Virus record (IMG/VR): IMGVR_UViG_3300013120_000738
Coordinates: 1-64,000 of that record
Length of the DNA: 64,000 nucleotides
Direction: 5' to 3' (one strand)
This document shows positions 1-64,000 of the stretch, piece after piece. A program made the position numbers and the translations under genes. Under the pieces are notes generated by a model. That model saw nothing but the letters and a program-made list of their open reading frames with translations. It was not told the origin of the DNA and searched no databases. Numbering within the stretch: the stretch's first letter is position 1; each line of letters begins with the position of its first letter.

Positions 1-400
1 GCCATCCAGACAAAATTTACTCCTTGAAATTCTTTTGCCCCTTTCCCTAGCAACAACAATCCGCCACCAAGTAATAGGGCACCTATACCAACAAGTGCTG
101 CACCAATAGTAAATGGTACACCAGCAGCCCATAGCATGGTACCACCAATTGCCAGCTGGCCTGCCATCCAAACAAAATTGACCCCTTGAAATTCCTTAGC
201 ACCCTTCCCAAGTGCTTGCATTCCAAACCCGAGAAGTAACGCGCCTATCCCAACAAATGTAGCACCTATTGCGAATGGCACACCAGCAGCCCATATCATC
301 GTACCACCGACCATGAGCTGGAACGCCATACCAATAAAGTCGACACCTTTAAATTCTTTTGCACTCTCGGCAAGTGCTGACATTCCTGTACCGAGTAGCT
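1..400 (-). repeat. 162-bp (54-aa) imperfect tandem repeats in the tape measure gene
   Basis: gccat(c/a) units begin at 1, 163 and 325, encoding K/SAKEF(Q/K)GV(N/D)F(V/I)(W/G)M repeats. Confidence 0.8.
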
Positions 401-3026
401 TAGCCCCAAATCCGATCAATATAGCAGCTACAGCAAATAGCGATCCTGCAACTAACAAAGTAACACCAGCATATATAAGCGCCACAGCTATTAACGGCAT
501 CAAGAGCATAACTGGTATTAATATAAGGACTGCTCCGGTAATCTTCCCGGCCGACTCCCACAATGCAGTAGCAAAATCTTTTATCATATCACCCGAGAGT
601 TTCTCGAGTGCTGTAGCAAGCATACCTAAAGGTGGACCCAATAGCCATGCGGATATAGCCAGCATGCTCATAGTAGTAGCCAGAACTATAAGTCCTGGAG
701 CACTTATTAAGGCTGCATAGGCAAGTATCATCATGCCAGCAGCCACCATCGGCAATTTGACCCATAGTGGCGGAGAATGAGGGCCAATAGCTTCCACAAT
801 CATCATGAAAGCTTCAGCTGCCATCTTTAGACCGGCACCCATTAACCAGGCAGCAGCACCAATCAGAGCTAGAGCACCACCAATAGCCCATAATATTCCC
901 ACAACAGGTCCTGCTACAGGTGCTAATGCTCCTACAGCGGTCACAAGAATATATGTAGCTGCCACCAACAACAATACTCCAATCAGTATAGTATGGAATG
1001 GTATATCAACAAGTATTTTCATACCTTGTGCAAAGAAATACGCACCAGCACCAGCCATCATCAGCGCAGCACCAAGAGCAAGCAATCCTAGAGCATTAGC
1101 AGCTGCAGCGCTGCCAACAGCTCTTATACCTCTAGCGATACCCCTCATCACTTGATATATAACTTCACCAACAGCTACCGCGAAATCTACAATAAGCCCC
1201 AAGAAAGTGCTGATTATATTAGCAACACCACTTATAAGCCCAGGAAGTCCGGCAAATCCAAGTGCAAATGAAGTTAATGCCCCAGCAGCTATGATAATCA
1301 CCATAGCAAGGCCTAACACCATCCCCGCCAAAACTCTCATCCATTTTATTATGAATCCGAGTGGGCCTAATGCATTTTCTAGCCATACTGTGAATTTATG
1401 TATACCAGTAATAACACTAGCTATACCCCATACAACCCACTCAAGAACTACAAGTAATGGATACAAACCCTCGGATATAACTGACAAGATTACACCAAAA
1501 GCACCTGCCATTCCTGCTTTTATTTGGTTCCATTTAGCAGAAGCAGTAGTGTAAGTCTCATTTAGCCTCTTCCTATAATTCAAGTCCGCTGCTAATTTAT
1601 CATGTAGGGCATCATATGTCCCTAGCATTTCTACATTGCCTTTGTTTATCTCATTCTGCCTTCTAATCATCATGAGCAAGGCATTTTTATCCATAAAGAG
1701 GATCTGCTCAGATAATAAATTAAGTCTAGCTTGTTGCTCGGCAGTTAACGTCGTCATCCTATCTATTTGGGTGGCTGCAGGTACTATACTTTTAGCTATT
1801 TCAAGTATACCCTCTCCCATTTGATTATATCGTTCAGTTGGGTCAGCATTCGGGTCTATACGCAGCTTACCATAGAAAACGGAAGCCTCAATCCCAGTAA
1901 GCTTCATCTTCTTCATTATATCATCAATAGCAGCAGCTGGGGCTCCCAATTCTTTACCAGCCTTTCTATATCCAGCTTCTGCTAATGTGAATTGTTCTAC
2001 AGCATCCTGACCGAACATAAATGCCATTTCTTGTGCAGTCTCTGTATTACTCTGCATCATACGATTCATGTCATCAGTGCTTAACGCGAATCGTCGTTGC
2101 GCTTCTATCAACATTCCTATATGTTTAGAAGATCTTTCAGCGTCTGATCCCGCTGCTCGTAGACCACGAGTATACTCTGCAAGCGTACCAGCAGATAATC
2201 CAGTTATCCGTTGAGCTCTTCCAACAGATTTAGCTAATTTGTCTATTTCATTAGTCGGTGTCTTAACATCAGCCAAGGCTTTATAGGCAGCCATTGCATC
2301 TTCACGTAAGACACCATATCTAGCAGATAGATATCTAGTTCTATTAGTAAGTTGCATCATCGAGTCGTAAACCCGATAATTCGCTTCCTTGAATTTTTCT
2401 GCCTCCTCGTCGAATTTCTGTATAATCCCCCATAATTTACGAGCGGCAGCTACTAATTTACGAAAATGCCCTTCATTCCGCCTCGTATTATCACCTATAC
2501 GTTCTCCAGCATCACCGATCGCCCGTTGTAGTCCTTGTTCTTCAGCTAATAATCTTAACTCATCGGCATGCCCCAAATTTTTCCGTCTTATTGCTTCATT
2601 GATATTCTCTAGACCCTTCAGAGCATCATCCTTGAGGATATCCTCATCTTTCAATATTTCATGTAGATCCTCTACTATATCCTTTTTCTCTTCTAATAAT
2701 TTTATTTCCTCTTTTAATCTGTCAAGATTATCAAGACCTAATTGGTCCATATCACCAAGAGTATCACTAGCACCTACAAAACTCTTCTCGACATCACTCC
2801 CACCAAGATTTATATCTTTAGCAATCCCTGCTATATCACTCAGATTAGTCTTCAGGGCATCAGTAATTCCCTCTATACTACCCAAAGCATTCCTAGCTGC
2901 CTCGCTTACCTCATTTTCCAAATTGGATATACGTTGACTAAAGTCCCCAAGCGCAGCATCTGCCTCCGCCGTCTCAAGGGCTAAAGATACCTGTAGGGCA
3001 TATACATTCTGGTCAACACCGGCCAT
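1..3026 (-). CDS. Tape measure protein (partial, runs off the window edge)
   Basis: Hand-translated open frame from ATG 3026 (MAGVDQNVYALQVSLALE...) to base 1, >1000 aa. N-terminal coiled-coil/charged region, then a long Ala/Gly/Leu-rich hydrophobic region with 54-aa repeats. Lies downstream of the tail genes. Not in the ORF track because it has no stop in the window. Confidence 0.8.
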   Translation of the reverse strand, partial: MAGVDQNVYALQVSLALETAEADAALGDFSQRISNLENEVSEAARNALGSIEGITDALKTNLSDIAGIAKDINLGGSDVEKSFVGASDTLGDMDQLGLDNLDRLKEEIKLLEEKKDIVEDLHEILKDEDILKDDALKGLENINEAIRRKNLGHADELRLLAEEQGLQRAIGDAGERIGDNTRRNEGHFRKLVAAARKLWGIIQKFDEEAEKFKEANYRVYDSMMQLTNRTRYLSARYGVLREDAMAAYKALADVKTPTNEIDKLAKSVGRAQRITGLSAGTLAEYTRGLRAAGSDAERSSKHIGMLIEAQRRFALSTDDMNRMMQSNTETAQEMAFMFGQDAVEQFTLAEAGYRKAGKELGAPAAAIDDIMKKMKLTGIEASVFYGKLRIDPNADPTERYNQMGEGILEIAKSIVPAATQIDRMTTLTAEQQARLNLLSEQILFMDKNALLMMIRRQNEINKGNVEMLGTYDALHDKLAADLNYRKRLNETYTTASAKWNQIKAGMAGAFGVILSVISEGLYPLLVVLEWVVWGIASVITGIHKFTVWLENALGPLGFIIKWMRVLAGMVLGLAMVIIIAAGALTSFALGFAGLPGLISGVANIISTFLGLIVDFAVAVGEVIYQVMRGIARGIRAVGSAAAANALGLLALGAALMMAGAGAYFFAQGMKILVDIPFHTILIGVLLLVAATYILVTAVGALAPVAGPVVGILWAIGGALALIGAAAWLMGAGLKMAAEAFMMIVEAIGPHSPPLWVKLPMVAAGMMILAYAALISAPGLIVLATTMSMLAISAWLLGPPLGMLATALEKLSGDMIKDFATALWESAGKITGAVLILIPVMLLMPLIAVALIYAGVTLLVAGSLFAVAAILIGFGAKLLGTGMSALAESAKEFKGVDFIGMAFQLMVGGTMIWAAGVPFAIGATFVGIGALLLGFGMQALGKGAKEFQGVNFVWMAGQLAIGGTMLWAAGVPFTIGAALVGIGALLLGGGLLLLGKGAKEFQGVNFVWM

Positions 3027-3144
3027 GATAACCTATATTTGTTATTAATATATCCCCTTACCAACTCTATGTATTTCACATAATAGGGTTGTCGATTTAA
3101 CTCCCATTCCCCTGCTTGTAACATGGCAGTAGGAGGACAACATA

Positions 3145-3504
3145 ATGAAATGGCTCGATGACCTCACAGAATGGCTCAAAGGATTTGGCGATAGGTTACA
3201 GCAGAATCCTCGTAGCCTCGACCAAATCTTCGCAAAGACCGAATGGACGGAAGAAGAGCTGGTCGACTGGATGAACAGGATTCCGAAAGAACACCGTAAC
3301 CTGATCGCAGTCCGAGCTATCGAAGCTCGAGACCAGGGACAAGACCCAGTAGAATTCCTACGCAGGGCTCGTATCGAATATGAAGCCGGTCAAAGAGGGG
3401 CCGCAGGCTCCGGAATGTCCCTCCTAGATCTCTGGTGGGAATACGAATGCGGTGTAGTTGCTGGTGACCTCTTCATGGGCAAATACCTGCCAGATCGAGA
3501 CTAA
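3145..3504 (+). CDS. Hypothetical protein
   Basis: ORF with strong SD (AGGAGG). Confidence 0.65.
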   Translation: MKWLDDLTEWLKGFGDRLQQNPRSLDQIFAKTEWTEEELVDWMNRIPKEHRNLIAVRAIEARDQGQDPVEFLRRARIEYEAGQRGAAGSGMSLLDLWWEYECGVVAGDLFMGKYLPDRD

Positions 3505-3506
3505 CC

Positions 3507-3689
3507 ATGCATCTAGAAGTCACACAACCAGATGGGTCCATAGAATATGTGACCCCCACGGACATAGCCCGCGCCAGAATCTTCGCATCTTTCAACGAAG
3601 AACTGGCCTGGCTACTGTCCGCTCTCGATAATTTAACCCCCGGTAAATCCTTGCAACATGGCGGTAGGATTTGGAAACGCGTAAACTAA
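3507..3689 (+). CDS. Hypothetical protein
   Basis: Short ORF directly after the previous gene. Confidence 0.5.
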   Translation: MHLEVTQPDGSIEYVTPTDIARARIFASFNEELAWLLSALDNLTPGKSLQHGGRIWKRVN

Positions 3690-4183
3690 TTTATTCTAGT
3701 AACAGCTCTACACCTCTCCAAGAACTCTCCATCTGTCAAAGTATTCCTAGCCATATTAACCCACCAACACACAAGCCTAATATTATCCCTACTATAGTCC
3801 TTTAAACAGTTAATACGATCAACCGATATATTAGCATAATGTGAATCAGTAGTCATTGTTAATCCAGTAATTGCACATTTTCCTTCCTGTTCTTGCCATA
3901 ACTCAACTAAATCGTTATAAGTTATTGAACAATTAATGTTCTTACGATGTCTACATTTTTTAATCAACACTTTAAAGCGACCGTGAAGCGTCTGAGCCCA
4001 TTTTTTCTGGATTTCACTTATTTTACCAGCATTCTTTTCACGATATCGTTTAGCCTTGTGTCTTCCTTCTGGGCTATTCCGTTTTCTTCTTTTCTTTTCT
4101 AAGACATCTTCTCGATTTTTGAGATACCATTTTCGCCATCTATCCCTTTTTTTCTGTAGATCTATCATCAATACCCTCCACAA
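3686..4183 (-). CDS. HNH-like (His-Me finger) endonuclease
   Basis: Basic N-terminus; LWQEQEGKCAITG...SVDRI...Y...NIRLVCWWVNMARN motif typical of phage HNH-like proteins. Confidence 0.65.
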   Translation of the reverse strand: MWRVLMIDLQKKRDRWRKWYLKNREDVLEKKRRKRNSPEGRHKAKRYREKNAGKISEIQKKWAQTLHGRFKVLIKKCRHRKNINCSITYNDLVELWQEQEGKCAITGLTMTTDSHYANISVDRINCLKDYSRDNIRLVCWWVNMARNTLTDGEFLERCRAVTRIN

Positions 4184-4595
4184 CTAATTTACACCAATTC
4201 CGGAAATCACTGTCAGTCAACGTATTTCTAGCCATGTTGGCCCATTTACTAACAAATCTAATATTAGATAACTCATAAGGACCATGTGGTCTGATTCTAT
4301 CGATTGTCACAGCATCTGGAGATGGTCCGACATGATTATAAGTCATTGGAAGATTGCTTAAAGCACATCTCCCGCCTTGTTGTTCCCACAACAATTCTAA
4401 ATCTTCAATAGTAATATCAGTCCCGGCTCGTTTTCTAATATCTTTCAAAAGTTTATTAAACCTACCTCTTACTGTTCTACAGTATTCGTAATGCTTCTTT
4501 GCAAGTCTTTCTTTATTTAATTCTCTATACTTTTTATTCCGATCGAGTTCAGATTGTCGATGTTTCCGATAATATTGTCTTTGTTTAGTACCCAT
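4140..4595 (-). CDS. HNH-like endonuclease, paralogue of 3686-4183
   Basis: LWEQQGGRCALS...TIDRI...YELSNIRFVSKWANMARNTLTD. Confidence 0.65.
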   Translation of the reverse strand: MGTKQRQYYRKHRQSELDRNKKYRELNKERLAKKHYEYCRTVRGRFNKLLKDIRKRAGTDITIEDLELLWEQQGGRCALSNLPMTYNHVGPSPDAVTIDRIRPHGPYELSNIRFVSKWANMARNTLTDSDFRNWCKLVVEGIDDRSTEKKG

Positions 4596-4712
4596 ATCGT
4601 TTGCCCTTTAGTTATTTAATACTTCAACATATATTTGCCTAACGTATTTAACTATTAAATCCCACTTGCCACAGTCTAATATCAACAACCTTCAAACTAA
4701 AGGAGATAAATA

Positions 4713-5353
4713 ATGGGTTGGTGTGACAAATAATCCTTGAAGCTGTAGATTGCTTATGTCTCGCCCATTGGGAAACAGGCGGGCTCCCTAGTAATGCTCC
4801 ATCTGATTTAACAATTCCAGTAACCAGAACTAATAAGAGAGGGCAAACTCGTCAATATTGGAAATATCGTGCCCAAAGCCATAAGAATAATCATGTTACA
4901 GTATGGGTACGCACTGCATTAGATAACTATATCTGGACCGCCAATCATGGCTTAGCATTATGCCAAGAATATTATAAGAGATATAACAAAGTCCATAAGA
5001 CCGAAGAGCACTTATTGTGGTTCAAGACACATTCACCAGGCATCCCAAAAGGTTCTACCCCATTTAGACAAGCAGTAGCACGTGAACCAATCGACTGTGT
5101 CCGTGACGACGTCGTCTTAGCATATAAATTATATTATGCCTACTATAAGAGTCACCTAGCCAAATGGCGTCATTCAAGACCGCCTGGATGGTATTCTAAA
5201 ATGCGAGATCTTATAGCGATGAAAGCACCAGTATGCGTTGTAGAAGCCGCAGCATATGGTGGTAGTCATAAACCATTACCTCAAGATTCTATGAACTGCC
5301 AACATTTACCTAAGACGTGCCACACCCCTAGTGGAGAACAACTAATAAAATGA
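4713..5353 (+). pseudogene. Frameshifted pyrimidine-dimer glycosylase-related (Pyr_excise-like, CDKHVVKM family) gene
   Basis: SD + ATG 4713 gives MGWCDK-stop. Another frame open from 4727 reads IILEAVDCLCLAH...HKNNHVTVWVR...NYIWTANHGLALCQEYYKRYNKVHKTE..., matching the family; the expected HVVK after CDK is missing. Confidence 0.6.
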
Positions 5354-5356
5354 GCA

Positions 5357-5420
5357 CCGGCTGATCGGGGACATCCGTGACAGCCGGGGCTCGGATCACG
5401 GTGGGGTCGGGAGCCCACCG
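5357..5420. terminator. Tandem GC-rich hairpins between convergent genes
   Basis: CCGGCTG/CAGCCGG (5357-5387) and CGGTGGG/CCCACCG (5399-5420); no U-tract. Confidence 0.5.
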
Positions 5421-5425
5421 GGACC

Positions 5426-6085
5426 TTAGTAGACTGCCTCCTCATATAAGCAGTCATTCTCGACCACAGGCAACTTAGACGGTATAACGTACTTCTTGCA
5501 CTTCGTACTGTTATCCGCCTTCCTGAGATTCAAGCCATGTGCCCCGATTAAATCTCCGATTGATCTTGTAGGACCATGGTCATCAACACGTGCTTCATCC
5601 CTATCGAACCATTCTTCTATTAGATCATCAGGAATAAGAGCGTATACCATTTTTGCAGTTATTATGCTGCCTACTTCATATACACCCTTATCAATCTGTT
5701 CTTGAAGCCACTCAGTAATATTCGACAAGTTCTTACGTTTCCTAATTGGTATCCGTTCCTCCAGATCAGATAGATCTGTAGCCATGGTCGCACCCTTCTT
5801 AAATGACTCCGGGGCTCTCCATTTTCCGACACCACAGACCTCATCTAGTACGTTTGTTACTGACACAGCAGTAAACGCACCACTCACCTTAGAAAGCCGT
5901 TCAACCAACTTGGCAATAACTTTTCCGCCTTCTCTGACGGTTTTGCCAACTAACAATTCAGCCATTTTGTCGCAATCTAAAGCTTCCTTGACTTCAGGAA
6001 TCACAACAAATTTATCCCTATATCCAAGTGCAAGTCCTTTGACTTTGCTACCTAGATTAGAGACATCAGTAACAGTTTTTCCCAT
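5426..6085 (-). CDS. Hypothetical protein
   Basis: 219-aa ORF with SD AAGGGG. Confidence 0.7.
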   Translation of the reverse strand: MGKTVTDVSNLGSKVKGLALGYRDKFVVIPEVKEALDCDKMAELLVGKTVREGGKVIAKLVERLSKVSGAFTAVSVTNVLDEVCGVGKWRAPESFKKGATMATDLSDLEERIPIRKRKNLSNITEWLQEQIDKGVYEVGSIITAKMVYALIPDDLIEEWFDRDEARVDDHGPTRSIGDLIGAHGLNLRKADNSTKCKKYVIPSKLPVVENDCLYEEAVY

Positions 6086-6103
6086 TGGATATCCCCTTAT
6101 GAG

Positions 6104-6156
6104 GTAGGTTTGATTCGGGGGAGGCTCGCTGCGAACTTCCGAAAACCCGAACCTAC
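6104..6156. promoter_or_regulatory. Long imperfect stem-loop in the leader of 5426-6085
   Basis: GTAGGTT/AACCTAC outer stem, TTCGG(G)GAG/CTTCCGAA inner stem. Confidence 0.45.
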
Positions 6157-6205
6157 TTTATAAATACACAGAAACACCAGAAGTACACAACCGGTATTAT
6201 TCAGA

Positions 6206-6829
6206 TTACAGACTGATCTTCAGCTCATCACCAGGCTGACGTCTGTAAACTACCTCAAGAGCGGCCTTGATATGGGCACGATTAGTACCATCGAAATAGA
6301 GTGCTCTAGGATGCTCAAAATATACATTAAATTCATTCTGAGGTAATATAGCTAGGCCTCGTGGCCTACGTCCCAACCAAGCCTCAACATATGGCGGATG
6401 ATCATCTATAAGGACTTTCCCATAATCTAGACTTTTGGCGACTACATCATCAGTACCAGTAACTACTCTGATTCCTATATCACCGGTCAAGGTTTCAGGA
6501 ATCCTTCTATGGCACCACTGAACTTTCTCTTGCCATGCTAAAGGACACCAAGACGGTCCTTTGGTAAGAATATGAATACTAAATCCTATTTCCTTAAGCA
6601 TTTCCAGCACCATAAATCCAAGATGGAGTGTCTCCAATTCCTCCCACCATCCTGGTGTATTAACAATAGCCTTCCGACGCGCTTCAAGATGTCGTGGTAG
6701 ACTATGAAGATCAGAATGCCGAAGAGTTTCACCAGGACCTGACATAGCCATAAGATCCCGATATAAGGCCTTTTCATAGTCAGCTAAAGTGCCGTCCATA
6801 TCAACTAGTGCTATCTGATTACCGTCCAT
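6206..6829 (-). CDS. 5'(3')-deoxyribonucleotidase (HAD, NT5C-like)
   Basis: DMDGTLADY HAD motif I, WWEEL, ILTK, K...W and LIDD motifs. Confidence 0.85.
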   Translation of the reverse strand: MDGNQIALVDMDGTLADYEKALYRDLMAMSGPGETLRHSDLHSLPRHLEARRKAIVNTPGWWEELETLHLGFMVLEMLKEIGFSIHILTKGPSWCPLAWQEKVQWCHRRIPETLTGDIGIRVVTGTDDVVAKSLDYGKVLIDDHPPYVEAWLGRRPRGLAILPQNEFNVYFEHPRALYFDGTNRAHIKAALEVVYRRQPGDELKISL

Positions 6830-7940
6830 CTCTCTTTTTGGCCTCTTGAACTTCTGATCGGAATCGAACTAAATCATCAACAGTTAGCTTCTTCAACTGT
6901 CTATCGTATAACCGTCTAACCTCGGACAGCGTTAATTTCAATTCAGTAATACATTCGTTCCAGTCCTTTATTACCATGTTCTTCCCGTCCTTCTTATATG
7001 GTATAGAAGGAGGAAGACTAAACCATATTGGAAACCTGAGATTGCGTAGTAATAATTGATTCTCAATAATACTCTTTTTACCAGCTATATCATTATCGGG
7101 CGAGAGTATTATTCTCTCCTTAGGACCTAATAATTTAATCTTTTTGACCTGATTAGGACTTAGTGATGCACCTCCTGAAGCCAGTACTTGCTCTCCCAAT
7201 GTGTTCTGATCAAATATCGATTCGGTAATAATAACATATCTAGCAGGTTCAATATCATCAAAACCATATAAATAATCTGCTCTGCCACCCTCCATCTTCC
7301 CAGTAATATTATCTTCATTATCATATTCATATAAATCCGGGAATTCAAATCTCTTATTAATCCTCGATCGGCTTTGCCAATATACTAAGTCATCGAATTC
7401 ATAGTATGGCCAATAAACATCCATCCCTAAGTAGTATAATTCGTGAGTCTCTATCCCCTCGTCAGTATAACCTCTAGACCGCAACCAACCCTTCAGAATA
7501 TTAGCTTGAGGATCTTCCGCCGACCAAAGTAGCCTCGTGCCCCCAGGAAGGCTTACGGAAACGGTTTTCTTGGCCTCTGAGGCACCGGGCCGGTTTTCGG
7601 GCCTCATGTAAAGAGAAACGCTCCCCGTGTCTCCGAGAACCTCGGAGAGGGCATCCTTCATAGAGCATTTCCGATAGACCCGGACGAATCTGATAAATGA
7701 GCAATTACGCTTACCAGTCCTAGGATTTATTGGACCGGCCCATTCATCCCCATGCCAAGAGTGGCAGACACCTTTATCAGGATTTATTTGGAAGCGGAAT
7801 CTTGTATCGCCGTCGAATGGGTCGCATATTTGATATTCCGCACCACCTTTGCGTACTTTATACTCGAAGTTTCGCTCTACCCAAGCGATAATTCTATTCG
7901 GTGGTATTTTCTTGTAGGCATGGTCAGGCATACATTTCAA
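6819..7940 (-). CDS. DNA primase (TOPRIM, T4 gp61/DnaG-like)
   Basis: N-terminal zinc-binding-like region, LRSRG, YWQSR, TOPRIM ITESIFD and PDND.AG. Confidence 0.85.
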   Translation of the reverse strand: MKCMPDHAYKKIPPNRIIAWVERNFEYKVRKGGAEYQICDPFDGDTRFRFQINPDKGVCHSWHGDEWAGPINPRTGKRNCSFIRFVRVYRKCSMKDALSEVLGDTGSVSLYMRPENRPGASEAKKTVSVSLPGGTRLLWSAEDPQANILKGWLRSRGYTDEGIETHELYYLGMDVYWPYYEFDDLVYWQSRSRINKRFEFPDLYEYDNEDNITGKMEGGRADYLYGFDDIEPARYVIITESIFDQNTLGEQVLASGGASLSPNQVKKIKLLGPKERIILSPDNDIAGKKSIIENQLLLRNLRFPIWFSLPPSIPYKKDGKNMVIKDWNECITELKLTLSEVRRLYDRQLKKLTVDDLVRFRSEVQEAKKRDGR

Positions 7941-7969
7941 ATACCCTGACAGTGCCTAGCATGATTAGA

Positions 7970-9730
7970 CTAACGATCAGGAATAGTTCGAACATCTTTA
8001 GTATCTCCATTAGGATCTACAGCAGTTGGTAGGATTTCTACCTCTTCATCTAGTACCACTTGTGCGACATATAAGTTTCTACCATTAATCACTGACATCA
8101 CTCGAATGTTGATGTCAATTTCTTCACCATCCTTGGTGACCATTTTGCCAGAAACTTGTATGATGCCGCCTTTATTTAATTTTTCCAGAAGATCCGGATA
8201 CGTCATTCCTATTTGGTGTCTCTCGAATCTTCCTGGGGGGATTATTAGGTCAAGCTTTCTACCTATAGCTTCACCTTCTGTCCACCCAAGTAATTTTTGA
8301 GCACCATCATTCCACATAGCAATCGTACCATTCTTAGCATCACAAATAATATATGCTGTATCACTCATTTCAATTATTCTACGCCACTGATCTGCTCTCT
8401 TATTAGCCCTGTATATTGTTATGACTTGCCATAGGTCTTCCATCAAGAAAGTAACTTGCAAGACGTCATCTTGCGTATACGGTTTCTTCTTATTCCCAAG
8501 TCCTATAATTAGTCTACATTTCCCTTCAGTAAAAACTGGTACAGACATATATCGGCTCAATACTACTTTATGCTCTGCAGGGTGCTCTGCATTTTCATCC
8601 ATAGGCTTGCCACCAAAGTCATTGTTAACGTATGCCTTTTGTGTTCGAAATGGAATAGCCCATTGTGCTTCCCTTGCGATACCTTCTGCAATATCAAATT
8701 CAGCACGATCATTATGTATCTTATAATCCAACTGCATATTTTCAGACCAAACAGCTACTGTCACCGTATTTTCATCATTTTCATGAACATAGCCTATATA
8801 ACCATACCTACTACCAGTCAAGCGAATACATTCTTCTAGACAAAAATCCTTCAAACTCGCCTCAGTATGTGTACCAACATGGCTGTATAATTTAAGAGAA
8901 GCTTCTAATCTCTCTTGCGTTATACTAATCCTAACATCATTCACTTGTGCCACATGTAAACTATATCCAAGAAATGAAACCAAAAAAGCAATGATAAGAA
9001 TGATTATAGCAGATGATACTTTGCGTAATGTGTTTTCAGGCTTCCGCTTACGCGATTCATGTCTATCGTGGAGCCGCTTAAAAATCGGAGTAAGAGCACG
9101 AATGAACACAACAGAACCAACAAGTATGACCAAAACAGCAAAACTTGAAGCAATAACACCAGCCCTAATAAAAGGACTTCTGATTTCAGCAATATCCATT
9201 TTCGCCACTAATCCAAGATCGCAACAAATCATATCAACGGGTTCATATGCTGCAAGGACATATACACCTCTATAATCGCGACCTACCATGGAACCAGAGT
9301 GACCATTTAGAACCATTTGCATAGGCTCAGCATAATTAGATTTTAAAGCTATGATCTTACGATCTTCTACACCTGTATGGCGATGACTAAGTAGAAATAC
9401 TATATCACTACCTTCTCGTTCTGCTAATGTAAATTCTCCAGTTTTGCCAAAACCATTATATCTCCGATGTGCTTCAGTAATTTGAGTCAATGCTGCTTCA
9501 GATGCTTCATCTTGATCTTCAATTTGACTATGAGAGAATTTAGCTATTGACTCCATTAATCTGGCCTGGCTACGAGAAGTCTCAACTAATCTACGCTCAA
9601 CTTCATGTACTGCAGCATTATACGACAACACTATCGAGACAATACCAATAATCAATGACACACAAGTCATAACTATTAGTAAAAAATAAAATCTTTTACG
9701 ATCATCACGTATCATCGTTTGGCTCATCAT
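7970..9730 (-). CDS. Membrane sensor-like protein (TM-Cache-TM-TM-GAF-PAS) with no kinase or output domain
   Basis: Cache signature GRDYRGVYVLAAYEP...LGLVAKMD; GAF RYMSVPVF...GLGNKKKPY...DDV; PAS WNDGAQKLLGWTEGEAIG; the protein ends right after the PAS domain. Confidence 0.8.
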   Translation of the reverse strand: MMSQTMIRDDRKRFYFLLIVMTCVSLIIGIVSIVLSYNAAVHEVERRLVETSRSQARLMESIAKFSHSQIEDQDEASEAALTQITEAHRRYNGFGKTGEFTLAEREGSDIVFLLSHRHTGVEDRKIIALKSNYAEPMQMVLNGHSGSMVGRDYRGVYVLAAYEPVDMICCDLGLVAKMDIAEIRSPFIRAGVIASSFAVLVILVGSVVFIRALTPIFKRLHDRHESRKRKPENTLRKVSSAIIILIIAFLVSFLGYSLHVAQVNDVRISITQERLEASLKLYSHVGTHTEASLKDFCLEECIRLTGSRYGYIGYVHENDENTVTVAVWSENMQLDYKIHNDRAEFDIAEGIAREAQWAIPFRTQKAYVNNDFGGKPMDENAEHPAEHKVVLSRYMSVPVFTEGKCRLIIGLGNKKKPYTQDDVLQVTFLMEDLWQVITIYRANKRADQWRRIIEMSDTAYIICDAKNGTIAMWNDGAQKLLGWTEGEAIGRKLDLIIPPGRFERHQIGMTYPDLLEKLNKGGIIQVSGKMVTKDGEEIDINIRVMSVINGRNLYVAQVVLDEEVEILPTAVDPNGDTKDVRTIPDR

Positions 9731-10055
9731 CCTCCTCCGACTCATCAGGAACCGGTTCAATATGGAGATTTATCTTCCCCTGAAAGAAAATCTTCATTAA
9801 ATCAAGTGCCGTTGCCCCACCTATTCCAGCTAGCCCACTCACGGCTAACAAAAATGGTATATTTCCTTTGCCTTCAAAGTAATTATACCACATTAAAGCA
9901 ACAATTAATCCAATGATTCCACTATATAAGATAGACGATAAGACGGATCTGAGATTCAGATCTTCTTTACCTCTCAGTAAAGCTGCTAGTCCTCCAAGAG
10001 CTGCGACGCCGAAGGCCGACATGAAGACTAGTATATGAGTAAGAGTCCACACCAT
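9705..10055 (-). CDS. Putative holin (LydA-like, 3 TM)
   Basis: Small protein with three hydrophobic segments, GGLAA and GLAGIGGATALD patterns, and an acidic C-tail. Confidence 0.65.
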   Translation of the reverse strand: MVWTLTHILVFMSAFGVAALGGLAALLRGKEDLNLRSVLSSILYSGIIGLIVALMWYNYFEGKGNIPFLLAVSGLAGIGGATALDLMKIFFQGKINLHIEPVPDESEEDDEPNDDT

Positions 10056-10089
10056 AAGTTAACCCAGTCATAAGTTAACCCAGTCATAA
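10053..10089. repeat. Perfect 16-bp tandem duplication at the holin translation start
   Basis: cataagttaacccagt x2 plus cataa. Confidence 0.9.
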
Positions 10090-10090
10090 A

Positions 10091-10582
10091 TTATCCTACA
10101 CAAGCATGAAGGCACAAACCATACACGAAAAGCCCAAACAAACTAAGTATGATACACCAAAAGAACACACACCTCCAAAACCTAATTTTCCTCTCCTTCA
10201 GCAACAGATAAGCTTGAACAATAAGGGCATTTCCTATAAATTGCATATTCCCTTGACCCTTCCATAGGTATGTCAATGCTCCTGCATTATTAGCTTCCAG
10301 AATTAACTCAAGCTCTTCACTACCTGAAAAGACGACAACAGGGGGACTTTTATGTCGTCTATATCTAATATATTCAATAGTTTGTTTAGGTGTTGAATCT
10401 GGCAGATTCAGATCTAACAAAATCAAATCTGCATGTCTTTCACGTCCATGTGCATCATGTAGAGTACTAACAACCTCCAATGATATCAACTTATTCTTAT
10501 CATTGTGTTCTAATACTCGCTGCATTAGAGCGATATCGACTTGTAAGTCCTCGACCCACAATATCTTCATCGATTTCATCAT
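10091..10582 (-). CDS. Response-regulator receiver domain with C-terminal TM helix
   Basis: KILWVED, LILLDLNLPD (phospho-Asp), VVFSG, YLWK; C-terminal hydrophobic FFWCIILSLFGLFVYGLC. Confidence 0.85.
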   Translation of the reverse strand: MMKSMKILWVEDLQVDIALMQRVLEHNDKNKLISLEVVSTLHDAHGRERHADLILLDLNLPDSTPKQTIEYIRYRRHKSPPVVVFSGSEELELILEANNAGALTYLWKGQGNMQFIGNALIVQAYLLLKERKIRFWRCVFFWCIILSLFGLFVYGLCLHACVG

Positions 10583-10607
10583 AGTCTCCTAAAGTGAGCT
10601 AGGAGCA

Positions 10608-11474
10608 TCATGATATCGTAAGAACAAATTTCCTGCTCACCCTAGTCGAACCATTCGGCAGCGTCAAAGTGATGTAATACCTATATGTCCCCTTTAAAAA
10701 ACGAGACGTGTTGAGATCATACTGGACTACCCACGGATTTGACCTATACGATCCTTGTCTGATACCAATCCTACATGCCTCAGCATCGGCAAGCAATTCA
10801 TTGTGCTGAGTTTCTATCGTGATAGTCGGCTGCAAAAATGGAATGATAGGATTAACAAGATTGAAATTATAATCATACAAAGGCAAAGGCATAAGCCCAA
10901 CCTCAAGAGGCCTCGCCTCAGGTGTATGAAATTTCTGATCTAGTGGTTCAAAACCAAACCGAATAGTCTGTAACCGATCGTCGCAAAACCATTCTTCTGG
11001 ATAAACCCAAAACCGATGACAACACCTTAATAACAATGGGTCATAGGTGTCCTCATCCATATCACAATCTGTAGCATCCGTACCTAACGCTCCACAAGGA
11101 TTATCGGCGAAATAGTACCAAACATCAAAATAGACATCAGGTACTTCAAAGTCCTCTGAAATAGCATAGGGAAGGTGATATCTGCCAGCTACCGGTGTAT
11201 CATCCTCTGATGGCTCTGTGCAGCAGTCGCCAGCTTCAGAAGCTATCTCATGGCGACAAATTGGAGATGGGTATAGAGGATCATCGAGATCAACAACAGG
11301 CACAGTAGCCACCAAATTATGTGGAACCACCGATGACTTATAGATCTCAATTTGCCTGATAGCGTATGGATCAGTTAATACCCCATTCTTTCGGAAATCC
11401 ACGTTTAGATCAACCACACTGCCTCTTCTGGCAGAGATTCGTGGATACGCACCAGTAAGCTGTGCACATGTCAT
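10608..11474 (-). CDS. Putative virion structural protein
   Basis: Beta-rich acidic ORF in the tail operon; SD GGGAG before ATG 11474. Confidence 0.55.
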   Translation of the reverse strand: MTCAQLTGAYPRISARRGSVVDLNVDFRKNGVLTDPYAIRQIEIYKSSVVPHNLVATVPVVDLDDPLYPSPICRHEIASEAGDCCTEPSEDDTPVAGRYHLPYAISEDFEVPDVYFDVWYYFADNPCGALGTDATDCDMDEDTYDPLLLRCCHRFWVYPEEWFCDDRLQTIRFGFEPLDQKFHTPEARPLEVGLMPLPLYDYNFNLVNPIIPFLQPTITIETQHNELLADAEACRIGIRQGSYRSNPWVVQYDLNTSRFLKGTYRYYITLTLPNGSTRVSRKFVLTIS

Positions 11475-11524
11475 ACCACACACTCCCTAAAAGCTATAAT
11501 ATCTTTGATGTGTGGTGATGCAGA

Positions 11525-11737
11525 CTATCGTCGACGCACAGAAGGCATAGACGGTATAGATGGGCGAGGAATATGTGGGAGAGAATGCGAACCCATTTGT
11601 CGCTTTTCCCTATCGGCCCTCTCCTTGAACTCCCTCTCAAGCCTTTTCATATACCAATTTCTATCCTCGGCCGTCATATTATCCTGTTCGAATATATCAA
11701 GATTACCATAATGCTTTAATTGGAACTGCTGTTCCAT
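11525..11737 (-). CDS. gp51-like tail/baseplate assembly protein (possible frameshift extension of 11766-12845)
   Basis: DNMTAEDRNWYMKRL resembles the gp51-type NMxPxERxxYxxLL motif; no suitably spaced SD. Confidence 0.55.
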   Translation of the reverse strand: MEQQFQLKHYGNLDIFEQDNMTAEDRNWYMKRLEREFKERADREKRQMGSHSLPHIPRPSIPSMPSVRRR

Positions 11738-11765
11738 AATATTATTATATAGACGGTCATACTCC

Positions 11766-12845
11766 TCACTGCTCTGTCGGGCGAAAAAAGTTTTCTGTTA
11801 TCGGCAACTCCACTTTAAAATCAGTCTCACAATCGGGGCACGTCACCGCAACAGTATTATCAATACCAGGAGTATTCTCACGCAACCATTCTCTGATTGC
11901 CGTAGTATCTCGCCCGTGTAACTTCCCAATAAAATTCCTAATAGTAAAGAGATCACTCTCCCCCATCACATTGACAATAATCTTCTCAAGATTATCAGTT
12001 ATAGTATCATCAAGTTCTTGTTGTTGAGCTGCACCACCTCCCCCAGCTCCACGACCATACTTCAGCGGGTTAGTCTTAACATTACCAGGTCTTGCGTACG
12101 ACTTCTTCTTGAATTTCCTTTTACCAAGCATCTCATTAGCATCCTTGGCACGTAGGAATCGCACACCAACCCAGAATTCTTTCTTGGTTACTTTACTGAA
12201 ATATGGTAATATGACCTTAAACGGTTCTGAACCCAGAGAATTATTAGCCCAGACTATGGTTTGAGCTAGTTCATTAAGATCATATATGTGTGTATTGGTC
12301 GCATTGCAGGTCACATTCGGGCATGTTACTGCAAATTCGTATAGATTACCATAAGTAATACCACGCAGGAAATAAAGTAGAAAAACTCTATCACCCAACA
12401 ATAAGTCCGTGGCATCAAATTCATCTGGGAACTGGCAGCATTCCTTGAACAGATAATCTATCGATTGGCCACTCTGTGCCAGCCTTTGTGTAGCCAAGAC
12501 TTTCTCGGCGGTTTGGCCCATCGCTTTTACCATGATGATACCATCTGACCATCCGTAGTACATTCCTCTACTTGGAAGATGGCATTCTTCCCATGGTATA
12601 AGTTGTTCTTCTGAGGCCTGTAGTACTCGATTGAGTACTTCTCTAGAGGTGAGTTCTTCGTCTTGGAGCCCTAGGTCACCAACCCGTTCATCCATTTTGT
12701 TTACTTGATCTTCATCAAGTAATTGAGGCCCACCATCAACTGGCATTTTAGGTTCATCGGGACCATTGATGTTTAATTCCTCTTCGGGAGGAGCAGCACC
12801 ATCAGGAAGATTGTCTTCCGATTCAGGAATCTTTTCGTCGGCCAT
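11766..12845 (-). CDS. gp26-like baseplate hub/tail assembly chaperone
   Basis: LPSRGMYY, DLLLGDRVFLLYFLR, two CP..C zinc motifs, ends ...NFFRP; follows the tube genes. Confidence 0.75.
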   Translation of the reverse strand: MADEKIPESEDNLPDGAAPPEEELNINGPDEPKMPVDGGPQLLDEDQVNKMDERVGDLGLQDEELTSREVLNRVLQASEEQLIPWEECHLPSRGMYYGWSDGIIMVKAMGQTAEKVLATQRLAQSGQSIDYLFKECCQFPDEFDATDLLLGDRVFLLYFLRGITYGNLYEFAVTCPNVTCNATNTHIYDLNELAQTIVWANNSLGSEPFKVILPYFSKVTKKEFWVGVRFLRAKDANEMLGKRKFKKKSYARPGNVKTNPLKYGRGAGGGGAAQQQELDDTITDNLEKIIVNVMGESDLFTIRNFIGKLHGRDTTAIREWLRENTPGIDNTVAVTCPDCETDFKVELPITENFFRPTEQ

Positions 12846-12925
12846 ATATTATCCCCTTATTTGTATCTTATGTACTTCAGATGATATAGAAAGCGTTAAC
12901 TATAGATTGGATATAATAAGAGGCG

Positions 12926-13486
12926 CTATTCAGGCGGTAATTCTTCCGCCCAATCATATGCTACAGTGACTTCTACAGTTTTGACGTCACTATTAGTATA
13001 GGTCATTTCTCCATGTCGTATAACTTTTGGCCAACTACCATTTAGTAGCCATCCCTGTACTGATTTACCAGTCGGGAGGAAAGTCTCTAGATGTGATTGT
13101 TTCTTATATTCACTAGCAACTTTCAGGCCTTTCATAGATGTCCATATAGTCTCGCGCCATTCCTTTAAGTATTGTAACATTCCTACTGTATCATACCATG
13201 TTACTTTAATATCATCCCATGTAACACTCTTTGCCCATTTATATTCTAGGCTCGCCCCAAGAACCGTTTCTTGGTTGACAGTAAATGTAGGAAGTGTCAT
13301 ATCCTTAAGATGGATAAGAGCACTTCTAGCTCCAGGTGGGCTTTCTAATGTGTCTTCAAAGATTTTGAAGATTTCCCACATATAAATATAGTAGTATTCT
13401 GACTCAGAAGGTACGTGCTTCGAACTATCGGGCACTGTCATGCCACCAACAGGATCAGCAAAGCCTTGTACAGCAAATCCTGGCAT
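12926..13486 (-). CDS. Tail tube-like protein (gp19/gp54 family paralogue)
   Basis: MPGF start, LPTF, W.DI.VTWYD, GSWP...GEMTY...V.V..D.A. Confidence 0.75.
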   Translation of the reverse strand: MPGFAVQGFADPVGGMTVPDSSKHVPSESEYYYIYMWEIFKIFEDTLESPPGARSALIHLKDMTLPTFTVNQETVLGASLEYKWAKSVTWDDIKVTWYDTVGMLQYLKEWRETIWTSMKGLKVASEYKKQSHLETFLPTGKSVQGWLLNGSWPKVIRHGEMTYTNSDVKTVEVTVAYDWAEELPPE

Positions 13487-13487
13487 A

Positions 13488-14096
13488 TTATCCCTCCCTC
13501 TCCCTTGCCTTATTGAAGCGGAGAGTAACTGTTATATCTGCTATATCTGTATCAGCATAGGATAAATCTGATGGGGTCACTTTAGATGGCCAACAATCCA
13601 TCAATTCATATTGCCATATATATTTTGCTTCACCATCAAGCATTGCTAATTTGCATAATCTATAATAGTCTTTTGGTACATTATGCGTGCTAGTCCTAAG
13701 GTCAAGAATTGATTTACTATTTCTAGGATCTCCAGCCCACCAGTCATATATCAACATTGCTGGACTATCTTCACCAGCGCTGTTTACAACCTCATAGAAT
13801 GAGACTTCTACAGGTTTCCATCTATTTTTACCGGGTCTATAAATTTCATCTTGAGCACTATGTATAGTTATTTCATCGAATTCTGGGGTGGGTCTACTGC
13901 ATTTATACGCATAGACCAGCAATGATTGCCAGTCTAATGATGAACCACCAAGAGATTGAGCTGCAAATATTTCCCAAATATATCTATGTTTTCTAGCGGA
14001 TTCTGTTATATAGGAAGGAGGGTCGTACGGGGGTTTGCCCTCTAAGCCCGGTGGGGCACAGTCTGAGTCAGGTGCTGGTATATTAAAGCCTGGCAT
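13488..14096 (-). CDS. Tail tube-like protein (paralogue)
   Basis: MPGF start, SRPT..F, RPGKNRWKPV.VSFY, DCWP..VTPSDLSY. Confidence 0.75.
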   Translation of the reverse strand: MPGFNIPAPDSDCAPPGLEGKPPYDPPSYITESARKHRYIWEIFAAQSLGGSSLDWQSLLVYAYKCSRPTPEFDEITIHSAQDEIYRPGKNRWKPVEVSFYEVVNSAGEDSPAMLIYDWWAGDPRNSKSILDLRTSTHNVPKDYYRLCKLAMLDGEAKYIWQYELMDCWPSKVTPSDLSYADTDIADITVTLRFNKAREREG

Positions 14097-14123
14097 ATCA
14101 TATGTACAACCCAAACACCTGCA

Positions 14124-14726
14124 CTACATTCCAGGCGGGCATGCAGGAGTAACCGGCTCGTTAGTAGCACTGTTCTGGCAGCTACGAATCGCACGATCGT
14201 ACCGCATCGTCGCTTCGATGGTCATCAGATCGGTTGAGGTGTAATCAAGCTCTTGCCAATTGATTTCAGCTGGCCATGTACCATATAGCTCCCATCTCTC
14301 AGAGACAGCAGTAGCACCCATTCCGCCCACTAAGGCCATACCGCCGACCATAGCAAGCTGGGCAAACTTCTTATACTTTTCAGGATGTGCCACCTGAATA
14401 GTCGTCATATTTACTACTGTTTCCAGCCAGTAATAAATATCCGCAGATATATCGGGTTTCTGTTCCCCATCATACCATACCAGAGTAATCGGGTCCCAGT
14501 CTTGCTTACCAGCAAAACGGACCACTTCCTGATTATGGTGCATTTCAGGCTGTTCGAACTTGAAGCTAGGTCTTGAGGCAGACTGCAGCATCAGTCGAGA
14601 TATGGTGGAAAATGGCGTACCTTCACCACGTAGAATAACCTCGAAAACCCACCGATGCTTACGGCGGACTTCCATGGTGTTGGGCACTCCGCCACCGCCA
14701 ATGCCATTCACATTGAAACCAGGCAT
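14124..14726 (-). CDS. Major tail tube protein (T4 gp19-like)
   Basis: ASRPSF, FAGKQDWDPITL.WYD, GTWP...ELDY...ATMRYD; directly after the sheath gene; host-like codon usage. Confidence 0.85.
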   Translation of the reverse strand: MPGFNVNGIGGGGVPNTMEVRRKHRWVFEVILRGEGTPFSTISRLMLQSASRPSFKFEQPEMHHNQEVVRFAGKQDWDPITLVWYDGEQKPDISADIYYWLETVVNMTTIQVAHPEKYKKFAQLAMVGGMALVGGMGATAVSERWELYGTWPAEINWQELDYTSTDLMTIEATMRYDRAIRSCQNSATNEPVTPACPPGM

Positions 14727-14736
14727 GTTTTACTCC

Positions 14737-17598
14737 TTAGGAAACAATACCACCTGCCGCCAAGACTTCTTCTGCCGAGAAGCTAGCACCAGTTCGCATT
14801 ATGACTAAGTTAAGGACGATAAATTCAACCGTCCTCGTCGGCTGCAAGAACACTGATACCCACAACTCGTTACGATCTATACGTTCAGGTGTATTATTGG
14901 TCTGATCACAAACCACCTTAAAAGCCTGCAGACCACGCCGAGCCTTGATATCACCAAGGAATGGGTTGATCGAAGCCTCGACCTGTCGCCACAAGACAGC
15001 GTCATTCGGCTCAAAGATGAAGTTTCTTAGCAACTGGATCAGATTCTTCTTGATGAAGATCAAAAGCATTCTGACATTTACACGATCCAGAGCTGATTGT
15101 GTTCTTTGAAGCGTTCGCTGGCCCCAAACGGTAATACCGTCTTGCGGGAACTTCACGATCGGGTTCACCGCATTACCAGAACCATATAGCAGATCCCGCT
15201 CACCCATGGCCGGTGTGTATTCAACATCCAACGCCGTGAGCAATCTACCACGTTTCAGACCAGCAGGAGCGAACCATTGTTCCGTGTCTCTCGCAGTCCT
15301 CGAGAAAACTGCAGAAACATGACCGCTAGGCGGCACCCACATCTCAGCAGCCGAGAACTGATCAAAGATCCGCAGCCAACCCCAGTATAGAGCACCGTAG
15401 CTGCTATTGATGGCAGCCCTGAGGTCTGATAGCAACATCCCATTATGCCAGTCAACAACCTGTTGCGGTCTCAGGCCAAACGGCGGATCGACAATGTACA
15501 GTACATCGCCACGGCTCTCACAAATCTGCAAAGCCGTCCCGATTACAGCACCAGTCGAGAAGCCAGGAGTAACCAACAGGTTAATGTCGATCGTCTCAGG
15601 ATTCTGGAATGCGTACAGACCAGTCGATGTCGCTGGATTTCCTATGACTGCCGCATCCAATTCACTTGAGTATGCGGGGTCAGTAGGAACACCATTGGCT
15701 TGACCAGCATATTCCCTCATGTTGAACTGCGAGGGTAGGCGTACCACAAATGTCGAAAGATCATTGACATTGTTTTCTAGGAACGCCGGACGCTCTTCCC
15801 AGTTTAGGTAGTTATTACCATTAGTACCACCAAGGGTCGTCCCAGGATTGATAACGTTGCCGATATACCTGGCATCTCTCTTATCGAAGGTGATATCTTC
15901 GACAACGTCCAAGGGCTGATCATTCGCATCGTAAAGCGTCAGCTTATATCGCCCAGAAAGATCACCAACACCATCGGTGAAGGCTTCCAGGGTCACAGAG
16001 AAATCATCAACCCACGTTCCAGGGCTCGTCGCTACCAACCATCCAACGATCCCTTGGAAGTACGCCGTATCGCTGACGCACTCGTCACTTAGAGGATCAT
16101 CCTCACAGCTCAATGGGCTTGATGGAGTTACCTCTCCAGCATCCGGCAATTCCGTTCGGCTATCGAAGAAACCACGGTAAGCTCGTTTATATGGGTATGG
16201 AATATTCACCTCTTCGGCGAATCGTAACGTCTTGAGATTCGAGTAACTCGCCCGCATTATCAGAGTGTCTAATTGGCGACCAACAGAGGTCACGATTACA
16301 ACGTGAGTAGTACCGCCTGGGACAGTAAGTTCAAAAGAGTCCCATAGGACTTCACCCGCTACGACACCCGCACCATCAATGCTCGCGGCTACCGATGCAG
16401 TAGTCTGATCAAGGCCTACTGGTACGTTGAATTCCTCAATTTGTGATGTTGCTTCACCAAGCAATTCCATCTTGACGCGGTTCTTTTGAGTCGTAATATC
16501 ATAAGGACCGGCATCAAGACCTAACAAGTAGGATCGAGGAATATCCCAAGCGTATTGAGTGGTACCTACCTCTAGAGCGAATGCTTCGGTACCAGTCAGT
16601 TGGATTCGTTCACCAGCAACCGATGTCCTGATCTGGGGAACCGTCGTCGAACCATCTTCCAGAGTATACTCAACAAAGATGTAATCTGATTCCACTGCAG
16701 CAGTCAGAACAGCATTTGCCGCGTTAACAAATGCTTGTACGGTCGTGTAGGAGGCTGCGGGCATTTGATAGGTGCCATTACTAACACCTTCAACCTCAAC
16801 AGTAAAATCTCTGTTGTCCGGAGCCACGCTGAACATAAAGGTGTCATTCTCGTCCAGGACACCACCGGTGACTACCACTCTGACATACAGACCATCGCCG
16901 ATACGAATGTTTTGCGATGTACCGTTGTCGTCATCATCAACCAGAGTACCTTCTGCGACAACCTCACCATCACTATTCCTGACGATCTCAAAACCGGCAC
17001 CGTCAACTGGAGCTCCAGCTGAGACAGAAGGAGCCGAAGTGATGATCATCACAAAAGAATCATCGACTGAACCGGTATAAGTACCAGTAATTGTCAGCGT
17101 AGCGGTGGTAGCACCATATGTGCTCGATACTTCAACGTCGCTGTAATCGACAGCACTTGTTGATGCGTCATGGAAGGTATACGGTTCGGCATTATCGCCG
17201 ATACCATCACCAATCTCTCTTAGTGTTAGTCGACCATAATCGATACCAGTGAAAAGAGGTATTCTACCCCATCCTTTTCCACGACCTCCTGAGGTATCAA
17301 TGCAGATGTCGTCTAAGGCAGCTACTTGGCCCGTCTCGCATTCCACACCAACACGCATAGCATAGCATTCTGCACCTTCCTCCATGAATGAGAGGATGGC
17401 GTACATGAAATAACTTTCTGGGAACGGTTCGCCAAAAGCATCCAGAGCTAATTGAGCATTAGCGAGCAACAGTGGCTCATTCATAGGACCTTTGTTAGCT
17501 GTACCGATGAAAGCTGGGCGCAGAGGCCCAATAGCAGCCGGTAGAACACTAAGGTCTATTTCTCGCGGGAAGACGCCCGGACTGAGGTATACTGCCAT
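14737..17598 (-). CDS. Tail sheath protein (T4 gp18-like) with inserted domains
   Basis: MAVYLSPGVFPREIDLS start, WFAPAG..RG, NPIV.FP..G..VWGQRTLQ, RVNVR; 953 aa. Confidence 0.95.
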   Translation of the reverse strand: MAVYLSPGVFPREIDLSVLPAAIGPLRPAFIGTANKGPMNEPLLLANAQLALDAFGEPFPESYFMYAILSFMEEGAECYAMRVGVECETGQVAALDDICIDTSGGRGKGWGRIPLFTGIDYGRLTLREIGDGIGDNAEPYTFHDASTSAVDYSDVEVSSTYGATTATLTITGTYTGSVDDSFVMIITSAPSVSAGAPVDGAGFEIVRNSDGEVVAEGTLVDDDDNGTSQNIRIGDGLYVRVVVTGGVLDENDTFMFSVAPDNRDFTVEVEGVSNGTYQMPAASYTTVQAFVNAANAVLTAAVESDYIFVEYTLEDGSTTVPQIRTSVAGERIQLTGTEAFALEVGTTQYAWDIPRSYLLGLDAGPYDITTQKNRVKMELLGEATSQIEEFNVPVGLDQTTASVAASIDGAGVVAGEVLWDSFELTVPGGTTHVVIVTSVGRQLDTLIMRASYSNLKTLRFAEEVNIPYPYKRAYRGFFDSRTELPDAGEVTPSSPLSCEDDPLSDECVSDTAYFQGIVGWLVATSPGTWVDDFSVTLEAFTDGVGDLSGRYKLTLYDANDQPLDVVEDITFDKRDARYIGNVINPGTTLGGTNGNNYLNWEERPAFLENNVNDLSTFVVRLPSQFNMREYAGQANGVPTDPAYSSELDAAVIGNPATSTGLYAFQNPETIDINLLVTPGFSTGAVIGTALQICESRGDVLYIVDPPFGLRPQQVVDWHNGMLLSDLRAAINSSYGALYWGWLRIFDQFSAAEMWVPPSGHVSAVFSRTARDTEQWFAPAGLKRGRLLTALDVEYTPAMGERDLLYGSGNAVNPIVKFPQDGITVWGQRTLQRTQSALDRVNVRMLLIFIKKNLIQLLRNFIFEPNDAVLWRQVEASINPFLGDIKARRGLQAFKVVCDQTNNTPERIDRNELWVSVFLQPTRTVEFIVLNLVIMRTGASFSAEEVLAAGGIVS

Positions 17599-17656
17599 GA
17601 TGGGTACTCCCAAATCATCAAATTTCCATCTTCATGGGTATATTTGCCGAGATGAA

Positions 17657-17914
17657 CTAGGGATTTACTACCGCTTCAGCGTCTTCAGCTTCCTGACTAT
17701 CATAAATGACCCTAATCATCCGACGTTTCTGAAGGTTCTCGATCTGTTCCCACCGGAGGTGGCTGTGAGGAAGGAGAGTGTCCTGACCAGGTGCTAATCG
17801 CACCTGTGATTCACCAGTGTAGAAATCAGCTCCAGGTGGTCTGACCTGGAGAGGAATCATCTGTGTACCACAATTGTAGAGCCTCACCATTCGTGACTTT
17901 TCGGCCTTTGCCAT
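17657..17914 (-). CDS. Small tail-operon protein
   Basis: Lies between the gp15-like and sheath genes; paralogous to 44437-44667. Confidence 0.65.
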   Translation of the reverse strand: MAKAEKSRMVRLYNCGTQMIPLQVRPPGADFYTGESQVRLAPGQDTLLPHSHLRWEQIENLQKRRMIRVIYDSQEAEDAEAVVNP

Positions 17915-17973
17915 TGTCTAGTCTCCATTTCTGATCGTAGTTTGAAGCATACTTCCAATATCTACCGGGGGTA

Positions 17974-18846
17974 TCAATCACTAACAGTCTGAGTAGGTTC
18001 ATACCATAGATTACCACCAGCCCCAACCGATTGTGACTTAGAAGCAAGTAGTATATTACTAACCCGCTCCTTAAGCACTACAGTCCTACCAAGTACGGTC
18101 TTGACAATCTTCTCGGGCAACGGCAACCAAGCTTCAGCAGTACAATTAAATTCATAGCGTACTCTAGCAAGTTGATCAAACCCCGCCTCTTTATCACTTG
18201 CATCAGTAGAGCCGCCAAAACGTATTTGTACGCCACCCTCCAACTTGCCATCGAACATAATGAACTCAGCAAGCGGATTAAAACGTGTTAGCACTTGATA
18301 TAATATATACTCTGCATCCCTCTTACGTTCTGCCCAAATTATCAAATTATACTCAACAAGCCACGGAGTAGGCCGAAACACTAAAGCAATCTGATCATAT
18401 TGCTTGCTCAAATATCTCCCGGTCATAGCACCATATGGAGGACTATACTTCTCTGGATTGAATTCATGGCTCTCACGGCTTACCGCCGCCACAGGCAACC
18501 TAGCCCTACCCTCTTTCAGCTCATCAGCCCAAATCATAAGGCTCTTATCGCCACCAGCAACTTTCACCCGCATAAAACGATAATTGTCTTTAGTAGGCAC
18601 TCTTATACCAGACCAATATTGCTTCATAGCATAGTCTAGCGACCTAAACCCAGGAATTAAGAATTCCTCTAAATGTTCAGGATAGGATAGAAAATCAGTA
18701 CCATCAAACGGATTTCTACCGCCCTCGACATGACTAAGCTGCCTGACTGCAGGGACTTCACCAAGCCCAAACGGTACCTCCGTAGGCGGTGTTCGAAGTT
18801 TCTCACCCCTGACTGAGAAGTCAGCATCAAAATCATATACTGGCAT
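17974..18846 (-). CDS. Tail terminator / sheath stabiliser (gp15-like)
   Basis: P...EY.L.IW......A..I..Q+L..F.P pattern; position upstream of the sheath gene. Confidence 0.7.
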   Translation of the reverse strand: MPVYDFDADFSVRGEKLRTPPTEVPFGLGEVPAVRQLSHVEGGRNPFDGTDFLSYPEHLEEFLIPGFRSLDYAMKQYWSGIRVPTKDNYRFMRVKVAGGDKSLMIWADELKEGRARLPVAAVSRESHEFNPEKYSPPYGAMTGRYLSKQYDQIALVFRPTPWLVEYNLIIWAERKRDAEYILYQVLTRFNPLAEFIMFDGKLEGGVQIRFGGSTDASDKEAGFDQLARVRYEFNCTAEAWLPLPEKIVKTVLGRTVVLKERVSNILLASKSQSVGAGGNLWYEPTQTVSD

Positions 18847-19121
18847 TAACTTGCCTTCACTAACTCAATAAGTGCAAATGGTGGTCCGAGTTCTTTCAAT
18901 CGTGCTACAACTTTCGCCCTATCCTCCTCCGATTTGAATTCGTAAGTATGGGTTCTCTCCCTCTCCTTCCAATCAGTCTCTCTGCGCACAGCACTTGGTA
19001 CAGTTTTAGTGACTTCTCCAACAGCAGCCTTCTCAATTAAATTGAAAAATGCTGCATGGTCATTACTAATCTTATTTCTAAGATCACCAAGGGACCCGCA
19101 TTCTACCTTATCAGCCATCAA
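18846..19121 (-). CDS. Hypothetical protein
   Basis: ORF coupled to its neighbours. Confidence 0.55.
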   Translation of the reverse strand: MMADKVECGSLGDLRNKISNDHAAFFNLIEKAAVGEVTKTVPSAVRRETDWKERERTHTYEFKSEEDRAKVVARLKELGPPFALIELVKAS

Positions 19122-19744
19122 ATGCTTTCCCTATACTGACCACCGGTCTTGATTTGCTCCTCTGTTGGCATATCATCTTCAGGTCGCACTGCAATATCAG
19201 CAGTAAGGGTCTCAACCTGGCATGTATAATATAGCCAGATATAGCGAAAATTACCCGTAGGAGTACCATTAAGCACCCTAAAATTCCTTGGGTTGATCAT
19301 CGCTGCATTATATGGTAACTGAATCACATCACCACTACGAAGCATCCTATCTCCAAGTTTATCATAGATGCTCATATGGCTAAATGCTACTTCAGCAGTA
19401 TTCTTAGTATCTAAACCCCATTTCTCTAATTCCACTTGAATCGGTTCAGGCTTGAAAAAGGCCTTAATAGTAAATGCATTCCAATAAGTAGGATCTGGAT
19501 CTTCATCCCATACAGCATCATAATCAGCATTTTCAGTCCTGGTATAGACCTTAACCTCTGCACCACTTACGTTTATCATCTCCTCTGCCATCGTTCTAGC
19601 CAGTTTTACATCCCGGCTTTCTTCATCATGAATAGCAATAGGTGTATGATGCTGATCAATATCAGATCTAAAACTCTCCCAAGCAGAGCTAAATAAAGCA
19701 GGACTAACTTGACCGGTATCAATCGCAAATCTGTGTACGGACAT
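19118..19744 (-). CDS. Neck/head-closure protein (gp14-like)
   Basis: E.I...G..V..Y.R, KWGLD, GDVIQLPY. Confidence 0.7.
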   Translation of the reverse strand: MSVHRFAIDTGQVSPALFSSAWESFRSDIDQHHTPIAIHDEESRDVKLARTMAEEMINVSGAEVKVYTRTENADYDAVWDEDPDPTYWNAFTIKAFFKPEPIQVELEKWGLDTKNTAEVAFSHMSIYDKLGDRMLRSGDVIQLPYNAAMINPRNFRVLNGTPTGNFRYIWLYYTCQVETLTADIAVRPEDDMPTEEQIKTGGQYRESI

Positions 19745-19777
19745 ATCAATTCCTCTATAGTAGATTTGGAGAACGAG

Positions 19778-20077
19778 ATGGCCTTTTTACACTGTCACAA
19801 ATGCGGATGGGAACAAGATGACTTCTGGTCAGAGAATTATAATCCCATCAAATCACTACAAGACTGGATGAAAGATCTACTCACCAAAGACTTAGAAGAA
19901 GTATTTGGAACAGATGAATTTACTGGTTATACTGTAACATGGAGAGAATTACTCGCCAAAGAATGTGAAAAAGCAGCAAAAGCTATTCGAAATATGAAAT
20001 GGCGAACAGAGAAAGACTATAAAGAATCAGAAGACCAGACGTGTCCAAAGTGTGGTAGCCCACTAGATGTGGATTAG
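19778..20077 (+). CDS. Hypothetical Zn-binding protein, opposite strand within the structural operon
   Basis: CHKC and CPKC motifs, SD GGAG. Confidence 0.65.
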   Translation: MAFLHCHKCGWEQDDFWSENYNPIKSLQDWMKDLLTKDLEEVFGTDEFTGYTVTWRELLAKECEKAAKAIRNMKWRTEKDYKESEDQTCPKCGSPLDVD

Positions 20078-20583
20078 GTTCCACTAATACCCCATGGCGG
20101 AATAGGAGGTAGTACACCGACACCAGCCGGAAATTCACCCTCTTCTTTATAAGGACTACGAGGTGGGGCTTCTGTATCTTCAAAGTCTGGTGATGGGCAA
20201 TATCCCATCCCAATTATATCACATGAATCATAATCTTCCTCTACTGGCAATTCCTCACTAGCTAGATCCCTGAGCATTTGATAGTAATCTGGTTTGCTGG
20301 CACAAGGGCAATCAACGTCGACTGCAGGCAATACAAACCATTTCTGACGAATAGCCCCACGACCCCAGTTACTACCCCACTTTATCCATGAACCAGGAAT
20401 TGCGGCTAAGGCCTCCTCAAGATCAACAAGAGCACTACCGCAATTCTGTTGTGCTAACCAGCTTGAAAGTTTATTAGATGATAAGGCTGATGTAGGTTCA
20501 CACCCTGGCACGAGTATCTTGTTGGTGGGCAAGACCTCTAATTGTAGTGCGATATCTACAGGGTATCTAGTAGGCATTTTCAT
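20074..20583 (-). CDS. Hypothetical protein
   Basis: 169-aa ORF in the operon. Confidence 0.55.
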   Translation of the reverse strand: MKMPTRYPVDIALQLEVLPTNKILVPGCEPTSALSSNKLSSWLAQQNCGSALVDLEEALAAIPGSWIKWGSNWGRGAIRQKWFVLPAVDVDCPCASKPDYYQMLRDLASEELPVEEDYDSCDIIGMGYCPSPDFEDTEAPPRSPYKEEGEFPAGVGVLPPIPPWGISGT

Positions 20584-21419
20584 TCTTCCTCAAATATCTT
20601 TGTTGGGTCAACTGATGTTGTGCCAGTTAACACTATTGCAACAAAGCACATAGCTTCACAATATTGATATAAAGCTCTTAGTTTAGCCTGTACTCTATCA
20701 TCATTCAGCAACCTAGCAGCTTTCACTTCGACAATTAATATTTTATCAACTAATTTTATCATGAAATCAGGATAATAAATCCTTTTCTTTTCATCATGAA
20801 GATACTCGATCTTAATAGAATCTTTTGAAAAAGTTAGAACTCTATTATCGTTATCGAGGAATAATGCTACATCTTTTTCCCAACTGGAATGACACCAAAA
20901 AGCACCACCTTTTTTAGTTTCTAATCTACAACCACGTCTCCCCCGCATCCGTTTCTTACATGCTTGTTCAGAAGACATGTCAAAACCTTGAGATTCTTTA
21001 TATCTGCGAGCAGAGCACTCTAATCGTAATTTCTTAGATTTAGTTATAGCGAATTTTCTTAACCAATCACCAACACATTTAGAAGATACACCCAACTCAC
21101 TAGCAAGCTCGGTTCTAGATTTGTTTTGAATTATATAAGCATCGTACAGCCAATCTTTGTTGTTTAATTTACCAATCGCTTCTATTGATACAGAACGAAC
21201 AAATTTATCAAGATTAGATTTTTTAATATCACGCGGTCTGTAATTTATAGGTATATTGTGTCGTTTTAATGCAGAAACTACAGCCTTTTTACCACATCCT
21301 ACAAGAGCACCTATTTGTCTGGTAGAAAGAGCAGGATAATATCGCTCAAGCCAACTTTTATCTAATAAAAAATCTGCTGCTTCACCTAATTGTGCTTTAT
21401 AATTAGTAGGTATTTTCAT
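20580..21419 (-). CDS. TnsA/gp4-like PD-(D/E)XK endonuclease with N-terminal HTH repeats
   Basis: HSSWE, YYPDF, IVEVK; two HTH-like units (STRQIGALVGC, SRTELASELGVS). Confidence 0.75.
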   Translation of the reverse strand: MKIPTNYKAQLGEAADFLLDKSWLERYYPALSTRQIGALVGCGKKAVVSALKRHNIPINYRPRDIKKSNLDKFVRSVSIEAIGKLNNKDWLYDAYIIQNKSRTELASELGVSSKCVGDWLRKFAITKSKKLRLECSARRYKESQGFDMSSEQACKKRMRGRRGCRLETKKGGAFWCHSSWEKDVALFLDNDNRVLTFSKDSIKIEYLHDEKKRIYYPDFMIKLVDKILIVEVKAARLLNDDRVQAKLRALYQYCEAMCFVAIVLTGTTSVDPTKIFEEE

Positions 21420-22252
21420 ATAATATCTTTGATCAGAGAACCACCAAACATTAATATAGGCAATAATATATTCCAGATCAAAACCGGATATGGCTCTCCT
21501 AAATTAAGTGCTTTCTCTATAATTGTCTCTTTGACCGCATTTGCCTCTTGAACCAAATCGGAGCCATCATAATTAATAGAGCCCCCATCAGGTGTAGGCA
21601 TACCGGCAACCTTTCGTCTAGCCATCCCCACAGCATGTTTTACCTCAGCTTCCATCATCTCATAACAAATTGCTCTGGCCTGAGGACTCCGAAAATGATT
21701 GACTACCGGGATATACAGAATTACAACGGGGAATGCCCCCTTAGGTGTTGGGTAAAGCCTTATCAATTGATCTTTAGCATCGAGTGAATCACCCTCAACA
21801 TTCCCCTCTACCTCACCTATTACTTCCCAGTGTCCTTCCGTCCCAAGAACTTTTTGAGAGAACTTACGATACGACTGTAGTAAATGATAATCGGTAAGAA
21901 TATTCTGAATACCAGAAATATTACCAATATTAAACAAAAAGCTCTCAGCGCCGAAAACATCGTCTATTCTCGTCGTTACTGGATCCCAAGATACTTCCTG
22001 TACCCAATATGCGTCAGCCGGTAACGGATATGTGGACTGCAATGGAGTAGTCCAAAATAATGCTAATTTTTGTTCCCTCGGAAAATAACCAGAAATAAAA
22101 TCACCAGCAACCCGAAAAATCGTTTCCCATTGATCCTCAGTAATTTCTACTTCGGTTACGGGGAAGGCAAGCTTTGATAGGACATACTTTTTCATCGGCT
22201 CGCTTCGAACCTTCAAGACCGATGGTAGGTCTGCTGGTGCAAGTATGGCCAT
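21416..22252 (-). CDS. Neck/head-tail adaptor (gp13-like)
   Basis: KKYVLSKLAFPVTEVEITEDQ resembles the gp13 N-terminus; G..+NG..+..EA pattern at the C-terminus. Confidence 0.75.
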   Translation of the reverse strand: MAILAPADLPSVLKVRSEPMKKYVLSKLAFPVTEVEITEDQWETIFRVAGDFISGYFPREQKLALFWTTPLQSTYPLPADAYWVQEVSWDPVTTRIDDVFGAESFLFNIGNISGIQNILTDYHLLQSYRKFSQKVLGTEGHWEVIGEVEGNVEGDSLDAKDQLIRLYPTPKGAFPVVILYIPVVNHFRSPQARAICYEMMEAEVKHAVGMARRKVAGMPTPDGGSINYDGSDLVQEANAVKETIIEKALNLGEPYPVLIWNILLPILMFGGSLIKDII

Positions 22253-23334
22253 TATACCCTCATTAGACTCTCTTCAAGTTCTGTTTTCTTCCTGGCATAT
22301 CCTCGATATCCTCTGGCATGCTCATATATCTTCTTTAGTACGTCCCGCACACCTCTTATTTCTGACGATGGTATGTTGAATGAACGTGCTCCACCATGGG
22401 GAGCACTGCTTCCACCTTGTTTCTTTGCTACCTCTATGACATATTCAACAACATCATTACCCATAAGGTGTATATCTGTAACCAATGCGATCCCTTGCGT
22501 AGCATGTGCTACAACATCAACTGTATCTATAATCTCACCAATATGATCTAATGTTACATTTTCTACCTCAATTTTTTGTATTTGTGGCTGAATCCCACTA
22601 TACGAATAATCCTTCTCACCCAAACAAGCAATATGTATATCAGCCCCACCAGCTTCTTCCACTTCTTTAATCTTCGCAACTCTTGGTCTAGTCATACTGC
22701 CAGTAGCGGGTCGTTCCAATCTTAGCCAAGGACCATCATATGCTAGGGTCACACCTGTGATATATGAGTATCTCGTTCGGAACTTTCCACCATCAGTATT
22801 CAATAATTTCCCGAAAATATTAAACCCAAAATCACGTAATTCTTGGACTTTAGCAGCAAGTTCTTGATATTCAGGTCTTCTAAAAAATCTTACTAACCCC
22901 GCTAATGTCTCGGATGTTATAGCTTTTTCATATTCATAGCTAACTAGTTTACCATTAGGTTGTACAAATTGAAATCGATCTGTAAGGGCTTGGAAGAATC
23001 TTGGGAATCTAGTTTCAACACGCTTACATAATTCTTTTATCTTATCAATCGATGACCTATATCGTGCTGCTTCCAAATCGGATTCTTGTTGTCTTCTTCT
23101 GTCTGCTTCGATCTGAGTTGCTGTTCTGCCATAATTTCTTAAACTATCAAGAGCATAACGCATTTTTTGAAGATAATGAGAACCAGCACAAACTCCACCA
23201 GGTAACGTACCGAAATCAGCTTCTCGATAGTCCTCTAGCTGATCGATGATATCATCGAGCATTCGTTTTTCCTCGTCGCTAAACTGAGCTTCGAGGATTA
23301 AATTCAATTGATGCTCAAACGGTAGCCGTAGCAT
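22252..23334 (-). CDS. Hypothetical protein (possible capsid-internal)
   Basis: 360-aa ORF; N-terminus ends in LILE. Confidence 0.65.
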   Translation of the reverse strand: MLRLPFEHQLNLILEAQFSDEEKRMLDDIIDQLEDYREADFGTLPGGVCAGSHYLQKMRYALDSLRNYGRTATQIEADRRRQQESDLEAARYRSSIDKIKELCKRVETRFPRFFQALTDRFQFVQPNGKLVSYEYEKAITSETLAGLVRFFRRPEYQELAAKVQELRDFGFNIFGKLLNTDGGKFRTRYSYITGVTLAYDGPWLRLERPATGSMTRPRVAKIKEVEEAGGADIHIACLGEKDYSYSGIQPQIQKIEVENVTLDHIGEIIDTVDVVAHATQGIALVTDIHLMGNDVVEYVIEVAKKQGGSSAPHGGARSFNIPSSEIRGVRDVLKKIYEHARGYRGYARKKTELEESLMRV

Positions 23335-25288
23335 CTTCCAACCTCTGTAATCTTGCTAATTTCCGGTCGATAAGCTTCTTAACACCACGTGACTTAGTCA
23401 TGATTCTAAGTTCTCGTAGTTCAGCTGGATCATCGATCTCCAGTACTTCAGCTGTGTCAGCGGCTAGCTTAGCAGAAGTTCCCTTCAAAGTCGGATAAGT
23501 TATTTCTCCTTCTTTAGCCGTTATCTCTCTTATTCCAGCCATCATGTGTTTCAGCTTTGCATTAATAGATTTATTACCTATTCTATATAATTGAGACAGA
23601 TTCTCAAATTCAGTGCTGTAAACTATTGCATCAGCCACTGCGGATTCTATACTAAAATCTGGCGGCAAAAGACTTAGTATAGCAACCTTACTCTCAAAAT
23701 CTCCTTCAACAAGTTCACCTGTAAGCGAAGTAAGTATTAAATTAATCGTATTACTCCCAGCCTCGCTCTCAACAGCGGATCGCAATAACCTTGTCATATG
23801 ATCCAACGGGACATTCCCAAACATTACTGGAGCAATATCATTACTTAATGCGCCCTTTGCCATCATTTCATCGACTATATCTGCGAATCTATCATGCCTA
23901 CCAGGGAATGCCCCAATAGCGTGTTTATAATTTCTAAAAGCTGCGGCAAGATCCTCTACATCGATCTTCGATATATCGTCTATAAAGTCCTCAGGATGGT
24001 ATGCTGCATGTATAGTCAATAGGGCTGTACGCGGCAATTTACCTTCTTCAGCAAGTTGCAATGCTTTTTCCTCCGATATCTTGCGATATTTTATAGCCAA
24101 AGTAACAAATTCACCAGCGTCCCAGAGCCACCAGGCTCCTTGTTTTCCATAGTAATGGCCTTGTTGTTGTTTGGCGGCAGGATTATTATGTAAAAGAGCA
24201 AGTACCGTATCTTCGGTTAATCTCTTTACAATTTTCTCATCAGCATGCCTCATACCTTGTTTACTGATAATAGCATTCAAGTTCTCATCATTGAGCTTAC
24301 CAAGCAAATGAGCATTTTCTGTAATATCACCTTGGTATGATGTTATAAAATCATCTAATGGTATCTCAAGACGCCAGAAATCGGAATGATTGGTTATCTC
24401 TATTCCCTTCTTACGTATAAGAGTCCTAACAAAATCCATTATAGGTTCATGATATTTCTCAATTGGTGCTCTATTCTGCTTACCTTTAATTTCATTAACT
24501 GCCCACTTGCCAGAACCGGCATTTTTTGTGATTGACATACTAACATGCGGATTATTATATCTATTCCGCATGCTAAATATCTTAGTAGTATCACCTGGAT
24601 TACAGTACTTGCCGATGCAATTCTGCATCTTCACACCCTCGATGCGTGCATCGTCTTTTTTAACTGATATCCAGAAGAATGGACCAGATTTATGCACCGC
24701 TTGTTCAGGTCCTCGTACGTATTCCCCTCCTACTTTCTGATTAGCAAATTGTTGTTCATGCCATTGATGGGATGCCGCCTGCACATCCTGTAATGACATC
24801 TCTTTTAATTGATCGTCGGTAAGGCCTTCACCCTCAATATAATGAAACAATCCCTCATCAAATACTGCGTCAGGATCCTCTTTCTGGATCCTCATAATCC
24901 ATTGCCAGTACTTGGGGTGTACTTCCTTCGCTCTCCTCACCTCAGCAGCATACTTCAATTCTGCTTCGCTCTTCTCCCTCTTCTTAAAGGGATCTAGTTC
25001 TGCTACAGCTGCTAGAGAGTCTTGGTCAATCTTGTCGATGACACCTTGATTCAGACCTAGAACGAGTTTCTCAGCGTTCTTTCTATCCAGATCGATAGCT
25101 TGTTGGATAAGATCGGTATCCACCTCTGGATACTTTTTACTCAAATAATCAATCTGATCTTCAAGGAGTAATGTATCAAAGAAATGTTGGTCAAAGCCTT
25201 CAAACGGCAGTAAATTTATACCTTTTGGTTTTGATCTATTAATCTCACACAATTTATGACTTGATGATCTATACACATCATTTCTCAC
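23315..25288 (-). CDS. PcfJ-like domain protein
   Basis: EGVKMQNCIG.Y...IFSMR...PHVSMSI...EIKGKQNRAP. Confidence 0.7.
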   Translation of the reverse strand: MRNDVYRSSSHKLCEINRSKPKGINLLPFEGFDQHFFDTLLLEDQIDYLSKKYPEVDTDLIQQAIDLDRKNAEKLVLGLNQGVIDKIDQDSLAAVAELDPFKKREKSEAELKYAAEVRRAKEVHPKYWQWIMRIQKEDPDAVFDEGLFHYIEGEGLTDDQLKEMSLQDVQAASHQWHEQQFANQKVGGEYVRGPEQAVHKSGPFFWISVKKDDARIEGVKMQNCIGKYCNPGDTTKIFSMRNRYNNPHVSMSITKNAGSGKWAVNEIKGKQNRAPIEKYHEPIMDFVRTLIRKKGIEITNHSDFWRLEIPLDDFITSYQGDITENAHLLGKLNDENLNAIISKQGMRHADEKIVKRLTEDTVLALLHNNPAAKQQQGHYYGKQGAWWLWDAGEFVTLAIKYRKISEEKALQLAEEGKLPRTALLTIHAAYHPEDFIDDISKIDVEDLAAAFRNYKHAIGAFPGRHDRFADIVDEMMAKGALSNDIAPVMFGNVPLDHMTRLLRSAVESEAGSNTINLILTSLTGELVEGDFESKVAILSLLPPDFSIESAVADAIVYSTEFENLSQLYRIGNKSINAKLKHMMAGIREITAKEGEITYPTLKGTSAKLAADTAEVLEIDDPAELRELRIMTKSRGVKKLIDRKLARLQRLEDATATV

Positions 25289-25451
25289 GTCTTAATCGTC
25301 GTAATTCTGCAACCAAGCCTTCTTCGTCAGTTACTCCGACGTTCTCGACCTCATTCAAAACATCAAGAACTTCTTGTGGCGTTAATTCCTGTCCGTGTTT
25401 CTCTGCGATATACTGTCTGATGTATTGGAGATCCTCTTTAGCAATTTCCAT
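25278..25451 (-). CDS. 57-aa hypothetical protein (below ORF-track cutoff)
   Basis: Hand translation MEIAKEDLQYIRQYIAEKHG...LRREK fills the gap in the operon. Confidence 0.65.
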   Translation of the reverse strand: MEIAKEDLQYIRQYIAEKHGQELTPQEVLDVLNEVENVGVTDEEGLVAELRRLRREK

Positions 25452-25458
25452 AACGTAC

Positions 25459-26010
25459 CTAGGTCTTGGACATGTGATAACCTTTGTCGCCGTATACCAC
25501 CCCAGCGACTTCTAACCTGAAGATACGATACGTAACGCCAGATGGTAGACCAGCATCGAGTGCATCTTCCAGGAGAGTCTTAATTACAGATTCTTCATAC
25601 CGATTCTCACTCGATGGATTCTGCAAATGGGCAGCCGCCCCTCCAGCACCAGTCCGTATTTCACCACCATGGAATACGGTCTTATCTGGGTGCTGCTGAT
25701 TGTTATCCAAACCAGACTCGAAGAATCCTGTTATCATCAATTGCGCAGGATTTTGACCAATACGTGGCTTGACGGACATACCATGGCGGTATCCACTCCA
25801 GCTACCACCACTTTGACCGCCACGGAGATGACCTTGGCCACCTCCAGGAGTTGCTAATTGAAAGCTGCTTTCGGTAGCAATCGCATCATACGCTAATGCA
25901 CCGATTTTTTGCATATCTCGCCACATTTCCATTCTCTTGGATTTCAGGAGTCCTGAACCCCATTGTGGCTCAATTCGAATGTGTACAGTAAATGGTGTCC
26001 ACCTGGCCAT
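25459..26010 (-). CDS. Hypothetical (probable virion) protein
   Basis: SD GGAGG; preceded by a CAAAAATA motif. Confidence 0.65.
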   Translation of the reverse strand: MARWTPFTVHIRIEPQWGSGLLKSKRMEMWRDMQKIGALAYDAIATESSFQLATPGGGQGHLRGGQSGGSWSGYRHGMSVKPRIGQNPAQLMITGFFESGLDNNQQHPDKTVFHGGEIRTGAGGAAAHLQNPSSENRYEESVIKTLLEDALDAGLPSGVTYRIFRLEVAGVVYGDKGYHMSKT

Positions 26011-26051
26011 GATAAGTATCCTCCATTAATATTTTTGTATGAAGAAAAAAC

Positions 26052-26450
26052 ATGATTAATATCATAATCATCTACGATGAAGAATTGGAAAGCATCAAGG
26101 TGAGCGGTGGTGCACAGCCATCAGATTATAGAGGAAGCCTCAAGGATTGGTTGGATATACATGCATTAAAAATATCTCAATTACAAAAAGACGGAACATG
26201 GGATATTAGAATTCCCAAGAATATATGGCGCACCCATATCGAGGGTAATAAAAATTTACTAGATATCTTCGAAATAATTGCAGAGATATGTGCGACAGAT
26301 ATACAAAACCCTAATCCAAAATCACCGGCATGCATCTGCCCAATAGAATGTGATTGTGCTGATCCAGACAACGGATTATTCAGCGAGCACTGCCCAATCC
26401 ATAATGAAAAGCCTATGCCAGATCCAGATTGTCCGTATCACCAGATCTAA
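26052..26450 (+). CDS. Hypothetical protein with Cys/His-rich C-terminus
   Basis: CICPIECDC...HCPIH...CPYH. Confidence 0.55.
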   Translation: MINIIIIYDEELESIKVSGGAQPSDYRGSLKDWLDIHALKISQLQKDGTWDIRIPKNIWRTHIEGNKNLLDIFEIIAEICATDIQNPNPKSPACICPIECDCADPDNGLFSEHCPIHNEKPMPDPDCPYHQI

Positions 26451-27079
26451 GTAATTACTATTCTATCTGCCTCTACAGACTTTATATTGTGCCGCCACGG
26501 ATGCTTGCTGTGAGGATCCGGGTCATACACGAAATTACTATTTACAACCCTAAATGCATCCTCATATACAAATGTAATATTCCTTACTGGCCACGGTAAA
26601 ACACCAAATCCTATTTCATATCCTATTAGATGTACTATCTTAATAGTACTGCCTTGCTCCATGGCAGTGCGACGTCTGTAAAAGAATCGCATTCCAGGCA
26701 CTAAGTCTTGATGGAATAGGACTCTACCAGCTTTCGTAGTCAGTGAGAATCCTCTCAAATTCTCTCTGCTTACTAATTCACAGGAACGACTATTTCCTTC
26801 TTCATCATATTGTTTAAAGGTTGAACCATCAGCGTAATGAGCTATCCATCTTATTTTATCGCTTGGTGTCATATTCACGGCATCCGGTTTAGGACTGGGT
26901 GAGAATGTATGGATGCCTTGTTTATCAAAGTTCAGGTTCATTGGATGTGTTTCACCCAATTCTGCTGCTTCATTTATTTCTAAGCATTTAGGCTCACCGT
27001 CGCTATCTCCTTCTTTCACTTGTTCAGCACTGAATGGTAATTCGGCTGTCCACCTATCGATTTTTACTTGGCGTGGCAT
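26447..27079 (-). CDS. Hypothetical protein
   Basis: 210-aa ORF, SD GGGAG. Confidence 0.65.
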   Translation of the reverse strand: MPRQVKIDRWTAELPFSAEQVKEGDSDGEPKCLEINEAAELGETHPMNLNFDKQGIHTFSPSPKPDAVNMTPSDKIRWIAHYADGSTFKQYDEEGNSRSCELVSRENLRGFSLTTKAGRVLFHQDLVPGMRFFYRRRTAMEQGSTIKIVHLIGYEIGFGVLPWPVRNITFVYEDAFRVVNSNFVYDPDPHSKHPWRHNIKSVEADRIVIT

Positions 27080-27104
27080 AATTTATCTCCCGATTTATAT
27101 ACAG

Positions 27105-27136
27105 CGACCCCAGAAAGGACGTACTTTCTGGGGTCG
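27105..27136. terminator. Perfect 13-bp hairpin (terminator or processing site)
   Basis: CGACCCCAGAAAG-gacgta-CTTTCTGGGGTCG. Confidence 0.65.
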
Positions 27137-27143
27137 TAATATT

Positions 27144-27467
27144 TTAGATGTCGACTTCTACTTCGATTTCGTCGACGTCTTTTGTCCTATTTTCGAGGTT
27201 TTTCTTCGTCGCCTCGAGTTCTTCTTCGTAGGATGCCACTTGTTTCTTATTCATCAAGTTCTTTGCACGCACCCATAGACAATTCTTGGATTTGGCACGG
27301 CCGCCACAGTCATGGGAGCCCACACCATCTTTCTCGAATTCCACACCTACTTGGCATACGGGATTATCCGTTAAAGCAATTATTGTTGCTTTCTGGGGTG
27401 GCATAAGTGCCCTAGCGAATCTAGGGATCATCACCCAACATTTGGTACCCTTTTTTATTTTAGCCAT
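27144..27467 (-). CDS. Small SH3/KOW-like hypothetical protein
   Basis: IKKGTKC.V...VGVEF...HDC.G...LWV. Confidence 0.6.
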   Translation of the reverse strand: MAKIKKGTKCWVMIPRFARALMPPQKATIIALTDNPVCQVGVEFEKDGVGSHDCGGRAKSKNCLWVRAKNLMNKKQVASYEEELEATKKNLENRTKDVDEIEVEVDI

Positions 27468-27485
27468 CGTCAGTCTCCAATATGG

Positions 27486-28076
27486 CTATGTTTCATCATA
27501 AAGCCAAGTGAATGTTTCTTTGTTCGTCGTACCTGCCGATGCACCAGGGTTGTTTACCTCGAATTGGTATACAACAAAGTCTCCAAAATCGCCGGTGCTG
27601 GTCTGAGAGCCATCAACACTTAGTGGACTACCACTGGTATGTGTAAATGCTGTGACTGGGTTCGTTAGCAAGGCTGCATAATTACCCTTACTCAGTAGCG
27701 TACCACTAGTACCGGTCGTTCCAGTAGCCTGAACATATGGTGTGGCATGATCTTTGTCAGCTCTAGCAACCTTACAATAAATCGCATTGGGGTCACCGCC
27801 TGGGTCAAGACTATTGGTTCCGTCAGTATACCATCGCAGGTTATTAATAGTACCAGTCGGTGCTACAGAAGCAGATAACCTGGTACAACACCAAAAACTA
27901 CGATTCGTACCAGCAACAGTTGGGATCTTGATCGGATTTGAACTTCCAGCAGCTGTTGTCTGATGCGAGTCGCTGGCATTTACGACGGTATTCCCAGCAC
28001 CGGCAGCATCGATAGTCGTCTTTGTCGGCCCACCAGCTACTCCGGTCCACCGTTTTATTGCAACAGTTGCAGTCAT
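27486..28076 (-). CDS. Putative virion structural protein
   Basis: Thr/Gly/Ala-rich beta protein ending F.W.YDE; SD GGAG. Confidence 0.6.
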   Translation of the reverse strand: MTATVAIKRWTGVAGGPTKTTIDAAGAGNTVVNASDSHQTTAAGSSNPIKIPTVAGTNRSFWCCTRLSASVAPTGTINNLRWYTDGTNSLDPGGDPNAIYCKVARADKDHATPYVQATGTTGTSGTLLSKGNYAALLTNPVTAFTHTSGSPLSVDGSQTSTGDFGDFVVYQFEVNNPGASAGTTNKETFTWLYDET

Positions 28077-28162
28077 TTGTATTCTCCAATACTGCTTTAG
28101 TATTCAAATTATCTTTGCCACGATTAAAATAGCAGCAAATCTAATGATAAGGAACATAAATT

Positions 28163-28630
28163 ATGTCTCTAAAACTATCAACAGCCGCCAGAAACGCAGT
28201 ATGTGATGCTGTAACAGCCAAATTAACTGCCGGTAGTTTTGGGCCATATCCAGGAGCTGTCATAACTGTTTATACCGGAACTAGACCAGCCAGCCCAGAT
28301 AATTCTCCAGCTGGTGGTACAGTTGGTGTAGCTAGCTTTGCCCTAGGTAATAGTCCAGGATTTGACCCAGCAGTAGGTGGTGTTGCACAAAGTAATGATC
28401 CATCCTATGGTCCTCCTTATGAGGACGAAAACTCACAATCGGGGACAGCAGTATGGTTTAGGATGACTAATAGAGAAACTGCATTAGGAGTGGCCTTAAT
28501 AGATGGTAGTGTAGGTGTTCTAGGTAGCGGAGCAGATCTAGAATTTGATAGTATAGTATTTAATGGAAGCATTGGTGCTCCAACCCGAAGTACTCTTACC
28601 AGTTTCTTTATTAGCGTTTATGCACCATGA
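28163..28630 (+). CDS. Putative minor structural protein (paralogue A)
   Basis: +YTGTRPASPDN.P...GT..WFR...DG..G..GSGAD.EF. Confidence 0.65.
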   Translation: MSLKLSTAARNAVCDAVTAKLTAGSFGPYPGAVITVYTGTRPASPDNSPAGGTVGVASFALGNSPGFDPAVGGVAQSNDPSYGPPYEDENSQSGTAVWFRMTNRETALGVALIDGSVGVLGSGADLEFDSIVFNGSIGAPTRSTLTSFFISVYAP

Positions 28631-29040
28631 CAACAACCGTCGCTGAAGCACTGAAAAACATAATGATCGATACCTTGGTCGATCTAGTTGACCAAGGTAC
28701 TATATCTGTCGTAGGCGGACATATTAAATTCTATACAGGAACAAGACCGGCAAGTCCAGATAATGCACCAACAGGTACATTCCTAGCTCAAAAACAATTA
28801 GTAAACCCAGCATTCCAAGATGCTTCTGGTGGCTCATCAACAGCCAACGCTATAGGATCATTTGCAACATGGGCCACAGGAACAGTAACGTGGTTTAGGA
28901 TAGTAGATCGCGACGATAATGCTATCATGGATGGTACATGTGGGATAACAGGTAGCGGTGCAGATATAGAATTCAACACAGTAGATTGGACTTTTCCAGG
29001 CACTGTCGAAATCACCAGTTTAAGAATTTATCACCCATAA
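28627..29040 (+). CDS. Putative minor structural protein (paralogue B)
   Basis: Same motif set as 28163-28630. Confidence 0.65.
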   Translation: MTTTVAEALKNIMIDTLVDLVDQGTISVVGGHIKFYTGTRPASPDNAPTGTFLAQKQLVNPAFQDASGGSSTANAIGSFATWATGTVTWFRIVDRDDNAIMDGTCGITGSGADIEFNTVDWTFPGTVEITSLRIYHP

Positions 29041-32015
29041 TGTCTAGACCACAAATCGACTACATCTACGAAGAAATTTATGGTACCGCCGCACAAGGTA
29101 GTGTTACTTATGGTGACACGTATAGTGAGAATCTCATAACTATCCCGACTGGATCATTCACTCCTGGATACTGGTTGGCTCTCCTAGGATATGAGATGGT
29201 TGGGATGGGGAGTCTCCATAATCCTAGTGCGGATTTTACTACATTTCAAATGGATGGTACTCCCATCCCATCGGGAGGTACATTAGCTCATGATTGGACC
29301 GGTACATGGAGCCGACCTATTTGGGACATGCACCAACCAATACAGTCTTTTGGAACACATACAGGCTGGTTAGATGCGACTGATGAATATTCGGTTGGTT
29401 TTATAGCCCAAAGAGATTACCTCATAAGAAATGTAAGATTATTCCTTATGAGGATTTCTGAAGAAGGTAGTATTACCAATCTACCTTTTTATCTCGGTGG
29501 TGCATCTACACCAGTTTCGATGTTCTCAATATTCACCGAGATGCCCTCAAATACCTCTTCTCACTTCAGCGGTTCTAACGCTGCATTTACAATCGCAAAT
29601 CCTCAACTTAGCGGAGGACTAGGTGATAGATGTCTTGCAATCGGAACTGTTTGTGTAAGGTCTTCAGGTGTAAATTGGCCTGGGCCTATGGAATTTTGGA
29701 TGGAACACTATTATGATACTATTACTATAAACGCCAGTAACTCTCTAATTATTCCGCGCATGCATATGCCACCAAACGATGTTGGCAAATCAAGTTCTGA
29801 ACAGCGATGTTATACTTTCATATTCCCATTCGATGCCGTTATGTCAACCATATCAATGCGAATGAATTATGAATATCCAGCAGGTGGATGGGGTGGGATG
29901 GCACATGTCGACAGCACTTATGAAGTAGGATTCAGAATCCAACTCTTGAATTTAGAAGGATTTTATGATCATACAACAGGTAGAGATACTTTAAGCGGTG
30001 CTTGGCCAACAGGTGCTTGGGGAGTAGGATGGCTTAGTGGCGGTAGTCAAGCCGATACTGTAGCAGATACATCAGAAGCCCCTGCTCTAACCCTTTTGAA
30101 CACAACTCAAAACCTCGGTGGCCCAAGCCCATTAACATATCCACTACAAAACCAAAGGATCAAGACGGACATAAGAACTTATGATGCCACAGACCCAATC
30201 ACACCAGAACCTGAATCAGATCACAAGGGTATACATGAATGGCACACTCTTGATGCATTTACTGCAGCAAATGGATGGAGCGACCCTGGAGTTACAGCTG
30301 ATCTAAGACCAATGAATGAGGTGCTTGCAGGATCTAGAATACCAATAAATCATATGGTAATAATGCCAGAGGGAGGACCAAGCACATATAATAGCCAACT
30401 CAGGCCAATGAGTACTTCTCCAGACCCAGTACAAACAAGGCCTGGAACAACAGATGTTAGAACATGGGCCTCGTTTACATTATCAGACAATAGAGAATAT
30501 CATACAGGTGCTGGTGGCGGAATAATCACTCTATTCAAGGGAGAAGGTGATGGTATAGCAGAGGTAGAAGCTACTATAGATCACACCACAGATGCTCTAT
30601 TACAAGCGGAAATAAGTGTCACACATACTACTGATGCGAGATTATTATTACCAGCTACAGTACTACATGAACAAACAACTGACGCTCTATTACAAGCAGA
30701 AATAAGTATCACATATACTACTGACGCTTTATTAGCCGAAGAAGTCTCTATAACCCACACGACCGAAGCAGAATTGTTTGAGGTATTAGCTGTAACTCAT
30801 ACTACAGATCTGTTATTATTTGAATCTGATATCCCACAGGACCACACAACAAACGCTCTATTATGGGCAGAACAAACCCTTACTCACACTACAGATGCTG
30901 AAATAAAATTCCAATACGATATTGACCACACTACCGATTCTCGCGTCTTTGGAGCATTAAAGCATAGTTCTGATGCTTCTGTATTATGTGTTGGAACTGC
31001 TATTAGCCATACTACTGATTGTTGGGCAGCGGTAGCAGTTGAACAGACATATGATCACACAACCGATGCTCTATTATGGTCAGAGGGTAGTCTAGCTCAT
31101 ACTACCGATGCCGCTATATGGGCCTTAGAAGAATTAAGTCACACAACAGATTTATTAATATACCGATCACACAGAAAGTCATATACTACTGATGCATCGA
31201 TGCAAGAAATTAACATTGTATTGTCACATACTACTGATGCATTTATTGGCAATGTAGTAGGACACCATACAAACGCATTATTGAAAGAAGAAGTACAAAT
31301 AACTCACACTACAGATTCAATATTATCTGAGCAACATGACATAACTCATACCACTGACACATTATTGGCAATTCAAAGAGGTGCAGCCCATACCACCGAT
31401 GCAATCCTCGCAGAAGAACACCAAATAACCCATACCACAGACGCAATCTTGGCAGAAGAACACGATCTACCATATACTACTGATGCATGGCTAACCGGAT
31501 TCAAAATACAAACTACAGATGCTAGTCTATTAGAGACTATTGAGATAGAACAAACAACGGATGCATTAATCAAACGAGAAGTCCGAATATGGCATGGTAC
31601 AGATTCCGAATTGCGAGACGAAGGAAGATTATGGCATAGTACCGATGCTCTAACATCCTGGGAAACAGATGGCGTTGGTAGTATTAATTTTGGTGATTTA
31701 GTAACTCTTCCTTCAATTGCCGCATCAGCAACAGCGTATAAATCATTATTCATTACTGGTATAGCGGAAGAAGATCATGAGACTTTCCCGCCAGATGGAC
31801 ATGTTGATTCAGTCTACGAAGAGAATATGAATACATTAGATGGTTGGCGACCACCAGATCAATTCGGGCGATACCCGACAGATCCCGATTATCCTAATGC
31901 AGATCCTAAACCATGTAGCCCATGCAGTGGTGGAACTAGTGGTAATATTCCACGTAAGACTATCCACCAACAATCTAGTGAAGATTGTTCTTGCGACGAA
32001 GATAGTACCGAATAG
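29040..32015 (+). CDS. Large fibre-like protein with about 26 HTTD repeats
   Basis: TAATG coupling at 29038-29042; beta-rich N-terminal domains then a repeat shaft. Confidence 0.7.
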   Translation: MSRPQIDYIYEEIYGTAAQGSVTYGDTYSENLITIPTGSFTPGYWLALLGYEMVGMGSLHNPSADFTTFQMDGTPIPSGGTLAHDWTGTWSRPIWDMHQPIQSFGTHTGWLDATDEYSVGFIAQRDYLIRNVRLFLMRISEEGSITNLPFYLGGASTPVSMFSIFTEMPSNTSSHFSGSNAAFTIANPQLSGGLGDRCLAIGTVCVRSSGVNWPGPMEFWMEHYYDTITINASNSLIIPRMHMPPNDVGKSSSEQRCYTFIFPFDAVMSTISMRMNYEYPAGGWGGMAHVDSTYEVGFRIQLLNLEGFYDHTTGRDTLSGAWPTGAWGVGWLSGGSQADTVADTSEAPALTLLNTTQNLGGPSPLTYPLQNQRIKTDIRTYDATDPITPEPESDHKGIHEWHTLDAFTAANGWSDPGVTADLRPMNEVLAGSRIPINHMVIMPEGGPSTYNSQLRPMSTSPDPVQTRPGTTDVRTWASFTLSDNREYHTGAGGGIITLFKGEGDGIAEVEATIDHTTDALLQAEISVTHTTDARLLLPATVLHEQTTDALLQAEISITYTTDALLAEEVSITHTTEAELFEVLAVTHTTDLLLFESDIPQDHTTNALLWAEQTLTHTTDAEIKFQYDIDHTTDSRVFGALKHSSDASVLCVGTAISHTTDCWAAVAVEQTYDHTTDALLWSEGSLAHTTDAAIWALEELSHTTDLLIYRSHRKSYTTDASMQEINIVLSHTTDAFIGNVVGHHTNALLKEEVQITHTTDSILSEQHDITHTTDTLLAIQRGAAHTTDAILAEEHQITHTTDAILAEEHDLPYTTDAWLTGFKIQTTDASLLETIEIEQTTDALIKREVRIWHGTDSELRDEGRLWHSTDALTSWETDGVGSINFGDLVTLPSIAASATAYKSLFITGIAEEDHETFPPDGHVDSVYEENMNTLDGWRPPDQFGRYPTDPDYPNADPKPCSPCSGGTSGNIPRKTIHQQSSEDCSCDEDSTE
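30582..31655 (+). repeat. About 26 copies of an 11-16 aa (mostly 14 aa) H/Y/Q-T-T-D-A-x-L repeat
   Basis: Counted in the translation. Confidence 0.9.
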
Positions 32016-32025
32016 TTCGGTAATG

Positions 32026-32490
32026 CTATTTTCTAATAAGAGCAATAATGTTTAATAATAGGTTATCTCTAATAAATATGTATAGTGCCGTTTCGATAAC
32101 GATGATCGCTATAATACTCCAATAGAATGGTACATTTGTTGCGAATATCCATCCTAGAGAGCATATCACTAAATCAGATATAGAATTTACTATAGCATCA
32201 CCAGCATACGTTGGATGGCCTTTCCTTCTATATTTCTTAATAATATATTGCGTATTTTCAATTATCTCCCATACAAATTCAGCTCCGAGAGCTATTACCC
32301 ATGGTAAACCTATAAGGCTAAAAATCACTCCGTGAAGGAAATGAGACCATGTATAAAAATCGACTATTCCGCCGCTGTTTAAATGAGGAGCGTACCATGC
32401 TCTGCCCATCAGACGGAGTATGATCACTAATAAAACGATATAGACAAATAATACCACCATATTTATACATAGAAATGGCCCGACGAGCAA
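32026..32490 (-). CDS. DUF2585-like membrane protein
   Basis: D.YTWSHFLHG...WEIIENT..II..YR...Y.GDAIVNSISD. Confidence 0.75.
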   Translation of the reverse strand: MLVGPFLCINMVVLFVYIVLLVIILRLMGRAWYAPHLNSGGIVDFYTWSHFLHGVIFSLIGLPWVIALGAEFVWEIIENTQYIIKKYRRKGHPTYAGDAIVNSISDLVICSLGWIFATNVPFYWSIIAIIVIETALYIFIRDNLLLNIIALIRK

Positions 32491-32545
32491 CCTCGCCGGG
32501 CCATATCCGCCGCGTAATTCAGACCGAATCCCAAATCATTCGAGA

Positions 32546-32944
32546 TTACAGGTCTGGTGTTAGGTCCCGTGCGTCCTGATGCAGGTCGCCAGTAAGGCCT
32601 GCCACGGTGTTGGTCAGGAACTTGTCGTGACCGATTTGGAAAGCGAAGTCCACAGCAGAAATGTTCGCTTGGGCATTCGCGAAGGACACCTGATCCACCA
32701 AGCCGATGACAATCGGGAATCCACGCGTTGCGTTGTGCCGTGCTTCGCCCATATATGGGCTGAAGTCGGCCGTGGTCGTGTCGCGGGCCTTTACCTCAAC
32801 CAGGATTTCGTTCGCCGGAATACTCATGACCAGCGGACGAAGTCGCTTGATCAAGGCCGCGACCGACTCGTGACGGTGCATCTGCCGGAAAGATCTGATC
32901 CTCCGGAATACCGTAATGTCGGTATTAGCTGGTTGTGCAGCCAT
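32546..32944 (-). CDS. Hypothetical, probably abundant virion protein
   Basis: Strong C-ending codon bias like the sheath and tube genes; SD GGAGG; CAAATATA upstream. Confidence 0.6.
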   Translation of the reverse strand: MAAQPANTDITVFRRIRSFRQMHRHESVAALIKRLRPLVMSIPANEILVEVKARDTTTADFSPYMGEARHNATRGFPIVIGLVDQVSFANAQANISAVDFAFQIGHDKFLTNTVAGLTGDLHQDARDLTPDL

Positions 32945-33030
32945 GAGTGTTGGCCTCCATTTTACCTTGAGTTAGTAACCATTACAATTTATATTTGCTG
33001 AGAGAAGCAACTGCTTCAATTACATATTGA

Positions 33031-33790
33031 TCAATACGATCCACTAAAAATTTTCCGCCTAACAGTAAACGGTCTCCAGGTCTGTCTGGCCTGGGGTTGA
33101 ACTCTTTTAAAACGTGGCAGATTCTCCGCATTATATTTATTATTTATATTAGTCACTCTATGGTTATGTACATTATCATGAATAGTAATCAAATCCTCAG
33201 AACCAATATCCCTTAAAGAACAAGAGGCAATGTTATGGGAATTCACCAAGTGATTCCTAAGATCTCCTGACCAACCCCATGTGCTACCAGGTAATCTAGT
33301 GATTGGTGGCAACTTCGCAAGATCTTTAGATTTCAAATGCTCAACTATTTCCTCATAACCAAGATAATTAGTCCTGAACCAACCACGACTCGTTTTCGTA
33401 TAAACAACAAGCTGCGGAACTATCATCTTCTTTACAAGATCACCAATCTTGATAGAGTGTTTCTTATCGATCCGCAATTCTGAAACATGCGATAAATCAT
33501 TCAGATCATCAAAATATTTCTCTTTTAGTCTATCACAAGGTATACAATTCGGGCCAGTCAACAATATATGGATAGGCTTCCCAGATTCCATCGCCGCAGC
33601 TCTAGCAACAGCATAATCAGATGGCAATTCCTTCTTTTCAGCAGTTAAACTCCAAGGATCTTTAAGACTCCATATAGATGTTGTAGTAACCAAAACTCCA
33701 TATAGATGTTGTAGTAACCAAACTCCACTCGTTACCGTACCCAACACCTATGACAAGGACGAATACGATAGAAAATATTACACCTCTCAT
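33031..33790 (-). pseudogene. Secreted thioredoxin-like protein, frameshifted by a 28-bp duplication
   Basis: SD AAGGAG + ATG 33790 gives a signal peptide but stops at codon 43; CIPC thioredoxin fold lies downstream in another frame. Confidence 0.7.
33668..33727. repeat. 28/27-bp tandem duplication
   Basis: ctccatatagatgttgtagtaaccaaa(a) x2 plus ctcca. Confidence 0.9.
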
Positions 33791-33794
33791 CTCC

Positions 33795-34772
33795 TTACCC
33801 TTTATTAATAGGGTTCTCCAAGTCTAGATCCATGGTTACCATCATCCGGATGAGTTCTTTAAAGCTTATTTCGGGCTCCCATCCGAGCTCCTTCTTAGCC
33901 TTACTAGGATTTGAATGCAATAAATTAACGTCAGCAGGCCTCAAAAATTTCGGATCAATCTCCACATATTCTTCATAATCCAGCCCAACACACTCGAATG
34001 CTAATTGGGCTAATTCTCGTACGCTATGTGTTTCACCGGAACCAATCACAAAATCCCCAGGCTCATCTTGTTGGAGCATCAACCACATAGCCCTAACATA
34101 ATCCTTAGCATGGCCCCAATCCCTCTTAGCATCCATATTACCAAGATATAACTTATCCTGCAACCCTAATGAAATCCTGGCAGCAGCTCTAGTGACTTTC
34201 CGTGTCACAAATTCATATCCGCGTCTTTCAGATTCATGATTGAATAATATACCATTACTGCAGAACATATCATAGCTCTGCCTATAATTTATAGTAGTCC
34301 AATATGCTGCCAACTTCGCAATAGCATATGGACTCCTCGGTCTAAATGGAGTATTCTCATCTTGTGGCGTCTCCGCTACATCTCCGTATAATTCACTACT
34401 ACTGGCCTGATAAAACCGCACATTCTTATCAACAAGTCGTATGGCTTCCAAGACCTTGAAAACACCTAAAGAATTGATACCAACAGTAGTGATAGGGTGA
34501 TTCCAACTAGCGGGAACAAATGATTGTGCTGCCAAGTTATACACTTCGTGGGGACGTATTTTATCGATCAATTTCATAACCGAAGATTGATCAGTAATAT
34601 CCCCAAAATGCATAGTGATTGAGTCAAGTATATGATTTATCCTAGCAGTATTCGGCGTACTAACACGCCTTGATGCACCATGTACATCGTAATCCTTTTC
34701 TAGTAAGAATTCCGCAAGGAATGATCCATCTTGACCAGTAATACCTAGAATCAATGCGCGTTTCTCAGACAT
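33795..34772 (-). CDS. gmd: GDP-mannose 4,6-dehydratase
   Basis: [48 protein letters not shown]. Confidence 0.95.
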
Positions 34773-34820
34773 AAGCTCCTCCAAAGATAGATTATGAAAT
34801 ATATACAACAGAGATAAATT

Positions 34821-35312
34821 ATGCCAAGAACAGAAACAGGTTGGTCAGCATACAGGACATGGTATCATCCTGTAGAACAGATACGCGATAGTGTGCATTC
34901 TATTGCATTTGACGAAGAACAAACGAATTGGCTTCTAGGCGATGAAGATATAGATTTTCCCGACCCACATACAGAATCTCTAGATGGCCTCGCTCCATTA
35001 ATGATAGAAAATAATCTACATGGAAAATGCATCTTAATGATACAATTCTATATTGAATCAGTCACTATAAACGATCATGAAGAACAAAACGAAGAACTAA
35101 GTAGTGCTTATCTATTAAAATTAGATGATTATGGCAACGAAGTTGCATCAGTACGCGTGCCGGAGACCATAGCAATGCCAATAGCAAAAGCATTTAAAAG
35201 AGAGATACAAGATACCCCATACGAGATTGATCGAGAGTGGAACCACTCAGATGAGATTCAAGAGGACTCAATACCTGATATAGTTGCATCACTCATCACA
35301 GAAGATCCATAA
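34821..35312 (+). CDS. Hypothetical acidic protein
   Basis: 163-aa ORF. Confidence 0.6.
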
Positions 35313-35349
35313 ATACATCTAGCGTATTTAAAGAGTGAAACTGCAGATG

Positions 35350-35416
35350 GGTTCCGATCGTTTCGGAACCAGTCCCCGTGTTTCGATCCTAGTAACGGGG
35401 GATCGAACACGGGGAC
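35350..35416. terminator. Tandem hairpins between convergent genes
   Basis: GGTTCCGA/TCGGAACC (8 bp), then GTCCCCGTG-t-TTCGATCC / GGATCGAA-CACGGGGAC (17 bp). Confidence 0.65.
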
Positions 35417-35420
35417 AATT

Positions 35421-37601
35421 TTATACTTCGGCTTCGACGGCTTCTTTATCCGGCTTCTCCAGCACAACCTCTCCATCGATCGCCTTCTTAAGGTAATCTA
35501 TGGAAATAATACCACAGCCGTACTTCTCAGCCTTCTTCGTTTTATTAGAACTGCTTGTTGCATCCTTCTGGACAAGAAAGTCCAATGCCTTAGACACACC
35601 AGATTTAACCGTGCCACCTAATCGTTCGATGTCACCGATATAAGCCCTAGTGCCTGTTAAGCAGAAAGACAGGCCTGTAAAAATTTTCCCTTCTGCCGGT
35701 TGAGTCATCACTCCATCACCATCGGTGTCAACCGGTTCATCCTCCTGAGTCTCTTCTTTGATCGTGACACCAACCGACCGCAACTTCTCGATCAAGGGGC
35801 GGCACTCATCGATACCCTTCCGGATTGACTCACGAATAGTGTCACCGAATCCGGGGATCTGAAGTGTAGCCAACTTCTGATCATCAAGCCAATCATCAAG
35901 AGCATCCAATTGACCACTCGCCGTACCTCGCAAGATCTCAACACGGCGGCGACCGAGCAGATCAATTCCAAGAGATCCTAAGAAAACATGAAGAGGTAAG
36001 CACTTCTTCGATGCGATATTCTTCACGATTTCCGAAGCTCGTGACTCGCCGATACGCACACCGCCATCAAGTTCAACATCCTTCATCTGATCAACGGCCA
36101 AGGTGTACAAATCAGCTGGGTCACCAACAAGACTATTATCCCACAGAGCCTTCAAGATCGTGTCACCGATCCCAAGGATTCCGGTACCTTTCTTCGAAGT
36201 CCCAATCCAATGATCAATCTTGCCAAGACCCACCGCTGGGCACTGAGAACTTGAACAATATGTGATAGCACCAGTCTTGCCCCTCATAGTCCTTGTCGTA
36301 GGTTCACCACAAGTTGGGCACCGCTTCGGTTCTTCGATTTGTTGGCGTGTAACATGTTTACGAACTCGACGCGTGATTTTCGGGATAATATCACCCGCTA
36401 GGATTACCTCGACGGTATCACCAATTGCGACGTCAAGACGATTGATCTCGTCCCAATTGTTCAAAAGGGCGTGAGTAACATTCACACCGCCGACGCGAAC
36501 TTCCTCAAGCAAAGCCGTAGGAATAACAGCCCCGGTATGGCCAACCGTCAAGATCACATCTTTAAGCGTAGTTTGGCCCGAGTAGTGCGGGAACTTGATC
36601 GCTCGAGCATACTTCGGACGCAGACGAGTCTTCTTGTCGGCAGTCACAAAGACATCTTGATGTGCAGCTTGATTCAAGCACACTACCACGCCATCGATCG
36701 CGAATGGAAGTTGTTCACGGCCGTCAAGTGTAGCTGCATAGAATTTCTTGACGTCGTCGATCGTTTTGCACACCTTGTGAGGAACAGGTCTAAATCCCAA
36801 TTGCTTCAGAAATTTGAATTTACCTGATTCCGTAGCGAATGGGTCGCCTGGCACTCCACCGTCACCGGCTTCAACATTGAATGCGATAAATCGCATTCTC
36901 TCACTATCTTGACCATCATCACGGCTGAAGCAACCATTACCAATAGCACGAGCATTGCTCTGGTCCTTTTCATCAATATCATCAAAGGGTTTGCCAAGGT
37001 CACGGGATCGGATCACTTTCCAATCCTCAGTATAGAGAATGGCCTCACCACGCACTTCCAAATCCAAAGCTTCCTCTAGGACTGTTGGGAGTCCTTGGAA
37101 GTTTGCACCGTTGGCGGTGATATCTTCGCCGACTGCCCCATTACCTCTCGAGGCTACCCGAACAAGTTTACCGGCCTTATAGCTGGCGCAGATACTGCCA
37201 CCATCGATCTTGAGCGATGTACAGACCTCTACAACACCATCGTCCTTGATCTTCTTGCAGACACCGGTGTACCAAGAATCGTACCCAAGGATACCGTCAT
37301 CAGTATTATCGAGCGAACCCATTGGGATAGCGTGAGTGACTTTATCACGCAGTTCGGCTTCGCTGAAGGGGGCACCAACCCGATCGATACGCTCGTCATC
37401 TGGTGCTTTTGCTTTGAGAGCCGGACGGAGGAGATCATACTCCGCATCGGTCATAATCGCTTCCGAGCCAACGCGGTAATATGCGTGGTCAGCCTTGTCG
37501 ATGAGCAATTGAAGCTTGTGAACCGGCAAGCTGTTGATCGCGGCTGCAAAGCCGTCTTCGTGGTGGCGTGAAGCCTTGATGAGGTCTTGTGCTGATGCCA
37601 T
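35421..37601 (-). CDS. ligA: NAD-dependent DNA ligase
   Basis: KIDG adenylation motif, RGNG..GEDIT, EVRGE, OB fold, CP.C zinc finger, HhH, BRCT. Confidence 0.95.
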   Translation of the reverse strand: MASAQDLIKASRHHEDGFAAAINSLPVHKLQLLIDKADHAYYRVGSEAIMTDAEYDLLRPALKAKAPDDERIDRVGAPFSEAELRDKVTHAIPMGSLDNTDDGILGYDSWYTGVCKKIKDDGVVEVCTSLKIDGGSICASYKAGKLVRVASRGNGAVGEDITANGANFQGLPTVLEEALDLEVRGEAILYTEDWKVIRSRDLGKPFDDIDEKDQSNARAIGNGCFSRDDGQDSERMRFIAFNVEAGDGGVPGDPFATESGKFKFLKQLGFRPVPHKVCKTIDDVKKFYAATLDGREQLPFAIDGVVVCLNQAAHQDVFVTADKKTRLRPKYARAIKFPHYSGQTTLKDVILTVGHTGAVIPTALLEEVRVGGVNVTHALLNNWDEINRLDVAIGDTVEVILAGDIIPKITRRVRKHVTRQQIEEPKRCPTCGEPTTRTMRGKTGAITYCSSSQCPAVGLGKIDHWIGTSKKGTGILGIGDTILKALWDNSLVGDPADLYTLAVDQMKDVELDGGVRIGESRASEIVKNIASKKCLPLHVFLGSLGIDLLGRRRVEILRGTASGQLDALDDWLDDQKLATLQIPGFGDTIRESIRKGIDECRPLIEKLRSVGVTIKEETQEDEPVDTDGDGVMTQPAEGKIFTGLSFCLTGTRAYIGDIERLGGTVKSGVSKALDFLVQKDATSSSNKTKKAEKYGCGIISIDYLKKAIDGEVVLEKPDKEAVEAEV

Positions 37602-37671
37602 TTTGGACTCCCTATTTGCGTTTTAAATACCTTCCAAGATATTGTTACAAATAGGGGTATGGCAGTTAAAT

Positions 37672-38925
37672 TCATTCGGTAGATTGGGCTTCCCTTTTCC
37701 TTCTCCTCCTCGCCCTTCTCGTTTCTGTATTCACATCCTCCCCATTACTCCGTTTCCCAATAAGCTTATTCAACCATCGAACAAAAGCATAGACACACCA
37801 CAGACCAGCTGTCATAAGTGCATAATATACACTTTCTGGCCATTCAGACGGTTTACCACCATCCCTGATCAATACCGCCGCAGGATGTAGTGGATATTTC
37901 AATTCTCCTTCCTCGGGTTTATTAGGAACGTTGGCCCACTGTATCTCCGGGATTCTATGTTGAAGAGCTCGTTGGCATACACCGGCTAAGTAAAATGCAT
38001 CTCTATCACTCATAGCAGAAGAGCATACTAGGACACGGCGTGAACCAAATACATCGATCTTTGTTGGACAGAAATCACCATGAACATAAGAATTAGCTTC
38101 AAATGTATCAGGTAATAATTGTTCATAACTTCTAATTATCGCATCACGATCATTATCTAAACCAACTAAGCGACATGTGTCATCCTTAACAATGCTCTCT
38201 ATTATCGGGGCATGTTGTGGACCACCATAAAATGCTACATCAACAAACCCTCTATGTAATGCCGATCGCATTTCATGCCAATCAGCAATACCATGAGCAG
38301 AATGTTGTCCTGGATTAAGACCGTAATGTTCTAGCACATATTCAGCACATCTACGGGTACCACTATCATATGGCCCGAGAAATATCCTACCATGTTCTAG
38401 CTTCGGAGCAATGTCTTTAAACAATATCGTGTTATTAGAGGTACCAATCGTATTTCTAGTCAGAAAGTCTCTAGTCACCAAGATATGTAAACAATTACGA
38501 TCTAATGGTAATAGAATTCTGATATGCTTTGACTCGCCGAAACCATCATGTGTAAATCCAATAACTCTACCAGTATTGTCCTTACTAACACTTTCTCGAT
38601 TTTCTTCGTAACCATCAGTGCCTATTGGGTCCAAAATATATTGTGTCACCCAGAATTTCCATGGTGAAGCTGATTGAGTTTCCATATATTCTGAGATCTC
38701 ATGTACTAACGCTTCTGTAGATCCACCACTAGGACCAACAAGAACATCTATCTTTCTGGTACTAATATAATCACGATAATGTGAAGCACTTATCACTAGG
38801 ATAAGCATGAATATCATACAGAACAATAACGGTATAGCATTCTCACTAATAAACCCAAATATCCATTTTAATATATGATATAGAAGAGAGCCAATCTGGT
38901 TTGGTAAATCGCTGAATCGTTCCAT
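37672..38925 (-). CDS. TAXI/NMT1-like solute-binding protein with N- and C-terminal TM anchors
   Basis: GP..SGTR..A..VL..YG, ALHRGFVDVAFY, PLHPAA. Confidence 0.7.
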   Translation of the reverse strand: MERFSDLPNQIGSLLYHILKWIFGFISENAIPLLFCMIFMLILVISASHYRDYISTRKIDVLVGPSGGSTEALVHEISEYMETQSASPWKFWVTQYILDPIGTDGYEENRESVSKDNTGRVIGFTHDGFGESKHIRILLPLDRNCLHILVTRDFLTRNTIGTSNNTILFKDIAPKLEHGRIFLGPYDSGTRRCAEYVLEHYGLNPGQHSAHGIADWHEMRSALHRGFVDVAFYGGPQHAPIIESIVKDDTCRLVGLDNDRDAIIRSYEQLLPDTFEANSYVHGDFCPTKIDVFGSRRVLVCSSAMSDRDAFYLAGVCQRALQHRIPEIQWANVPNKPEEGELKYPLHPAAVLIRDGGKPSEWPESVYYALMTAGLWCVYAFVRWLNKLIGKRSNGEDVNTETRRARRRRKREAQSTE

Positions 38926-39000
38926 TTGACATACCCCAGATATATCTTTGTGAATAATTATTTAACAAGGCTACATGTATTATCACAACGGAGGGCTAAA

Positions 39001-39633
39001 ATGAACGAACAGATGCAAATTACGGTTATCTCTTATATTCCTTTGTTGACCGGTAGAGCAGGTGAGATCCTAAGTCCGGAAGACTTCAATGAAGACAGAT
39101 TCAAGGATTGTCATCCCGGCAACGTAGAAGCGTGCTTATGGGCACAAATCAGCGAAGAAGAAGGTGTGGTACCTGTCTTCGTATTGGACCGAGCCCATGA
39201 AGTAGCAGATCATTTAGTAGAGTGGGCTGAGAATGATTTAGATAGATGGTTCGCTCTATGTTTCCAAGAACGTGGTGATCTATACACAGCACTTTTAATG
39301 CCAAATATCGATGAATCTATTAGGCGATTCAAACAAGCCCAAATGATAATCAATAGGTCAAAACCGCCAGAAGACGCAAAATATACAGCGATCTTTCATC
39401 CATTGAAATTTACGTCTCAATCTGAAAACACATTCAAAAAGGTACGCGACAGAATCAGGGATAGATCAAACGTCGGTTTCTTAGATATCACTGATATCGA
39501 TAAAGATAACCCACTAGATATTAATGAAGAAGATATTAAGAGTATTGGGCCATTTAATGTATGTTGGGACAGTACTGTATTTGGTCTTAATATAGAAAAT
39601 TTATGCTTTGAAGATGAAGAAGAGGCCACCTAG
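39001..39633 (+). CDS. Hypothetical protein
   Basis: SD GGAGG before ATG 39001. Confidence 0.65.
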   Translation: MNEQMQITVISYIPLLTGRAGEILSPEDFNEDRFKDCHPGNVEACLWAQISEEEGVVPVFVLDRAHEVADHLVEWAENDLDRWFALCFQERGDLYTALLMPNIDESIRRFKQAQMIINRSKPPEDAKYTAIFHPLKFTSQSENTFKKVRDRIRDRSNVGFLDITDIDKDNPLDINEEDIKSIGPFNVCWDSTVFGLNIENLCFEDEEEAT

Positions 39634-39734
39634 ACGATTTGCACGTCTGACCCCCAGGTTCCCCTAGTGCTCTGGACTACCTCGTAGAGGTAATACCCCT
39701 ACATTGGCTCCCCGAAGGGCTGAGCTAAAGTGGC
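39624..39734 (-). ncRNA. tRNA-like RNA lacking an anticodon loop
   Basis: GGCCACTT/AGGTGGCC acceptor, TA, D-stem GCTC/GAGC, A26, CTAGG-GGAA-CCTGG, variable loop GGGTC, T-arm AGACG-TGCAAAT-CGTCT. Confidence 0.75.
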
Positions 39735-39740
39735 CACAAA

Positions 39741-39989
39741 TTATGCTTTTGTCTTCTCTTTTGCTTTCGCTGCACGAGCCTTAACTCTCTCAATTTTGCC
39801 TAAAGCGAATTCATGAGCTTGGCGGAGCGAATCAACTGCTTTCTTACATTTCTCATAATTTGGAGTGATTTTTGCCAATTTGGCTTCACTCGCAGTTAAC
39901 TTCTTCTTGATTTTTTCGGCTCGTGCAGTTAGCCTAGCAATCTTTTCATCTGGAGTTTGTGGTTGTTTACTCTGTTCTTTCTTTGCCAT
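39741..39989 (-). CDS. Small basic coiled-coil protein
   Basis: Lys/Ala/Glu-rich, 82 aa. Confidence 0.65.
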   Translation of the reverse strand: MAKKEQSKQPQTPDEKIARLTARAEKIKKKLTASEAKLAKITPNYEKCKKAVDSLRQAHEFALGKIERVKARAAKAKEKTKA

Positions 39990-40272
39990 TTTTGTACCTA
40001 TATTGATATTGCCACACGGACGCTTTGATTTTATTTAGATTTGATTATGCGAAGATGAATATAAGTATTCCAACAACTGTCATAAATAGTGCGTAGTAGA
40101 ATAACCCTATCATCTCAATGCAGCCTCTAACCATCCGCAATTATAGGCGGCTTCATGTAAAAACCAATCGTACCCATGCCTAGATGGATCACAGGTACGA
40201 TTAGTTCGTGCGTCCTTATAACCCTTTTCGAATGGGCCACGTATTCCTGGTAATTCCAGGGGTGCCCAATCG

Positions 40273-40614
40273 TCACACGTTAGGTTTGATGCGAACTGAA
40301 GCTCTGGCTGGCGGTGTCTTCTTGACTTCTTCTTTAGCCACCCCTTTGTCCAGAAGCTTCTGGCGCAATTCAGGAACTGTTTTAAGGCGTTCTTCATCGA
40401 ACGTTAACACCACTTTCTCACTGCCTTGTCGTGGCTCAGTGACATCAATTTTGCCGAGACCTTCGACAGTAATATTCATCTTCTTACCGTTAGCCAGATC
40501 ACGAAGTTCTTCCTTTTTCGCGTCCAACTTATCAGCAAGTTCTTGGGACTGGATTTGTAATTCCAGTGCTTCCTTTGCAAGATCCTGACCAATATCGGTT
40601 ACAGCGGTACTCAT
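40273..40614 (-). CDS. Hypothetical protein (coiled coil plus beta; Gp157-like possible)
   Basis: SD GGAGG, ATG 40614. Confidence 0.65.
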   Translation of the reverse strand: MSTAVTDIGQDLAKEALELQIQSQELADKLDAKKEELRDLANGKKMNITVEGLGKIDVTEPRQGSEKVVLTFDEERLKTVPELRQKLLDKGVAKEEVKKTPPARASVRIKPNV

Positions 40615-40635
40615 AACAACCTCCGTAAATACCAT

Positions 40636-40938
40636 ATGCTAAAACAAACGCGGCGGGTAACCACTCTCTTCCTCCAGGAGCTCCCAGAACAAGTAGAGTA
40701 CTTTGATGCATATATGTACGTAATGGTAGATCGTAAACCAGATAAAATAGTATCTGGAGCACAGTTTGGTACTGAAGTCAGAATTAATCCGTGTGTGCTA
40801 GACTGGGAGAAAAAGACTATAACGATGACTATTCCAAAAGATATAAATGAAGGTATTGATAGCTGGGATGATCTAGATCCAAATTTCTATGAAGCTGTCG
40901 AAGCAGCCTTTCTAGCATTAATCAAAAGTTGTCTTTAG
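40636..40938 (+). CDS. Hypothetical protein
   Basis: 100-aa ORF. Confidence 0.5.
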   Translation: MLKQTRRVTTLFLQELPEQVEYFDAYMYVMVDRKPDKIVSGAQFGTEVRINPCVLDWEKKTITMTIPKDINEGIDSWDDLDPNFYEAVEAAFLALIKSCL

Positions 40939-41173
40939 AAAAGAACTTATTGACTTCACGCCACATCTCGTCAATCGCTTTAACATGCTTATTATATCTC
41001 TTTCTAATATCCTTTGGCATCCATTCCTTTGGGCCTTCATATATTAACTTGCCATTCTCTTTTATATTGACCCAACTACCATGTGTTTCACACGTCCATT
41101 CATGTTTCCTAAGTCCAAATATTTCGCGTATCCTACCGAAAGCTCCTCTCAGGGATAGCTTTGAAATCTTCAT
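40922..41173 (-). CDS. Hypothetical protein
   Basis: 83-aa ORF. Confidence 0.5.
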   Translation of the reverse strand: MKISKLSLRGAFGRIREIFGLRKHEWTCETHGSWVNIKENGKLIYEGPKEWMPKDIRKRYNKHVKAIDEMWREVNKFFSKDNF

Positions 41174-41495
41174 ATGACATCCTCAGCATCCAAACATTAT
41201 CTGTAACTACTCTAAATTTGTGAGTAATCCCAGACATGTCAGTTATAGTTACTAATCGCCCTAGATGCCTAGTACCATCAGATAATACTATACAAGTACT
41301 CGGATTACAACGCGACTCAAAAACAATAGCAACATCTATCCCAGGTTCTTCAAATCCATAATCAGCTAAATAAATATCACGATCAATTATAGAACGTACC
41401 GCAAAGTATTGAAATTCTGTGTTAGGAAATAAATATGGATCATTATGATGGTATGGATCGGTTAGGTATGGATCGTTCATTATATCTACTAGCAA
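41133..41495 (-). CDS. Hypothetical protein
   Basis: ORF in the operon. Confidence 0.5.
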   Translation of the reverse strand: MLVDIMNDPYLTDPYHHNDPYLFPNTEFQYFAVRSIIDRDIYLADYGFEEPGIDVAIVFESRCNPSTCIVLSDGTRHLGRLVTITDMSGITHKFRVVTDNVWMLRMSYEDFKAIPERSFR

Positions 41496-42285
41496 CTTTA
41501 TAGTATCTTAATGGTCTAGGTCCATACAAACTTTGTTCTCCAGGACCGGCAATTCCAGAAGCAGCATAATGCCAAAAGGTCGTGGTCAACAATGGTGTAG
41601 CCCTACGAGCCAAATACAGAGCAATCAACCTCTCAAACATATGTGGTGTCCAAAAACCAATATCACGTAACCTAAGATTCCTAGCTATTCTAGCAAGCTT
41701 ATCACCAAGATAATCAAAAGTAGCTCTAGTACAAAGAAATTGATGTGAGTAAATCAACCTTGGTTGAATATCCATAGCCCAATCATGTATATCGGCATCA
41801 TATTCCTTCATAATCTCCCACACACTAATCTGATCATCAAAAAGATGTCTAAAGAACGGATCATAATTGGGAGTACAATATACCTCTTCCGGTATCACCC
41901 AATCGTCCCATATACCAATATATCTCGACGGTGCTGTTAGTCCAATCGCTCGTAATTCATCCTCTCGAAGCCATTTATTCAATTTTCTCCAGGTCTCACC
42001 CGCCTTAAAGTGTATACCTATATCAGCATGCATGATAGCAACATCATCGTTACCTATAAGATTATCCGCATGCTCCCAAATAGTAAGAATAACAGATGTT
42101 TCGAACAAACCAGAATTCCAAGAAGCATACGTGGGAAAGAAATCATTAGATTCTGACAAATCCGCATTCTTTACTTTAGTAGTACCACATGCAATCCTCC
42201 TAGCATTTACAATCTGGCTCCTAAATGCCTTCTTAGAAATAATGTCAGTCGACTGTGGATGACAGAGTAAAAATGCTTGAATCAT
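41443..42285 (-). CDS. DUF4422-like glycosyltransferase-related protein
   Basis: ETSVILTIWEH, MHAD, HQFLCTRATFDY...L, FERLIALYL resemble DUF4422 patterns. Confidence 0.55.
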   Translation of the reverse strand: MIQAFLLCHPQSTDIISKKAFRSQIVNARRIACGTTKVKNADLSESNDFFPTYASWNSGLFETSVILTIWEHADNLIGNDDVAIMHADIGIHFKAGETWRKLNKWLREDELRAIGLTAPSRYIGIWDDWVIPEEVYCTPNYDPFFRHLFDDQISVWEIMKEYDADIHDWAMDIQPRLIYSHQFLCTRATFDYLGDKLARIARNLRLRDIGFWTPHMFERLIALYLARRATPLLTTTFWHYAASGIAGPGEQSLYGPRPLRYYKVASRYNERSIPNRSIPS

Positions 42286-42300
42286 AATAAAATCTACAGT

Positions 42301-43140
42301 ATGAAATTAAGATTAATAGTTGAATACAAAGCAGTAACCCTGACAAAAGGGTTAATAGCACACTTCAAGAATGTGTTAGAGCCTATATTACCAAAGTTAT
42401 CACGTATCAAAGACATCAGATCTATAATTAGGTACATAAACGCCGCATTCGAAAAACAACCATTCCAAGACCGTAGGATCGTTTTTAATATACCAAGTAA
42501 AGAAGACCTCGTAGACCCATACCCGGAAGCTATAATACAAGGTAATGTAGATCCAGATAATCTCATTATTAATCTAACACCAGGTAAAATATTTATCGAA
42601 GCAATTCGAAATCAAGATATTGGGCCAATTCTTGCAAGTGTTAGGACCATTATAGGGCATGAAGACACACATGTTCAACAATTCGGTAATAAAGATTCCA
42701 AATTATCCAAAAACCTGACTAATGAGAAACACTGGAAAGCACTAGAAGAACTTGTAGGCGAGAATGGTGCTAAATTCTCTAGTATGATGTATGATGATCC
42801 ATCTAGCCTAGATGATCAACCAGCTATAAGAAAGATGATATCACAAAGGTACTATATTAACCTATCAGAATTGCCATCACACGCATATTCAGCAGTAGCA
42901 GAACTAGTCAATAGTGTAAAGAAAGAAATGCCAAACGCTAGACCACAAGAAGTACTACAAACAACTGACAAACTAATTAGGACACTAAAGGATGACCCCA
43001 CAAATAAAACAGTCGCTAATGCATCCAAAGCAGTGAAATTATATACACAAGGCGTCGCCAAGGATTTTCCAAAAGCTGTACCAAGCTTTATCAAGATGAT
43101 GGGGCAGACATTACGAAAATTAAGAGAAGAATTCTTCTAA
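42301..43140 (+). CDS. Zincin-like (HExxH) protein, possible capsid-internal
   Basis: IGHEDTHVQQ and YY...ELPSHA; MKLRLIVE N-terminus. Confidence 0.65.
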   Translation: MKLRLIVEYKAVTLTKGLIAHFKNVLEPILPKLSRIKDIRSIIRYINAAFEKQPFQDRRIVFNIPSKEDLVDPYPEAIIQGNVDPDNLIINLTPGKIFIEAIRNQDIGPILASVRTIIGHEDTHVQQFGNKDSKLSKNLTNEKHWKALEELVGENGAKFSSMMYDDPSSLDDQPAIRKMISQRYYINLSELPSHAYSAVAELVNSVKKEMPNARPQEVLQTTDKLIRTLKDDPTNKTVANASKAVKLYTQGVAKDFPKAVPSFIKMMGQTLRKLREEFF

Positions 43141-43273
43141 TGCGACTATCATTAATTACAGACGATACTACCAGACGCGACTTCTTAAAAAGAGAAAAGA
43201 ACGGGAAGAAGCAGACCGCTGGAAACCAGACCCCGCCGCATCAAGTATGCATCAACCATGGTTCGAATCAGTA

Positions 43274-43567
43274 CTAGAATCCCATCTCAGTTTCTATAAG
43301 TAATCTACCAGGTTTTGTCCCATCACTCTTCTGATATAAGTGGCTTCTATATTCATATACTTTACCGTCAAAATGAAGTTTCACACCACCTGTCATACCC
43401 TCCAGTCGCAGTGAAAAATCATTGCTTAAATCAGTCTCTGTTCCAACAACAGGAGCATTAGCTTCATCTATTCCAACTCCCTCTGGAAATAATATCAAAA
43501 AATATATAACCTTTTGCCCATTATGTTCTAATGGTTCTGGATTTTTATCTAGTCTATAATATCTCAT
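43274..43567 (-). CDS. Hypothetical protein
   Basis: 97-aa ORF. Confidence 0.55.
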   Translation of the reverse strand: MRYYRLDKNPEPLEHNGQKVIYFLILFPEGVGIDEANAPVVGTETDLSNDFSLRLEGMTGGVKLHFDGKVYEYRSHLYQKSDGTKPGRLLIETEMGF

Positions 43568-44412
43568 TCAATAAATCCCATTTTCTTATCTATAGACAAG
43601 CGTGCTTCTTTTATTCCAAATGATTTCACATGAATATTATTACCATCATCTGCTTCAAGTTCAGCCGAAACATAACTAGTTAACTCATTATCACACCAGT
43701 GCATATGTGTGCCAAGCATCTCTGGGAAACGCGATTTCCATTTATTATGTAATAATCTAAAGAATTGCCAATATCGACTCCTGCCAGCCATACTAGATGA
43801 ATATGCCCCATAATGAATTATAGGTAAGTCTGCCGCATACACACCAAATCCAGCCGCCCTCGCCTGCAAACACATATCGGCCCCATAAAAATGGAACCCA
43901 TTAAACATCGTATCAAACCGCAGTCCTGTTTTCTTATTAAGAATAAATAAGCATTCATCAACACAATGAACTCTTGTCGGCGACTTTAAACCATCCCAAT
44001 ATGGTTCCGAATCAACATCATCTGTATGCCAGACACTACCTACCGCCACAGTATCCAATAATACTGCACCACCCCATGGCCCTATATCTCGCCTCTCCCT
44101 ATTAAGATCTATCCCAGCAGCACCAAGTATTCCCCAATCTTTATCCAATTTCCCCAATGTCTCTTCCGCTATCGCAAACCAATCCTCTACGAGTGTAATA
44201 TCTTGGTGAGCAATAACCAGATTATCTGATCTTGCAACCTTAATTCCTAAATTTAGAGCAAGGCTAGCTGAATATAACCCACTATCATTTAGTACGGGAA
44301 TAATTTCTACGTCAAAATTACCACGGCACCGGTCTATTGAATCAAGCAAGCATTCTTGATAAATGTCCGGCTCAGAGATACAAGTAATAACAGAAAATAT
44401 AGGCATCATCAA
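43564..44412 (-). CDS. Glycosyltransferase-like protein (GT2-related, Glyco_tranf_2_5)
   Basis: S...ALN.GI..A..D.+V+.HQD, G+LGAAG, VDEC, FHFYGADMCLQ. Confidence 0.8.
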   Translation of the reverse strand: MMMPIFSVITCISEPDIYQECLLDSIDRCRGNFDVEIIPVLNDSGLYSASLALNLGIKVARSDNLVIAHQDITLVEDWFAIAEETLGKLDKDWGILGAAGIDLNRERRDIGPWGGAVLLDTVAVGSVWHTDDVDSEPYWDGLKSPTRVHCVDECLFILNKKTGLRFDTMFNGFHFYGADMCLQARAAGFGVYAADLPIIHYGAYSSSMAGRSRYWQFFRLLHNKWKSRFPEMLGTHMHWCDNELTSYVSAELEADDGNNIHVKSFGIKEARLSIDKKMGFIE

Positions 44413-44436
44413 AATTACAGTAAAGGAGAATGAATC

Positions 44437-44667
44437 ATGGCTACACGGGTAACTACCATCACCAATATTTCAACCCAGACAATACCTATCTTGCTGAACG
44501 CTATCGACCTCGATAAAGCGGCTGCAACATCGGATATTGATCCCACCCGTGCCGAGCAATTATCGATAGCGCCAGGTGCAGAACTAGTTATCGAGACACA
44601 AAGAATTGACATAGGTCAATTGGAACAACTACAGAGAAAGAATCTCATCACCTTTATTGGTTACTGA
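44437..44667 (+). CDS. Small protein paralogous to 17657-17914
   Basis: N.STQ.IP+...Q+.+APG...Q+E.LQ+K.LI. Confidence 0.7.
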   Translation: MATRVTTITNISTQTIPILLNAIDLDKAAATSDIDPTRAEQLSIAPGAELVIETQRIDIGQLEQLQRKNLITFIGY

Positions 44668-45128
44668 GTCACTAAAACAAACCTATCGTCTAGATATTGT
44701 CTCAATACGGGCAGCACTTGTTTAGGTCGCAATCTACCATTAGCACATCCCACCATCGGTAGAACAATCATATCGGCCTCTAATATATCTATTAACCTAG
44801 CTAATTGAATAGTAGATCTACGTATCAAATCGATATCCGAGTCCTGTTGCCAAGACAACCAGGGTTTATCCTCATCTAGTGGTTTAGTAGGAAATAATAT
44901 AAATTTCTTTTTCCTGTATGGTAGTGTTGCTGTATTAGCACCGAATTTTTGGCATTTCTTACCATACCATATAGGTAGATCTGGATCTATCCCAGCAGCA
45001 GCTCTGGCTATACCAGCACCCATAGGATTAGAACCGTCTTTCTTCCAACCGATGTTGGTAGTAATGACGATCCACTTCCTTCTGTCGTGGAAGTTCCAGA
45101 TGTTACCAACTCTCTCAATCATCAACAA
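44661..45128 (-). CDS. Macrodomain (ADP-ribose binding/hydrolase, DarG-like) protein
   Basis: GNIW, ITTN, MGAGIA, FPTK, LPMVGCANG.L. Confidence 0.8.
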   Translation of the reverse strand: MLMIERVGNIWNFHDRRKWIVITTNIGWKKDGSNPMGAGIARAAAGIDPDLPIWYGKKCQKFGANTATLPYRKKKFILFPTKPLDEDKPWLSWQQDSDIDLIRRSTIQLARLIDILEADMIVLPMVGCANGRLRPKQVLPVLRQYLDDRFVLVTQ

Positions 45129-45453
45129 TCAAGTCAAGAATTCGTGCAGGGTTTATTTTGTCATAATAACCGCAATGTGGCTTATCTGTACACTCCCGTA
45201 TGGTCTTCACAGCAGAACTTATAAAATGTAGAACATCAGCATCTGGATTACTGATCATTATTCCTTCATCTTTACCAAGATACACCGCGTATAAATAGTC
45301 ATCCTCTATAATAAATATTAATTTTCGCCATCTACCAAGACCATCTGTGACTTCTGATTTAACTATATCCGATGCCTCTTTGCGCACCGGCAATTTCATA
45401 CTTCGTAAGATATCGATCACAAGATCAGCAATCAATATGGTTGCTCCCCACAA
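45115..45453 (-). CDS. Hypothetical protein
   Basis: ORF in the operon. Confidence 0.5.
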   Translation of the reverse strand: MWGATILIADLVIDILRSMKLPVRKEASDIVKSEVTDGLGRWRKLIFIIEDDYLYAVYLGKDEGIMISNPDADVLHFISSAVKTIRECTDKPHCGYYDKINPARILDLIVDD

Positions 45454-46094
45454 AACTCATCAAAATCTATCTCAGTATCAGGATAATATAGATCGATTGC
45501 ATATTTCTCAGCATCTAATACACGCTGTAACAATTCTGGGGTATACTTTGCAAGTTGCTTAGATGACATCTCGCCCATAGACGAATCGTTTATTCTCCCA
45601 GCATCTATAAATTTCTGCTCATCGAATTCTACACCGGCATTCTGTAATATATTAGTAGCATCAGTTACCAAGTTCTCCATAGTACCAACGTTGATTTCTC
45701 CTGATGGTACTCTCTCAATATAGACCTTATATAAAGTTGATACCCAACCGGGTTTATGAATCAATAGATTATCGACCCACTCCCGAAAATCATTAGATGA
45801 GCAATTTCTATCTATCGGATGGCTCATATGCCACCCATGCTTAACCCTAAATGCCCATCTAGATTGATACCACGTAATCGGATGCCTAACAAAAGCAAAA
45901 TAATAAGCGGATTTAATAGTGTCCGGATTAATATGATTAGCTAGTTCTGGAAAATGCGAGTGTTGTTGCCCAACATGTGAGTATGGTTTACCGGTAGCCA
46001 GCTTAATAGCCTCACGGAACCACGATCCTCCAGTCTTAGGGATATGAAGAAATATCCATGTCCGTCCATCAGAACACTCGCCCATCAAAGCCAT
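45432..46094 (-). CDS. Sulfotransferase family protein
   Basis: FLHIPKTGGS (5'-PSB loop) and FVRHP..WYQS (3'-PB). Confidence 0.85.
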   Translation of the reverse strand: MALMGECSDGRTWIFLHIPKTGGSWFREAIKLATGKPYSHVGQQHSHFPELANHINPDTIKSAYYFAFVRHPITWYQSRWAFRVKHGWHMSHPIDRNCSSNDFREWVDNLLIHKPGWVSTLYKVYIERVPSGEINVGTMENLVTDATNILQNAGVEFDEQKFIDAGRINDSSMGEMSSKQLAKYTPELLQRVLDAEKYAIDLYYPDTEIDFDEFCGEQPY

Positions 46095-46276
46095 TACGAA
46101 GTCCTTCTTGTCAAAGCCTCTACCATATGCCTAGCTATTGCATCAAGGACATCCTCACCATCCTCGATCTTATGCCCAAAAACTTTGATGGCTTGGTCAT
46201 CATTCTCCACACTACCCCATTTATATTCGGTAATCTCGTCTAATCGGTTCCGAAACAATTCAAAAACGTCATCCAT
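46094..46276 (-). CDS. Hypothetical protein
   Basis: 60-aa coupled ORF. Confidence 0.5.
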   Translation of the reverse strand: MDDVFELFRNRLDEITEYKWGSVENDDQAIKVFGHKIEDGEDVLDAIARHMVEALTRRTS

Positions 46277-46283
46277 GATACAC

Positions 46284-47231
46284 CTACTCTATTATCTTCT
46301 CAGCTTCCTCCTCAAAACCAAGTGCAGTAAACATGGTGCTCATCCGATGGTGGTATGTATGGTGTTGTAAGACAGAATCTCTTTGTTTAGTAGCAAGAAG
46401 AAACCGCTCCTCCTCATTCTCAGGGCGACTATAATAAACACATCTTTCAAGATACTCTTCGGGAGTAGTAGCGATTACTATACCTTCGATAATCCTATCC
46501 AATCTTGGTACTGCATCATGTACCGCCAAAGCACCACATAGTGCTACTTTGAAAGCTCTTTCAGGTAGATCAATACCAAAACTTCTTGTATGCTGCTCCG
46601 ATATACAAGGTCCCACCTTGCCACTATTGAAGAACGCACATACTTTATCATCGGCTATAGCACCGCTAGAAATACCATCTGGCCAATCGCCCCAACCGTG
46701 CAGTTTATGTGTTATCTTGCCATTCTGCAACACCGGCATCAAGCATTCAGTTATTGTAATAGCCTTATATGGCCAGATACCACCAAGATAGACGACGTCG
46801 AATTTTCTTTCCCCGTCTAGTAATTTATATATAACCTTATCACCAGCTGTGGGCATAGGCACCCAAGTAATTCCGGCTTTCTGTGACCAATAAGACCATA
46901 GAATCCTATCAGAATCATATCCGTAACCGAATACTACATCGGGCTTTTGTTTACGCACCCAATTAATAGCATCTGTTGATTCTGATACCCCATCGATAGT
47001 GCTAGGACCCCATGGATTGACATGGATAGCTATCTTCGCACGCCTGTTTCTTGGTATTTCTTGCTTGTGGCCAGAACAACCCATATAAATATCTGGGTTA
47101 AAATCATCCCAGCTAGCCCTATCATTATTCCATCGGCGAACTTCATGCCCTTTATCACGAAGAGCATTGATCCAGCCATCTGAAATATAACCAAAAGCAC
47201 CACCAGGCCTGTGACATATAAGGACTCTCAT
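46284..47231 (-). CDS. GT-B glycosyltransferase (CgeB-like)
   Basis: DVVYLGG, LHG.GDW, ERAFKVALCGA, HTY.HR. Confidence 0.8.
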   Translation of the reverse strand: MRVLICHRPGGAFGYISDGWINALRDKGHEVRRWNNDRASWDDFNPDIYMGCSGHKQEIPRNRRAKIAIHVNPWGPSTIDGVSESTDAINWVRKQKPDVVFGYGYDSDRILWSYWSQKAGITWVPMPTAGDKVIYKLLDGERKFDVVYLGGIWPYKAITITECLMPVLQNGKITHKLHGWGDWPDGISSGAIADDKVCAFFNSGKVGPCISEQHTRSFGIDLPERAFKVALCGALAVHDAVPRLDRIIEGIVIATTPEEYLERCVYYSRPENEEERFLLATKQRDSVLQHHTYHHRMSTMFTALGFEEEAEKIIE

Positions 47232-47482
47232 TACTCACCATCTACAATAGTTGGGATTTGTTCTCTAGTAACAACAATATTTAGTTCTTCTGGGACCGCA
47301 TAAATCGTGTAACCAAGGCACGCATCAACCACAAAACGCCCTAGGCCTTGACCATGATCTGTTGGTGTAGAAACCACCACGCCAGTTATCTGATACTTAG
47401 CACAGAATCTAGCAGCATCACTGCTATTCAACTTACCATCGTCATCTAGTAGCCGGAATTTGACGATATCACCACTTTTCAT
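47231..47482 (-). CDS. Hypothetical protein
   Basis: 83-aa coupled ORF. Confidence 0.5.
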   Translation of the reverse strand: MKSGDIVKFRLLDDDGKLNSSDAARFCAKYQITGVVVSTPTDHGQGLGRFVVDACLGYTIYAVPEELNIVVTREQIPTIVDGE

Positions 47483-49440
47483 TTCGCATGCCTCTTTAAT
47501 AAATTGCCCCAGCCCTGTTCAACCAAACGTTTATGTTGCATTTTGACTCTTTTCTCAATCCCTAATACAACGAGATTTTTCTCTTTGATTTTATTAGTCT
47601 CATGATGCTCATTCCAGTATGGTACACGACCATGCCACAAATGCAAGAAATCGAAAATCCTATCCTCTTTCCAATCACTAGCTCCAGATAACCTAGCGTA
47701 GAAATCACAGTCCTCACATCCGTAACCCCAATAGTCTTGGCAAAATGCACCAACTCTCCAATATGCCTGAATAGTACACCCTACTGATCCACCTTCAAAA
47801 TATCCAACAACTCTATCACAATTTATATCATCATCCACTTTTCCTAAATCACATATACGATCTGTTGATTGCTTGTCGGCATAAACAACAGTACTACCAA
47901 GGTGGCATGATTCACGATCTTCCAAGATACGAGCAACAGATCTTGTATAATTTCCCTGAACAAGCAGATCAGCATCATGTAACACCACAGTCGGTGTAAT
48001 CACCTTCGATACACCTGTGTTAAAAGCTAATGACTTATTAAATAACGGATTCTGGGCGGTAACGTGGCAATAAGTAACAGGATTGAAGTTATCGAGATTT
48101 ATCTTGGTATTGGCATCTTGTTCAACAACTATAATATGAACAACAGGATATCGTTGTGCTCTTATATTATTGACAGCGGCTAAGATGCACTTTTCTCTGC
48201 CGGTATTTCTAAATGGTATTACATAAGATATTTCCGGCAATCTAGATCTTTCTGTTGGACCTATCCTCCTATAAGTTCTTTTAGCAAATATCTTCCTTCC
48301 TTCTCTGAGATGTGTACTTCTATCTTCCATAGCAGAAGTATCTTTATGGATCTTGAAATAAAGTTCTGACCCATCGACATCCCAAAATCCTGGATTTTGT
48401 AATTCAAATTCCCATGCCTTCTGAGACCAATCTACATGTTCCATTCCATATAGACCATATGCTTCATCAAAATAACCACATTTAACAAGCATTTCCCTCG
48501 AGAAAGCCAATACTGCACCATGTGGCTTTTCATCCACTACTCGCAGATTTAGGTTACCTCTTTTCTGCAATTTGCCTTCGCCAGCACCATACACACCAAC
48601 CTGTCTGTAAGAGAAATGGTGCATACCTGTCTCTATCATAGCGTCATGGTATAAAGTGTCCCAGCCCTTTCTTAAAACTTCAACATCATCATTTAGAATC
48701 ATACCGTAAGCAAATCTCGACAAGCACCGTATCAATCTATTACTATTGCCAGCTATACCTAACCTCTCTGAATTCTTAATAACCACAATATTATGATTGC
48801 TTGATAAATCATTCAGATATTGTACGGTTGGTTTATCAGTACTAGCGTCATCGCTGATAAAGAGGGTAGTTTTAGACAAATCAGTATTGGTGAGAATTGA
48901 ATTTACTAATCTCTTTAAACAATCTGCTCTATTATATGATAGTATTCCAATTCCTATATTATTACTTATTGGGAAGATATTGTTCTTTAAATTGGATTGA
49001 AGCAATCTATTTGCATCTACATTTACTCTTCTACCGACGACTTTTGATCTCTTCCTTTGTCGCGGTGCAGCCCTCTCTTGTCTAATTATACTACGAGCTC
49101 TTGATACTCTAACTGCTTTCCGTGCTTCTTGCCGGGCTTTTTTACGTTCTTGTAGTTTACTTCTTTCTTCCTGCAACTGAGATTGATCTGGAGTCTCTTT
49201 CTTCTCTTGCCTCCTAGTCTTTGTCTTACCTAATATCACTTTATTTCTAATCAAGGACTGCGGTTGTTTCATACGTTTATTTGGTGTTGATTCATTTACG
49301 AGTTTTATAAATCCTCTAGTCCTATATCGTTCAAAATATTCACCCAGCACTCTTTTCTGGCGTGGTCGCAGAATAATCTCCTTGCCATCGGGGCCTATAA
49401 GATGAACTGCATAATTATTGTGATTAATATATTCGGGCAT
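47479..49440 (-). CDS. Two-domain glycosyltransferase (GT2 + GT7-like) with N-terminal extension
   Basis: ILSYNR...DDAS...LNDD...FDE.YGLYG.EHVD; second domain IPFR...EQD...FNKS...N.G...HDAD...YWGYGCED.DF. Confidence 0.85.
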   Translation of the reverse strand: MPEYINHNNYAVHLIGPDGKEIILRPRQKRVLGEYFERYRTRGFIKLVNESTPNKRMKQPQSLIRNKVILGKTKTRRQEKKETPDQSQLQEERSKLQERKKARQEARKAVRVSRARSIIRQERAAPRQRKRSKVVGRRVNVDANRLLQSNLKNNIFPISNNIGIGILSYNRADCLKRLVNSILTNTDLSKTTLFISDDASTDKPTVQYLNDLSSNHNIVVIKNSERLGIAGNSNRLIRCLSRFAYGMILNDDVEVLRKGWDTLYHDAMIETGMHHFSYRQVGVYGAGEGKLQKRGNLNLRVVDEKPHGAVLAFSREMLVKCGYFDEAYGLYGMEHVDWSQKAWEFELQNPGFWDVDGSELYFKIHKDTSAMEDRSTHLREGRKIFAKRTYRRIGPTERSRLPEISYVIPFRNTGREKCILAAVNNIRAQRYPVVHIIVVEQDANTKINLDNFNPVTYCHVTAQNPLFNKSLAFNTGVSKVITPTVVLHDADLLVQGNYTRSVARILEDRESCHLGSTVVYADKQSTDRICDLGKVDDDINCDRVVGYFEGGSVGCTIQAYWRVGAFCQDYWGYGCEDCDFYARLSGASDWKEDRIFDFLHLWHGRVPYWNEHHETNKIKEKNLVVLGIEKRVKMQHKRLVEQGWGNLLKRHAK

Positions 49441-49442
49441 GC

Positions 49443-50099
49443 CTACCTCTTCACTTCAACATATAATGGCACAAAATTATCTGGTGTCACACTATGCATT
49501 CTAAATCTGCTTGGTTTCAGTATTAAATCACCACTGTATGAACCAGATCCATATTCAATATACTCCATAGCACGATCGTCAAGAATCTCGATCTTTTGTA
49601 CTTCTTGTGTTGGAAAAACTTTGCTGAAAACATCTCTAAGCATTCCAGGAGATGCAAACTTATTTATCCCAACTTGGATGTCTACTAATATAAGCTCACC
49701 ATCAACAATGGCAAAGAAGAATTGTGCTTGATCTAATTTGATTAAGCGCATCGTTTCATATAGCACCATAATCCTGTCTTTAACCAGTTCGTTAGCATGC
49801 GTGACTAATGTAGTAGGCTTATCAGATACTATGTCTATCTTATTACCGAGCCAATCCCCGCATATTATAACAACCTGATCTTTCTGTGGTTGCCTATATA
49901 TCAACGCCGATAGACCAGCATTACCATAATGTCTTATAACGTAACAGAATATATCTTTTATAGGCGCGGAATCGAATGGGAGTAATTCAGGGTACTTTAA
50001 TAGCTCTGGTAACTTTAATTTAGATGTACCAGACGTTCGCATTTTGGGACGTTTCGTGCTGGAGAATCGCGAACTTTCCATTTGCGGCGGTTTTGACAT
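49443..50099 (-). CDS. Hypothetical protein
   Basis: 218-aa ORF. Confidence 0.6.
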   Translation of the reverse strand: MSKPPQMESSRFSSTKRPKMRTSGTSKLKLPELLKYPELLPFDSAPIKDIFCYVIRHYGNAGLSALIYRQPQKDQVVIICGDWLGNKIDIVSDKPTTLVTHANELVKDRIMVLYETMRLIKLDQAQFFFAIVDGELILVDIQVGINKFASPGMLRDVFSKVFPTQEVQKIEILDDRAMEYIEYGSGSYSGDLILKPSRFRMHSVTPDNFVPLYVEVKR

Positions 50100-50385
50100 C
50101 TGACAATTTTACCTTTATAGTTTCTTTTGTTTGTTTCTCTTCTGGCATTGTTAATAATATAAATGGTACTCCAGAAACTACAATATGTAGTTCATCAGTC
50201 TCATGATCATAATTGACAATCAAACCATGCCATGTAGTAAACCATTTAGACCAAACAAAATAATCGCCGAATTGTGGCTTATATTGGGATCTAGGTTTGT
50301 ACTGAGCCAGTACTGTCGGATTCGCTAGGTTTTGTTGTTCTAGTGAGTTTGTGGGTGTAGATGTCGTATTTGTAGATGAAACCAT
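50020..50385 (-). CDS. Hypothetical protein
   Basis: ORF overlapping its neighbours. Confidence 0.5.
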   Translation of the reverse strand: MVSSTNTTSTPTNSLEQQNLANPTVLAQYKPRSQYKPQFGDYFVWSKWFTTWHGLIVNYDHETDELHIVVSGVPFILLTMPEEKQTKETIKVKLSDVKTAANGKFAILQHETSQNANVWYI

Positions 50386-50833
50386 CGCCTAAATCCCAAT
50401 AAATAAGTGTGCCTTGCCGATACCCACCCAACCACTGCCTTATAAACTTGTCAACCCAAACAACACCTTCACTACCTTTCCCTATGGTAGCAGGCTTCAT
50501 CAATATACCATTCACTTCTGTAGGAGAACTATTGTCTCTTAATTGCTCCTCATGTTCTATCCATTTCTTGACTAAATCAAGACCTTCGATAAGCATTTCT
50601 CGCTTGGTCCTGGATTTTGTGTTTGCTGATACTTGTACTTGTCTGGATCCAGATTCTGTTTCGGCCTGTAATGTCGTACTCAGTGGTACTGTTCGAGAAG
50701 CCTCGTTCTTGCTAGGATCAAGTTCTGCTACTACTCTTTTTATATCACCAAGGGAATGGATTTCAGCCGGTTTTAGGATCTCCGGCCCCAACTTCCTCAT
50801 TTCCCTCTCCCTCGCCATATCCAATTCCAGCAT
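50291..50833 (-). CDS. Hypothetical protein
   Basis: 180-aa ORF. Confidence 0.55.
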   Translation of the reverse strand: MLELDMAREREMRKLGPEILKPAEIHSLGDIKRVVAELDPSKNEASRTVPLSTTLQAETESGSRQVQVSANTKSRTKREMLIEGLDLVKKWIEHEEQLRDNSSPTEVNGILMKPATIGKGSEGVVWVDKFIRQWLGGYRQGTLIYWDLGDGFIYKYDIYTHKLTRTTKPSESDSTGSVQT

Positions 50834-51266
50834 CTTCCTGCTCCGACACTCTAACTAATAAATCATGGGTACGTACGCGACCACGCCTTACTATCTCAAA
50901 AATAGCATGTGTCCAATTTGAAATCCTATGTATGATTAAAGTAGAAATTAACCAGCATACCAAAACATTATTGACTAGAGCACGCGGCCCATCTAATGAT
51001 ACAAATAAAGCTAGAAAGCCCGAAGTCCATACACTAGTACAATAACCACAACTCCATAGTTCATCTACAAACACTTTAAATCTTTGAAAATATGTATCGG
51101 GTGGTGGTTTATCAATAGGGTATGTCCATTTTTTCCACGGATCCCTAAAGAACTTAGCGGAGAACTTAGAATCCACTATTAATTCTGCTAGAGCTTCACT
51201 AGCTAGACCCAGCAGAATATATTGAACTATTACAAATAGCAATTGTTCAAAGGACATTAAAACCAT
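50763..51266 (-). CDS. DUF1360-like membrane protein
   Basis: TM helices and L.SC.YC.SVW motif. Confidence 0.7.
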   Translation of the reverse strand: MVLMSFEQLLFVIVQYILLGLASEALAELIVDSKFSAKFFRDPWKKWTYPIDKPPPDTYFQRFKVFVDELWSCGYCTSVWTSGFLALFVSLDGPRALVNNVLVCWLISTLIIHRISNWTHAIFEIVRRGRVRTHDLLVRVSEQEDAGIGYGEGEGNEEVGAGDPKTG

Positions 51267-51820
51267 TCCGCTTTCTGTTTATGTGGACAAATCCCATCGT
51301 TTCTAGCACGTCCGCAATTACAATTGAAACATAACACCTGATATCCATCTGGGAAATCATTCTTCTTCAACCAATATGCTAATCGTTTCCTATCACCTCG
51401 ATGTTGTTTATGACCATCACTGTTGATATGATCGATTGTTAAAAAGAAGATATTCGTTTCGCCACAACACGCACATTTTGGCCCACCATAATGATTTAAG
51501 ACCTCAAGAAATAATTGGCGTGACCGCCTCCGATAATACCCAGGATTTGACTTACGCCATTCAGCCGCAGATTCAACATATTTACTAGCACATGCTTCGC
51601 ATAACGTCTTTCCAGGGCGTGCTGTAGAACCGCAACGACATGTTCCAGTAGCAGCTAACTTCGAGTGGCGACGCTGCCGTGCTTCTTTTCGTTTTTGTTT
51701 ACAATATGTACAACAAATAGAATTATGTTCGGGTTCACGACAACCACATCTAACGCATTTATTATTTGCTTTTCTATCAGCGTACTTACCCATGGTACCC
51801 TTTTTTGTCATATTTGACAA
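51257..51820 (-). CDS. HNH endonuclease with N-terminal zinc fingers
   Basis: CACCGE...LTIDHIN.DG...YQVLCFNCN. Confidence 0.8.
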   Translation of the reverse strand: MSNMTKKGTMGKYADRKANNKCVRCGCREPEHNSICCTYCKQKRKEARQRRHSKLAATGTCRCGSTARPGKTLCEACASKYVESAAEWRKSNPGYYRRRSRQLFLEVLNHYGGPKCACCGETNIFFLTIDHINSDGHKQHRGDRKRLAYWLKKNDFPDGYQVLCFNCNCGRARNDGICPHKQKAEWF

Positions 51821-51839
51821 AATGGGTACACCACACCGC

Positions 51840-52100
51840 TTATGAGATATGCTTGCAGTTCACGTTAGCACATTGAATTCTCTGACGACTAGCAATAACA
51901 ACAAGCATCGTTGGGTATCCACATTTCGGGCACCTTTGACGTGGTACTACATATTGTCGTTTTATCTCGACATTTCTTGTAGAAGGCTTACGAGAAACTC
52001 TATGAATCGCCGCTCTCTTTTTCTTCTTCGTAGATGGGCGATTTACTACTTGTTGTCGAACAGTTCTAGGACTACCTTTTCCACCACCACAGCAAGGCAT
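51840..52100 (-). CDS. Small basic Cys-rich protein
   Basis: MPCCGGGK...CPKC...C...C. Confidence 0.6.
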   Translation of the reverse strand: MPCCGGGKGSPRTVRQQVVNRPSTKKKKRAAIHRVSRKPSTRNVEIKRQYVVPRQRCPKCGYPTMLVVIASRQRIQCANVNCKHIS

Positions 52101-52102
52101 AG

Positions 52103-52270
52103 TTACACTCTATATCTGTTTAGGTTATTGGCTGGCTGTGTGGCAACAATTATAGGTTTTCTAGCATTTAATCTAATAGTTTTCTTTTCTATCGCCCTCT
52201 TTGAAAGAGAACGACCCGCCGGTCTAGAAATCCTAATAGGTTGTTTGCCACCACAAGATCCACAAGACAT
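52103..52270 (-). CDS. 55-aa basic protein MSCGSCGGK... (below ORF-track cutoff)
   Basis: Hand translation; SD GGAG; fills the operon gap. Confidence 0.65.
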   Translation of the reverse strand: MSCGSCGGKQPIRISRPAGRSLSKRAIEKKTIRLNARKPIIVATQPANNLNRYRV

Positions 52271-52285
52271 TATACACTCCTATTT

Positions 52286-52942
52286 CTAGGTTTGTACAAA
52301 TATCGTCTTTGGATCTATATTAGCGGCAAAATCACGCCACCGGCATAAACAAGGCTCTAAGAGAGCAAGAGACACCATCACAGGATTCTTCTTAGAATGG
52401 GAAACATCTAGTTCTATTTCACCACATCTATCATAGCAATTCACGAGGATATGTGGGAATGGTAGTGTACCAGGCACCGGGGAAGTAGTAATATCAAACT
52501 TATTGACTGGATACCATGTTTCTATCAAACACTGTGGAAATGCTATCCAGTCGAAGTTTGGATGGGGTTTAAAAAACAATAATGGATATCTAATTTGTTC
52601 TATCTTCTCAGACAATATTATAGCATCATATGTTACCTGATGCCACCACTCTGTGAACTTAGCCGTTTTAGGACTAGACATAAGGCCATCTAGGCTAAAT
52701 CCCTGGCCTTTCTTGGCCTCTATGGCGAATATAGTATCACCCTCTACAGGTATTACATCGCCTACACCCTCTACCACCTTTACATCATCTCCACGCCCTT
52801 CAACCCGCCGCCGCCGAAATTCCTTACCAGTCCATTCTTTGAGTAATTTAGCCACACGGCGCTCATGAGCCTTAGCAGTCCTGACATTACTCTTGCCAGT
52901 TTTGGAGAATTTCTTTTTCTGTTCTTCTGTCAACTCGGCCAT
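52286..52942 (-). CDS. Holliday junction resolvase-like PD-(D/E)XK nuclease
   Basis: K.HER.VA..L, GDV, IEAK. Confidence 0.7.
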   Translation of the reverse strand: MAELTEEQKKKFSKTGKSNVRTAKAHERRVAKLLKEWTGKEFRRRRVEGRGDDVKVVEGVGDVIPVEGDTIFAIEAKKGQGFSLDGLMSSPKTAKFTEWWHQVTYDAIILSEKIEQIRYPLLFFKPHPNFDWIAFPQCLIETWYPVNKFDITTSPVPGTLPFPHILVNCYDRCGEIELDVSHSKKNPVMVSLALLEPCLCRWRDFAANIDPKTIFVQT

Positions 52943-52987
52943 AATTACACCTCAAAGTTACAATACCTTATGTACAGGAGTGATATC

Positions 52988-53563
52988 ATGGCAACCAACA
53001 AAATAACTTTCAAAATACAGAAGGCAATATTTCGTTTCCTAGGTGACATAAAATGGGCTGGTATACTTCACCCATTCTGGTTCGTAATTAATGCTAGAAA
53101 TTGCCGATTAAAAGGCAAACATTATCGGCAACTAGAACCATTAATCAAACCCGGTGATATCATTATACGTCGGTTTGAAGGATATGTTGATAAATGGTTC
53201 ATCCCCGGCTGGTGGAATCATGCGGGATTATACGTAGGTGATAACGAAATTATCCACGCTATCAGTGACGGTGTACTCATAGAAGATCTTATAGACTTTA
53301 TGAGAACTGATCATATGATAGTACTACGAGCACCGGAGAAATACCGAGAAGAAGCTATCGAATTAGCCAGGAAAGCTGTCGGAAGTGAATATGATTTCGA
53401 TTTTGATTTCAAGAGTACATTAAGATTTAGTTGTACAGAACTTATAAGTCATTGCTTCCCAGGACTTATCACTGGGTCAAAACGATTCGGTAGAGTTACT
53501 GTAGTAGCGGATGATATTGTCAACAATTCACAACTAGAAGTAGTTTGGGATTCTACTAAATGA
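52988..53563 (+). CDS. Permuted papain-like amidase (YiiX/YebB, NlpC/P60)
   Basis: PGDII, W.HAGLY, IHA, YDF.F, FSCTEL. Confidence 0.8.
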   Translation: MATNKITFKIQKAIFRFLGDIKWAGILHPFWFVINARNCRLKGKHYRQLEPLIKPGDIIIRRFEGYVDKWFIPGWWNHAGLYVGDNEIIHAISDGVLIEDLIDFMRTDHMIVLRAPEKYREEAIELARKAVGSEYDFDFDFKSTLRFSCTELISHCFPGLITGSKRFGRVTVVADDIVNNSQLEVVWDSTK

Positions 53564-54360
53564 GAGTGCTAATAAATGAAGACAAAAAGCTCTGCTTCTG
53601 GACATCACAGAAGGCTGGCAGCACAACACTTTTTATATGGTTTCTAAAGACTATTGGCCAATATGAAAGAGCTTTAAAAGTCGGACTAAGAAGATATAGA
53701 AATCAAAGTGGTAAGTGGGCATCATGGAGCCAACGCAAAAAAGAATTCCTCCGAAACCCAGATCAAGATAAATATTATAAAGTTGCTCTTGTTAGAAATC
53801 CATATGCAAGGGCCGTAAGCATATTTCTCCACTGCCTTGAACGGCATCCACAAAATATTAGTGATAGGAAATTAAATCCTAGATTATTAGCTGAAAATCC
53901 ACGAGTAATAGTAAGAGTCGATTATAGCAAATTCGGTTTGACACCAAACCTATCATTCCATGATTTCCTATTATTGTTGATAGAAAACCAAAAAACGAAA
54001 AAAGGGTGGTTTGAAGGACATACACTACCACAATTACGCAGAAGAATCGACATATCGTATTTCAGTCAGATTATTAAATTAGAAAGCATCGAAGCAGAAT
54101 TAGACCAACTAAATCAAAGATTCGAATTAGGTGTCCAATATAAAGATTGCGACGTACCTCACCATACTGAGAGACGCACAGAAGAAGAGACTTTCGAAAC
54201 AGAACATTACAATCTTGGATATAGGAGCCTATATGATCTATATGATGGAGTATTCCCAGATTTCCATCATTTCTATACACCAGAAATTATAGATTTATTA
54301 GCTGAAATCCACGGCATAGATTTAGAAAGTCTGGATTATCCCAGCCCATTAGCTAGGTAG
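53560..54360 (+). CDS. Sulfotransferase family 2 protein
   Basis: QKAGSTT, VRNPY.R.VS, H.LPQ, IIKLE. Confidence 0.8.
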   Translation: MRVLINEDKKLCFWTSQKAGSTTLFIWFLKTIGQYERALKVGLRRYRNQSGKWASWSQRKKEFLRNPDQDKYYKVALVRNPYARAVSIFLHCLERHPQNISDRKLNPRLLAENPRVIVRVDYSKFGLTPNLSFHDFLLLLIENQKTKKGWFEGHTLPQLRRRIDISYFSQIIKLESIEAELDQLNQRFELGVQYKDCDVPHHTERRTEEETFETEHYNLGYRSLYDLYDGVFPDFHHFYTPEIIDLLAEIHGIDLESLDYPSPLAR

Positions 54361-54631
54361 CACTATTCACATCGCCAGCATCATACGTTACAATCATATT
54401 CTGATCCATATGATATAACACAAAATCGCTGGCAGCTTCAAGTTCTAGATAAGTCTTCACATCCGGATTATTAGCAGTATTTGGTATAGAGGAATCGGCA
54501 AGTACCCTATGATCGTGCGATCCCGTCAGATGTTGTGCGATAGTAGTAGTATTACTATCCTTATCCACAACATTCCCGGAGGCATCTACTTTTAGAAAAC
54601 CAGTACGCGCAACATGTATACCAACAGCCAT
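54353..54631 (-). CDS. Small hypothetical (probable virion) protein
   Basis: SD AGGAG; CAAATATA upstream. Confidence 0.6.
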   Translation of the reverse strand: MAVGIHVARTGFLKVDASGNVVDKDSNTTTIAQHLTGSHDHRVLADSSIPNTANNPDVKTYLELEAASDFVLYHMDQNMIVTYDAGDVNSAT

Positions 54632-54647
54632 GATTCAATCTCCTGAT

Positions 54648-55499
54648 TTATATTTGAGATGGAGATAATTGTAGGAATGGTGGTAATAAATCCGTTTCTT
54701 CGGATACAAAACCCATCACTTTGTACTTACCAACTAACTCATCTATCTTTTTCTTGTCCCACCTGATTGGCTTTTGCATAGTTGACCAAACATACTTCCT
54801 ATTAGCAAGCAATCGTGGACACAATGATAAATCTATTAGTAATAAATTCTTATAATATAGCTGGCTACCCTGCGTTTGAAGAAATTCATTTAAGGATTGA
54901 ACACCTTCTAGCATAGCAGCCGATTTCTTAGGACCAATTCCACGATACCCATCAATTGAATCAGCCTTATCACCCATCAAGGCTTTTTGAGCAGCTGGAT
55001 TAATATGTGGGACGGACATCATTTCTTGTTTCTTCGGGTCCCACACTTCTACCGTTGGATACACAAATGGCATCTGTATCATATCGGAATCGGTAGAAAT
55101 AATTACACTATCACTAGGATGAATAGTATTCACAGCAGCATATATTAAGTCGTCTGCCTCCATCTGTGCCTTAAAATATTGGCGAACATTCATAAACGGA
55201 AGAATTTCCATCGCCACCCTAGTAGTAATGGCCAAATCCTCAGAAATATCCTCAACATATTGACTATTAGATCTATCTTTATATGTCTCCAGAACAAGTC
55301 TACGCCACACCTTTGTCTTCGGTGCATCCCAGAAAATGTGAACAGAAGATGGATTAAATCTGCCTATCCAAGATGATAACTGGCGTAGAAATATCACAAA
55401 ATAGTGATATTTAATAGTATGCCTTCTATCAGCCTTAACAGCATATATAGCCCTATAAAGGGCATTACGAGCATCAACAAGTAAGGCTTTATTAGGCAT
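54648..55499 (-). CDS. 5'-3' exonuclease / T4 RNase H-like
   Basis: LLVDA.N, WD, Y K..R, EADD, STDSD, GDKADSIDG..GIGPK. Confidence 0.9.
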   Translation of the reverse strand: MPNKALLVDARNALYRAIYAVKADRRHTIKYHYFVIFLRQLSSWIGRFNPSSVHIFWDAPKTKVWRRLVLETYKDRSNSQYVEDISEDLAITTRVAMEILPFMNVRQYFKAQMEADDLIYAAVNTIHPSDSVIISTDSDMIQMPFVYPTVEVWDPKKQEMMSVPHINPAAQKALMGDKADSIDGYRGIGPKKSAAMLEGVQSLNEFLQTQGSQLYYKNLLLIDLSLCPRLLANRKYVWSTMQKPIRWDKKKIDELVGKYKVMGFVSEETDLLPPFLQLSPSQI

Positions 55500-55508
55500 A
55501 ATAGGGGA

Positions 55509-55541
55509 GTGGGGCGGGAGGGAACAGGGCTCCCGCCCCAC
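55509..55541. terminator. Perfect 12-bp GC hairpin after ssb
   Basis: GTGGGGCGGGAG / CTCCCGCCCCAC. Confidence 0.6.
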
Positions 55542-55555
55542 GTGGCGAAAGGAGA

Positions 55556-56596
55556 TTAGTCTTCGTCGTCGAGTTGCTCGAGAAGAGCACTTATTTCTTC
55601 ACTCTCGACATCATCGCCCGCAGGCTCAGTATCGGATGTCTCCTCCTGAACAGGGGCCTCACCCGCCAAATCATCTGAGCTATCGTCAGTTGGCCCAGCC
55701 TCGGCCTCAGATTCCTCAACTGGCCCAGCCTCGGACTCATCCTCAACCGGCCCAGCCTCAGCCTCATCAGTAGGAGCCGTTTCATCCTTATCAAAGCCTC
55801 CAGATTCCTCGTGTTGGTCGTCAGCATTTGATAGGAATGCGAACATCTTCTTGATGTCTGCGGGATTCGGTTCTTCCACCTTCGAGAACAAGTTATGGCG
55901 TAACCTCAGAAGGGCTTTGATGCCCTTTTCATTTGGCTCGCCTTTCTTACCTACCATTGGGACGGGCTCGCCATCTTTCGTGACAAAGTGGCTTGTTTTG
56001 TAACTATTCTGCTTACCACTCTTTATCACTTCCAATTGGAAGATGAAGGCCGCATGTTCGTCGTAAAAGACGCCATGTGCTTCAGGTTCTTCTTCATCAC
56101 CCTTATCATCACGGTACAATGCAGCGGTCCAGATGTCGAGGCACGTCTTGGGGGCATTGTAGTACTTTACCTTACCGCGAAGTTCCTCAGGGTTGCCTTG
56201 CCAATGTGTGAAATAAATATTGACCATCGAGTATTTGGATGGCAACCAAATCTCTCTGATTTTCTTCCGTGCATCTTCGTCTTTCTCTTCCCTAAGGAGA
56301 TCAAGGCCGAATTGGCAAATCTCACACTCAGAATTGTCCCAGGACCGTGGGCATGGGTGTGGCCGCATATTGATCCAGTGATTGCCATGTTGCAAGAAGA
56401 AGTGATCCATAGTCTCCTTGGCAGTACCGGATTTGAGTACATCACCCTTCTGTATCGGCGGTAGGACAAAATACCGATACTTGATAGCCTCGGTCGTGCT
56501 TGTGGCTTTCGCGGGCTTGAACTCGTCCGGATCAGCGAATTTCCCGCCCATTTGAGACTTCAATTTCTTGCGGATTGCTTCTACATCGTAACTCAT
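55556..56596 (-). CDS. Single-stranded DNA-binding protein (T4 gp32-like)
   Basis: H...CP......C.IC zinc site, GKVKYY, F.L...K.G....Y..S.F, long acidic C-tail. Confidence 0.8.
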   Translation of the reverse strand: MSYDVEAIRKKLKSQMGGKFADPDEFKPAKATSTTEAIKYRYFVLPPIQKGDVLKSGTAKETMDHFFLQHGNHWINMRPHPCPRSWDNSECEICQFGLDLLREEKDEDARKKIREIWLPSKYSMVNIYFTHWQGNPEELRGKVKYYNAPKTCLDIWTAALYRDDKGDEEEPEAHGVFYDEHAAFIFQLEVIKSGKQNSYKTSHFVTKDGEPVPMVGKKGEPNEKGIKALLRLRHNLFSKVEEPNPADIKKMFAFLSNADDQHEESGGFDKDETAPTDEAEAGPVEDESEAGPVEESEAEAGPTDDSSDDLAGEAPVQEETSDTEPAGDDVESEEISALLEQLDDED

Positions 56597-56654
56597 TTTC
56601 AGTGCTCCAGTTTCAGCTTTTCAGTTTCATTTTCAGTTTCAGTTTCATTTTCAG
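56597..56654 (-). promoter_or_regulatory. Eight (C/A)TGAAA hexamer repeats around the ssb ribosome-binding site
   Basis: Minus strand: CTGAAA ATGAAA CTGAAA CTGAAA ATGAAA CTGAAAAG CTGAAA CTGGAGCA CTGAAA ATG. Confidence 0.75.
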
Positions 56655-57193
56655 GTGCTTTTGTCATACTCTTGTCGCTTGAACCCAGATAATGATCTGG
56701 CCAGTTCAGCTTTCATTTTCAACGCTTCGACCATGTGATACAATTTCCCGGTTTGCATTTGCAATGTCGCTAATTTTGCATCTGCTTCTTTTACACTATC
56801 CTCCGCTTCTAGTACCATTTTGACTTGATCTGCAGTAAGCCTTACATTATCCTTGGCAGCGTCATCCTGTACTTTCTTGATCGCCTTACCCTTCGCAGCC
56901 TTTAGGCCCCTCTCCGCAAGAGTCGCCCAAAATCTACTCTCCGAGTAAACCGCCGACCAGAATGCATATTGACCAGGAAGGTCTTGCATCTGATCCTCAA
57001 GAATATCATAATCAAGGTCGAGCTCCGGGAGCATATCGACCTCAACTCGCATCTTTTTCGGGAGCCCAGGTCTAATTTCCCTAACTGGATCATCAACCGC
57101 TAATTTGACCTTGAATCGAAATAATGTCGATTCAACCAAATCCACAGGAATATTCTCATCAATCCACTTAGGTCTTTTCTGCTTCTTGCTCAT
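56651..57193 (-). CDS. UvsY-like recombination mediator
   Basis: L.+D...LE.....P..YA.W helical pattern, ...KAE..RSL; adjacent to ssb. Confidence 0.6.
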   Translation of the reverse strand: MSKKQKRPKWIDENIPVDLVESTLFRFKVKLAVDDPVREIRPGLPKKMRVEVDMLPELDLDYDILEDQMQDLPGQYAFWSAVYSESRFWATLAERGLKAAKGKAIKKVQDDAAKDNVRLTADQVKMVLEAEDSVKEADAKLATLQMQTGKLYHMVEALKMKAELARSLSGFKRQEYDKST

Positions 57194-57470
57194 CAGGTGG
57201 GCTCCAGGCATTCATATTAAAGCCCTGATAATCGTCCAATACACCATCGTCTGTGTCATTCTGCATAGTATTATCTGGTGGTTGTAACGATTGCCAGGCA
57301 TTTCTCTGGAATGTAGGTTGAATTCTTTGTTTAGCTTGTCCTATAATTACTGCTCCAGCCGCTTTCTCAGCAATTTTCACCTTAGCACGATCTATCTTCT
57401 TAGCCTTTTTCTTCTTCCTCTGGAGACGTCTTTTTGCCTTCTCACGTAATTTATTTTCTTTGCTCTTCAT
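57168..57470 (-). CDS. Basic hypothetical protein
   Basis: Lys-rich 100-aa ORF. Confidence 0.55.
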   Translation of the reverse strand: MKSKENKLREKAKRRLQRKKKKAKKIDRAKVKIAEKAAGAVIIGQAKQRIQPTFQRNAWQSLQPPDNTMQNDTDDGVLDDYQGFNMNAWSPPDEQEAEKT

Positions 57471-58672
57471 CTATAGACTTTCAATAATTTCCATTTCTTC
57501 CATTTCTTACCAACACTAACCTTAACCGGAAACGAAGGATTATCTTCCAGTAAACCGTCAAATGGGTGGAGCATGACATCTGCCACCATATCAACAGTAT
57601 CACCAATCTTATTACGAGGGCTTGAAACTACTAAGGAATCATGGATTTCTGTGATAAGTCTCGTCCCTATCTCGTCCCAAATCTTCCTAACAACTCTCTG
57701 CATAGCATGAGCTACAGAGCCTTGCATGACACCATTCAACACAGCGAGTTGATTCTTTGCATGGGCTAATCGGAATCTACGACCTAATATTGTCTGAAGA
57801 GAAGTTGAAGGACCATCCAATCTGGATTTGCACTTCATAATCCACTCACCTAAACCAGGGTATATATCACTTAGAGCTTCACTATGAAAATCCATCGAAT
57901 TTATAGATTTCAATAGAAATAACTTAGCCTCATCCCTAGTTATTTGATCATTTGAATCTTTATTTATCTCTTCCATCATTGTTGTATATGGATCTGATTT
58001 TTGGAAAGCCATCGATAATTTCGCATCATTAGCCAATAATGATGCAACACGAATATCTGCACAGATCCAATCAAAATGAATTAGTATATCACTATCAGGA
58101 AATCTCGGAGACCAAACAGGAAATTCCTCGCTTAATCCTTGTATATTATATCCTACTGTTTTACTTCTACCAGAGAACGTCCTTTGTGAATAAACCGGCC
58201 GTACCCTTTCATGACCGACCATCAAACCAGCACGCTGCAAATCCTCATAAACAATAGCAGCATCAGCTATCAATCTCTGATAATCACGTACCTTTTGAGC
58301 CTGCATCCTCTCTAGTACATGCCGAACAGCTAATATATCCGCGTGTTTAGACTTACCAGGCTTAATATTTGGTAAATGCAGATCATATACTTTATATGGT
58401 AGATCAAGTGGAAGTTTGAAAGTTCTAATATGGGCCTTAAAATCTGACAAAATTATTTCTGCTCCTTTAGAAGCAGCCGTTATAATTATTTTGCGTATTT
58501 CATCTATTCTACTAGATATATCTCCTACTATTTTACCCTCTCCAGACCTAAATAATTCCTTTATTATAATCTTATCGCCTATTGCGATACCACAAATACT
58601 AGGCCGCTCCCTAGCACCTTTAGGAGGTTCGAAGATTGTACAAACATAAACTCTGCGCATCGTTCTAATCAA
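57467..58672 (-). CDS. Minimal family A DNA polymerase (polymerase domain only, divergent motifs)
   Basis: SGR...NIQ, motif A FDWICADIR, motif B RDEAKLFLL...N, QGS.A, motif C IHDSL. Confidence 0.8.
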   Translation of the reverse strand: MIRTMRRVYVCTIFEPPKGARERPSICGIAIGDKIIIKELFRSGEGKIVGDISSRIDEIRKIIITAASKGAEIILSDFKAHIRTFKLPLDLPYKVYDLHLPNIKPGKSKHADILAVRHVLERMQAQKVRDYQRLIADAAIVYEDLQRAGLMVGHERVRPVYSQRTFSGRSKTVGYNIQGLSEEFPVWSPRFPDSDILIHFDWICADIRVASLLANDAKLSMAFQKSDPYTTMMEEINKDSNDQITRDEAKLFLLKSINSMDFHSEALSDIYPGLGEWIMKCKSRLDGPSTSLQTILGRRFRLAHAKNQLAVLNGVMQGSVAHAMQRVVRKIWDEIGTRLITEIHDSLVVSSPRNKIGDTVDMVADVMLHPFDGLLEDNPSFPVKVSVGKKWKKWKLLKVYR

Positions 58673-58697
58673 TACGAGAGAGATGATAAGCTTGTAG

Positions 58698-59150
58698 TTA
58701 GCTACTGGTTGCTTTTTTCACTTCTTCAACCAGATCACCACTACGGGGGCCAGAGAAGTGTTGAGTTTTAGGATCGTGTTGGCCCTCTTTTTGTAGTTGA
58801 TTTTTGATATGATCAACTTCTCCCGGTACTCGATGCTCAGCATATGGATCATTTTGAGTTAGAGCATGCATATTCATATCACGCTTAGCTCCCGCTCGAT
58901 CCAACCAGCCATATCCGCGAATATAACTATGAATACTAGCACCATGAGGAGTTATCTGTGCGTTAGTGCTACCACACCTTGGGCACTCCGTCGCCTCTTT
59001 CAATTCCTCATCGGTAGGATTCATAGCGTGGGAAGTCTCAAATAAGACTTCCGCCTCAAGTATATCATCGGTTAGATCGTAAAGATCTTTCTTATGCTTA
59101 GCTGTTACTTTCTTTGCACAATCTAAGCATATATAATTATATCTAGGCAT
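58698..59150 (-). CDS. FmdB-like zinc-ribbon protein
   Basis: MPRYNY.C..C...CPRCGS. Confidence 0.75.
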   Translation of the reverse strand: MPRYNYICLDCAKKVTAKHKKDLYDLTDDILEAEVLFETSHAMNPTDEELKEATECPRCGSTNAQITPHGASIHSYIRGYGWLDRAGAKRDMNMHALTQNDPYAEHRVPGEVDHIKNQLQKEGQHDPKTQHFSGPRSGDLVEEVKKATSS

Positions 59151-59589
59151 CTTCTTTATAATGCTCGTATTCTATTTTGGTTGGTAACTTACAAATGAGA
59201 TTTCGCTCGGAAACAATGACTACCCTTTTGCCAGCGTATGGTGGGCTCTTCGAGTCAATATTTGCAATAACGCCTTTACCAAACATCACCACATCGCCGA
59301 TATTGACTTGAGATTCTAGACGACCACCAGCACCATTTGACATACCAGGACCAATTCCTACCACTAATCCCTCATTCTTGAACTTGGCCTCTTCAGTAAG
59401 TTCAATATTGGTGCCATGTTCGAACTGCAAAATAGCCACAAAATCATTCAAGCAGTCGACTTTACGGATTTGAATGACTTGAGTAGGGCCGGGCTGATCC
59501 TCAATAGATTCCTCTTCTTGCTCTTCTTGTAGTTCTTCTTCCTGTCTCTCTTCCTCGGCAGCGAGTTTCTTACTTTTTGGGATGTTCAT
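59143..59589 (-). CDS. groES: Co-chaperonin GroES (gp31 analogue) with acidic N-terminal extension
   Basis: LNDFV, G.VV.+GPG, V.+GD.VMF, ...+SE..+I. Confidence 0.85.
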   Translation of the reverse strand: MNIPKSKKLAAEEERQEEELQEEQEEESIEDQPGPTQVIQIRKVDCLNDFVAILQFEHGTNIELTEEAKFKNEGLVVGIGPGMSNGAGGRLESQVNIGDVVMFGKGVIANIDSKSPPYAGKRVVIVSERNLICKLPTKIEYEHYKEDA

Positions 59590-59623
59590 CTGTATCTCCT
59601 AGGGTATCGTTGAGTTGGATATA

Positions 59624-59875
59624 CTATTTACTCGCCGCAACTACTTCCTTGTGGCTTGTATCTGGGTCTTGTATAAATTGTACTGCAGTTTTACGGCTCG
59701 GGATAGCAGGTGTATGTGGTACACGTACTTGCATAGACGATCCATCTCGACAAACAGTGAAACCATTCCGTTCTATGGTTTCAGCAATTGTCTTAGAGAC
59801 ATCAACATCTACTATGACTCTAAGTTTCATAATGGGGCTTCCTTTACTATCATTGTATCGTATGCGATGGTACAA
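59624..59875 (-). CDS. Hypothetical protein
   Basis: Short ORF overlapping the helicase 3' end. Confidence 0.45.
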   Translation of the reverse strand: MYHRIRYNDSKGSPIMKLRVIVDVDVSKTIAETIERNGFTVCRDGSSMQVRVPHTPAIPSRKTAVQFIQDPDTSHKEVVAASK

Positions 59876-61164
59876 GTTACTGTTTCTAACTTGGGACCAT
59901 TACGATTTTTGGCGATATACAATCGGATTTGAGGAAGAGGTTTACTCCTCCTCTCGGATGTCGTTTGACTAAGGCTGACAACATAATCAAGAGCAAACTG
60001 CTTGGCAAAGCTCTCCGCCGCTTTATTAATATCAACAACCTCGCCACCAGTCGCAGTTCTGTTCGTTTGAGTAGCAGTGAATAACAAAACATGCTCGTTC
60101 CTGGCAAGTCCTCTTAATTCATTAGCTACGTGTTTTTGGCGTGTGTAGTCATCACTATTGTACCTGTCGTTCCTGCTTATCATCAAATCAAGGTAATCGA
60201 TGATGATAACATCAGGACTCCATGATTCTGTACGACGCAAATTATCTAATAATGCATATATATTAGCAACACTACATTCTTCTGGGGACCACTCATATAT
60301 TGCAAATCTCTTCCTATAAGTATTCTTCATCCCTTCTATTCGTGTTATAATAGTCTCTTTGCGTTCAGCAGCTTCATTTATGGGCATACCACTAGCGATA
60401 CCAAGGCACCGCATAGCAGTCTTGATTGTATCAAGTTCGAATGTTATTAATAAAACATCCTGCCCAGGCTCTCCATTAGCTCCAAGACCACACAAAGAAG
60501 TGATAGCGTTATTGCACAGAACTATAGATTTGCCAACATTAGTTGCTGCCAGCCAGCATACGACTTCCTTCGGAGATGGACCACCATTATTAAGATACCT
60601 ATCTAATGATGGGAAACCTGTCGTACGATGATCTATAACATCTGGCTCGAATAATACTTTATACTGATCAAAAAACCAAAAACCTCTTTGACCTACATCG
60701 GCTATACGATTCGCATCTTGTACTATTTTCTCAAGATGATCATACTCACCTCTAACATAAGCATCTTGTGCATCATCACTGTATAGCAAACCAAACGCTT
60801 TATCTCTAGCCCATTGAAGCAAAGTATCCTTTATCATAGGAACTTCGCGAGGGTTCGATTTCCGCGATATAATCTCTAGCACATCTTCAAACGGCTCATC
60901 CTCCGTCATACTACGAAGGACTTTATCCCGCAACAATTTCTTTGTAGGGACTACTTCATACTTTTCAAAACAATTGAGGATCTCGGCCATCACCCATTGG
61001 CATTCTAATCTGCCAAACATAGTAGGCTTAAGAAACCTACCAACAGCCGTAAAGAATTCTGGGTGGTCCAGCGCAAGAGATACTATCGCCTCTTCTTGGT
61101 AACTACCGAAAGGCCTTTCCTCTGGCTCTGGCACAGAATCCAATAATTTATCAACTTTATCCAT
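59827..61164 (-). CDS. Replicative DNA helicase (DnaB/gp41 family)
   Basis: Walker A ATNVGKS, TFEL, IIIDYLD, ELR.LA, ATQ.NR, KNRNG. Confidence 0.9.
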   Translation of the reverse strand: MDKVDKLLDSVPEPEERPFGSYQEEAIVSLALDHPEFFTAVGRFLKPTMFGRLECQWVMAEILNCFEKYEVVPTKKLLRDKVLRSMTEDEPFEDVLEIISRKSNPREVPMIKDTLLQWARDKAFGLLYSDDAQDAYVRGEYDHLEKIVQDANRIADVGQRGFWFFDQYKVLFEPDVIDHRTTGFPSLDRYLNNGGPSPKEVVCWLAATNVGKSIVLCNNAITSLCGLGANGEPGQDVLLITFELDTIKTAMRCLGIASGMPINEAAERKETIITRIEGMKNTYRKRFAIYEWSPEECSVANIYALLDNLRRTESWSPDVIIIDYLDLMISRNDRYNSDDYTRQKHVANELRGLARNEHVLLFTATQTNRTATGGEVVDINKAAESFAKQFALDYVVSLSQTTSERRSKPLPQIRLYIAKNRNGPKLETVTCTIAYDTMIVKEAPL

Positions 61165-61499
61165 TATGTTATGCCACAGATAGCATTTCTCTGAGCTTGG
61201 ATCACAGTTAGTTGTCTTGTAAGATTAGCCTCTACCAGCTCCATAGCATCACAAGCGGGGACAAGTTCATCCTCGGTATAATATAGAACTGCACCATTAA
61301 CAGACAATGTATGCTCGCCATATCTAGCTCCCCTAGGCATTACTCCACCAGCCAAGATAGTGTATACCCATCCAGCTTGCCTCCATTGCGTAGAAGCACC
61401 CCACTGTACACTATTGATAGTGACTGCCTCTAAGAAACCAAGAGCAGCTGATTCCTTAAGGTAAAGAACATCGCCGGGTTCATATAACGGAGCATCCAT
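61164..61499 (-). CDS. Hypothetical protein
   Basis: Coupled ORF. Confidence 0.55.
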   Translation of the reverse strand: MDAPLYEPGDVLYLKESAALGFLEAVTINSVQWGASTQWRQAGWVYTILAGGVMPRGARYGEHTLSVNGAVLYYTEDELVPACDAMELVEANLTRQLTVIQAQRNAICGIT

Positions 61500-61507
61500 C
61501 TTTTCAC

Positions 61508-62626
61508 CTACAGTACCAAACCAGGAAATACCTTACTGTAGATTTGTTGGCGTAATGCTATTGCTGTTTCAGGATTGTCTCGCAAGAACTTCAAAGCATT
61601 AGAACGACCATTACCCAAATTCTTATCACCAAGCTTATAAAAACTACCGCTCTGGGCAATTATTTTCTCTTCCACAGCAACATCTAAAAGAGCAGCATCA
61701 AGATCTATACCAAATACCGGTCTACTAGGATGCCCCACACATATTTCATATGATGCTTCACCAAAAGGATAACCAAGTTTATTCTTCTTGATCTTAGCTG
61801 TAGGTTTCGATCCTATTAGAGTATCACCATCCTTGATCTTACCACCAGCAGAAATATCAATTCTAATAGATGCAGCAAATTTGAGTGCTCTACCACCTGG
61901 TGTTACCTCAGGATTACCAAATACAATACCAATTTTCGACCGGATTTGGTTGATGAATATAATAGTAGCACCAGACTTACTGACTATTGGAACTAATTTA
62001 CGTATACCCTGCCCCATCAACTGTGCTTGAGCACCTATTTGCTTATCACCAATCTCACCAGCAAGTTCTGCTTTTGGAATGAGTGCCGCCACCGAGTCAA
62101 CAACTATAATATCGACTAGACCACTTTTGGCCATTATTTCAGCGATTTGAAGGGCTTCTTCGCCAGAATTCGGTTGTGATAGTAACAATTGATCTACATC
62201 TACACCGATCCTCTCAGCCCATGTTATATCCAGAGCATTTTCTACATCTATAAACGCTGCTGTACCTTGTCGTGGTTGGGAAACAAATTTCGATGCCAAA
62301 GTATCTTGTATTGTTGCACGAGTTTGGCCTTTAGGTTCGTCCTTAAAATGGTCCTTGCTTACAAAGGTCTTGCCTTGACATGCGGCTATAAAGTGCAATG
62401 CTGTAGTAGTCTTTCCACTACCTTCTGCACCATATAATTCTATCATTCTGCCTCTAGGTATACCACCACATCCGAATGCCATATCTATAGTAATAATGCC
62501 AGTACTATATGCCTCAACTGGTTTTACAGAACCGCGTCCCTGCATCACGGCACCGTCACCAAATTGCTTATTGATTATGCTCTTTACTTGATCCAGGCCT
62601 GTCTTCGATTCTTTTGTCTTTGCCAT
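61508..62626 (-). CDS. recA: Recombinase RecA
   Basis: GRMIELYGAEGSGKTT, FIDVE.ALD, VVDSVAAL, INQIR, PGG.ALKF. Confidence 0.95.
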   Translation of the reverse strand: MAKTKESKTGLDQVKSIINKQFGDGAVMQGRGSVKPVEAYSTGIITIDMAFGCGGIPRGRMIELYGAEGSGKTTTALHFIAACQGKTFVSKDHFKDEPKGQTRATIQDTLASKFVSQPRQGTAAFIDVENALDITWAERIGVDVDQLLLSQPNSGEEALQIAEIMAKSGLVDIIVVDSVAALIPKAELAGEIGDKQIGAQAQLMGQGIRKLVPIVSKSGATIIFINQIRSKIGIVFGNPEVTPGGRALKFAASIRIDISAGGKIKDGDTLIGSKPTAKIKKNKLGYPFGEASYEICVGHPSRPVFGIDLDAALLDVAVEEKIIAQSGSFYKLGDKNLGNGRSNALKFLRDNPETAIALRQQIYSKVFPGLVL

Positions 62627-62876
62627 GGGATAATTTTCCTAGTCTTGATATAAGCTCAGACAGATCATACTCCGCTATCTTCAACACATCACTTGCTGGT
62701 ATCTTAATAACAGCATTATTCTTGGCCAATAACAGCTTTCCATCCTCAACGGTGGCTACTACAGACCATATTCCTTTAGGGGATGCCGTCTCACCAGACG
62801 GGACAGATAAATATGATACGTTCTTAGTAGATAACAAGCGAACTTGATCGAATCTTCCAAAAGTAGTAGATTCCAC
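62568..62876 (-). CDS. Hypothetical protein (KOW/SH3-like)
   Basis: ORF upstream of recA. Confidence 0.5.
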   Translation of the reverse strand: MESTTFGRFDQVRLLSTKNVSYLSVPSGETASPKGIWSVVATVEDGKLLLAKNNAVIKIPASDVLKIAEYDLSELISRLGKLSHGKDKRIEDRPGSSKEHNQ

Positions 62877-62923
62877 AATTTATTACCACTCAAAATTACA
62901 ATTGAACATACAAGGAGATTGTC

Positions 62924-63484
62924 ATGACCCTCAATAAAGATGAAAAATTGTTGTGCGAAGCTATCGATTCGATGCTTCAACAAGATGCTAAACTCGGGCT
63001 AGCTATGCACGACAAAGAGCATGAAAAAACAGGGTCAGCCGAACGAGGTTATGAATATCTACATGGTCAAATAGACGAAATGTTTGCCGTCAAAGCGGCC
63101 GAATTAGACCATGCTGATGGGGTATGTCAAGCATTCAAGAAAGTACACAACTACAAATATGTTGACGACCCAACATTCAAGACAGCCATGGAAAAAGAGA
63201 TGGTCGCACAAGCTATACCGGAAGCAGATAGAAGTAAAGCACTAGAATTCGTACCAGCAATAATTAACGAACTCAAGAAAGAACAATCAGAATGGGCAGA
63301 GAAGGATAGTGGTTTCAACCCGGCTCTCGACGAGATAAGAGAAGCAAGCCAACCAGAACAACCACTAGACTTCCAAATCGAGGATGTAGATGGCTGGCCT
63401 AAAGACGCCAACGTCGAATGGGATGAAGGCGACGCCAGTCCAGGAAAGACCCCATCCGATTCAGAACACTCGATGCCAAAATGA
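62924..63484 (+). CDS. Acidic hypothetical protein (possible virion-internal)
   Basis: SD AAGGAG; CAAAATTA upstream. Confidence 0.65.
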   Translation: MTLNKDEKLLCEAIDSMLQQDAKLGLAMHDKEHEKTGSAERGYEYLHGQIDEMFAVKAAELDHADGVCQAFKKVHNYKYVDDPTFKTAMEKEMVAQAIPEADRSKALEFVPAIINELKKEQSEWAEKDSGFNPALDEIREASQPEQPLDFQIEDVDGWPKDANVEWDEGDASPGKTPSDSEHSMPK

Positions 63485-63720
63485 AGCTAAAACAGATAAA
63501 TGAAAATCTGGTGATGCAACAGCTTCGCGGGCAATTAATGACATCAGGACCATATTTCGCCCGCCCTAATCTCCATCTACAAGGTACTACACAAGCATCA
63601 GGACATGATTCAGGAAGCAGATCAGCCGGACTAACATTCCTACCAACAGCTATACCACATAAACCAAGATATAGAAATTATCTAGGATTCGAGAAAAGAC
63701 CTGGTACTATCAGACTCTAA
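63481..63720 (+). CDS. Small hypothetical protein
   Basis: MKLKQINE start, ATGA coupling. Confidence 0.55.
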   Translation: MKLKQINENLVMQQLRGQLMTSGPYFARPNLHLQGTTQASGHDSGSRSAGLTFLPTAIPHKPRYRNYLGFEKRPGTIRL

Positions 63721-63971
63721 TATACTGATATCTGCCCAGCACCTTTGCACTTCGGGCAAGTATCACCATTCACTTCACAATCGCCCCTACATACAGGACA
63801 ATTAGTCATTGTCTTAGCATATCCTTGCCTAGCAAAATCAGGAGTTCTATCCTGCATAGAATCATCAGCCATCCTCTTAAATCTATCCTGTAACTTCCTA
63901 TCATCCTCAGACTTTATAATTGCAACACGAGTAGTGCCTGTACCATCTACCCGTTTCCTCTGAATAGCCAA
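63717..63971 (-). CDS. Small zinc-finger protein
   Basis: CPVC.G...CPKC.G.G. Confidence 0.55.
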   Translation of the reverse strand: MAIQRKRVDGTGTTRVAIIKSEDDRKLQDRFKRMADDSMQDRTPDFARQGYAKTMTNCPVCRGDCEVNGDTCPKCKGAGQISVY

Positions 63972-64000
63972 CGGTTGTCCCTCTCTGCCCTCTACGACGC

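What the first reader, a model, noticed from the sequence alone, without database searches (positions are those of the whole stretch)
33795..54360. Phage-encoded glycan synthesis and sulfation toolkit
Seen: gmd (33795), DUF4422-like (41443), GT2-like (43564), sulfotransferase (45432), CgeB-like GT (46284), GT2+GT7 (47479) and a second sulfotransferase (53560) are interleaved with core genes rather than forming one island. Established: Gmd starts GDP-fucose/rhamnose/perosamine synthesis. These GT families typically act on surface glycans and proteins, unlike T-even DNA glucosyltransferases, and none is linked to a base-modifying enzyme in this window. Inference: the phage builds a sulfated deoxysugar glycan on its virion, or on the infected cell surface, as camouflage or for receptor masking.
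Basis: partly seen in the sequence, partly recalled or inferred. Interest (0 to 1): 0.62.

Follow-up and report, generated by a model that had tools for sequence, protein, structure and literature searches.

The report
Conserved jumbo-phage glycan sulfation module
An uncultured marine jumbo phage carries intact genes for making, linking and sulfating sugars; the core of this set is conserved across a whole clade of 230-410 kb phages and most likely decorates a phage component, probably a virion protein, with an acidic glycan.

Summary

The context changes the picture in three ways:
- **Genome.** The window is the first 64 kb of a T4-superfamily jumbo phage of at least 294 kb, found in marine metagenomes.
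- **Conserved core.** Five of the seven genes (DUF4422-like GT, GT2_5, sulfotransferase 45432, CgeB-like GT, 653-aa double GT) form a compact co-directional block. This block is syntenic, between DNA ligase and exonuclease/gp32/PolA, in a clade of at least 63 uncultured contigs up to 408 kb. A Gmd-grade enzyme is present in all 8 large clade genomes tested.
- **Accessory layer.** This phage adds 14 GT genes in all, 5-6 sulfotransferases, a pyruvyl transferase, and Fcl-like, GalE, RmlA/B-like and Glf enzymes. It also encodes a UDP-sulfoquinovose synthase that none of the 8 relatives has.

No glycosyltransferase or sulfotransferase has a membrane segment. No priming transferase, APS kinase or ATP sulfurylase was found, and no flippase-like polytopic protein stood out. 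No ThyA-type or TET-type base hydroxylase was found in this phage or in the 8 large relatives.

The best reading is cytoplasmic glycosylation and sulfation of a phage-encoded acceptor, probably a virion protein. The target remains unproven. This is a new variant of a known kind.

The parts
33795..34808 (-). GDP-mannose 4,6-dehydratase (Gmd); likely true start at 34772
   Evidence: Pfam PF16363 7e-130. NCBIfam TIGR01472 scores 456.6 bits against a cut-off of 415. A Gmd-grade SDR is present in 8/8 large clade genomes. Start-codon check.
41443..42285 (-). DUF4422-like GT-A glycosyltransferase; part of the conserved core
   Evidence: No Pfam hit. Atlas structure and feature neighbours are DUF4422/GT2_5 clusters, TM 0.59-0.67. 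Syntenic orthologs at E 1e-109 to 1e-116 in 354-370 kb relatives. Found in 28/61 clade loci.
43564..44412 (-). GT2-like glycosyltransferase (Glyco_tranf_2_5); part of the conserved core
   Evidence: Pfam 3e-11. Orthologs at about 1e-102. Found in 30/61 loci.
44661..45128 (-). Conserved 155-aa protein of unknown function inside the module
   Evidence: No Pfam hit. Orthologs at 1e-55 to 1e-60 in the same position in relatives.
45432..46094 (-). PAPS-type sulfotransferase; part of the conserved core
   Evidence: Pfam Sulfotransfer_2 2e-6. The motifs HIPKTGG, a His and RHP..YQSR are invariant or nearly so in 19 orthologs. AF2 model pLDDT 94.5. Best structural match is heparan sulfate 2-O-sulfotransferase 3F5F, Z 11.1, rmsd 3.7, 178 aa. 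Found in 28/61 loci.
46284..47231 (-). CgeB-like GT-B glycosyltransferase (Glyco_trans_1_2); part of the conserved core
   Evidence: Pfam 1.6e-14. Orthologs at about 1e-134. Found in 48/61 loci.
47479..49440 (-). 653-aa double glycosyltransferase (N-terminal domain, GT2, then GT2/GT7C); the anchor gene of the module
   Evidence: Pfam. At least 481 homologs, the top 120 at 47-59% identity, many on 100-370 kb contigs, about 10 carrying an intein. Invariant residues include NDD 250-252, DAD 489-491, E576-D577, H600 and H603. The intein of P0003 sits inside the invariant GYG-C|ED motif.
52865..53563 (+). Permuted papain-like protein (Peptidase_C92/YaeF-like), translationally coupled to the second sulfotransferase; accessory
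   Evidence: Pfam PF05708 3e-15. JGI calls a 197-aa product in identical copies of this phage. Absent from 61 clade loci.
53560..54360 (+). Second, lineage-specific Sulfotransfer_2 protein; divergent 5'-PSB loop
   Evidence: Pfam 2.4e-11. It has FLKTIGQ where the others have IPKTGG, and no aligned His. Its only relative is itself. Absent from 61 clade loci.
35421..37601 (-). NAD-dependent DNA ligase (context: one border of the conserved region)
   Evidence: Pfam and PHROG. Syntenic in relatives.
49443..50099 (-). RNA-ligase-like nucleotidyltransferase-fold protein directly upstream of the double GT (context; not a glycan gene)
   Evidence: Model pLDDT 91. Foldseek matches to Trl1/Rnl2 at E 4e-5, TM 0.5-0.6. 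Found in 49/61 loci.
54648..58672 (-). 5'-3' exonuclease, gp32-like SSB, 186-aa protein and PolA piece (context: the other border)
   Evidence: Pfam. Found in 50-53 of 61 loci.

Best explanation
The window holds the conserved core of a phage-autonomous glycosylation and sulfation system.

**Shown**
- Gmd is a true equivalog. Four GT genes carry five GT domains, and a sulfotransferase sits with them. Catalytic motifs are intact and held by purifying selection.
- The five non-Gmd genes form a syntenic block in a clade of 230-410 kb jumbo phages.
- All the enzymes are soluble.
- No PAPS synthesis genes, no priming transferase and no flippase-like membrane protein were found in 294 kb. The flippase part rests on a hydrophobicity scan only.

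**Inferred mechanism**
- Early in infection the phage draws on host GDP-mannose, UDP-sugars and PAPS.
- Gmd, with the Fcl-like enzyme at contig 130 kb, supplies a GDP-6-deoxyhexose.
- The GTs build a short oligosaccharide directly on an acceptor in the cytoplasm, and the sulfotransferase adds sulfate.

**Inferred acceptor**
- The enzymes and their order are conserved at 35-60% identity across phages from different habitats, so the acceptor is most likely phage-encoded.
- No route to a hydroxylated DNA base was found, so that acceptor is most likely a virion protein.
- The precedents are mycobacteriophages, chloroviruses and Megavirinae.

**Accessory layer**
Strain-specific genes would elaborate or vary the glycan into a strongly anionic coat. 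These are:
- the papain-like plus second sulfotransferase cassette in the window
- a 129-149 kb island with a UDP-sulfoquinovose synthase, GT47, GT77-like and GT92-like enzymes and Glf
- three to four further sulfotransferases
- a pyruvyl transferase
For: - **Family assignments and motifs:**
- **Sulfotransferase fold:**
- **Clade-wide conservation and synteny:**
- **Intein at the catalytic motif of GT domain 2:**
- **Gmd-grade SDR in 8/8 large clade genomes:**
- **No membrane segments in any GT or ST, and no Wzx/Wzy-like polytopic protein:**
- **No Bac_transf:**
- **No hydroxylase route:** ThyA family absent; TET/JBP absent; C5-methyltransferase in only 1 of 10 records. All known DNA glycosylations need one of these routes (PMC13326640 abstract; bioRxiv 10.1101/2023.12.21.572611 abstract).
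- **Nearest cultured-phage relatives of the double GT:** the mycobacteriophage GTs. Citing papers link these to capsid and tail-tube glycosylation (PMC12619734, PMC11256854).
- **Giant-virus parallel:** the Megavirinae fibril-glycosylation clusters combine 4,6-dehydratases, GTs, a roughly 263-aa sulfotransferase, papain-like proteins and a pyruvyl transferase (PMC10117803). This parallels the pairing at 52865-54360 and the pyruvyl transferase on G001.
Against: - No direct evidence identifies any acceptor.
- The module sits in the replication region and not the structural region. This fits early expression but also fits a nucleic-acid target.
- No Ser/Thr-rich or collagen-like acceptor stands out.
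- Promoter analysis gave no timing information.
- The phage genome is incomplete: 294 kb of roughly 340-360 kb. A hydroxylase, PAPS genes or export genes could lie in the missing part, although complete relatives lack the hydroxylases.
- Similarity to the mycobacteriophage GTs is only about 24% over half the protein.
- The sulfotransferase ortholog is detected in only about half of the clade loci.
Confidence: 0.42

Rival explanations
1. **Host envelope remodelling.** The enzymes act on host lipid-linked or envelope glycans (LPS, capsule, exopolysaccharide). The host supplies the priming transferase and the export machinery. The altered surface of the infected cell would give superinfection exclusion, grazer or phage avoidance, or a sulfated slime.
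For: - This is the usual reading of the large GT and epimerase sets of marine cyanomyoviruses: 13 GTs and 22 cell-wall genes in S-SCSM2R (PMC12801897).
- GT2, GT47, GT92-like and pyruvyl-transferase families usually build polysaccharides.
- Sulfated polysaccharides are typical of marine habitats, and the phage is marine.
- The accessory layer varies between clade members as surface-antigen loci do.
Against: - No GT or ST has a membrane anchor, and no priming transferase or Wzx/Wzy-like protein was found.
- A five-enzyme block kept in order at 35-60% identity across phages of diverse habitats argues for an acceptor that travels with the phage, not for variable host glycans.
- An intein in the catalytic motif marks a gene under strong, lasting constraint.
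Confidence: 0.25
2. **Nucleic-acid hypermodification.** The conserved block glycosylates, and in part sulfates, phage DNA or another nucleic acid as an anti-restriction measure. It would do so through a base-activation chemistry not yet described.
For: - The block lies between DNA ligase and exonuclease/gp32/PolA, directly beside an RNA-ligase-fold protein and a PDDEXK nuclease.
- Relatives carry a 2OG-Fe(II) oxygenase and a PRTase-like gene in the same block.
- T-even DNA glucosyltransferases are likewise early genes among DNA-metabolism genes (general knowledge).
- Phage GTs can build multi-sugar glycans on DNA (PMC13326640; bioRxiv 10.1101/2023.12.21.572611).
- One paper cites Iyer et al. 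2013 for GT/sulfotransferase nucleotide-modification systems in phages (PMC10829341).
Against: - No ThyA homolog in this phage's 294 kb or in 8 large relatives, 6 of them at least 90% complete.
- No TET/JBP match (no positive control).
- A C5-methyltransferase in only 1 of 10 records.
- This phage lacks the oxygenase found in its relatives yet keeps the GTs.
- Five GT domains plus the many accessory GTs exceed what any described DNA glycan needs.
Confidence: 0.12
3. **Glycolipid or soluble product.** Part of the toolkit serves host metabolism instead of a polymer. In particular, the UDP-sulfoquinovose synthase would boost the sulfolipid SQDG to spare phosphorus for phage DNA synthesis.
For: - The SqdB-like enzyme is full-length and 60-67% identical to bacterial SqdB.
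- The phage comes from a marine setting.
- A viral SqdB has been reported once, as an auxiliary gene in a Mu-like virus (PMC7785012).
Against: - SqdB lies inside a dense GT island at contig 134-143 kb, not beside a complete SqdX-type GT4. The only GT4-like ORF is 208 aa.
- SqdB is absent from 8/8 relatives, so it cannot explain the conserved core.
Confidence: 0.08

Closest known systems
Megavirinae (Moumouvirus australiensis, Cotonvirus) virion-fibril glycosylation gene clusters (PMC10117803)
   Same: Both are virus-encoded sets of 4,6-dehydratases, several GTs including multi-domain ones, and a sulfotransferase of about 263 aa next to papain-like proteins. A pyruvyl transferase occurs in related clades. 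In both, a conserved part is combined with a clade-specific part.
   Different: Those are giant viruses of amoebae, and they also encode a SAT/APS kinase. This is a tailed phage with no PAPS genes in 294 kb. Homology between the two sulfotransferase and papain-like pairs was not tested. Sulfation is unproven in both systems.
Mycobacteriophage virion glycosylation (Che8/Che9c-type GTs; Freeman et al. 2023, cited in PMC12619734 and PMC11256854)
   Same: These are the best cultured-phage matches of the double GT. They are soluble GT2/GT7C-type enzymes acting on phage proteins in the cytoplasm.
   Different: Identity is only about 24% over half the protein. Those phages have one or two GTs, no sugar-nucleotide genes and no sulfotransferase. 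The primary paper could not be read here.
Cell-wall/LPS gene sets of large marine cyanomyoviruses (S-SCSM2R, S-SCSM1, P-SSM2; PMC12801897)
   Same: They are marine T4-superfamily phages with up to 13 GTs and several sugar epimerases. Lone sulfotransferase-family genes are annotated in P-SSM7, S-T4, S-SCSM1 and ACG-2014f.
   Different: No psbA here. The capsid is only about 33% identical. The sulfotransferases here have no sequence-level match to theirs. In P-SSM7 the gene sits alone after gp5. Those phages have no SqdB.
T-even/RB69-type DNA glycosylation (PMC13326640; bioRxiv 10.1101/2023.12.21.572611)
   Same: These are phage GTs encoded among DNA-metabolism genes, and they can make multi-sugar products.
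   Different: Those systems need a ThyA homolog, or a methyltransferase plus TET. Neither was found here or in the clade.
Moraphages (aquatic jumbo phages with four core GT orthogroups; PMC12619734)
   Same: They are uncultured aquatic jumbo phages of 200-307 kb in which GTs belong to the core genome.
   Different: Moraphages are placed by PolB. This clade uses a split family A polymerase. That paper mentions no sulfotransferases.

Membership tests
GDP-mannose 4,6-dehydratase (Gmd) | Score above the curated equivalog cut-off over the full length | tested here: met
   TIGR01472 scores 456.6 bits against a cut-off of 415, model positions 1-340/342.
PAPS-dependent sulfotransferase (Sulfotransfer_2, PF03567) | Pfam score above the gathering threshold | tested here: met
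   45432 copy: 28.5 bits. 53560 copy: 44.7 bits. The cut-off is 22.
PAPS-dependent sulfotransferase (Sulfotransfer_2, PF03567) | 5'-phosphosulfate-binding loop (PKxGxT/S) and 3'-phosphate motif (RxP...S) | tested here: met
   45432 copy: HIPKTGG, plus R70-H71-P72 and S78-R79, invariant or nearly so in 19 orthologs. 53560 copy: the 3' motif is present, but the 5' loop is degenerate (FLKTIGQ) and no aligned His is present.
PAPS-dependent sulfotransferase (Sulfotransfer_2, PF03567) | Sulfotransferase fold | tested here: met
   Model pLDDT 94.5. The top 50 Foldseek PDB rows are all sulfotransferases, but at E of 0.011 or weaker. VIA gives Z 11.1 to HS 2-O-sulfotransferase, tied with others at Z of about 10.
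PAPS-dependent sulfotransferase (Sulfotransfer_2, PF03567) | Sulfate transfer from PAPS to a defined acceptor | not testable with these tools
   This needs an enzyme assay.
Inverting/retaining GT-A glycosyltransferases (GT2 with GT7C-type motif) | DXD metal/nucleotide motif in each domain and the GxGxED motif | tested here: met
   N250-D251-D252, D489-x-D491, G572/G574/E576/D577 and H600/H603 are invariant in 40 sequences.
Phage DNA glycosylation system | An enzyme that makes a hydroxylated pyrimidine (a ThyA homolog for 5hmC/5hmU/5hoC, or a C5-methyltransferase plus TET) | tested here: not met
   PF00303: 0 of 2 own records and 0 of 8 clade genomes. PF12851: 0 of 10, with no positive control. 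PF00145: 1 of 10. The phage's own genome is incomplete.
Lipid-carrier (Und-P) surface polysaccharide pathway | Phage-encoded priming phosphoglycosyl transferase and a flippase, polymerase or ABC exporter | tested here: not met
   No Bac_transf. No polytopic Wzx/Wzy-like ORF and no membrane segment in any GT (a hydrophobicity scan only; PF00953 and the Wzx/Wzy Pfam families were not searched). Host genes could substitute.
Virion protein glycosylation system | A glycosylated virion protein | not testable with these tools
   The phage is uncultured. No obvious Ser/Thr-rich acceptor was found.
UDP-sulfoquinovose synthase (SqdB/SQD1), contig 136128-137315 | Equivalog-level score over the full length | tested here: inconclusive
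   NF041015 scores 543.5 bits, E 2.6e-163, model positions 1-383/384, just under the cut-off of 575. It is 60-67% identical over its full length to bacterial homologs.
Moraphage lineage | Family B DNA polymerase marker | tested here: not met
   The window and its relatives carry DNA_pol_A pieces. PolB itself was not searched for.

The most novel reading that the evidence does not exclude
The conserved, intein-bearing GT and sulfotransferase block in the replication module installs a sulfated glycan on phage DNA, or on another nucleic acid, by a base-activation chemistry that uses neither a ThyA homolog nor a TET enzyme. That would be a new class of nucleic-acid hypermodification.
Probability: 0.08. 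Interest if true: 0.92.

Novelty: new variant of a known kind. Interest (0 to 1): 0.6.

Why it matters
Virus-encoded glycosylation is established for chloroviruses, mimiviruses and some mycobacteriophages. No sulfated or sulfoquinovose-bearing viral glycan has been demonstrated.

Here a sulfotransferase travels with four GT genes as a conserved, syntenic block. The block has an intein in its catalytic motif and is found across a large clade of uncultured aquatic jumbo phages. That level of constraint implies a role central to the phage life cycle.

If the product coats the virion, it would be an anionic, mucin- or heparin-like shield. Such a shield could affect adsorption, particle stickiness in seawater, grazing and defence evasion.

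The module also gives a concrete entry point, because the genes are soluble and expressible:
- for the biochemistry of non-GAG polysaccharide sulfotransferases, which is poorly known (PMC11625862)
- for asking what jumbo phages glycosylate

Tried and rejected
- **T4 late promoter (TATAAATA):** chance-level counts, none upstream of a start.
- **De novo upstream 7-mer enrichment:** no usable promoter motif, so no expression timing.
- **Acceptor hunt by Ser/Thr-rich windows and G-X-Y repeats:** nothing convincing.
- **Moraphage membership:** rejected, since this clade has PolA where moraphages have PolB.
- **Cyanophage host:** no psbA. The host remains unknown. The closest SqdB relatives span many phyla and give no host call.
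- **Sequence searches of both window sulfotransferases against 50,697 phage records:** one marginal hit and none respectively. Structural search showed that this is due to divergence and not to absence of viral sulfotransferases. An early idea that phage sulfotransferases are new was therefore dropped.
- **GAG-like polymer idea:** the only PDB sequence hits were the K4 chondroitin polymerase and HS 2-O/6-O-sulfotransferases. These are weak and generic. UDP-glucose dehydrogenase was not searched. The idea is not adopted.
- **The 218-aa gene coupled to the double GT:** tested as a possible partner or acceptor. It has an RNA-ligase fold and is not counted as a glycan gene.
- **Whole-record searches of the NCBI and JGI relatives L118/L119:** the records are not held.
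- **Papers that could not be read:** Iyer 2013 and Freeman 2023.

Full report
**What the window is**

The window is the first 64 kb of a 227,725-bp IMG/VR viral contig that CheckV rates 63% complete.
- A second IMG/VR record (G001, 122,317 bp) overlaps window 1-55,912 at 99.98% identity. It adds 66.4 kb beyond the contig start, so the genome is at least 294 kb and not closed.
- An identical copy of the double glycosyltransferase lies on contigs up to 340 kb.
- The phage is a myovirus of the T4 superfamily:
  - tail sheath, DnaB, gp32-like SSB, 5'-3' exonuclease, split family A polymerase and NAD-dependent ligase in the window
  - gp23-like capsid, portal and terminase on the extension
- The closest capsid is from an uncultured 595 kb phage (37% identity). 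T4-like cyanophages are at about 33%.
- It has no psbA and occurs in marine metagenomes of two studies. The host is unknown.

**Check of the observation**

- Gmd passes the NCBIfam equivalog cut-off.
- 43564 is Glyco_tranf_2_5, 46284 is Glyco_trans_1_2 (CgeB-like), and 47479 has two GT2 domains with a GT7C motif. 45432 and 53560 are Sulfotransfer_2.
- 41443 has no Pfam hit, but the ESM Atlas places it among DUF4422/GT-A clusters.
- The phrase 'interleaved rather than one island' needs correcting. The stretch 41443-49440 is a compact co-directional block that sits inside the replication module.

**Catalytic integrity**

- In 19 orthologs of the 45432 sulfotransferase (29-50% identity), the 5'-phosphosulfate loop HIPKTGG, a His and the 3'-phosphate motif are invariant or nearly so.
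- Its AlphaFold model (pLDDT 94.5) matches only sulfotransferases. The best match is heparan sulfate 2-O-sulfotransferase (Z 11.1, rmsd 3.7, 178 residues), tied with other PAPS enzymes at Z of about 10.
- In 40 homologs of the double GT, both DXD motifs and the GxGxED motif are invariant.
- The 53560 copy has a degenerate 5' loop and no aligned His, so its activity is uncertain.

**The toolkit is far larger than the window**

| Class | Genes outside the window |
|---|---|
| Sugar-nucleotide enzymes | Fcl-like GDP-fucose synthase; GalE; RmlA-like and RmlB-like enzymes; a UDP-galactopyranose mutase split by one frameshift; an aldo-keto reductase |
| Sulfonated sugar | A full-length UDP-sulfoquinovose synthase homolog: E 2.6e-163; 60-67% identical to bacterial SqdB |
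| Glycosyltransferases | Ten more GT genes: GT2; two GT47 exostosin-like; one GT77-like; two GT92-like paralogs; a short GT-B |
| Modifying enzymes | Two more clear Sulfotransfer_2 genes on the contig; one clear and one weak on the extension; a polysaccharide pyruvyl transferase; a SAM methyltransferase |

The totals are about 7 sugar-nucleotide enzymes, 14 GT genes and 5-6 sulfotransferases. The densest island is at contig 129-149 kb.

**What is missing**

- No APS kinase or ATP sulfurylase, so PAPS must come from the host.
- No priming phosphoglycosyl transferase.
- No membrane segment in any GT or sulfotransferase, and no Wzx/Wzy-like polytopic protein, by a hydrophobicity scan.
- No ThyA-family enzyme.
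- No TET/JBP match, though that search had no positive control.

**The key result: conservation**

- The double GT has at least 481 homologs. The top 120 are full-length at 47-59% identity, many lie on contigs of 100-370 kb, and about ten carry an intein.
- In one intein-bearing homolog the intein sits exactly inside the invariant GYG-C|ED catalytic motif of GT domain 2.
- Sixty-three IMG/VR contigs, up to 408 kb and three with terminal repeats, carry orthologs.
- Two relatives of 354 and 370 kb show the same gene order:
  1. PolA
  2. gp32
  3. exonuclease
  4. PDDEXK nuclease
  5. a 180-aa gene
  6. a 218-aa gene
  7. double GT
  8. CgeB-like GT
  9. a PRTase-like gene (relatives only)
  10. 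sulfotransferase
  11. a 155-aa gene
  12. GT2_5
  13. DUF4422-like GT
  14. ligase

Presence within ±10 kb of the double GT, in 61 loci:

| Gene | Loci with it |
|---|---|
| CgeB-like GT | 48 |
| 218-aa gene | 49 |
| GT2_5 | 30 |
| DUF4422-like GT | 28 |
| Sulfotransferase 45432 | 28 |
| Gmd | 12 |
| Second sulfotransferase (53560) | 0 |
| C92 papain-like neighbour | 0 |

Whole-record searches of 8 large clade genomes, 6 of them at least 90% complete:

| Query | Result |
|---|---|
| Gmd-grade SDR | 8/8 |
| GT2 domain hits per genome | 2-13 |
| SqdB | 0/8 |
| ThyA family | 0/8 |
| TET/JBP (8 genomes plus both own records) | 0/10 |
| C5-methyltransferase (same 10 records) | 1/10 |
| True APS kinase | 1/8 |

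The window therefore combines two layers. One is a clade-wide core: Gmd, four GT genes and a sulfotransferase. The other is specific to this phage: the second sulfotransferase with its papain-like partner, the TAXI-like binding protein and, elsewhere on the contig, the SqdB island.

**Interpretation**

- A block of enzymes kept in order at 35-60% identity, in phages from many samples, points to an acceptor that travels with the phage. Host surface glycans are highly variable and fit this less well.
- All described DNA glycosylations start from 5hmC, 5hmU or 5hoC made by a ThyA homolog, or from 5mC oxidised by a TET enzyme (PMC13326640; bioRxiv 10.1101/2023.12.21.572611). Neither route was found in the clade.
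- That leaves a phage protein, most plausibly a virion protein, glycosylated in the cytoplasm by soluble enzymes.
- There are two precedents:
  - The mycobacteriophage GTs are the best cultured-phage matches of the double GT (PMC12619734, PMC11256854).
  - The Megavirinae fibril clusters also combine dehydratases, GTs, a sulfotransferase next to papain-like proteins, and a pyruvyl transferase (PMC10117803).
- I put this reading at about 0.42. The rivals are host-envelope remodelling at 0.25, a novel nucleic-acid modification at 0.12, and glycolipid or soluble products for part of the accessory set at 0.08.
- The module's position in the replication region is the main argument for the nucleic-acid rival. 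It sits next to an RNA-ligase-fold protein, and relatives have a 2OG-Fe(II) oxygenase there. The target therefore stays open.

**Novelty**

Large glycan gene sets in marine phages are known (PMC12801897). Sulfotransferase-family genes are already annotated in cultured phages and giant viruses: P-SSM7, S-T4, S-SCSM1, SIO1, phiRSL1, Moumouvirus and others. A viral SqdB has been noted once (PMC7785012).

What appears new:
- a conserved, syntenic, intein-marked GT and sulfotransferase module defining a clade of uncultured jumbo phages
- in this phage, the stacking of three anionic chemistries (sulfate esters, sulfoquinovose and pyruvate ketals)
- SqdB, which has no match in 50,697 deposited phage genomes

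**Limits**

- Everything rests on sequence and predicted structure.
- The phage genome is incomplete.
- Absences were tested with single Pfam models.
- The hydrophobicity scan is crude.
- No expression or chemical data exist.

Noticed in passing
contig 141107-142143 (L009:9107-10143), outside the window: The UDP-galactopyranose mutase gene is split by a single frameshift near contig 141,922-141,964. The FAD-binding N-terminus and the rest lie in different frames. This could be an assembly error, a pseudogene or a programmed shift.
   Followed up: partly
window 49443-50099 (-): A 218-aa protein with an RNA-ligase (Rnl2/Trl1) nucleotidyltransferase fold (pLDDT 91, Foldseek E 4e-5). It lies directly upstream of the double GT in 49 of 61 clade loci. 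No obvious KxDG motif was seen in the consensus.
   Followed up: partly
homologs of window 47479-49440 (e.g. P0003): About ten homologs of the double GT carry a mini-intein. In P0003 it is inserted inside the invariant GYG-C|ED catalytic motif of GT domain 2. I am not aware of an intein reported in a glycosyltransferase.
   Followed up: partly
window 52653-54360 (+): A + strand cassette (71-aa ORF, C92 papain-like protein, sulfotransferase) occupies the position where relatives carry DUF6065 plus a 2OG-Fe(II) oxygenase. The giant virus Moumouvirus australiensis also pairs a sulfotransferase with papain-like proteins in its fibril glycosylation cluster.
   Followed up: partly
window 37672-38925 (-): A phage-encoded TAXI/NMT1_3-like solute-binding protein with an N-terminal hydrophobic segment. 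It is absent at this position in relatives. It might serve uptake of a substrate, but its specificity is unknown.
   Followed up: no
window 32026-32490 (-): A small membrane protein of family DUF2585 (E 6e-26) with several hydrophobic segments, close to Gmd.
   Followed up: no
contig 136128-137315 (L009:4128-5315): A full-length UDP-sulfoquinovose synthase homolog inside a GT island. It has no homolog in 50,697 deposited phage genomes, though 12 IMG/VR contigs carry one, including contigs of 241 and 173 kb.
   Followed up: yes
G003 (IMGVR_UViG_3300032132_000001) 357150-357596: One complete clade member (395 kb, terminal repeats) encodes a true APS kinase (E 1.5e-64). Some relatives may therefore supply their own PAPS.
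   Followed up: no
contig 113062-122448 (+), outside the window: A single ORF of 3,128 aa; function not examined. Together with the Ser/Thr-rich 1,009-aa ORF at window 28986-32015 it is a candidate fibre or decoration protein.
   Followed up: no
window 14737-17613 (-): The tail sheath is 958 aa, but only its last 300 or so residues match sheath families. Its best relative is Bacillus phage SP-15 (41% identity). The long N-terminal part is unassigned.
   Followed up: no
G001:116190-117077 and contig 150276-151301: Two radical SAM enzymes, one with a SPASM domain, and two Dam-like N6-adenine methyltransferases. Some of these lie next to sulfotransferase genes.
   Followed up: no
contig 142142-142969 and 147543-148367: Two GT92-like glycosyltransferase paralogs, very similar to each other (phmmer E 8e-116), lie 5 kb apart on opposite strands.
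   Followed up: no

What the first reader, a model, noticed from the sequence alone, without database searches (positions are those of the whole stretch)
56594..56654. Hexamer-repeat leader of ssb: analogue of the T4 gene 32 autogenous operator
Seen: the 55-nt intergenic space is almost entirely eight (C/A)UGAAA units surrounding the GGAG SD, with little pairing potential. No such repeat occurs before other genes in the window. Established: T4 gp32 represses its own translation by binding cooperatively to an unstructured A/U-rich repeated leader. Inference: a conserved or convergent ssDNA-sensing feedback switch with a different repeat unit, which also supports the SSB call.
Basis: partly seen in the sequence, partly recalled or inferred. 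Interest (0 to 1): 0.65.

Follow-up and report, generated by a model that had tools for sequence, protein, structure and literature searches.

The report
Hexamer-repeat leader of phage SSB gene
The short untranslated stretch in front of a giant phage's single-stranded-DNA-binding protein gene is made of eight copies of a six-base unit. It most likely works like the known phage T4 gene 32 feedback switch, and related phages have built similar repeat leaders from quite different units.

Summary
Between the stop of a UvsY-like gene and the ATG of a gp32-family SSB gene (minus strand) lie 54 nt holding eight (C/A)TGAAA units. Six are contiguous, one lies on each side of the GGAG Shine-Dalgarno, and the last abuts the ATG. 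About 0.06 units are expected by chance. It is the only multi-copy short tandem array in the 227.7-kb phage record.

The SSB call is confirmed by Pfam gp32 and by a predicted fold whose best matches are the T4 and RB69 gp32 cores. The leader RNA is predicted to be unstructured and is 52% A.

Among 48 distinct SSB leaders of relatives, 12 are significant tandem repeats, against 5 of 173 other intergenic gaps. Every lineage uses a different unit. The T4 gene 32 operator scores as a weaker tandem repeat by the same statistic.

No pseudoknot, promoter, terminator, Rfam family or copy-number variation was found.

Best reading (about 0.5): an unstructured repeat lattice over the ribosome-binding site on which the SSB binds cooperatively to repress its own translation. 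This would be a T4-operator analogue without the pseudoknot. The main rival is a ribosome standby site or translational enhancer, and the two are compatible. Function is untested. I rate it a new variant of a known kind, of moderate interest.

The parts
56597..56654 (-). Array of eight (C/A)UGAAA hexamers. Six are contiguous at 56619-56654, one lies at 56611-56616 and one at 56597-56602. This is the proposed unstructured operator lattice.
   Evidence: Predicted unpaired.
56651..56653 (-). TGA stop codon of the UvsY-like gene. It is part of the first repeat unit and is the first of six in-frame TGA codons spaced 6 nt apart.
56605..56608 (-). GGAG Shine-Dalgarno, 8 nt upstream of the ATG, flanked by repeat units 7 and 8.
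55556..56596 (-). gp32-family SSB gene (346 aa). It has an N-terminal basic helix, a His/Cys3 zinc site (H73, C82, C91, C94), an OB-fold core and a long acidic C-terminal tail.
   Evidence: Pfam PF08804, E 7.6e-7, above the cut-off. AF2 model with pLDDT 81. Foldseek best match 1GPC, E 1.6e-10, TM 0.74. Invariant H/C columns. The zinc cysteines align with those of T4 gp32.
56651..57211 (-). Upstream UvsY-like gene. The longest ORF is 186 aa; JGI aa. It is probably co-transcribed with the SSB gene.
   Evidence: phrog_231 UvsY-like, E 6e-4. Orthologues in relatives carry PF11056 UvsY as a weak hit. No terminator or sigma-70-like promoter lies between the two genes on this strand.

Best explanation
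The 54-nt intercistronic leader is transcribed together with the UvsY-like gene. As RNA it forms an A-rich, structure-free lattice of eight (C/A)UGAAA units that runs from the upstream stop codon across the Shine-Dalgarno to the AUG. The inferred mechanism is as follows. When free SSB exceeds the available single-stranded DNA, SSB monomers bind this lattice cooperatively. About 7-8 monomers would fit if the site size is about 7 nt, as for T4 gp32; that figure is from my own knowledge, not a tool result. The bound SSB covers the ribosome-binding site and blocks initiation. ssDNA, the preferred ligand, titrates the protein away and restores translation. This is the mechanism shown for T4 gene 32, but here with a different repeat unit and without the 5' pseudoknot nucleation site. 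What is shown: the repeat anatomy, the lack of predicted structure, the gp32 identity of the protein, and the recurrence of repeat-built, unstructured leaders specifically in front of this gene family. What is inferred: RNA binding by this SSB, repression, and relief by ssDNA.
For: (1) The repeat is real and unique in the genome.
(2) The protein is a gp32 homologue with the parts needed for cooperative binding: a conserved basic N-terminal helix, a zinc site, an OB core and an acidic tail.
(3) The T4 operator is described as a stretch of more than 40 nt with little structure and several UUAAA/UAAA repeats overlapping the ribosome-binding site, and both elements are reported essential for repression (PMC535899, PMC3014915). 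Read directly, the T4 leader is a TTAAA tandem array abutting the Shine-Dalgarno. It scores 12 (p = 0.0025) by my statistic, against 20 for this window, 22 for L148 and 18 for L073.
(4) The feature is specific to this gene. 12 of 48 distinct SSB leaders of 25 nt or more in this clade have tandem repeats at shuffle p <= 0.01, against 5 of 173 other intergenic gaps of the same loci (Fisher 8.6e-6). One of those 5 controls is really an SSB leader read on the other strand.
(5) SSB leaders are less structured than control gaps (median MFE/nt -0.086 against -0.173, p = 1e-4) and richer in A (0.40 against 0.32, p = 8e-5).
(6) Units differ between lineages, even between sisters, and the repeat state needs 8-10 changes on the SSB tree. 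That pattern fits a sequence-independent lattice binder and not a sequence-specific regulator.
(7) The array is longer (35-58 nt) than the 16-18 nt at which standby tails reach their full effect (PMC5934652).
(8) The leader is identical in four assemblies from different samples and in a contig from another study, with no indels.
Against: There is no functional data of any kind.
The pseudoknot that gives T4 its specificity is absent.
The leader is A-rich (A+U 67%) but carries a G and a C in almost every unit, unlike the nearly pure A/U T4 tract.
16 of 64 distinct leaders in the clade are shorter than 25 nt, and many others have no repeat, so the feature is dispensable.
Unstructured, A-rich leaders are also expected for any highly translated gene.
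The lack of structure follows from composition alone (z = 0.06).
Confidence: 0.5

Rival explanations
1. Ribosome standby site or translational enhancer. The unstructured repeat tract only recruits 30S subunits (ribosomal protein S1), so that a protein needed in stoichiometric amounts is made at a very high rate. There is no feedback by SSB. Tandem duplication of a unit that cannot pair with itself is simply the easiest evolutionary route to a long single-stranded tract.
For: The leader is single-stranded and A-rich. Single-stranded CA- or AU-repeat tails strongly raise translation in E. coli (PMC5934652). Several relatives use CAA- or ACA-rich units (L073, L084, L094). The unit sequence is not conserved.
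Against: The standby effect reaches its maximum at 16-18 nt, but these arrays span 30-58 nt. No other gene of the 227-kb record has such a leader, and only about 3% of other gaps in relatives do. A general enhancer should also appear before other highly expressed genes. This reading is compatible with the operator reading and does not exclude it.
Confidence: 0.25
2. Neutral slippage product. A non-coding spacer has expanded by replication slippage and has no function of its own.
For: The perfect 18-nt duplication inside the array shows recent duplication. Units turn over quickly between lineages. Many relatives do without a spacer.
Against: Repeats are 8-10 times more frequent in SSB leaders than in other gaps of the same genomes. 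There is no copy-number difference among four assemblies and one further contig. The array is placed exactly from the stop codon to the AUG, with the Shine-Dalgarno kept intact.
Confidence: 0.1
3. Binding site for another factor. This could be a ring-shaped or multimeric RNA-binding protein that reads UGA or GAAA triplets at fixed spacing (TRAP-, Hfq-, CsrA- or RegA-like). It could also be a DNA-level element such as repeated regulator sites, a promoter or an origin unwinding element.
For: Six UGA triplets with exact 3-nt spacers resemble a TRAP-type site layout. The phage encodes a CsrA homologue elsewhere in its genome.
Against: No TRAP, Hfq or RegA homologue was found in the held 63% of the genome. 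The RegA search rang in no control genome, so it is uninformative. CsrA needs GGA motifs, and the leader has only the one inside the Shine-Dalgarno. Repeat periods in relatives vary (6, 7, 8, 13, 14), which does not suit a protein of fixed geometry. The motif occurs nowhere else in the genome, so there is no regulon. There is no promoter-like or terminator-like site on this strand and no Rfam match.
Confidence: 0.1
4. Upstream mini-ORF. The two in-frame ATGs inside the array open an 11-codon ORF (MKLKLKMKLKS) that ends 5 nt before the GGAG. It could relay ribosomes from the UvsY-like gene to the SSB gene.
For: The first ATG lies 2 nt after the upstream stop codon, so re-initiation is conceivable.
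Against: There is no Shine-Dalgarno before it. The repeat leaders of L073, L009, L024, L084 and L094 contain no ATG at all.
Confidence: 0.03

Closest known systems
Phage T4 gene 32 autogenous translational operator (also T2 and RB69)
   Same: It is the leader of a gp32-family SSB gene. It is a tract of more than 40 nt without structure, built from short repeated units, lying directly 5' of and around the Shine-Dalgarno and reaching the AUG. The protein has a basic N-terminus, a zinc-containing OB core and an acidic tail.
   Different: The unit is (C/A)UGAAA at period 6 in eight copies, against UUAAA/UAAA at period 5 in about 3.5 copies. The tract is A-rich, not A+U-rich. No 5' pseudoknot is present. 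The upstream gene is UvsY-like, where T4 has 59/segG. The protein is only about 16% identical to T4 gp32 in the structural alignment. Function is untested.
Phage RB49 gene 32 leader
   Same: Repeated units are present and no pseudoknot is detectable (reported in PMC535899). Autoregulation is untested there too.
   Different: RB49 keeps the T4-type UUAA(A) unit. Here the unit is unrelated.
Ribosome standby tails and translational enhancers (CA- or AU-repeat 5' tails; MS2 coat standby site)
   Same: A single-stranded repetitive tract immediately 5' of a ribosome-binding site.
   Different: The known effect is complete at 16-18 nt and overcomes a structured ribosome-binding site. Here the tract is 54 nt and the ribosome-binding site is itself open.
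TRAP binding sites in Bacillus trp and related leaders
   Same: Triplets repeated with 2-3-nt spacers in an mRNA leader that overlaps the translation start.
   Different: TRAP reads GAG or UAG, not UGA. No TRAP homologue is present. Relatives use other periods.

Membership tests
T4-type gene 32 autogenous translational operator | Lies in the 5' leader of a gp32-family SSB gene and overlaps its ribosome-binding site | tested here: met
   Pfam gp32. The fold matches 1GPC and 2A1K. The units flank GGAG and abut the ATG.
T4-type gene 32 autogenous translational operator | A tract of 40 nt or more with little or no secondary structure | tested here: met
   MFE -3 kcal/mol over 81 nt. The leader is unpaired in the 174-nt fold. 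Across the clade, SSB leaders are less structured than control gaps.
T4-type gene 32 autogenous translational operator | Several copies of a short repeated element (UUAAA/UAAA in T4) | tested here: met
   Met in kind: eight (C/A)UGAAA units. The T4 sequence motif itself is absent.
T4-type gene 32 autogenous translational operator | 5' RNA pseudoknot as nucleation site | tested here: not met
   A simple H-type pseudoknot search recovered the T4 pseudoknot as a positive control and found nothing at -140..-50 or -100..-1 here. The only nearby hairpin, CCAGAU/AUCUGG inside the UvsY-like coding region, is not kept in the sister L073 (sequence). RB49 is reported to lack the pseudoknot too.
T4-type gene 32 autogenous translational operator | A+U-rich composition | tested here: inconclusive
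   A 52%, U 15%, G 20%, C 13%. A+U is 67% against 57% for the genome. The tract is A-rich but not free of G and C.
T4-type gene 32 autogenous translational operator | SSB binds the leader cooperatively and represses translation; ssDNA relieves it | not testable with these tools
   This needs protein-RNA binding and reporter assays.
Ribosome standby site / translational enhancer | Single-stranded tract 5' of the ribosome-binding site | tested here: met
Ribosome standby site / translational enhancer | Raises the translation rate independently of any repressor | not testable with these tools
   This needs reporter assays.
Slippage-prone contingency repeat | Copy number varies among near-identical genomes | tested here: not met
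   The leader is identical in L070, L071, L072 and the window, and in a 267-nt contig of run X2. No indels were reported. The sample is small.
TRAP-, Hfq- or CsrA-type leader site | The matching protein is encoded or its motif is present (GAG/UAG triplets; ARN triplets; two or more GGA) | tested here: not met
   No TrpBP or Hfq homologue. A CsrA homologue is present, but the leader has a single GGA.

The most novel reading that the evidence does not exclude
Repeat-built leaders may be a general design for gp32-family SSB genes that is regenerated again and again. The regulator is a sequence-independent, cooperative lattice binder, so the operator needs only to be long and unstructured. Lineages would then keep replacing it by tandem amplification of whatever short unit cannot pair with itself: UUAAA in T4, AAGUAAAU in Pm5461, UUUCAGCUA in a Campylobacter phage, and UGAAAM, ACAUCACA, UGAAUGYY, GUUAAAA and 13-nt units in this giant-phage clade. 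This would be a regulatory RNA conserved in kind and position but not in sequence, and therefore invisible to covariance or homology searches.
Probability: 0.35. Interest if true: 0.65.

Novelty: new variant of a known kind. Interest (0 to 1): 0.5.

Why it matters
If the reading is right, autogenous control of SSB synthesis, so far a T4 textbook case, extends to a very distant, uncultured clade of giant marine and freshwater phages. The SSB of this clade is not detectable by BLAST from T4.

It would also show that the operator can be rebuilt from unrelated repeat units. That supports the old model in which specificity comes from an unusually long unstructured lattice and not from sequence.

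In practice, such leaders give a simple annotation mark for SSB genes. They also offer a set of natural operator variants for testing how cooperative ssDNA-binding proteins tell mRNA from DNA.

Tried and rejected
- tblastn of the SSB against 50,697 phage records found no match. A profile search of PDB sequences also found none. The fold search was needed to confirm the SSB call.
- The Rfam scan of 55400-57400 gave only chance-level hits.
- The sigma-70 promoter and intrinsic terminator scan found nothing on the minus strand at the leader.
- A pseudoknot and a conserved upstream hairpin were not found.
- The mini-ORF in the array is not conserved in relatives.
- I considered that the repeat period might equal the SSB site size. 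Leader periods are 6-9 and 13-14, but control repeats show the same periods, so I make no claim.
- I looked for copy-number variation and found none.
- Public reads: all four runs were available only as contigs. One DNA contig spans the leader unchanged. The single RNA-library contig covers only 56684-56837 inside the UvsY-like gene, so nothing can be said about transcript ends or expression of the leader. Short 33-36-nt contigs, and one 8.5-kb contig with unlike flanks, that hit the array come from other sequences and are not evidence.
- RegA, TRAP and Hfq homologues were not found in the held 63% of the genome. The RegA search rang in no control genome and is therefore uninformative.
- The motif GTATTTAA, seen upstream of SSB in some relatives, is not enriched in this window.

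Full report
**What is there**

The genes of this region lie on the minus strand. A 186-aa ORF (56651-57211) ends with TGA at 56651-56653. A 346-aa ORF (55556-56596) starts with ATG at 56594-56596. The 54 nt between them, together with the stop codon and the base before it, hold eight (C/A)TGAAA units.

Six units are contiguous (56619-56654) and include a perfect 18-nt duplication. One follows after AG (56611-56616). The last (56597-56602) abuts the ATG. GGAG (56605-56608) sits between units 7 and 8, 8 nt before the ATG.

From the rest of the window about 0.06 units are expected in such a span, and no other 61-nt window holds more than 3. TGAAAMTGAAA occurs 6 times against 0.14 in shuffles.

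The window belongs to an IMG/VR virus record of 227,725 bp, estimated 63% complete, so this is a giant phage. The three-unit pattern occurs nowhere else in it. A scan of the whole record for tandem repeats of period 4-18 found only four loci. This one is the second strongest and the only one with more than three copies. Only the spacer length differs: 54 nt, not 55.

**The flanking genes**

The downstream protein matches Pfam gp32 (PF08804, E 7.6e-7, above the curated cut-off). It has no BLAST-level relative among 50,697 phage records and no sequence-level match in the PDB. An AlphaFold2 model built on 36 homologues (mean pLDDT 81) has as its only significant PDB matches the T4 gp32 core (1GPC, E 1.6e-10, target TM 0.74), RB69 gp32, and the gp32-Dda complex.

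Invariant H73, C82, C91 and C94 align with the zinc ligands of T4 gp32. The N-terminus carries a conserved basic helix (IRKKLK). The last 90 or so residues are strongly acidic and disordered. This is the three-part gp32 architecture.

The upstream gene is weakly UvsY-like (phrog_231, E 6e-4; PF11056 as a weak hit on orthologues). No promoter-like or terminator-like site lies between the genes on this strand, so co-transcription is likely.

**The RNA**

The leader is 52% A, 20% G, 15% U and 13% C. Its MFE is -3 kcal/mol over 81 nt, and it stays unpaired when 174 nt are folded. Shuffles fold equally weakly, so the absence of structure comes from composition and from the direct, not inverted, nature of the repeats. 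No Rfam family matches.

A simple H-type pseudoknot search recovered the known T4 gene 32 pseudoknot as a positive control. It found none upstream of or within this leader. The one hairpin in the UvsY-like 3' coding region is not kept in the sister phage.

**Relatives**

The word search found 117 homologues at 34-66% identity. Scans of viral and metagenome contigs, plus look-ups by protein, gave about 140 loci. Four assemblies that encode the identical protein have the identical leader. A contig from a run of another study spans it without any difference. No copy-number variation was seen.

The sister phage L073 (70% identity over the first 260 SSB residues) has, in the same place, 3.5 copies of ACATCACA starting at its stop codon. 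L148 (65%) has six 8-nt TGAATGYY units, which share only a TGAA core with the window. Other lineages use a 13-nt unit in four copies (L009), GTTAAAA (L024), AAATTCG (L033), CAA-rich units (L084, L094), and others.

Other relatives have a hairpin followed by an unstructured tail (L006, L010, L074, L075, L144) or almost no spacer (16 of 64 distinct leaders are shorter than 25 nt).

**Statistics across the clade**

I scored each sequence by a local diagonal score (periods 4-18) against 400 dinucleotide-preserving shuffles. At p <= 0.01, 12 of 48 distinct SSB leaders of 25 nt or more are tandem repeats, against 5 of 173 other intergenic gaps of the same loci (Fisher 8.6e-6; Mann-Whitney on z-scores 3.7e-5). 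One of the five controls is in fact an SSB leader read on the other strand.

On an SSB tree the repeat state is scattered and needs 8-10 changes, and sisters carry different units.

The last 50 nt of SSB leaders are less structured than those of control gaps (median MFE/nt -0.086 against -0.173, p = 1e-4). They are richer in A and poorer in U and G.

**Comparison with T4**

The literature describes the T4 operator as a 5' pseudoknot followed by a less structured stretch of more than 40 nt. That stretch holds several UUAAA/UAAA repeats and overlaps the ribosome-binding site. Both elements are reported essential, and binding is thought to spread cooperatively from the pseudoknot. RB49 appears to lack the pseudoknot but keeps the repeats (PMC535899, PMC3014915).

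Read directly, the T4 leader is a TTAAA tandem array next to the Shine-Dalgarno. It scores 12 (p = 0.0025) by my statistic, lower than the window (20), L148 (22) or L073 (18).

Among twelve other T4-related phages sampled across the range of gp32 similarity, several show their own units: Pm5461 (p = 0.0125), Campylobacter phage F365 (p = 0.01), and CC31 and KP15 (about 0.05). The rest are not significant.

**Interpretation**

The anatomy, its specificity for this gene, and the turnover of unit sequence fit best an operator for a sequence-independent, cooperative lattice binder. That binder would be the SSB itself, as in T4. I put this at about 0.5.

The main rival is a pure standby site or translational enhancer (about 0.25). 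It is supported by experiments with CA- and AU-repeat tails (PMC5934652). It is weakened because those effects are complete at 16-18 nt and because no other gene of this phage has such a leader. The two readings are compatible.

The remaining readings together take the rest:
- Neutral slippage.
- Another RNA-binding protein. TRAP, Hfq and RegA homologues were not found. A CsrA homologue is present, but the leader has only one GGA.
- A DNA-level element.
- The 11-codon mini-ORF, which is not conserved.

Membership in the T4 operator family fails on the pseudoknot and cannot be tested on the defining function. The claim is therefore 'works like', not 'is a member of'.

**Limits**

- All functional statements are inferences.
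- Control gaps were defined by crude ORF calling.
- Leaders from related phages are not fully independent, although their units are.
- The public runs were available only as contigs, so they say nothing about transcript ends or expression.

Noticed in passing
window 55692-55768 (minus strand, inside the SSB gene): A 27-nt tandem repeat of 2.7 copies encodes part of the acidic C-terminal tail of the SSB (EAGPVE(D/E)ES-like 9-aa units). The tail, like the leader, has grown by tandem duplication.
   Followed up: partly
window 56619-56653 (minus strand): The six contiguous units place six TGA codons in the reading frame of the UvsY-like gene, at every second codon. The SSB ATG is in that same frame. 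In L148 the 8-nt period puts TGA in all three frames. This may be a by-product of the repeat, or it may insulate against read-through.
   Followed up: partly
window 10053-10093: The strongest tandem repeat of the whole genome is a 16-nt unit (CATAAGTTAACCCAGT on the + strand) in 2.6 copies. It lies at the junction of two minus-strand ORFs (10091-10582 and 9705-10055) and overlaps the start of the downstream one.
   Followed up: no
window 33667-33727: A 28-nt tandem repeat of 2.2 copies with 97% matches. Its context was not examined.
   Followed up: no
G000:C1:128307-128462 (+), outside the window; locus L162: The phage encodes a clear CsrA homologue (PF02599, E 1.9e-27, 85-aa open frame). A phage-borne global translational regulator would be worth its own study. 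Several relatives' SSB leaders carry two or three GGA motifs (L033, L095, L130, L143), but this window's leader has only one.
   Followed up: no
window 57467-58672 (minus strand): A 401-aa ORF matches only the C-terminal third of the family A DNA polymerase profile (positions 246-380 of 381). This suggests a split or highly diverged PolA. The gene order PolA fragment, small ORF, UvsY-like, SSB, 5'-3' exonuclease is conserved in relatives.
   Followed up: no
relatives L015, L018, L060-L062, L064, L088, L118, L143, about 55-80 nt upstream of the SSB ATG: A shared motif GTATTTAA (or GTATTTTA) precedes the SSB gene where no UvsY-like gene lies directly upstream. It is a candidate phage promoter. 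It is not enriched in this window (4 found against 3.6 expected).
   Followed up: partly
relatives L006, L010, L074, L075, L144; also L063-L068: An alternative leader design: a GC-rich hairpin directly after the upstream stop codon, followed by a 20-45-nt unstructured tail that runs to the Shine-Dalgarno. This recalls the two-part T4 operator. A distant subclade shares a conserved hairpin, GCAGAAAATGGC-loop-GCCATCTGC.
   Followed up: partly
window 55913-55961: A contig of run X2 differs from the window at 8 positions within 49 nt of the SSB gene, 7 of them 3 nt apart. This looks like a patch of third-codon-position changes from a co-occurring strain or a recombination tract. The IMG/VR contig 3300009127_000001 also begins near this point of the gene.
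   Followed up: no
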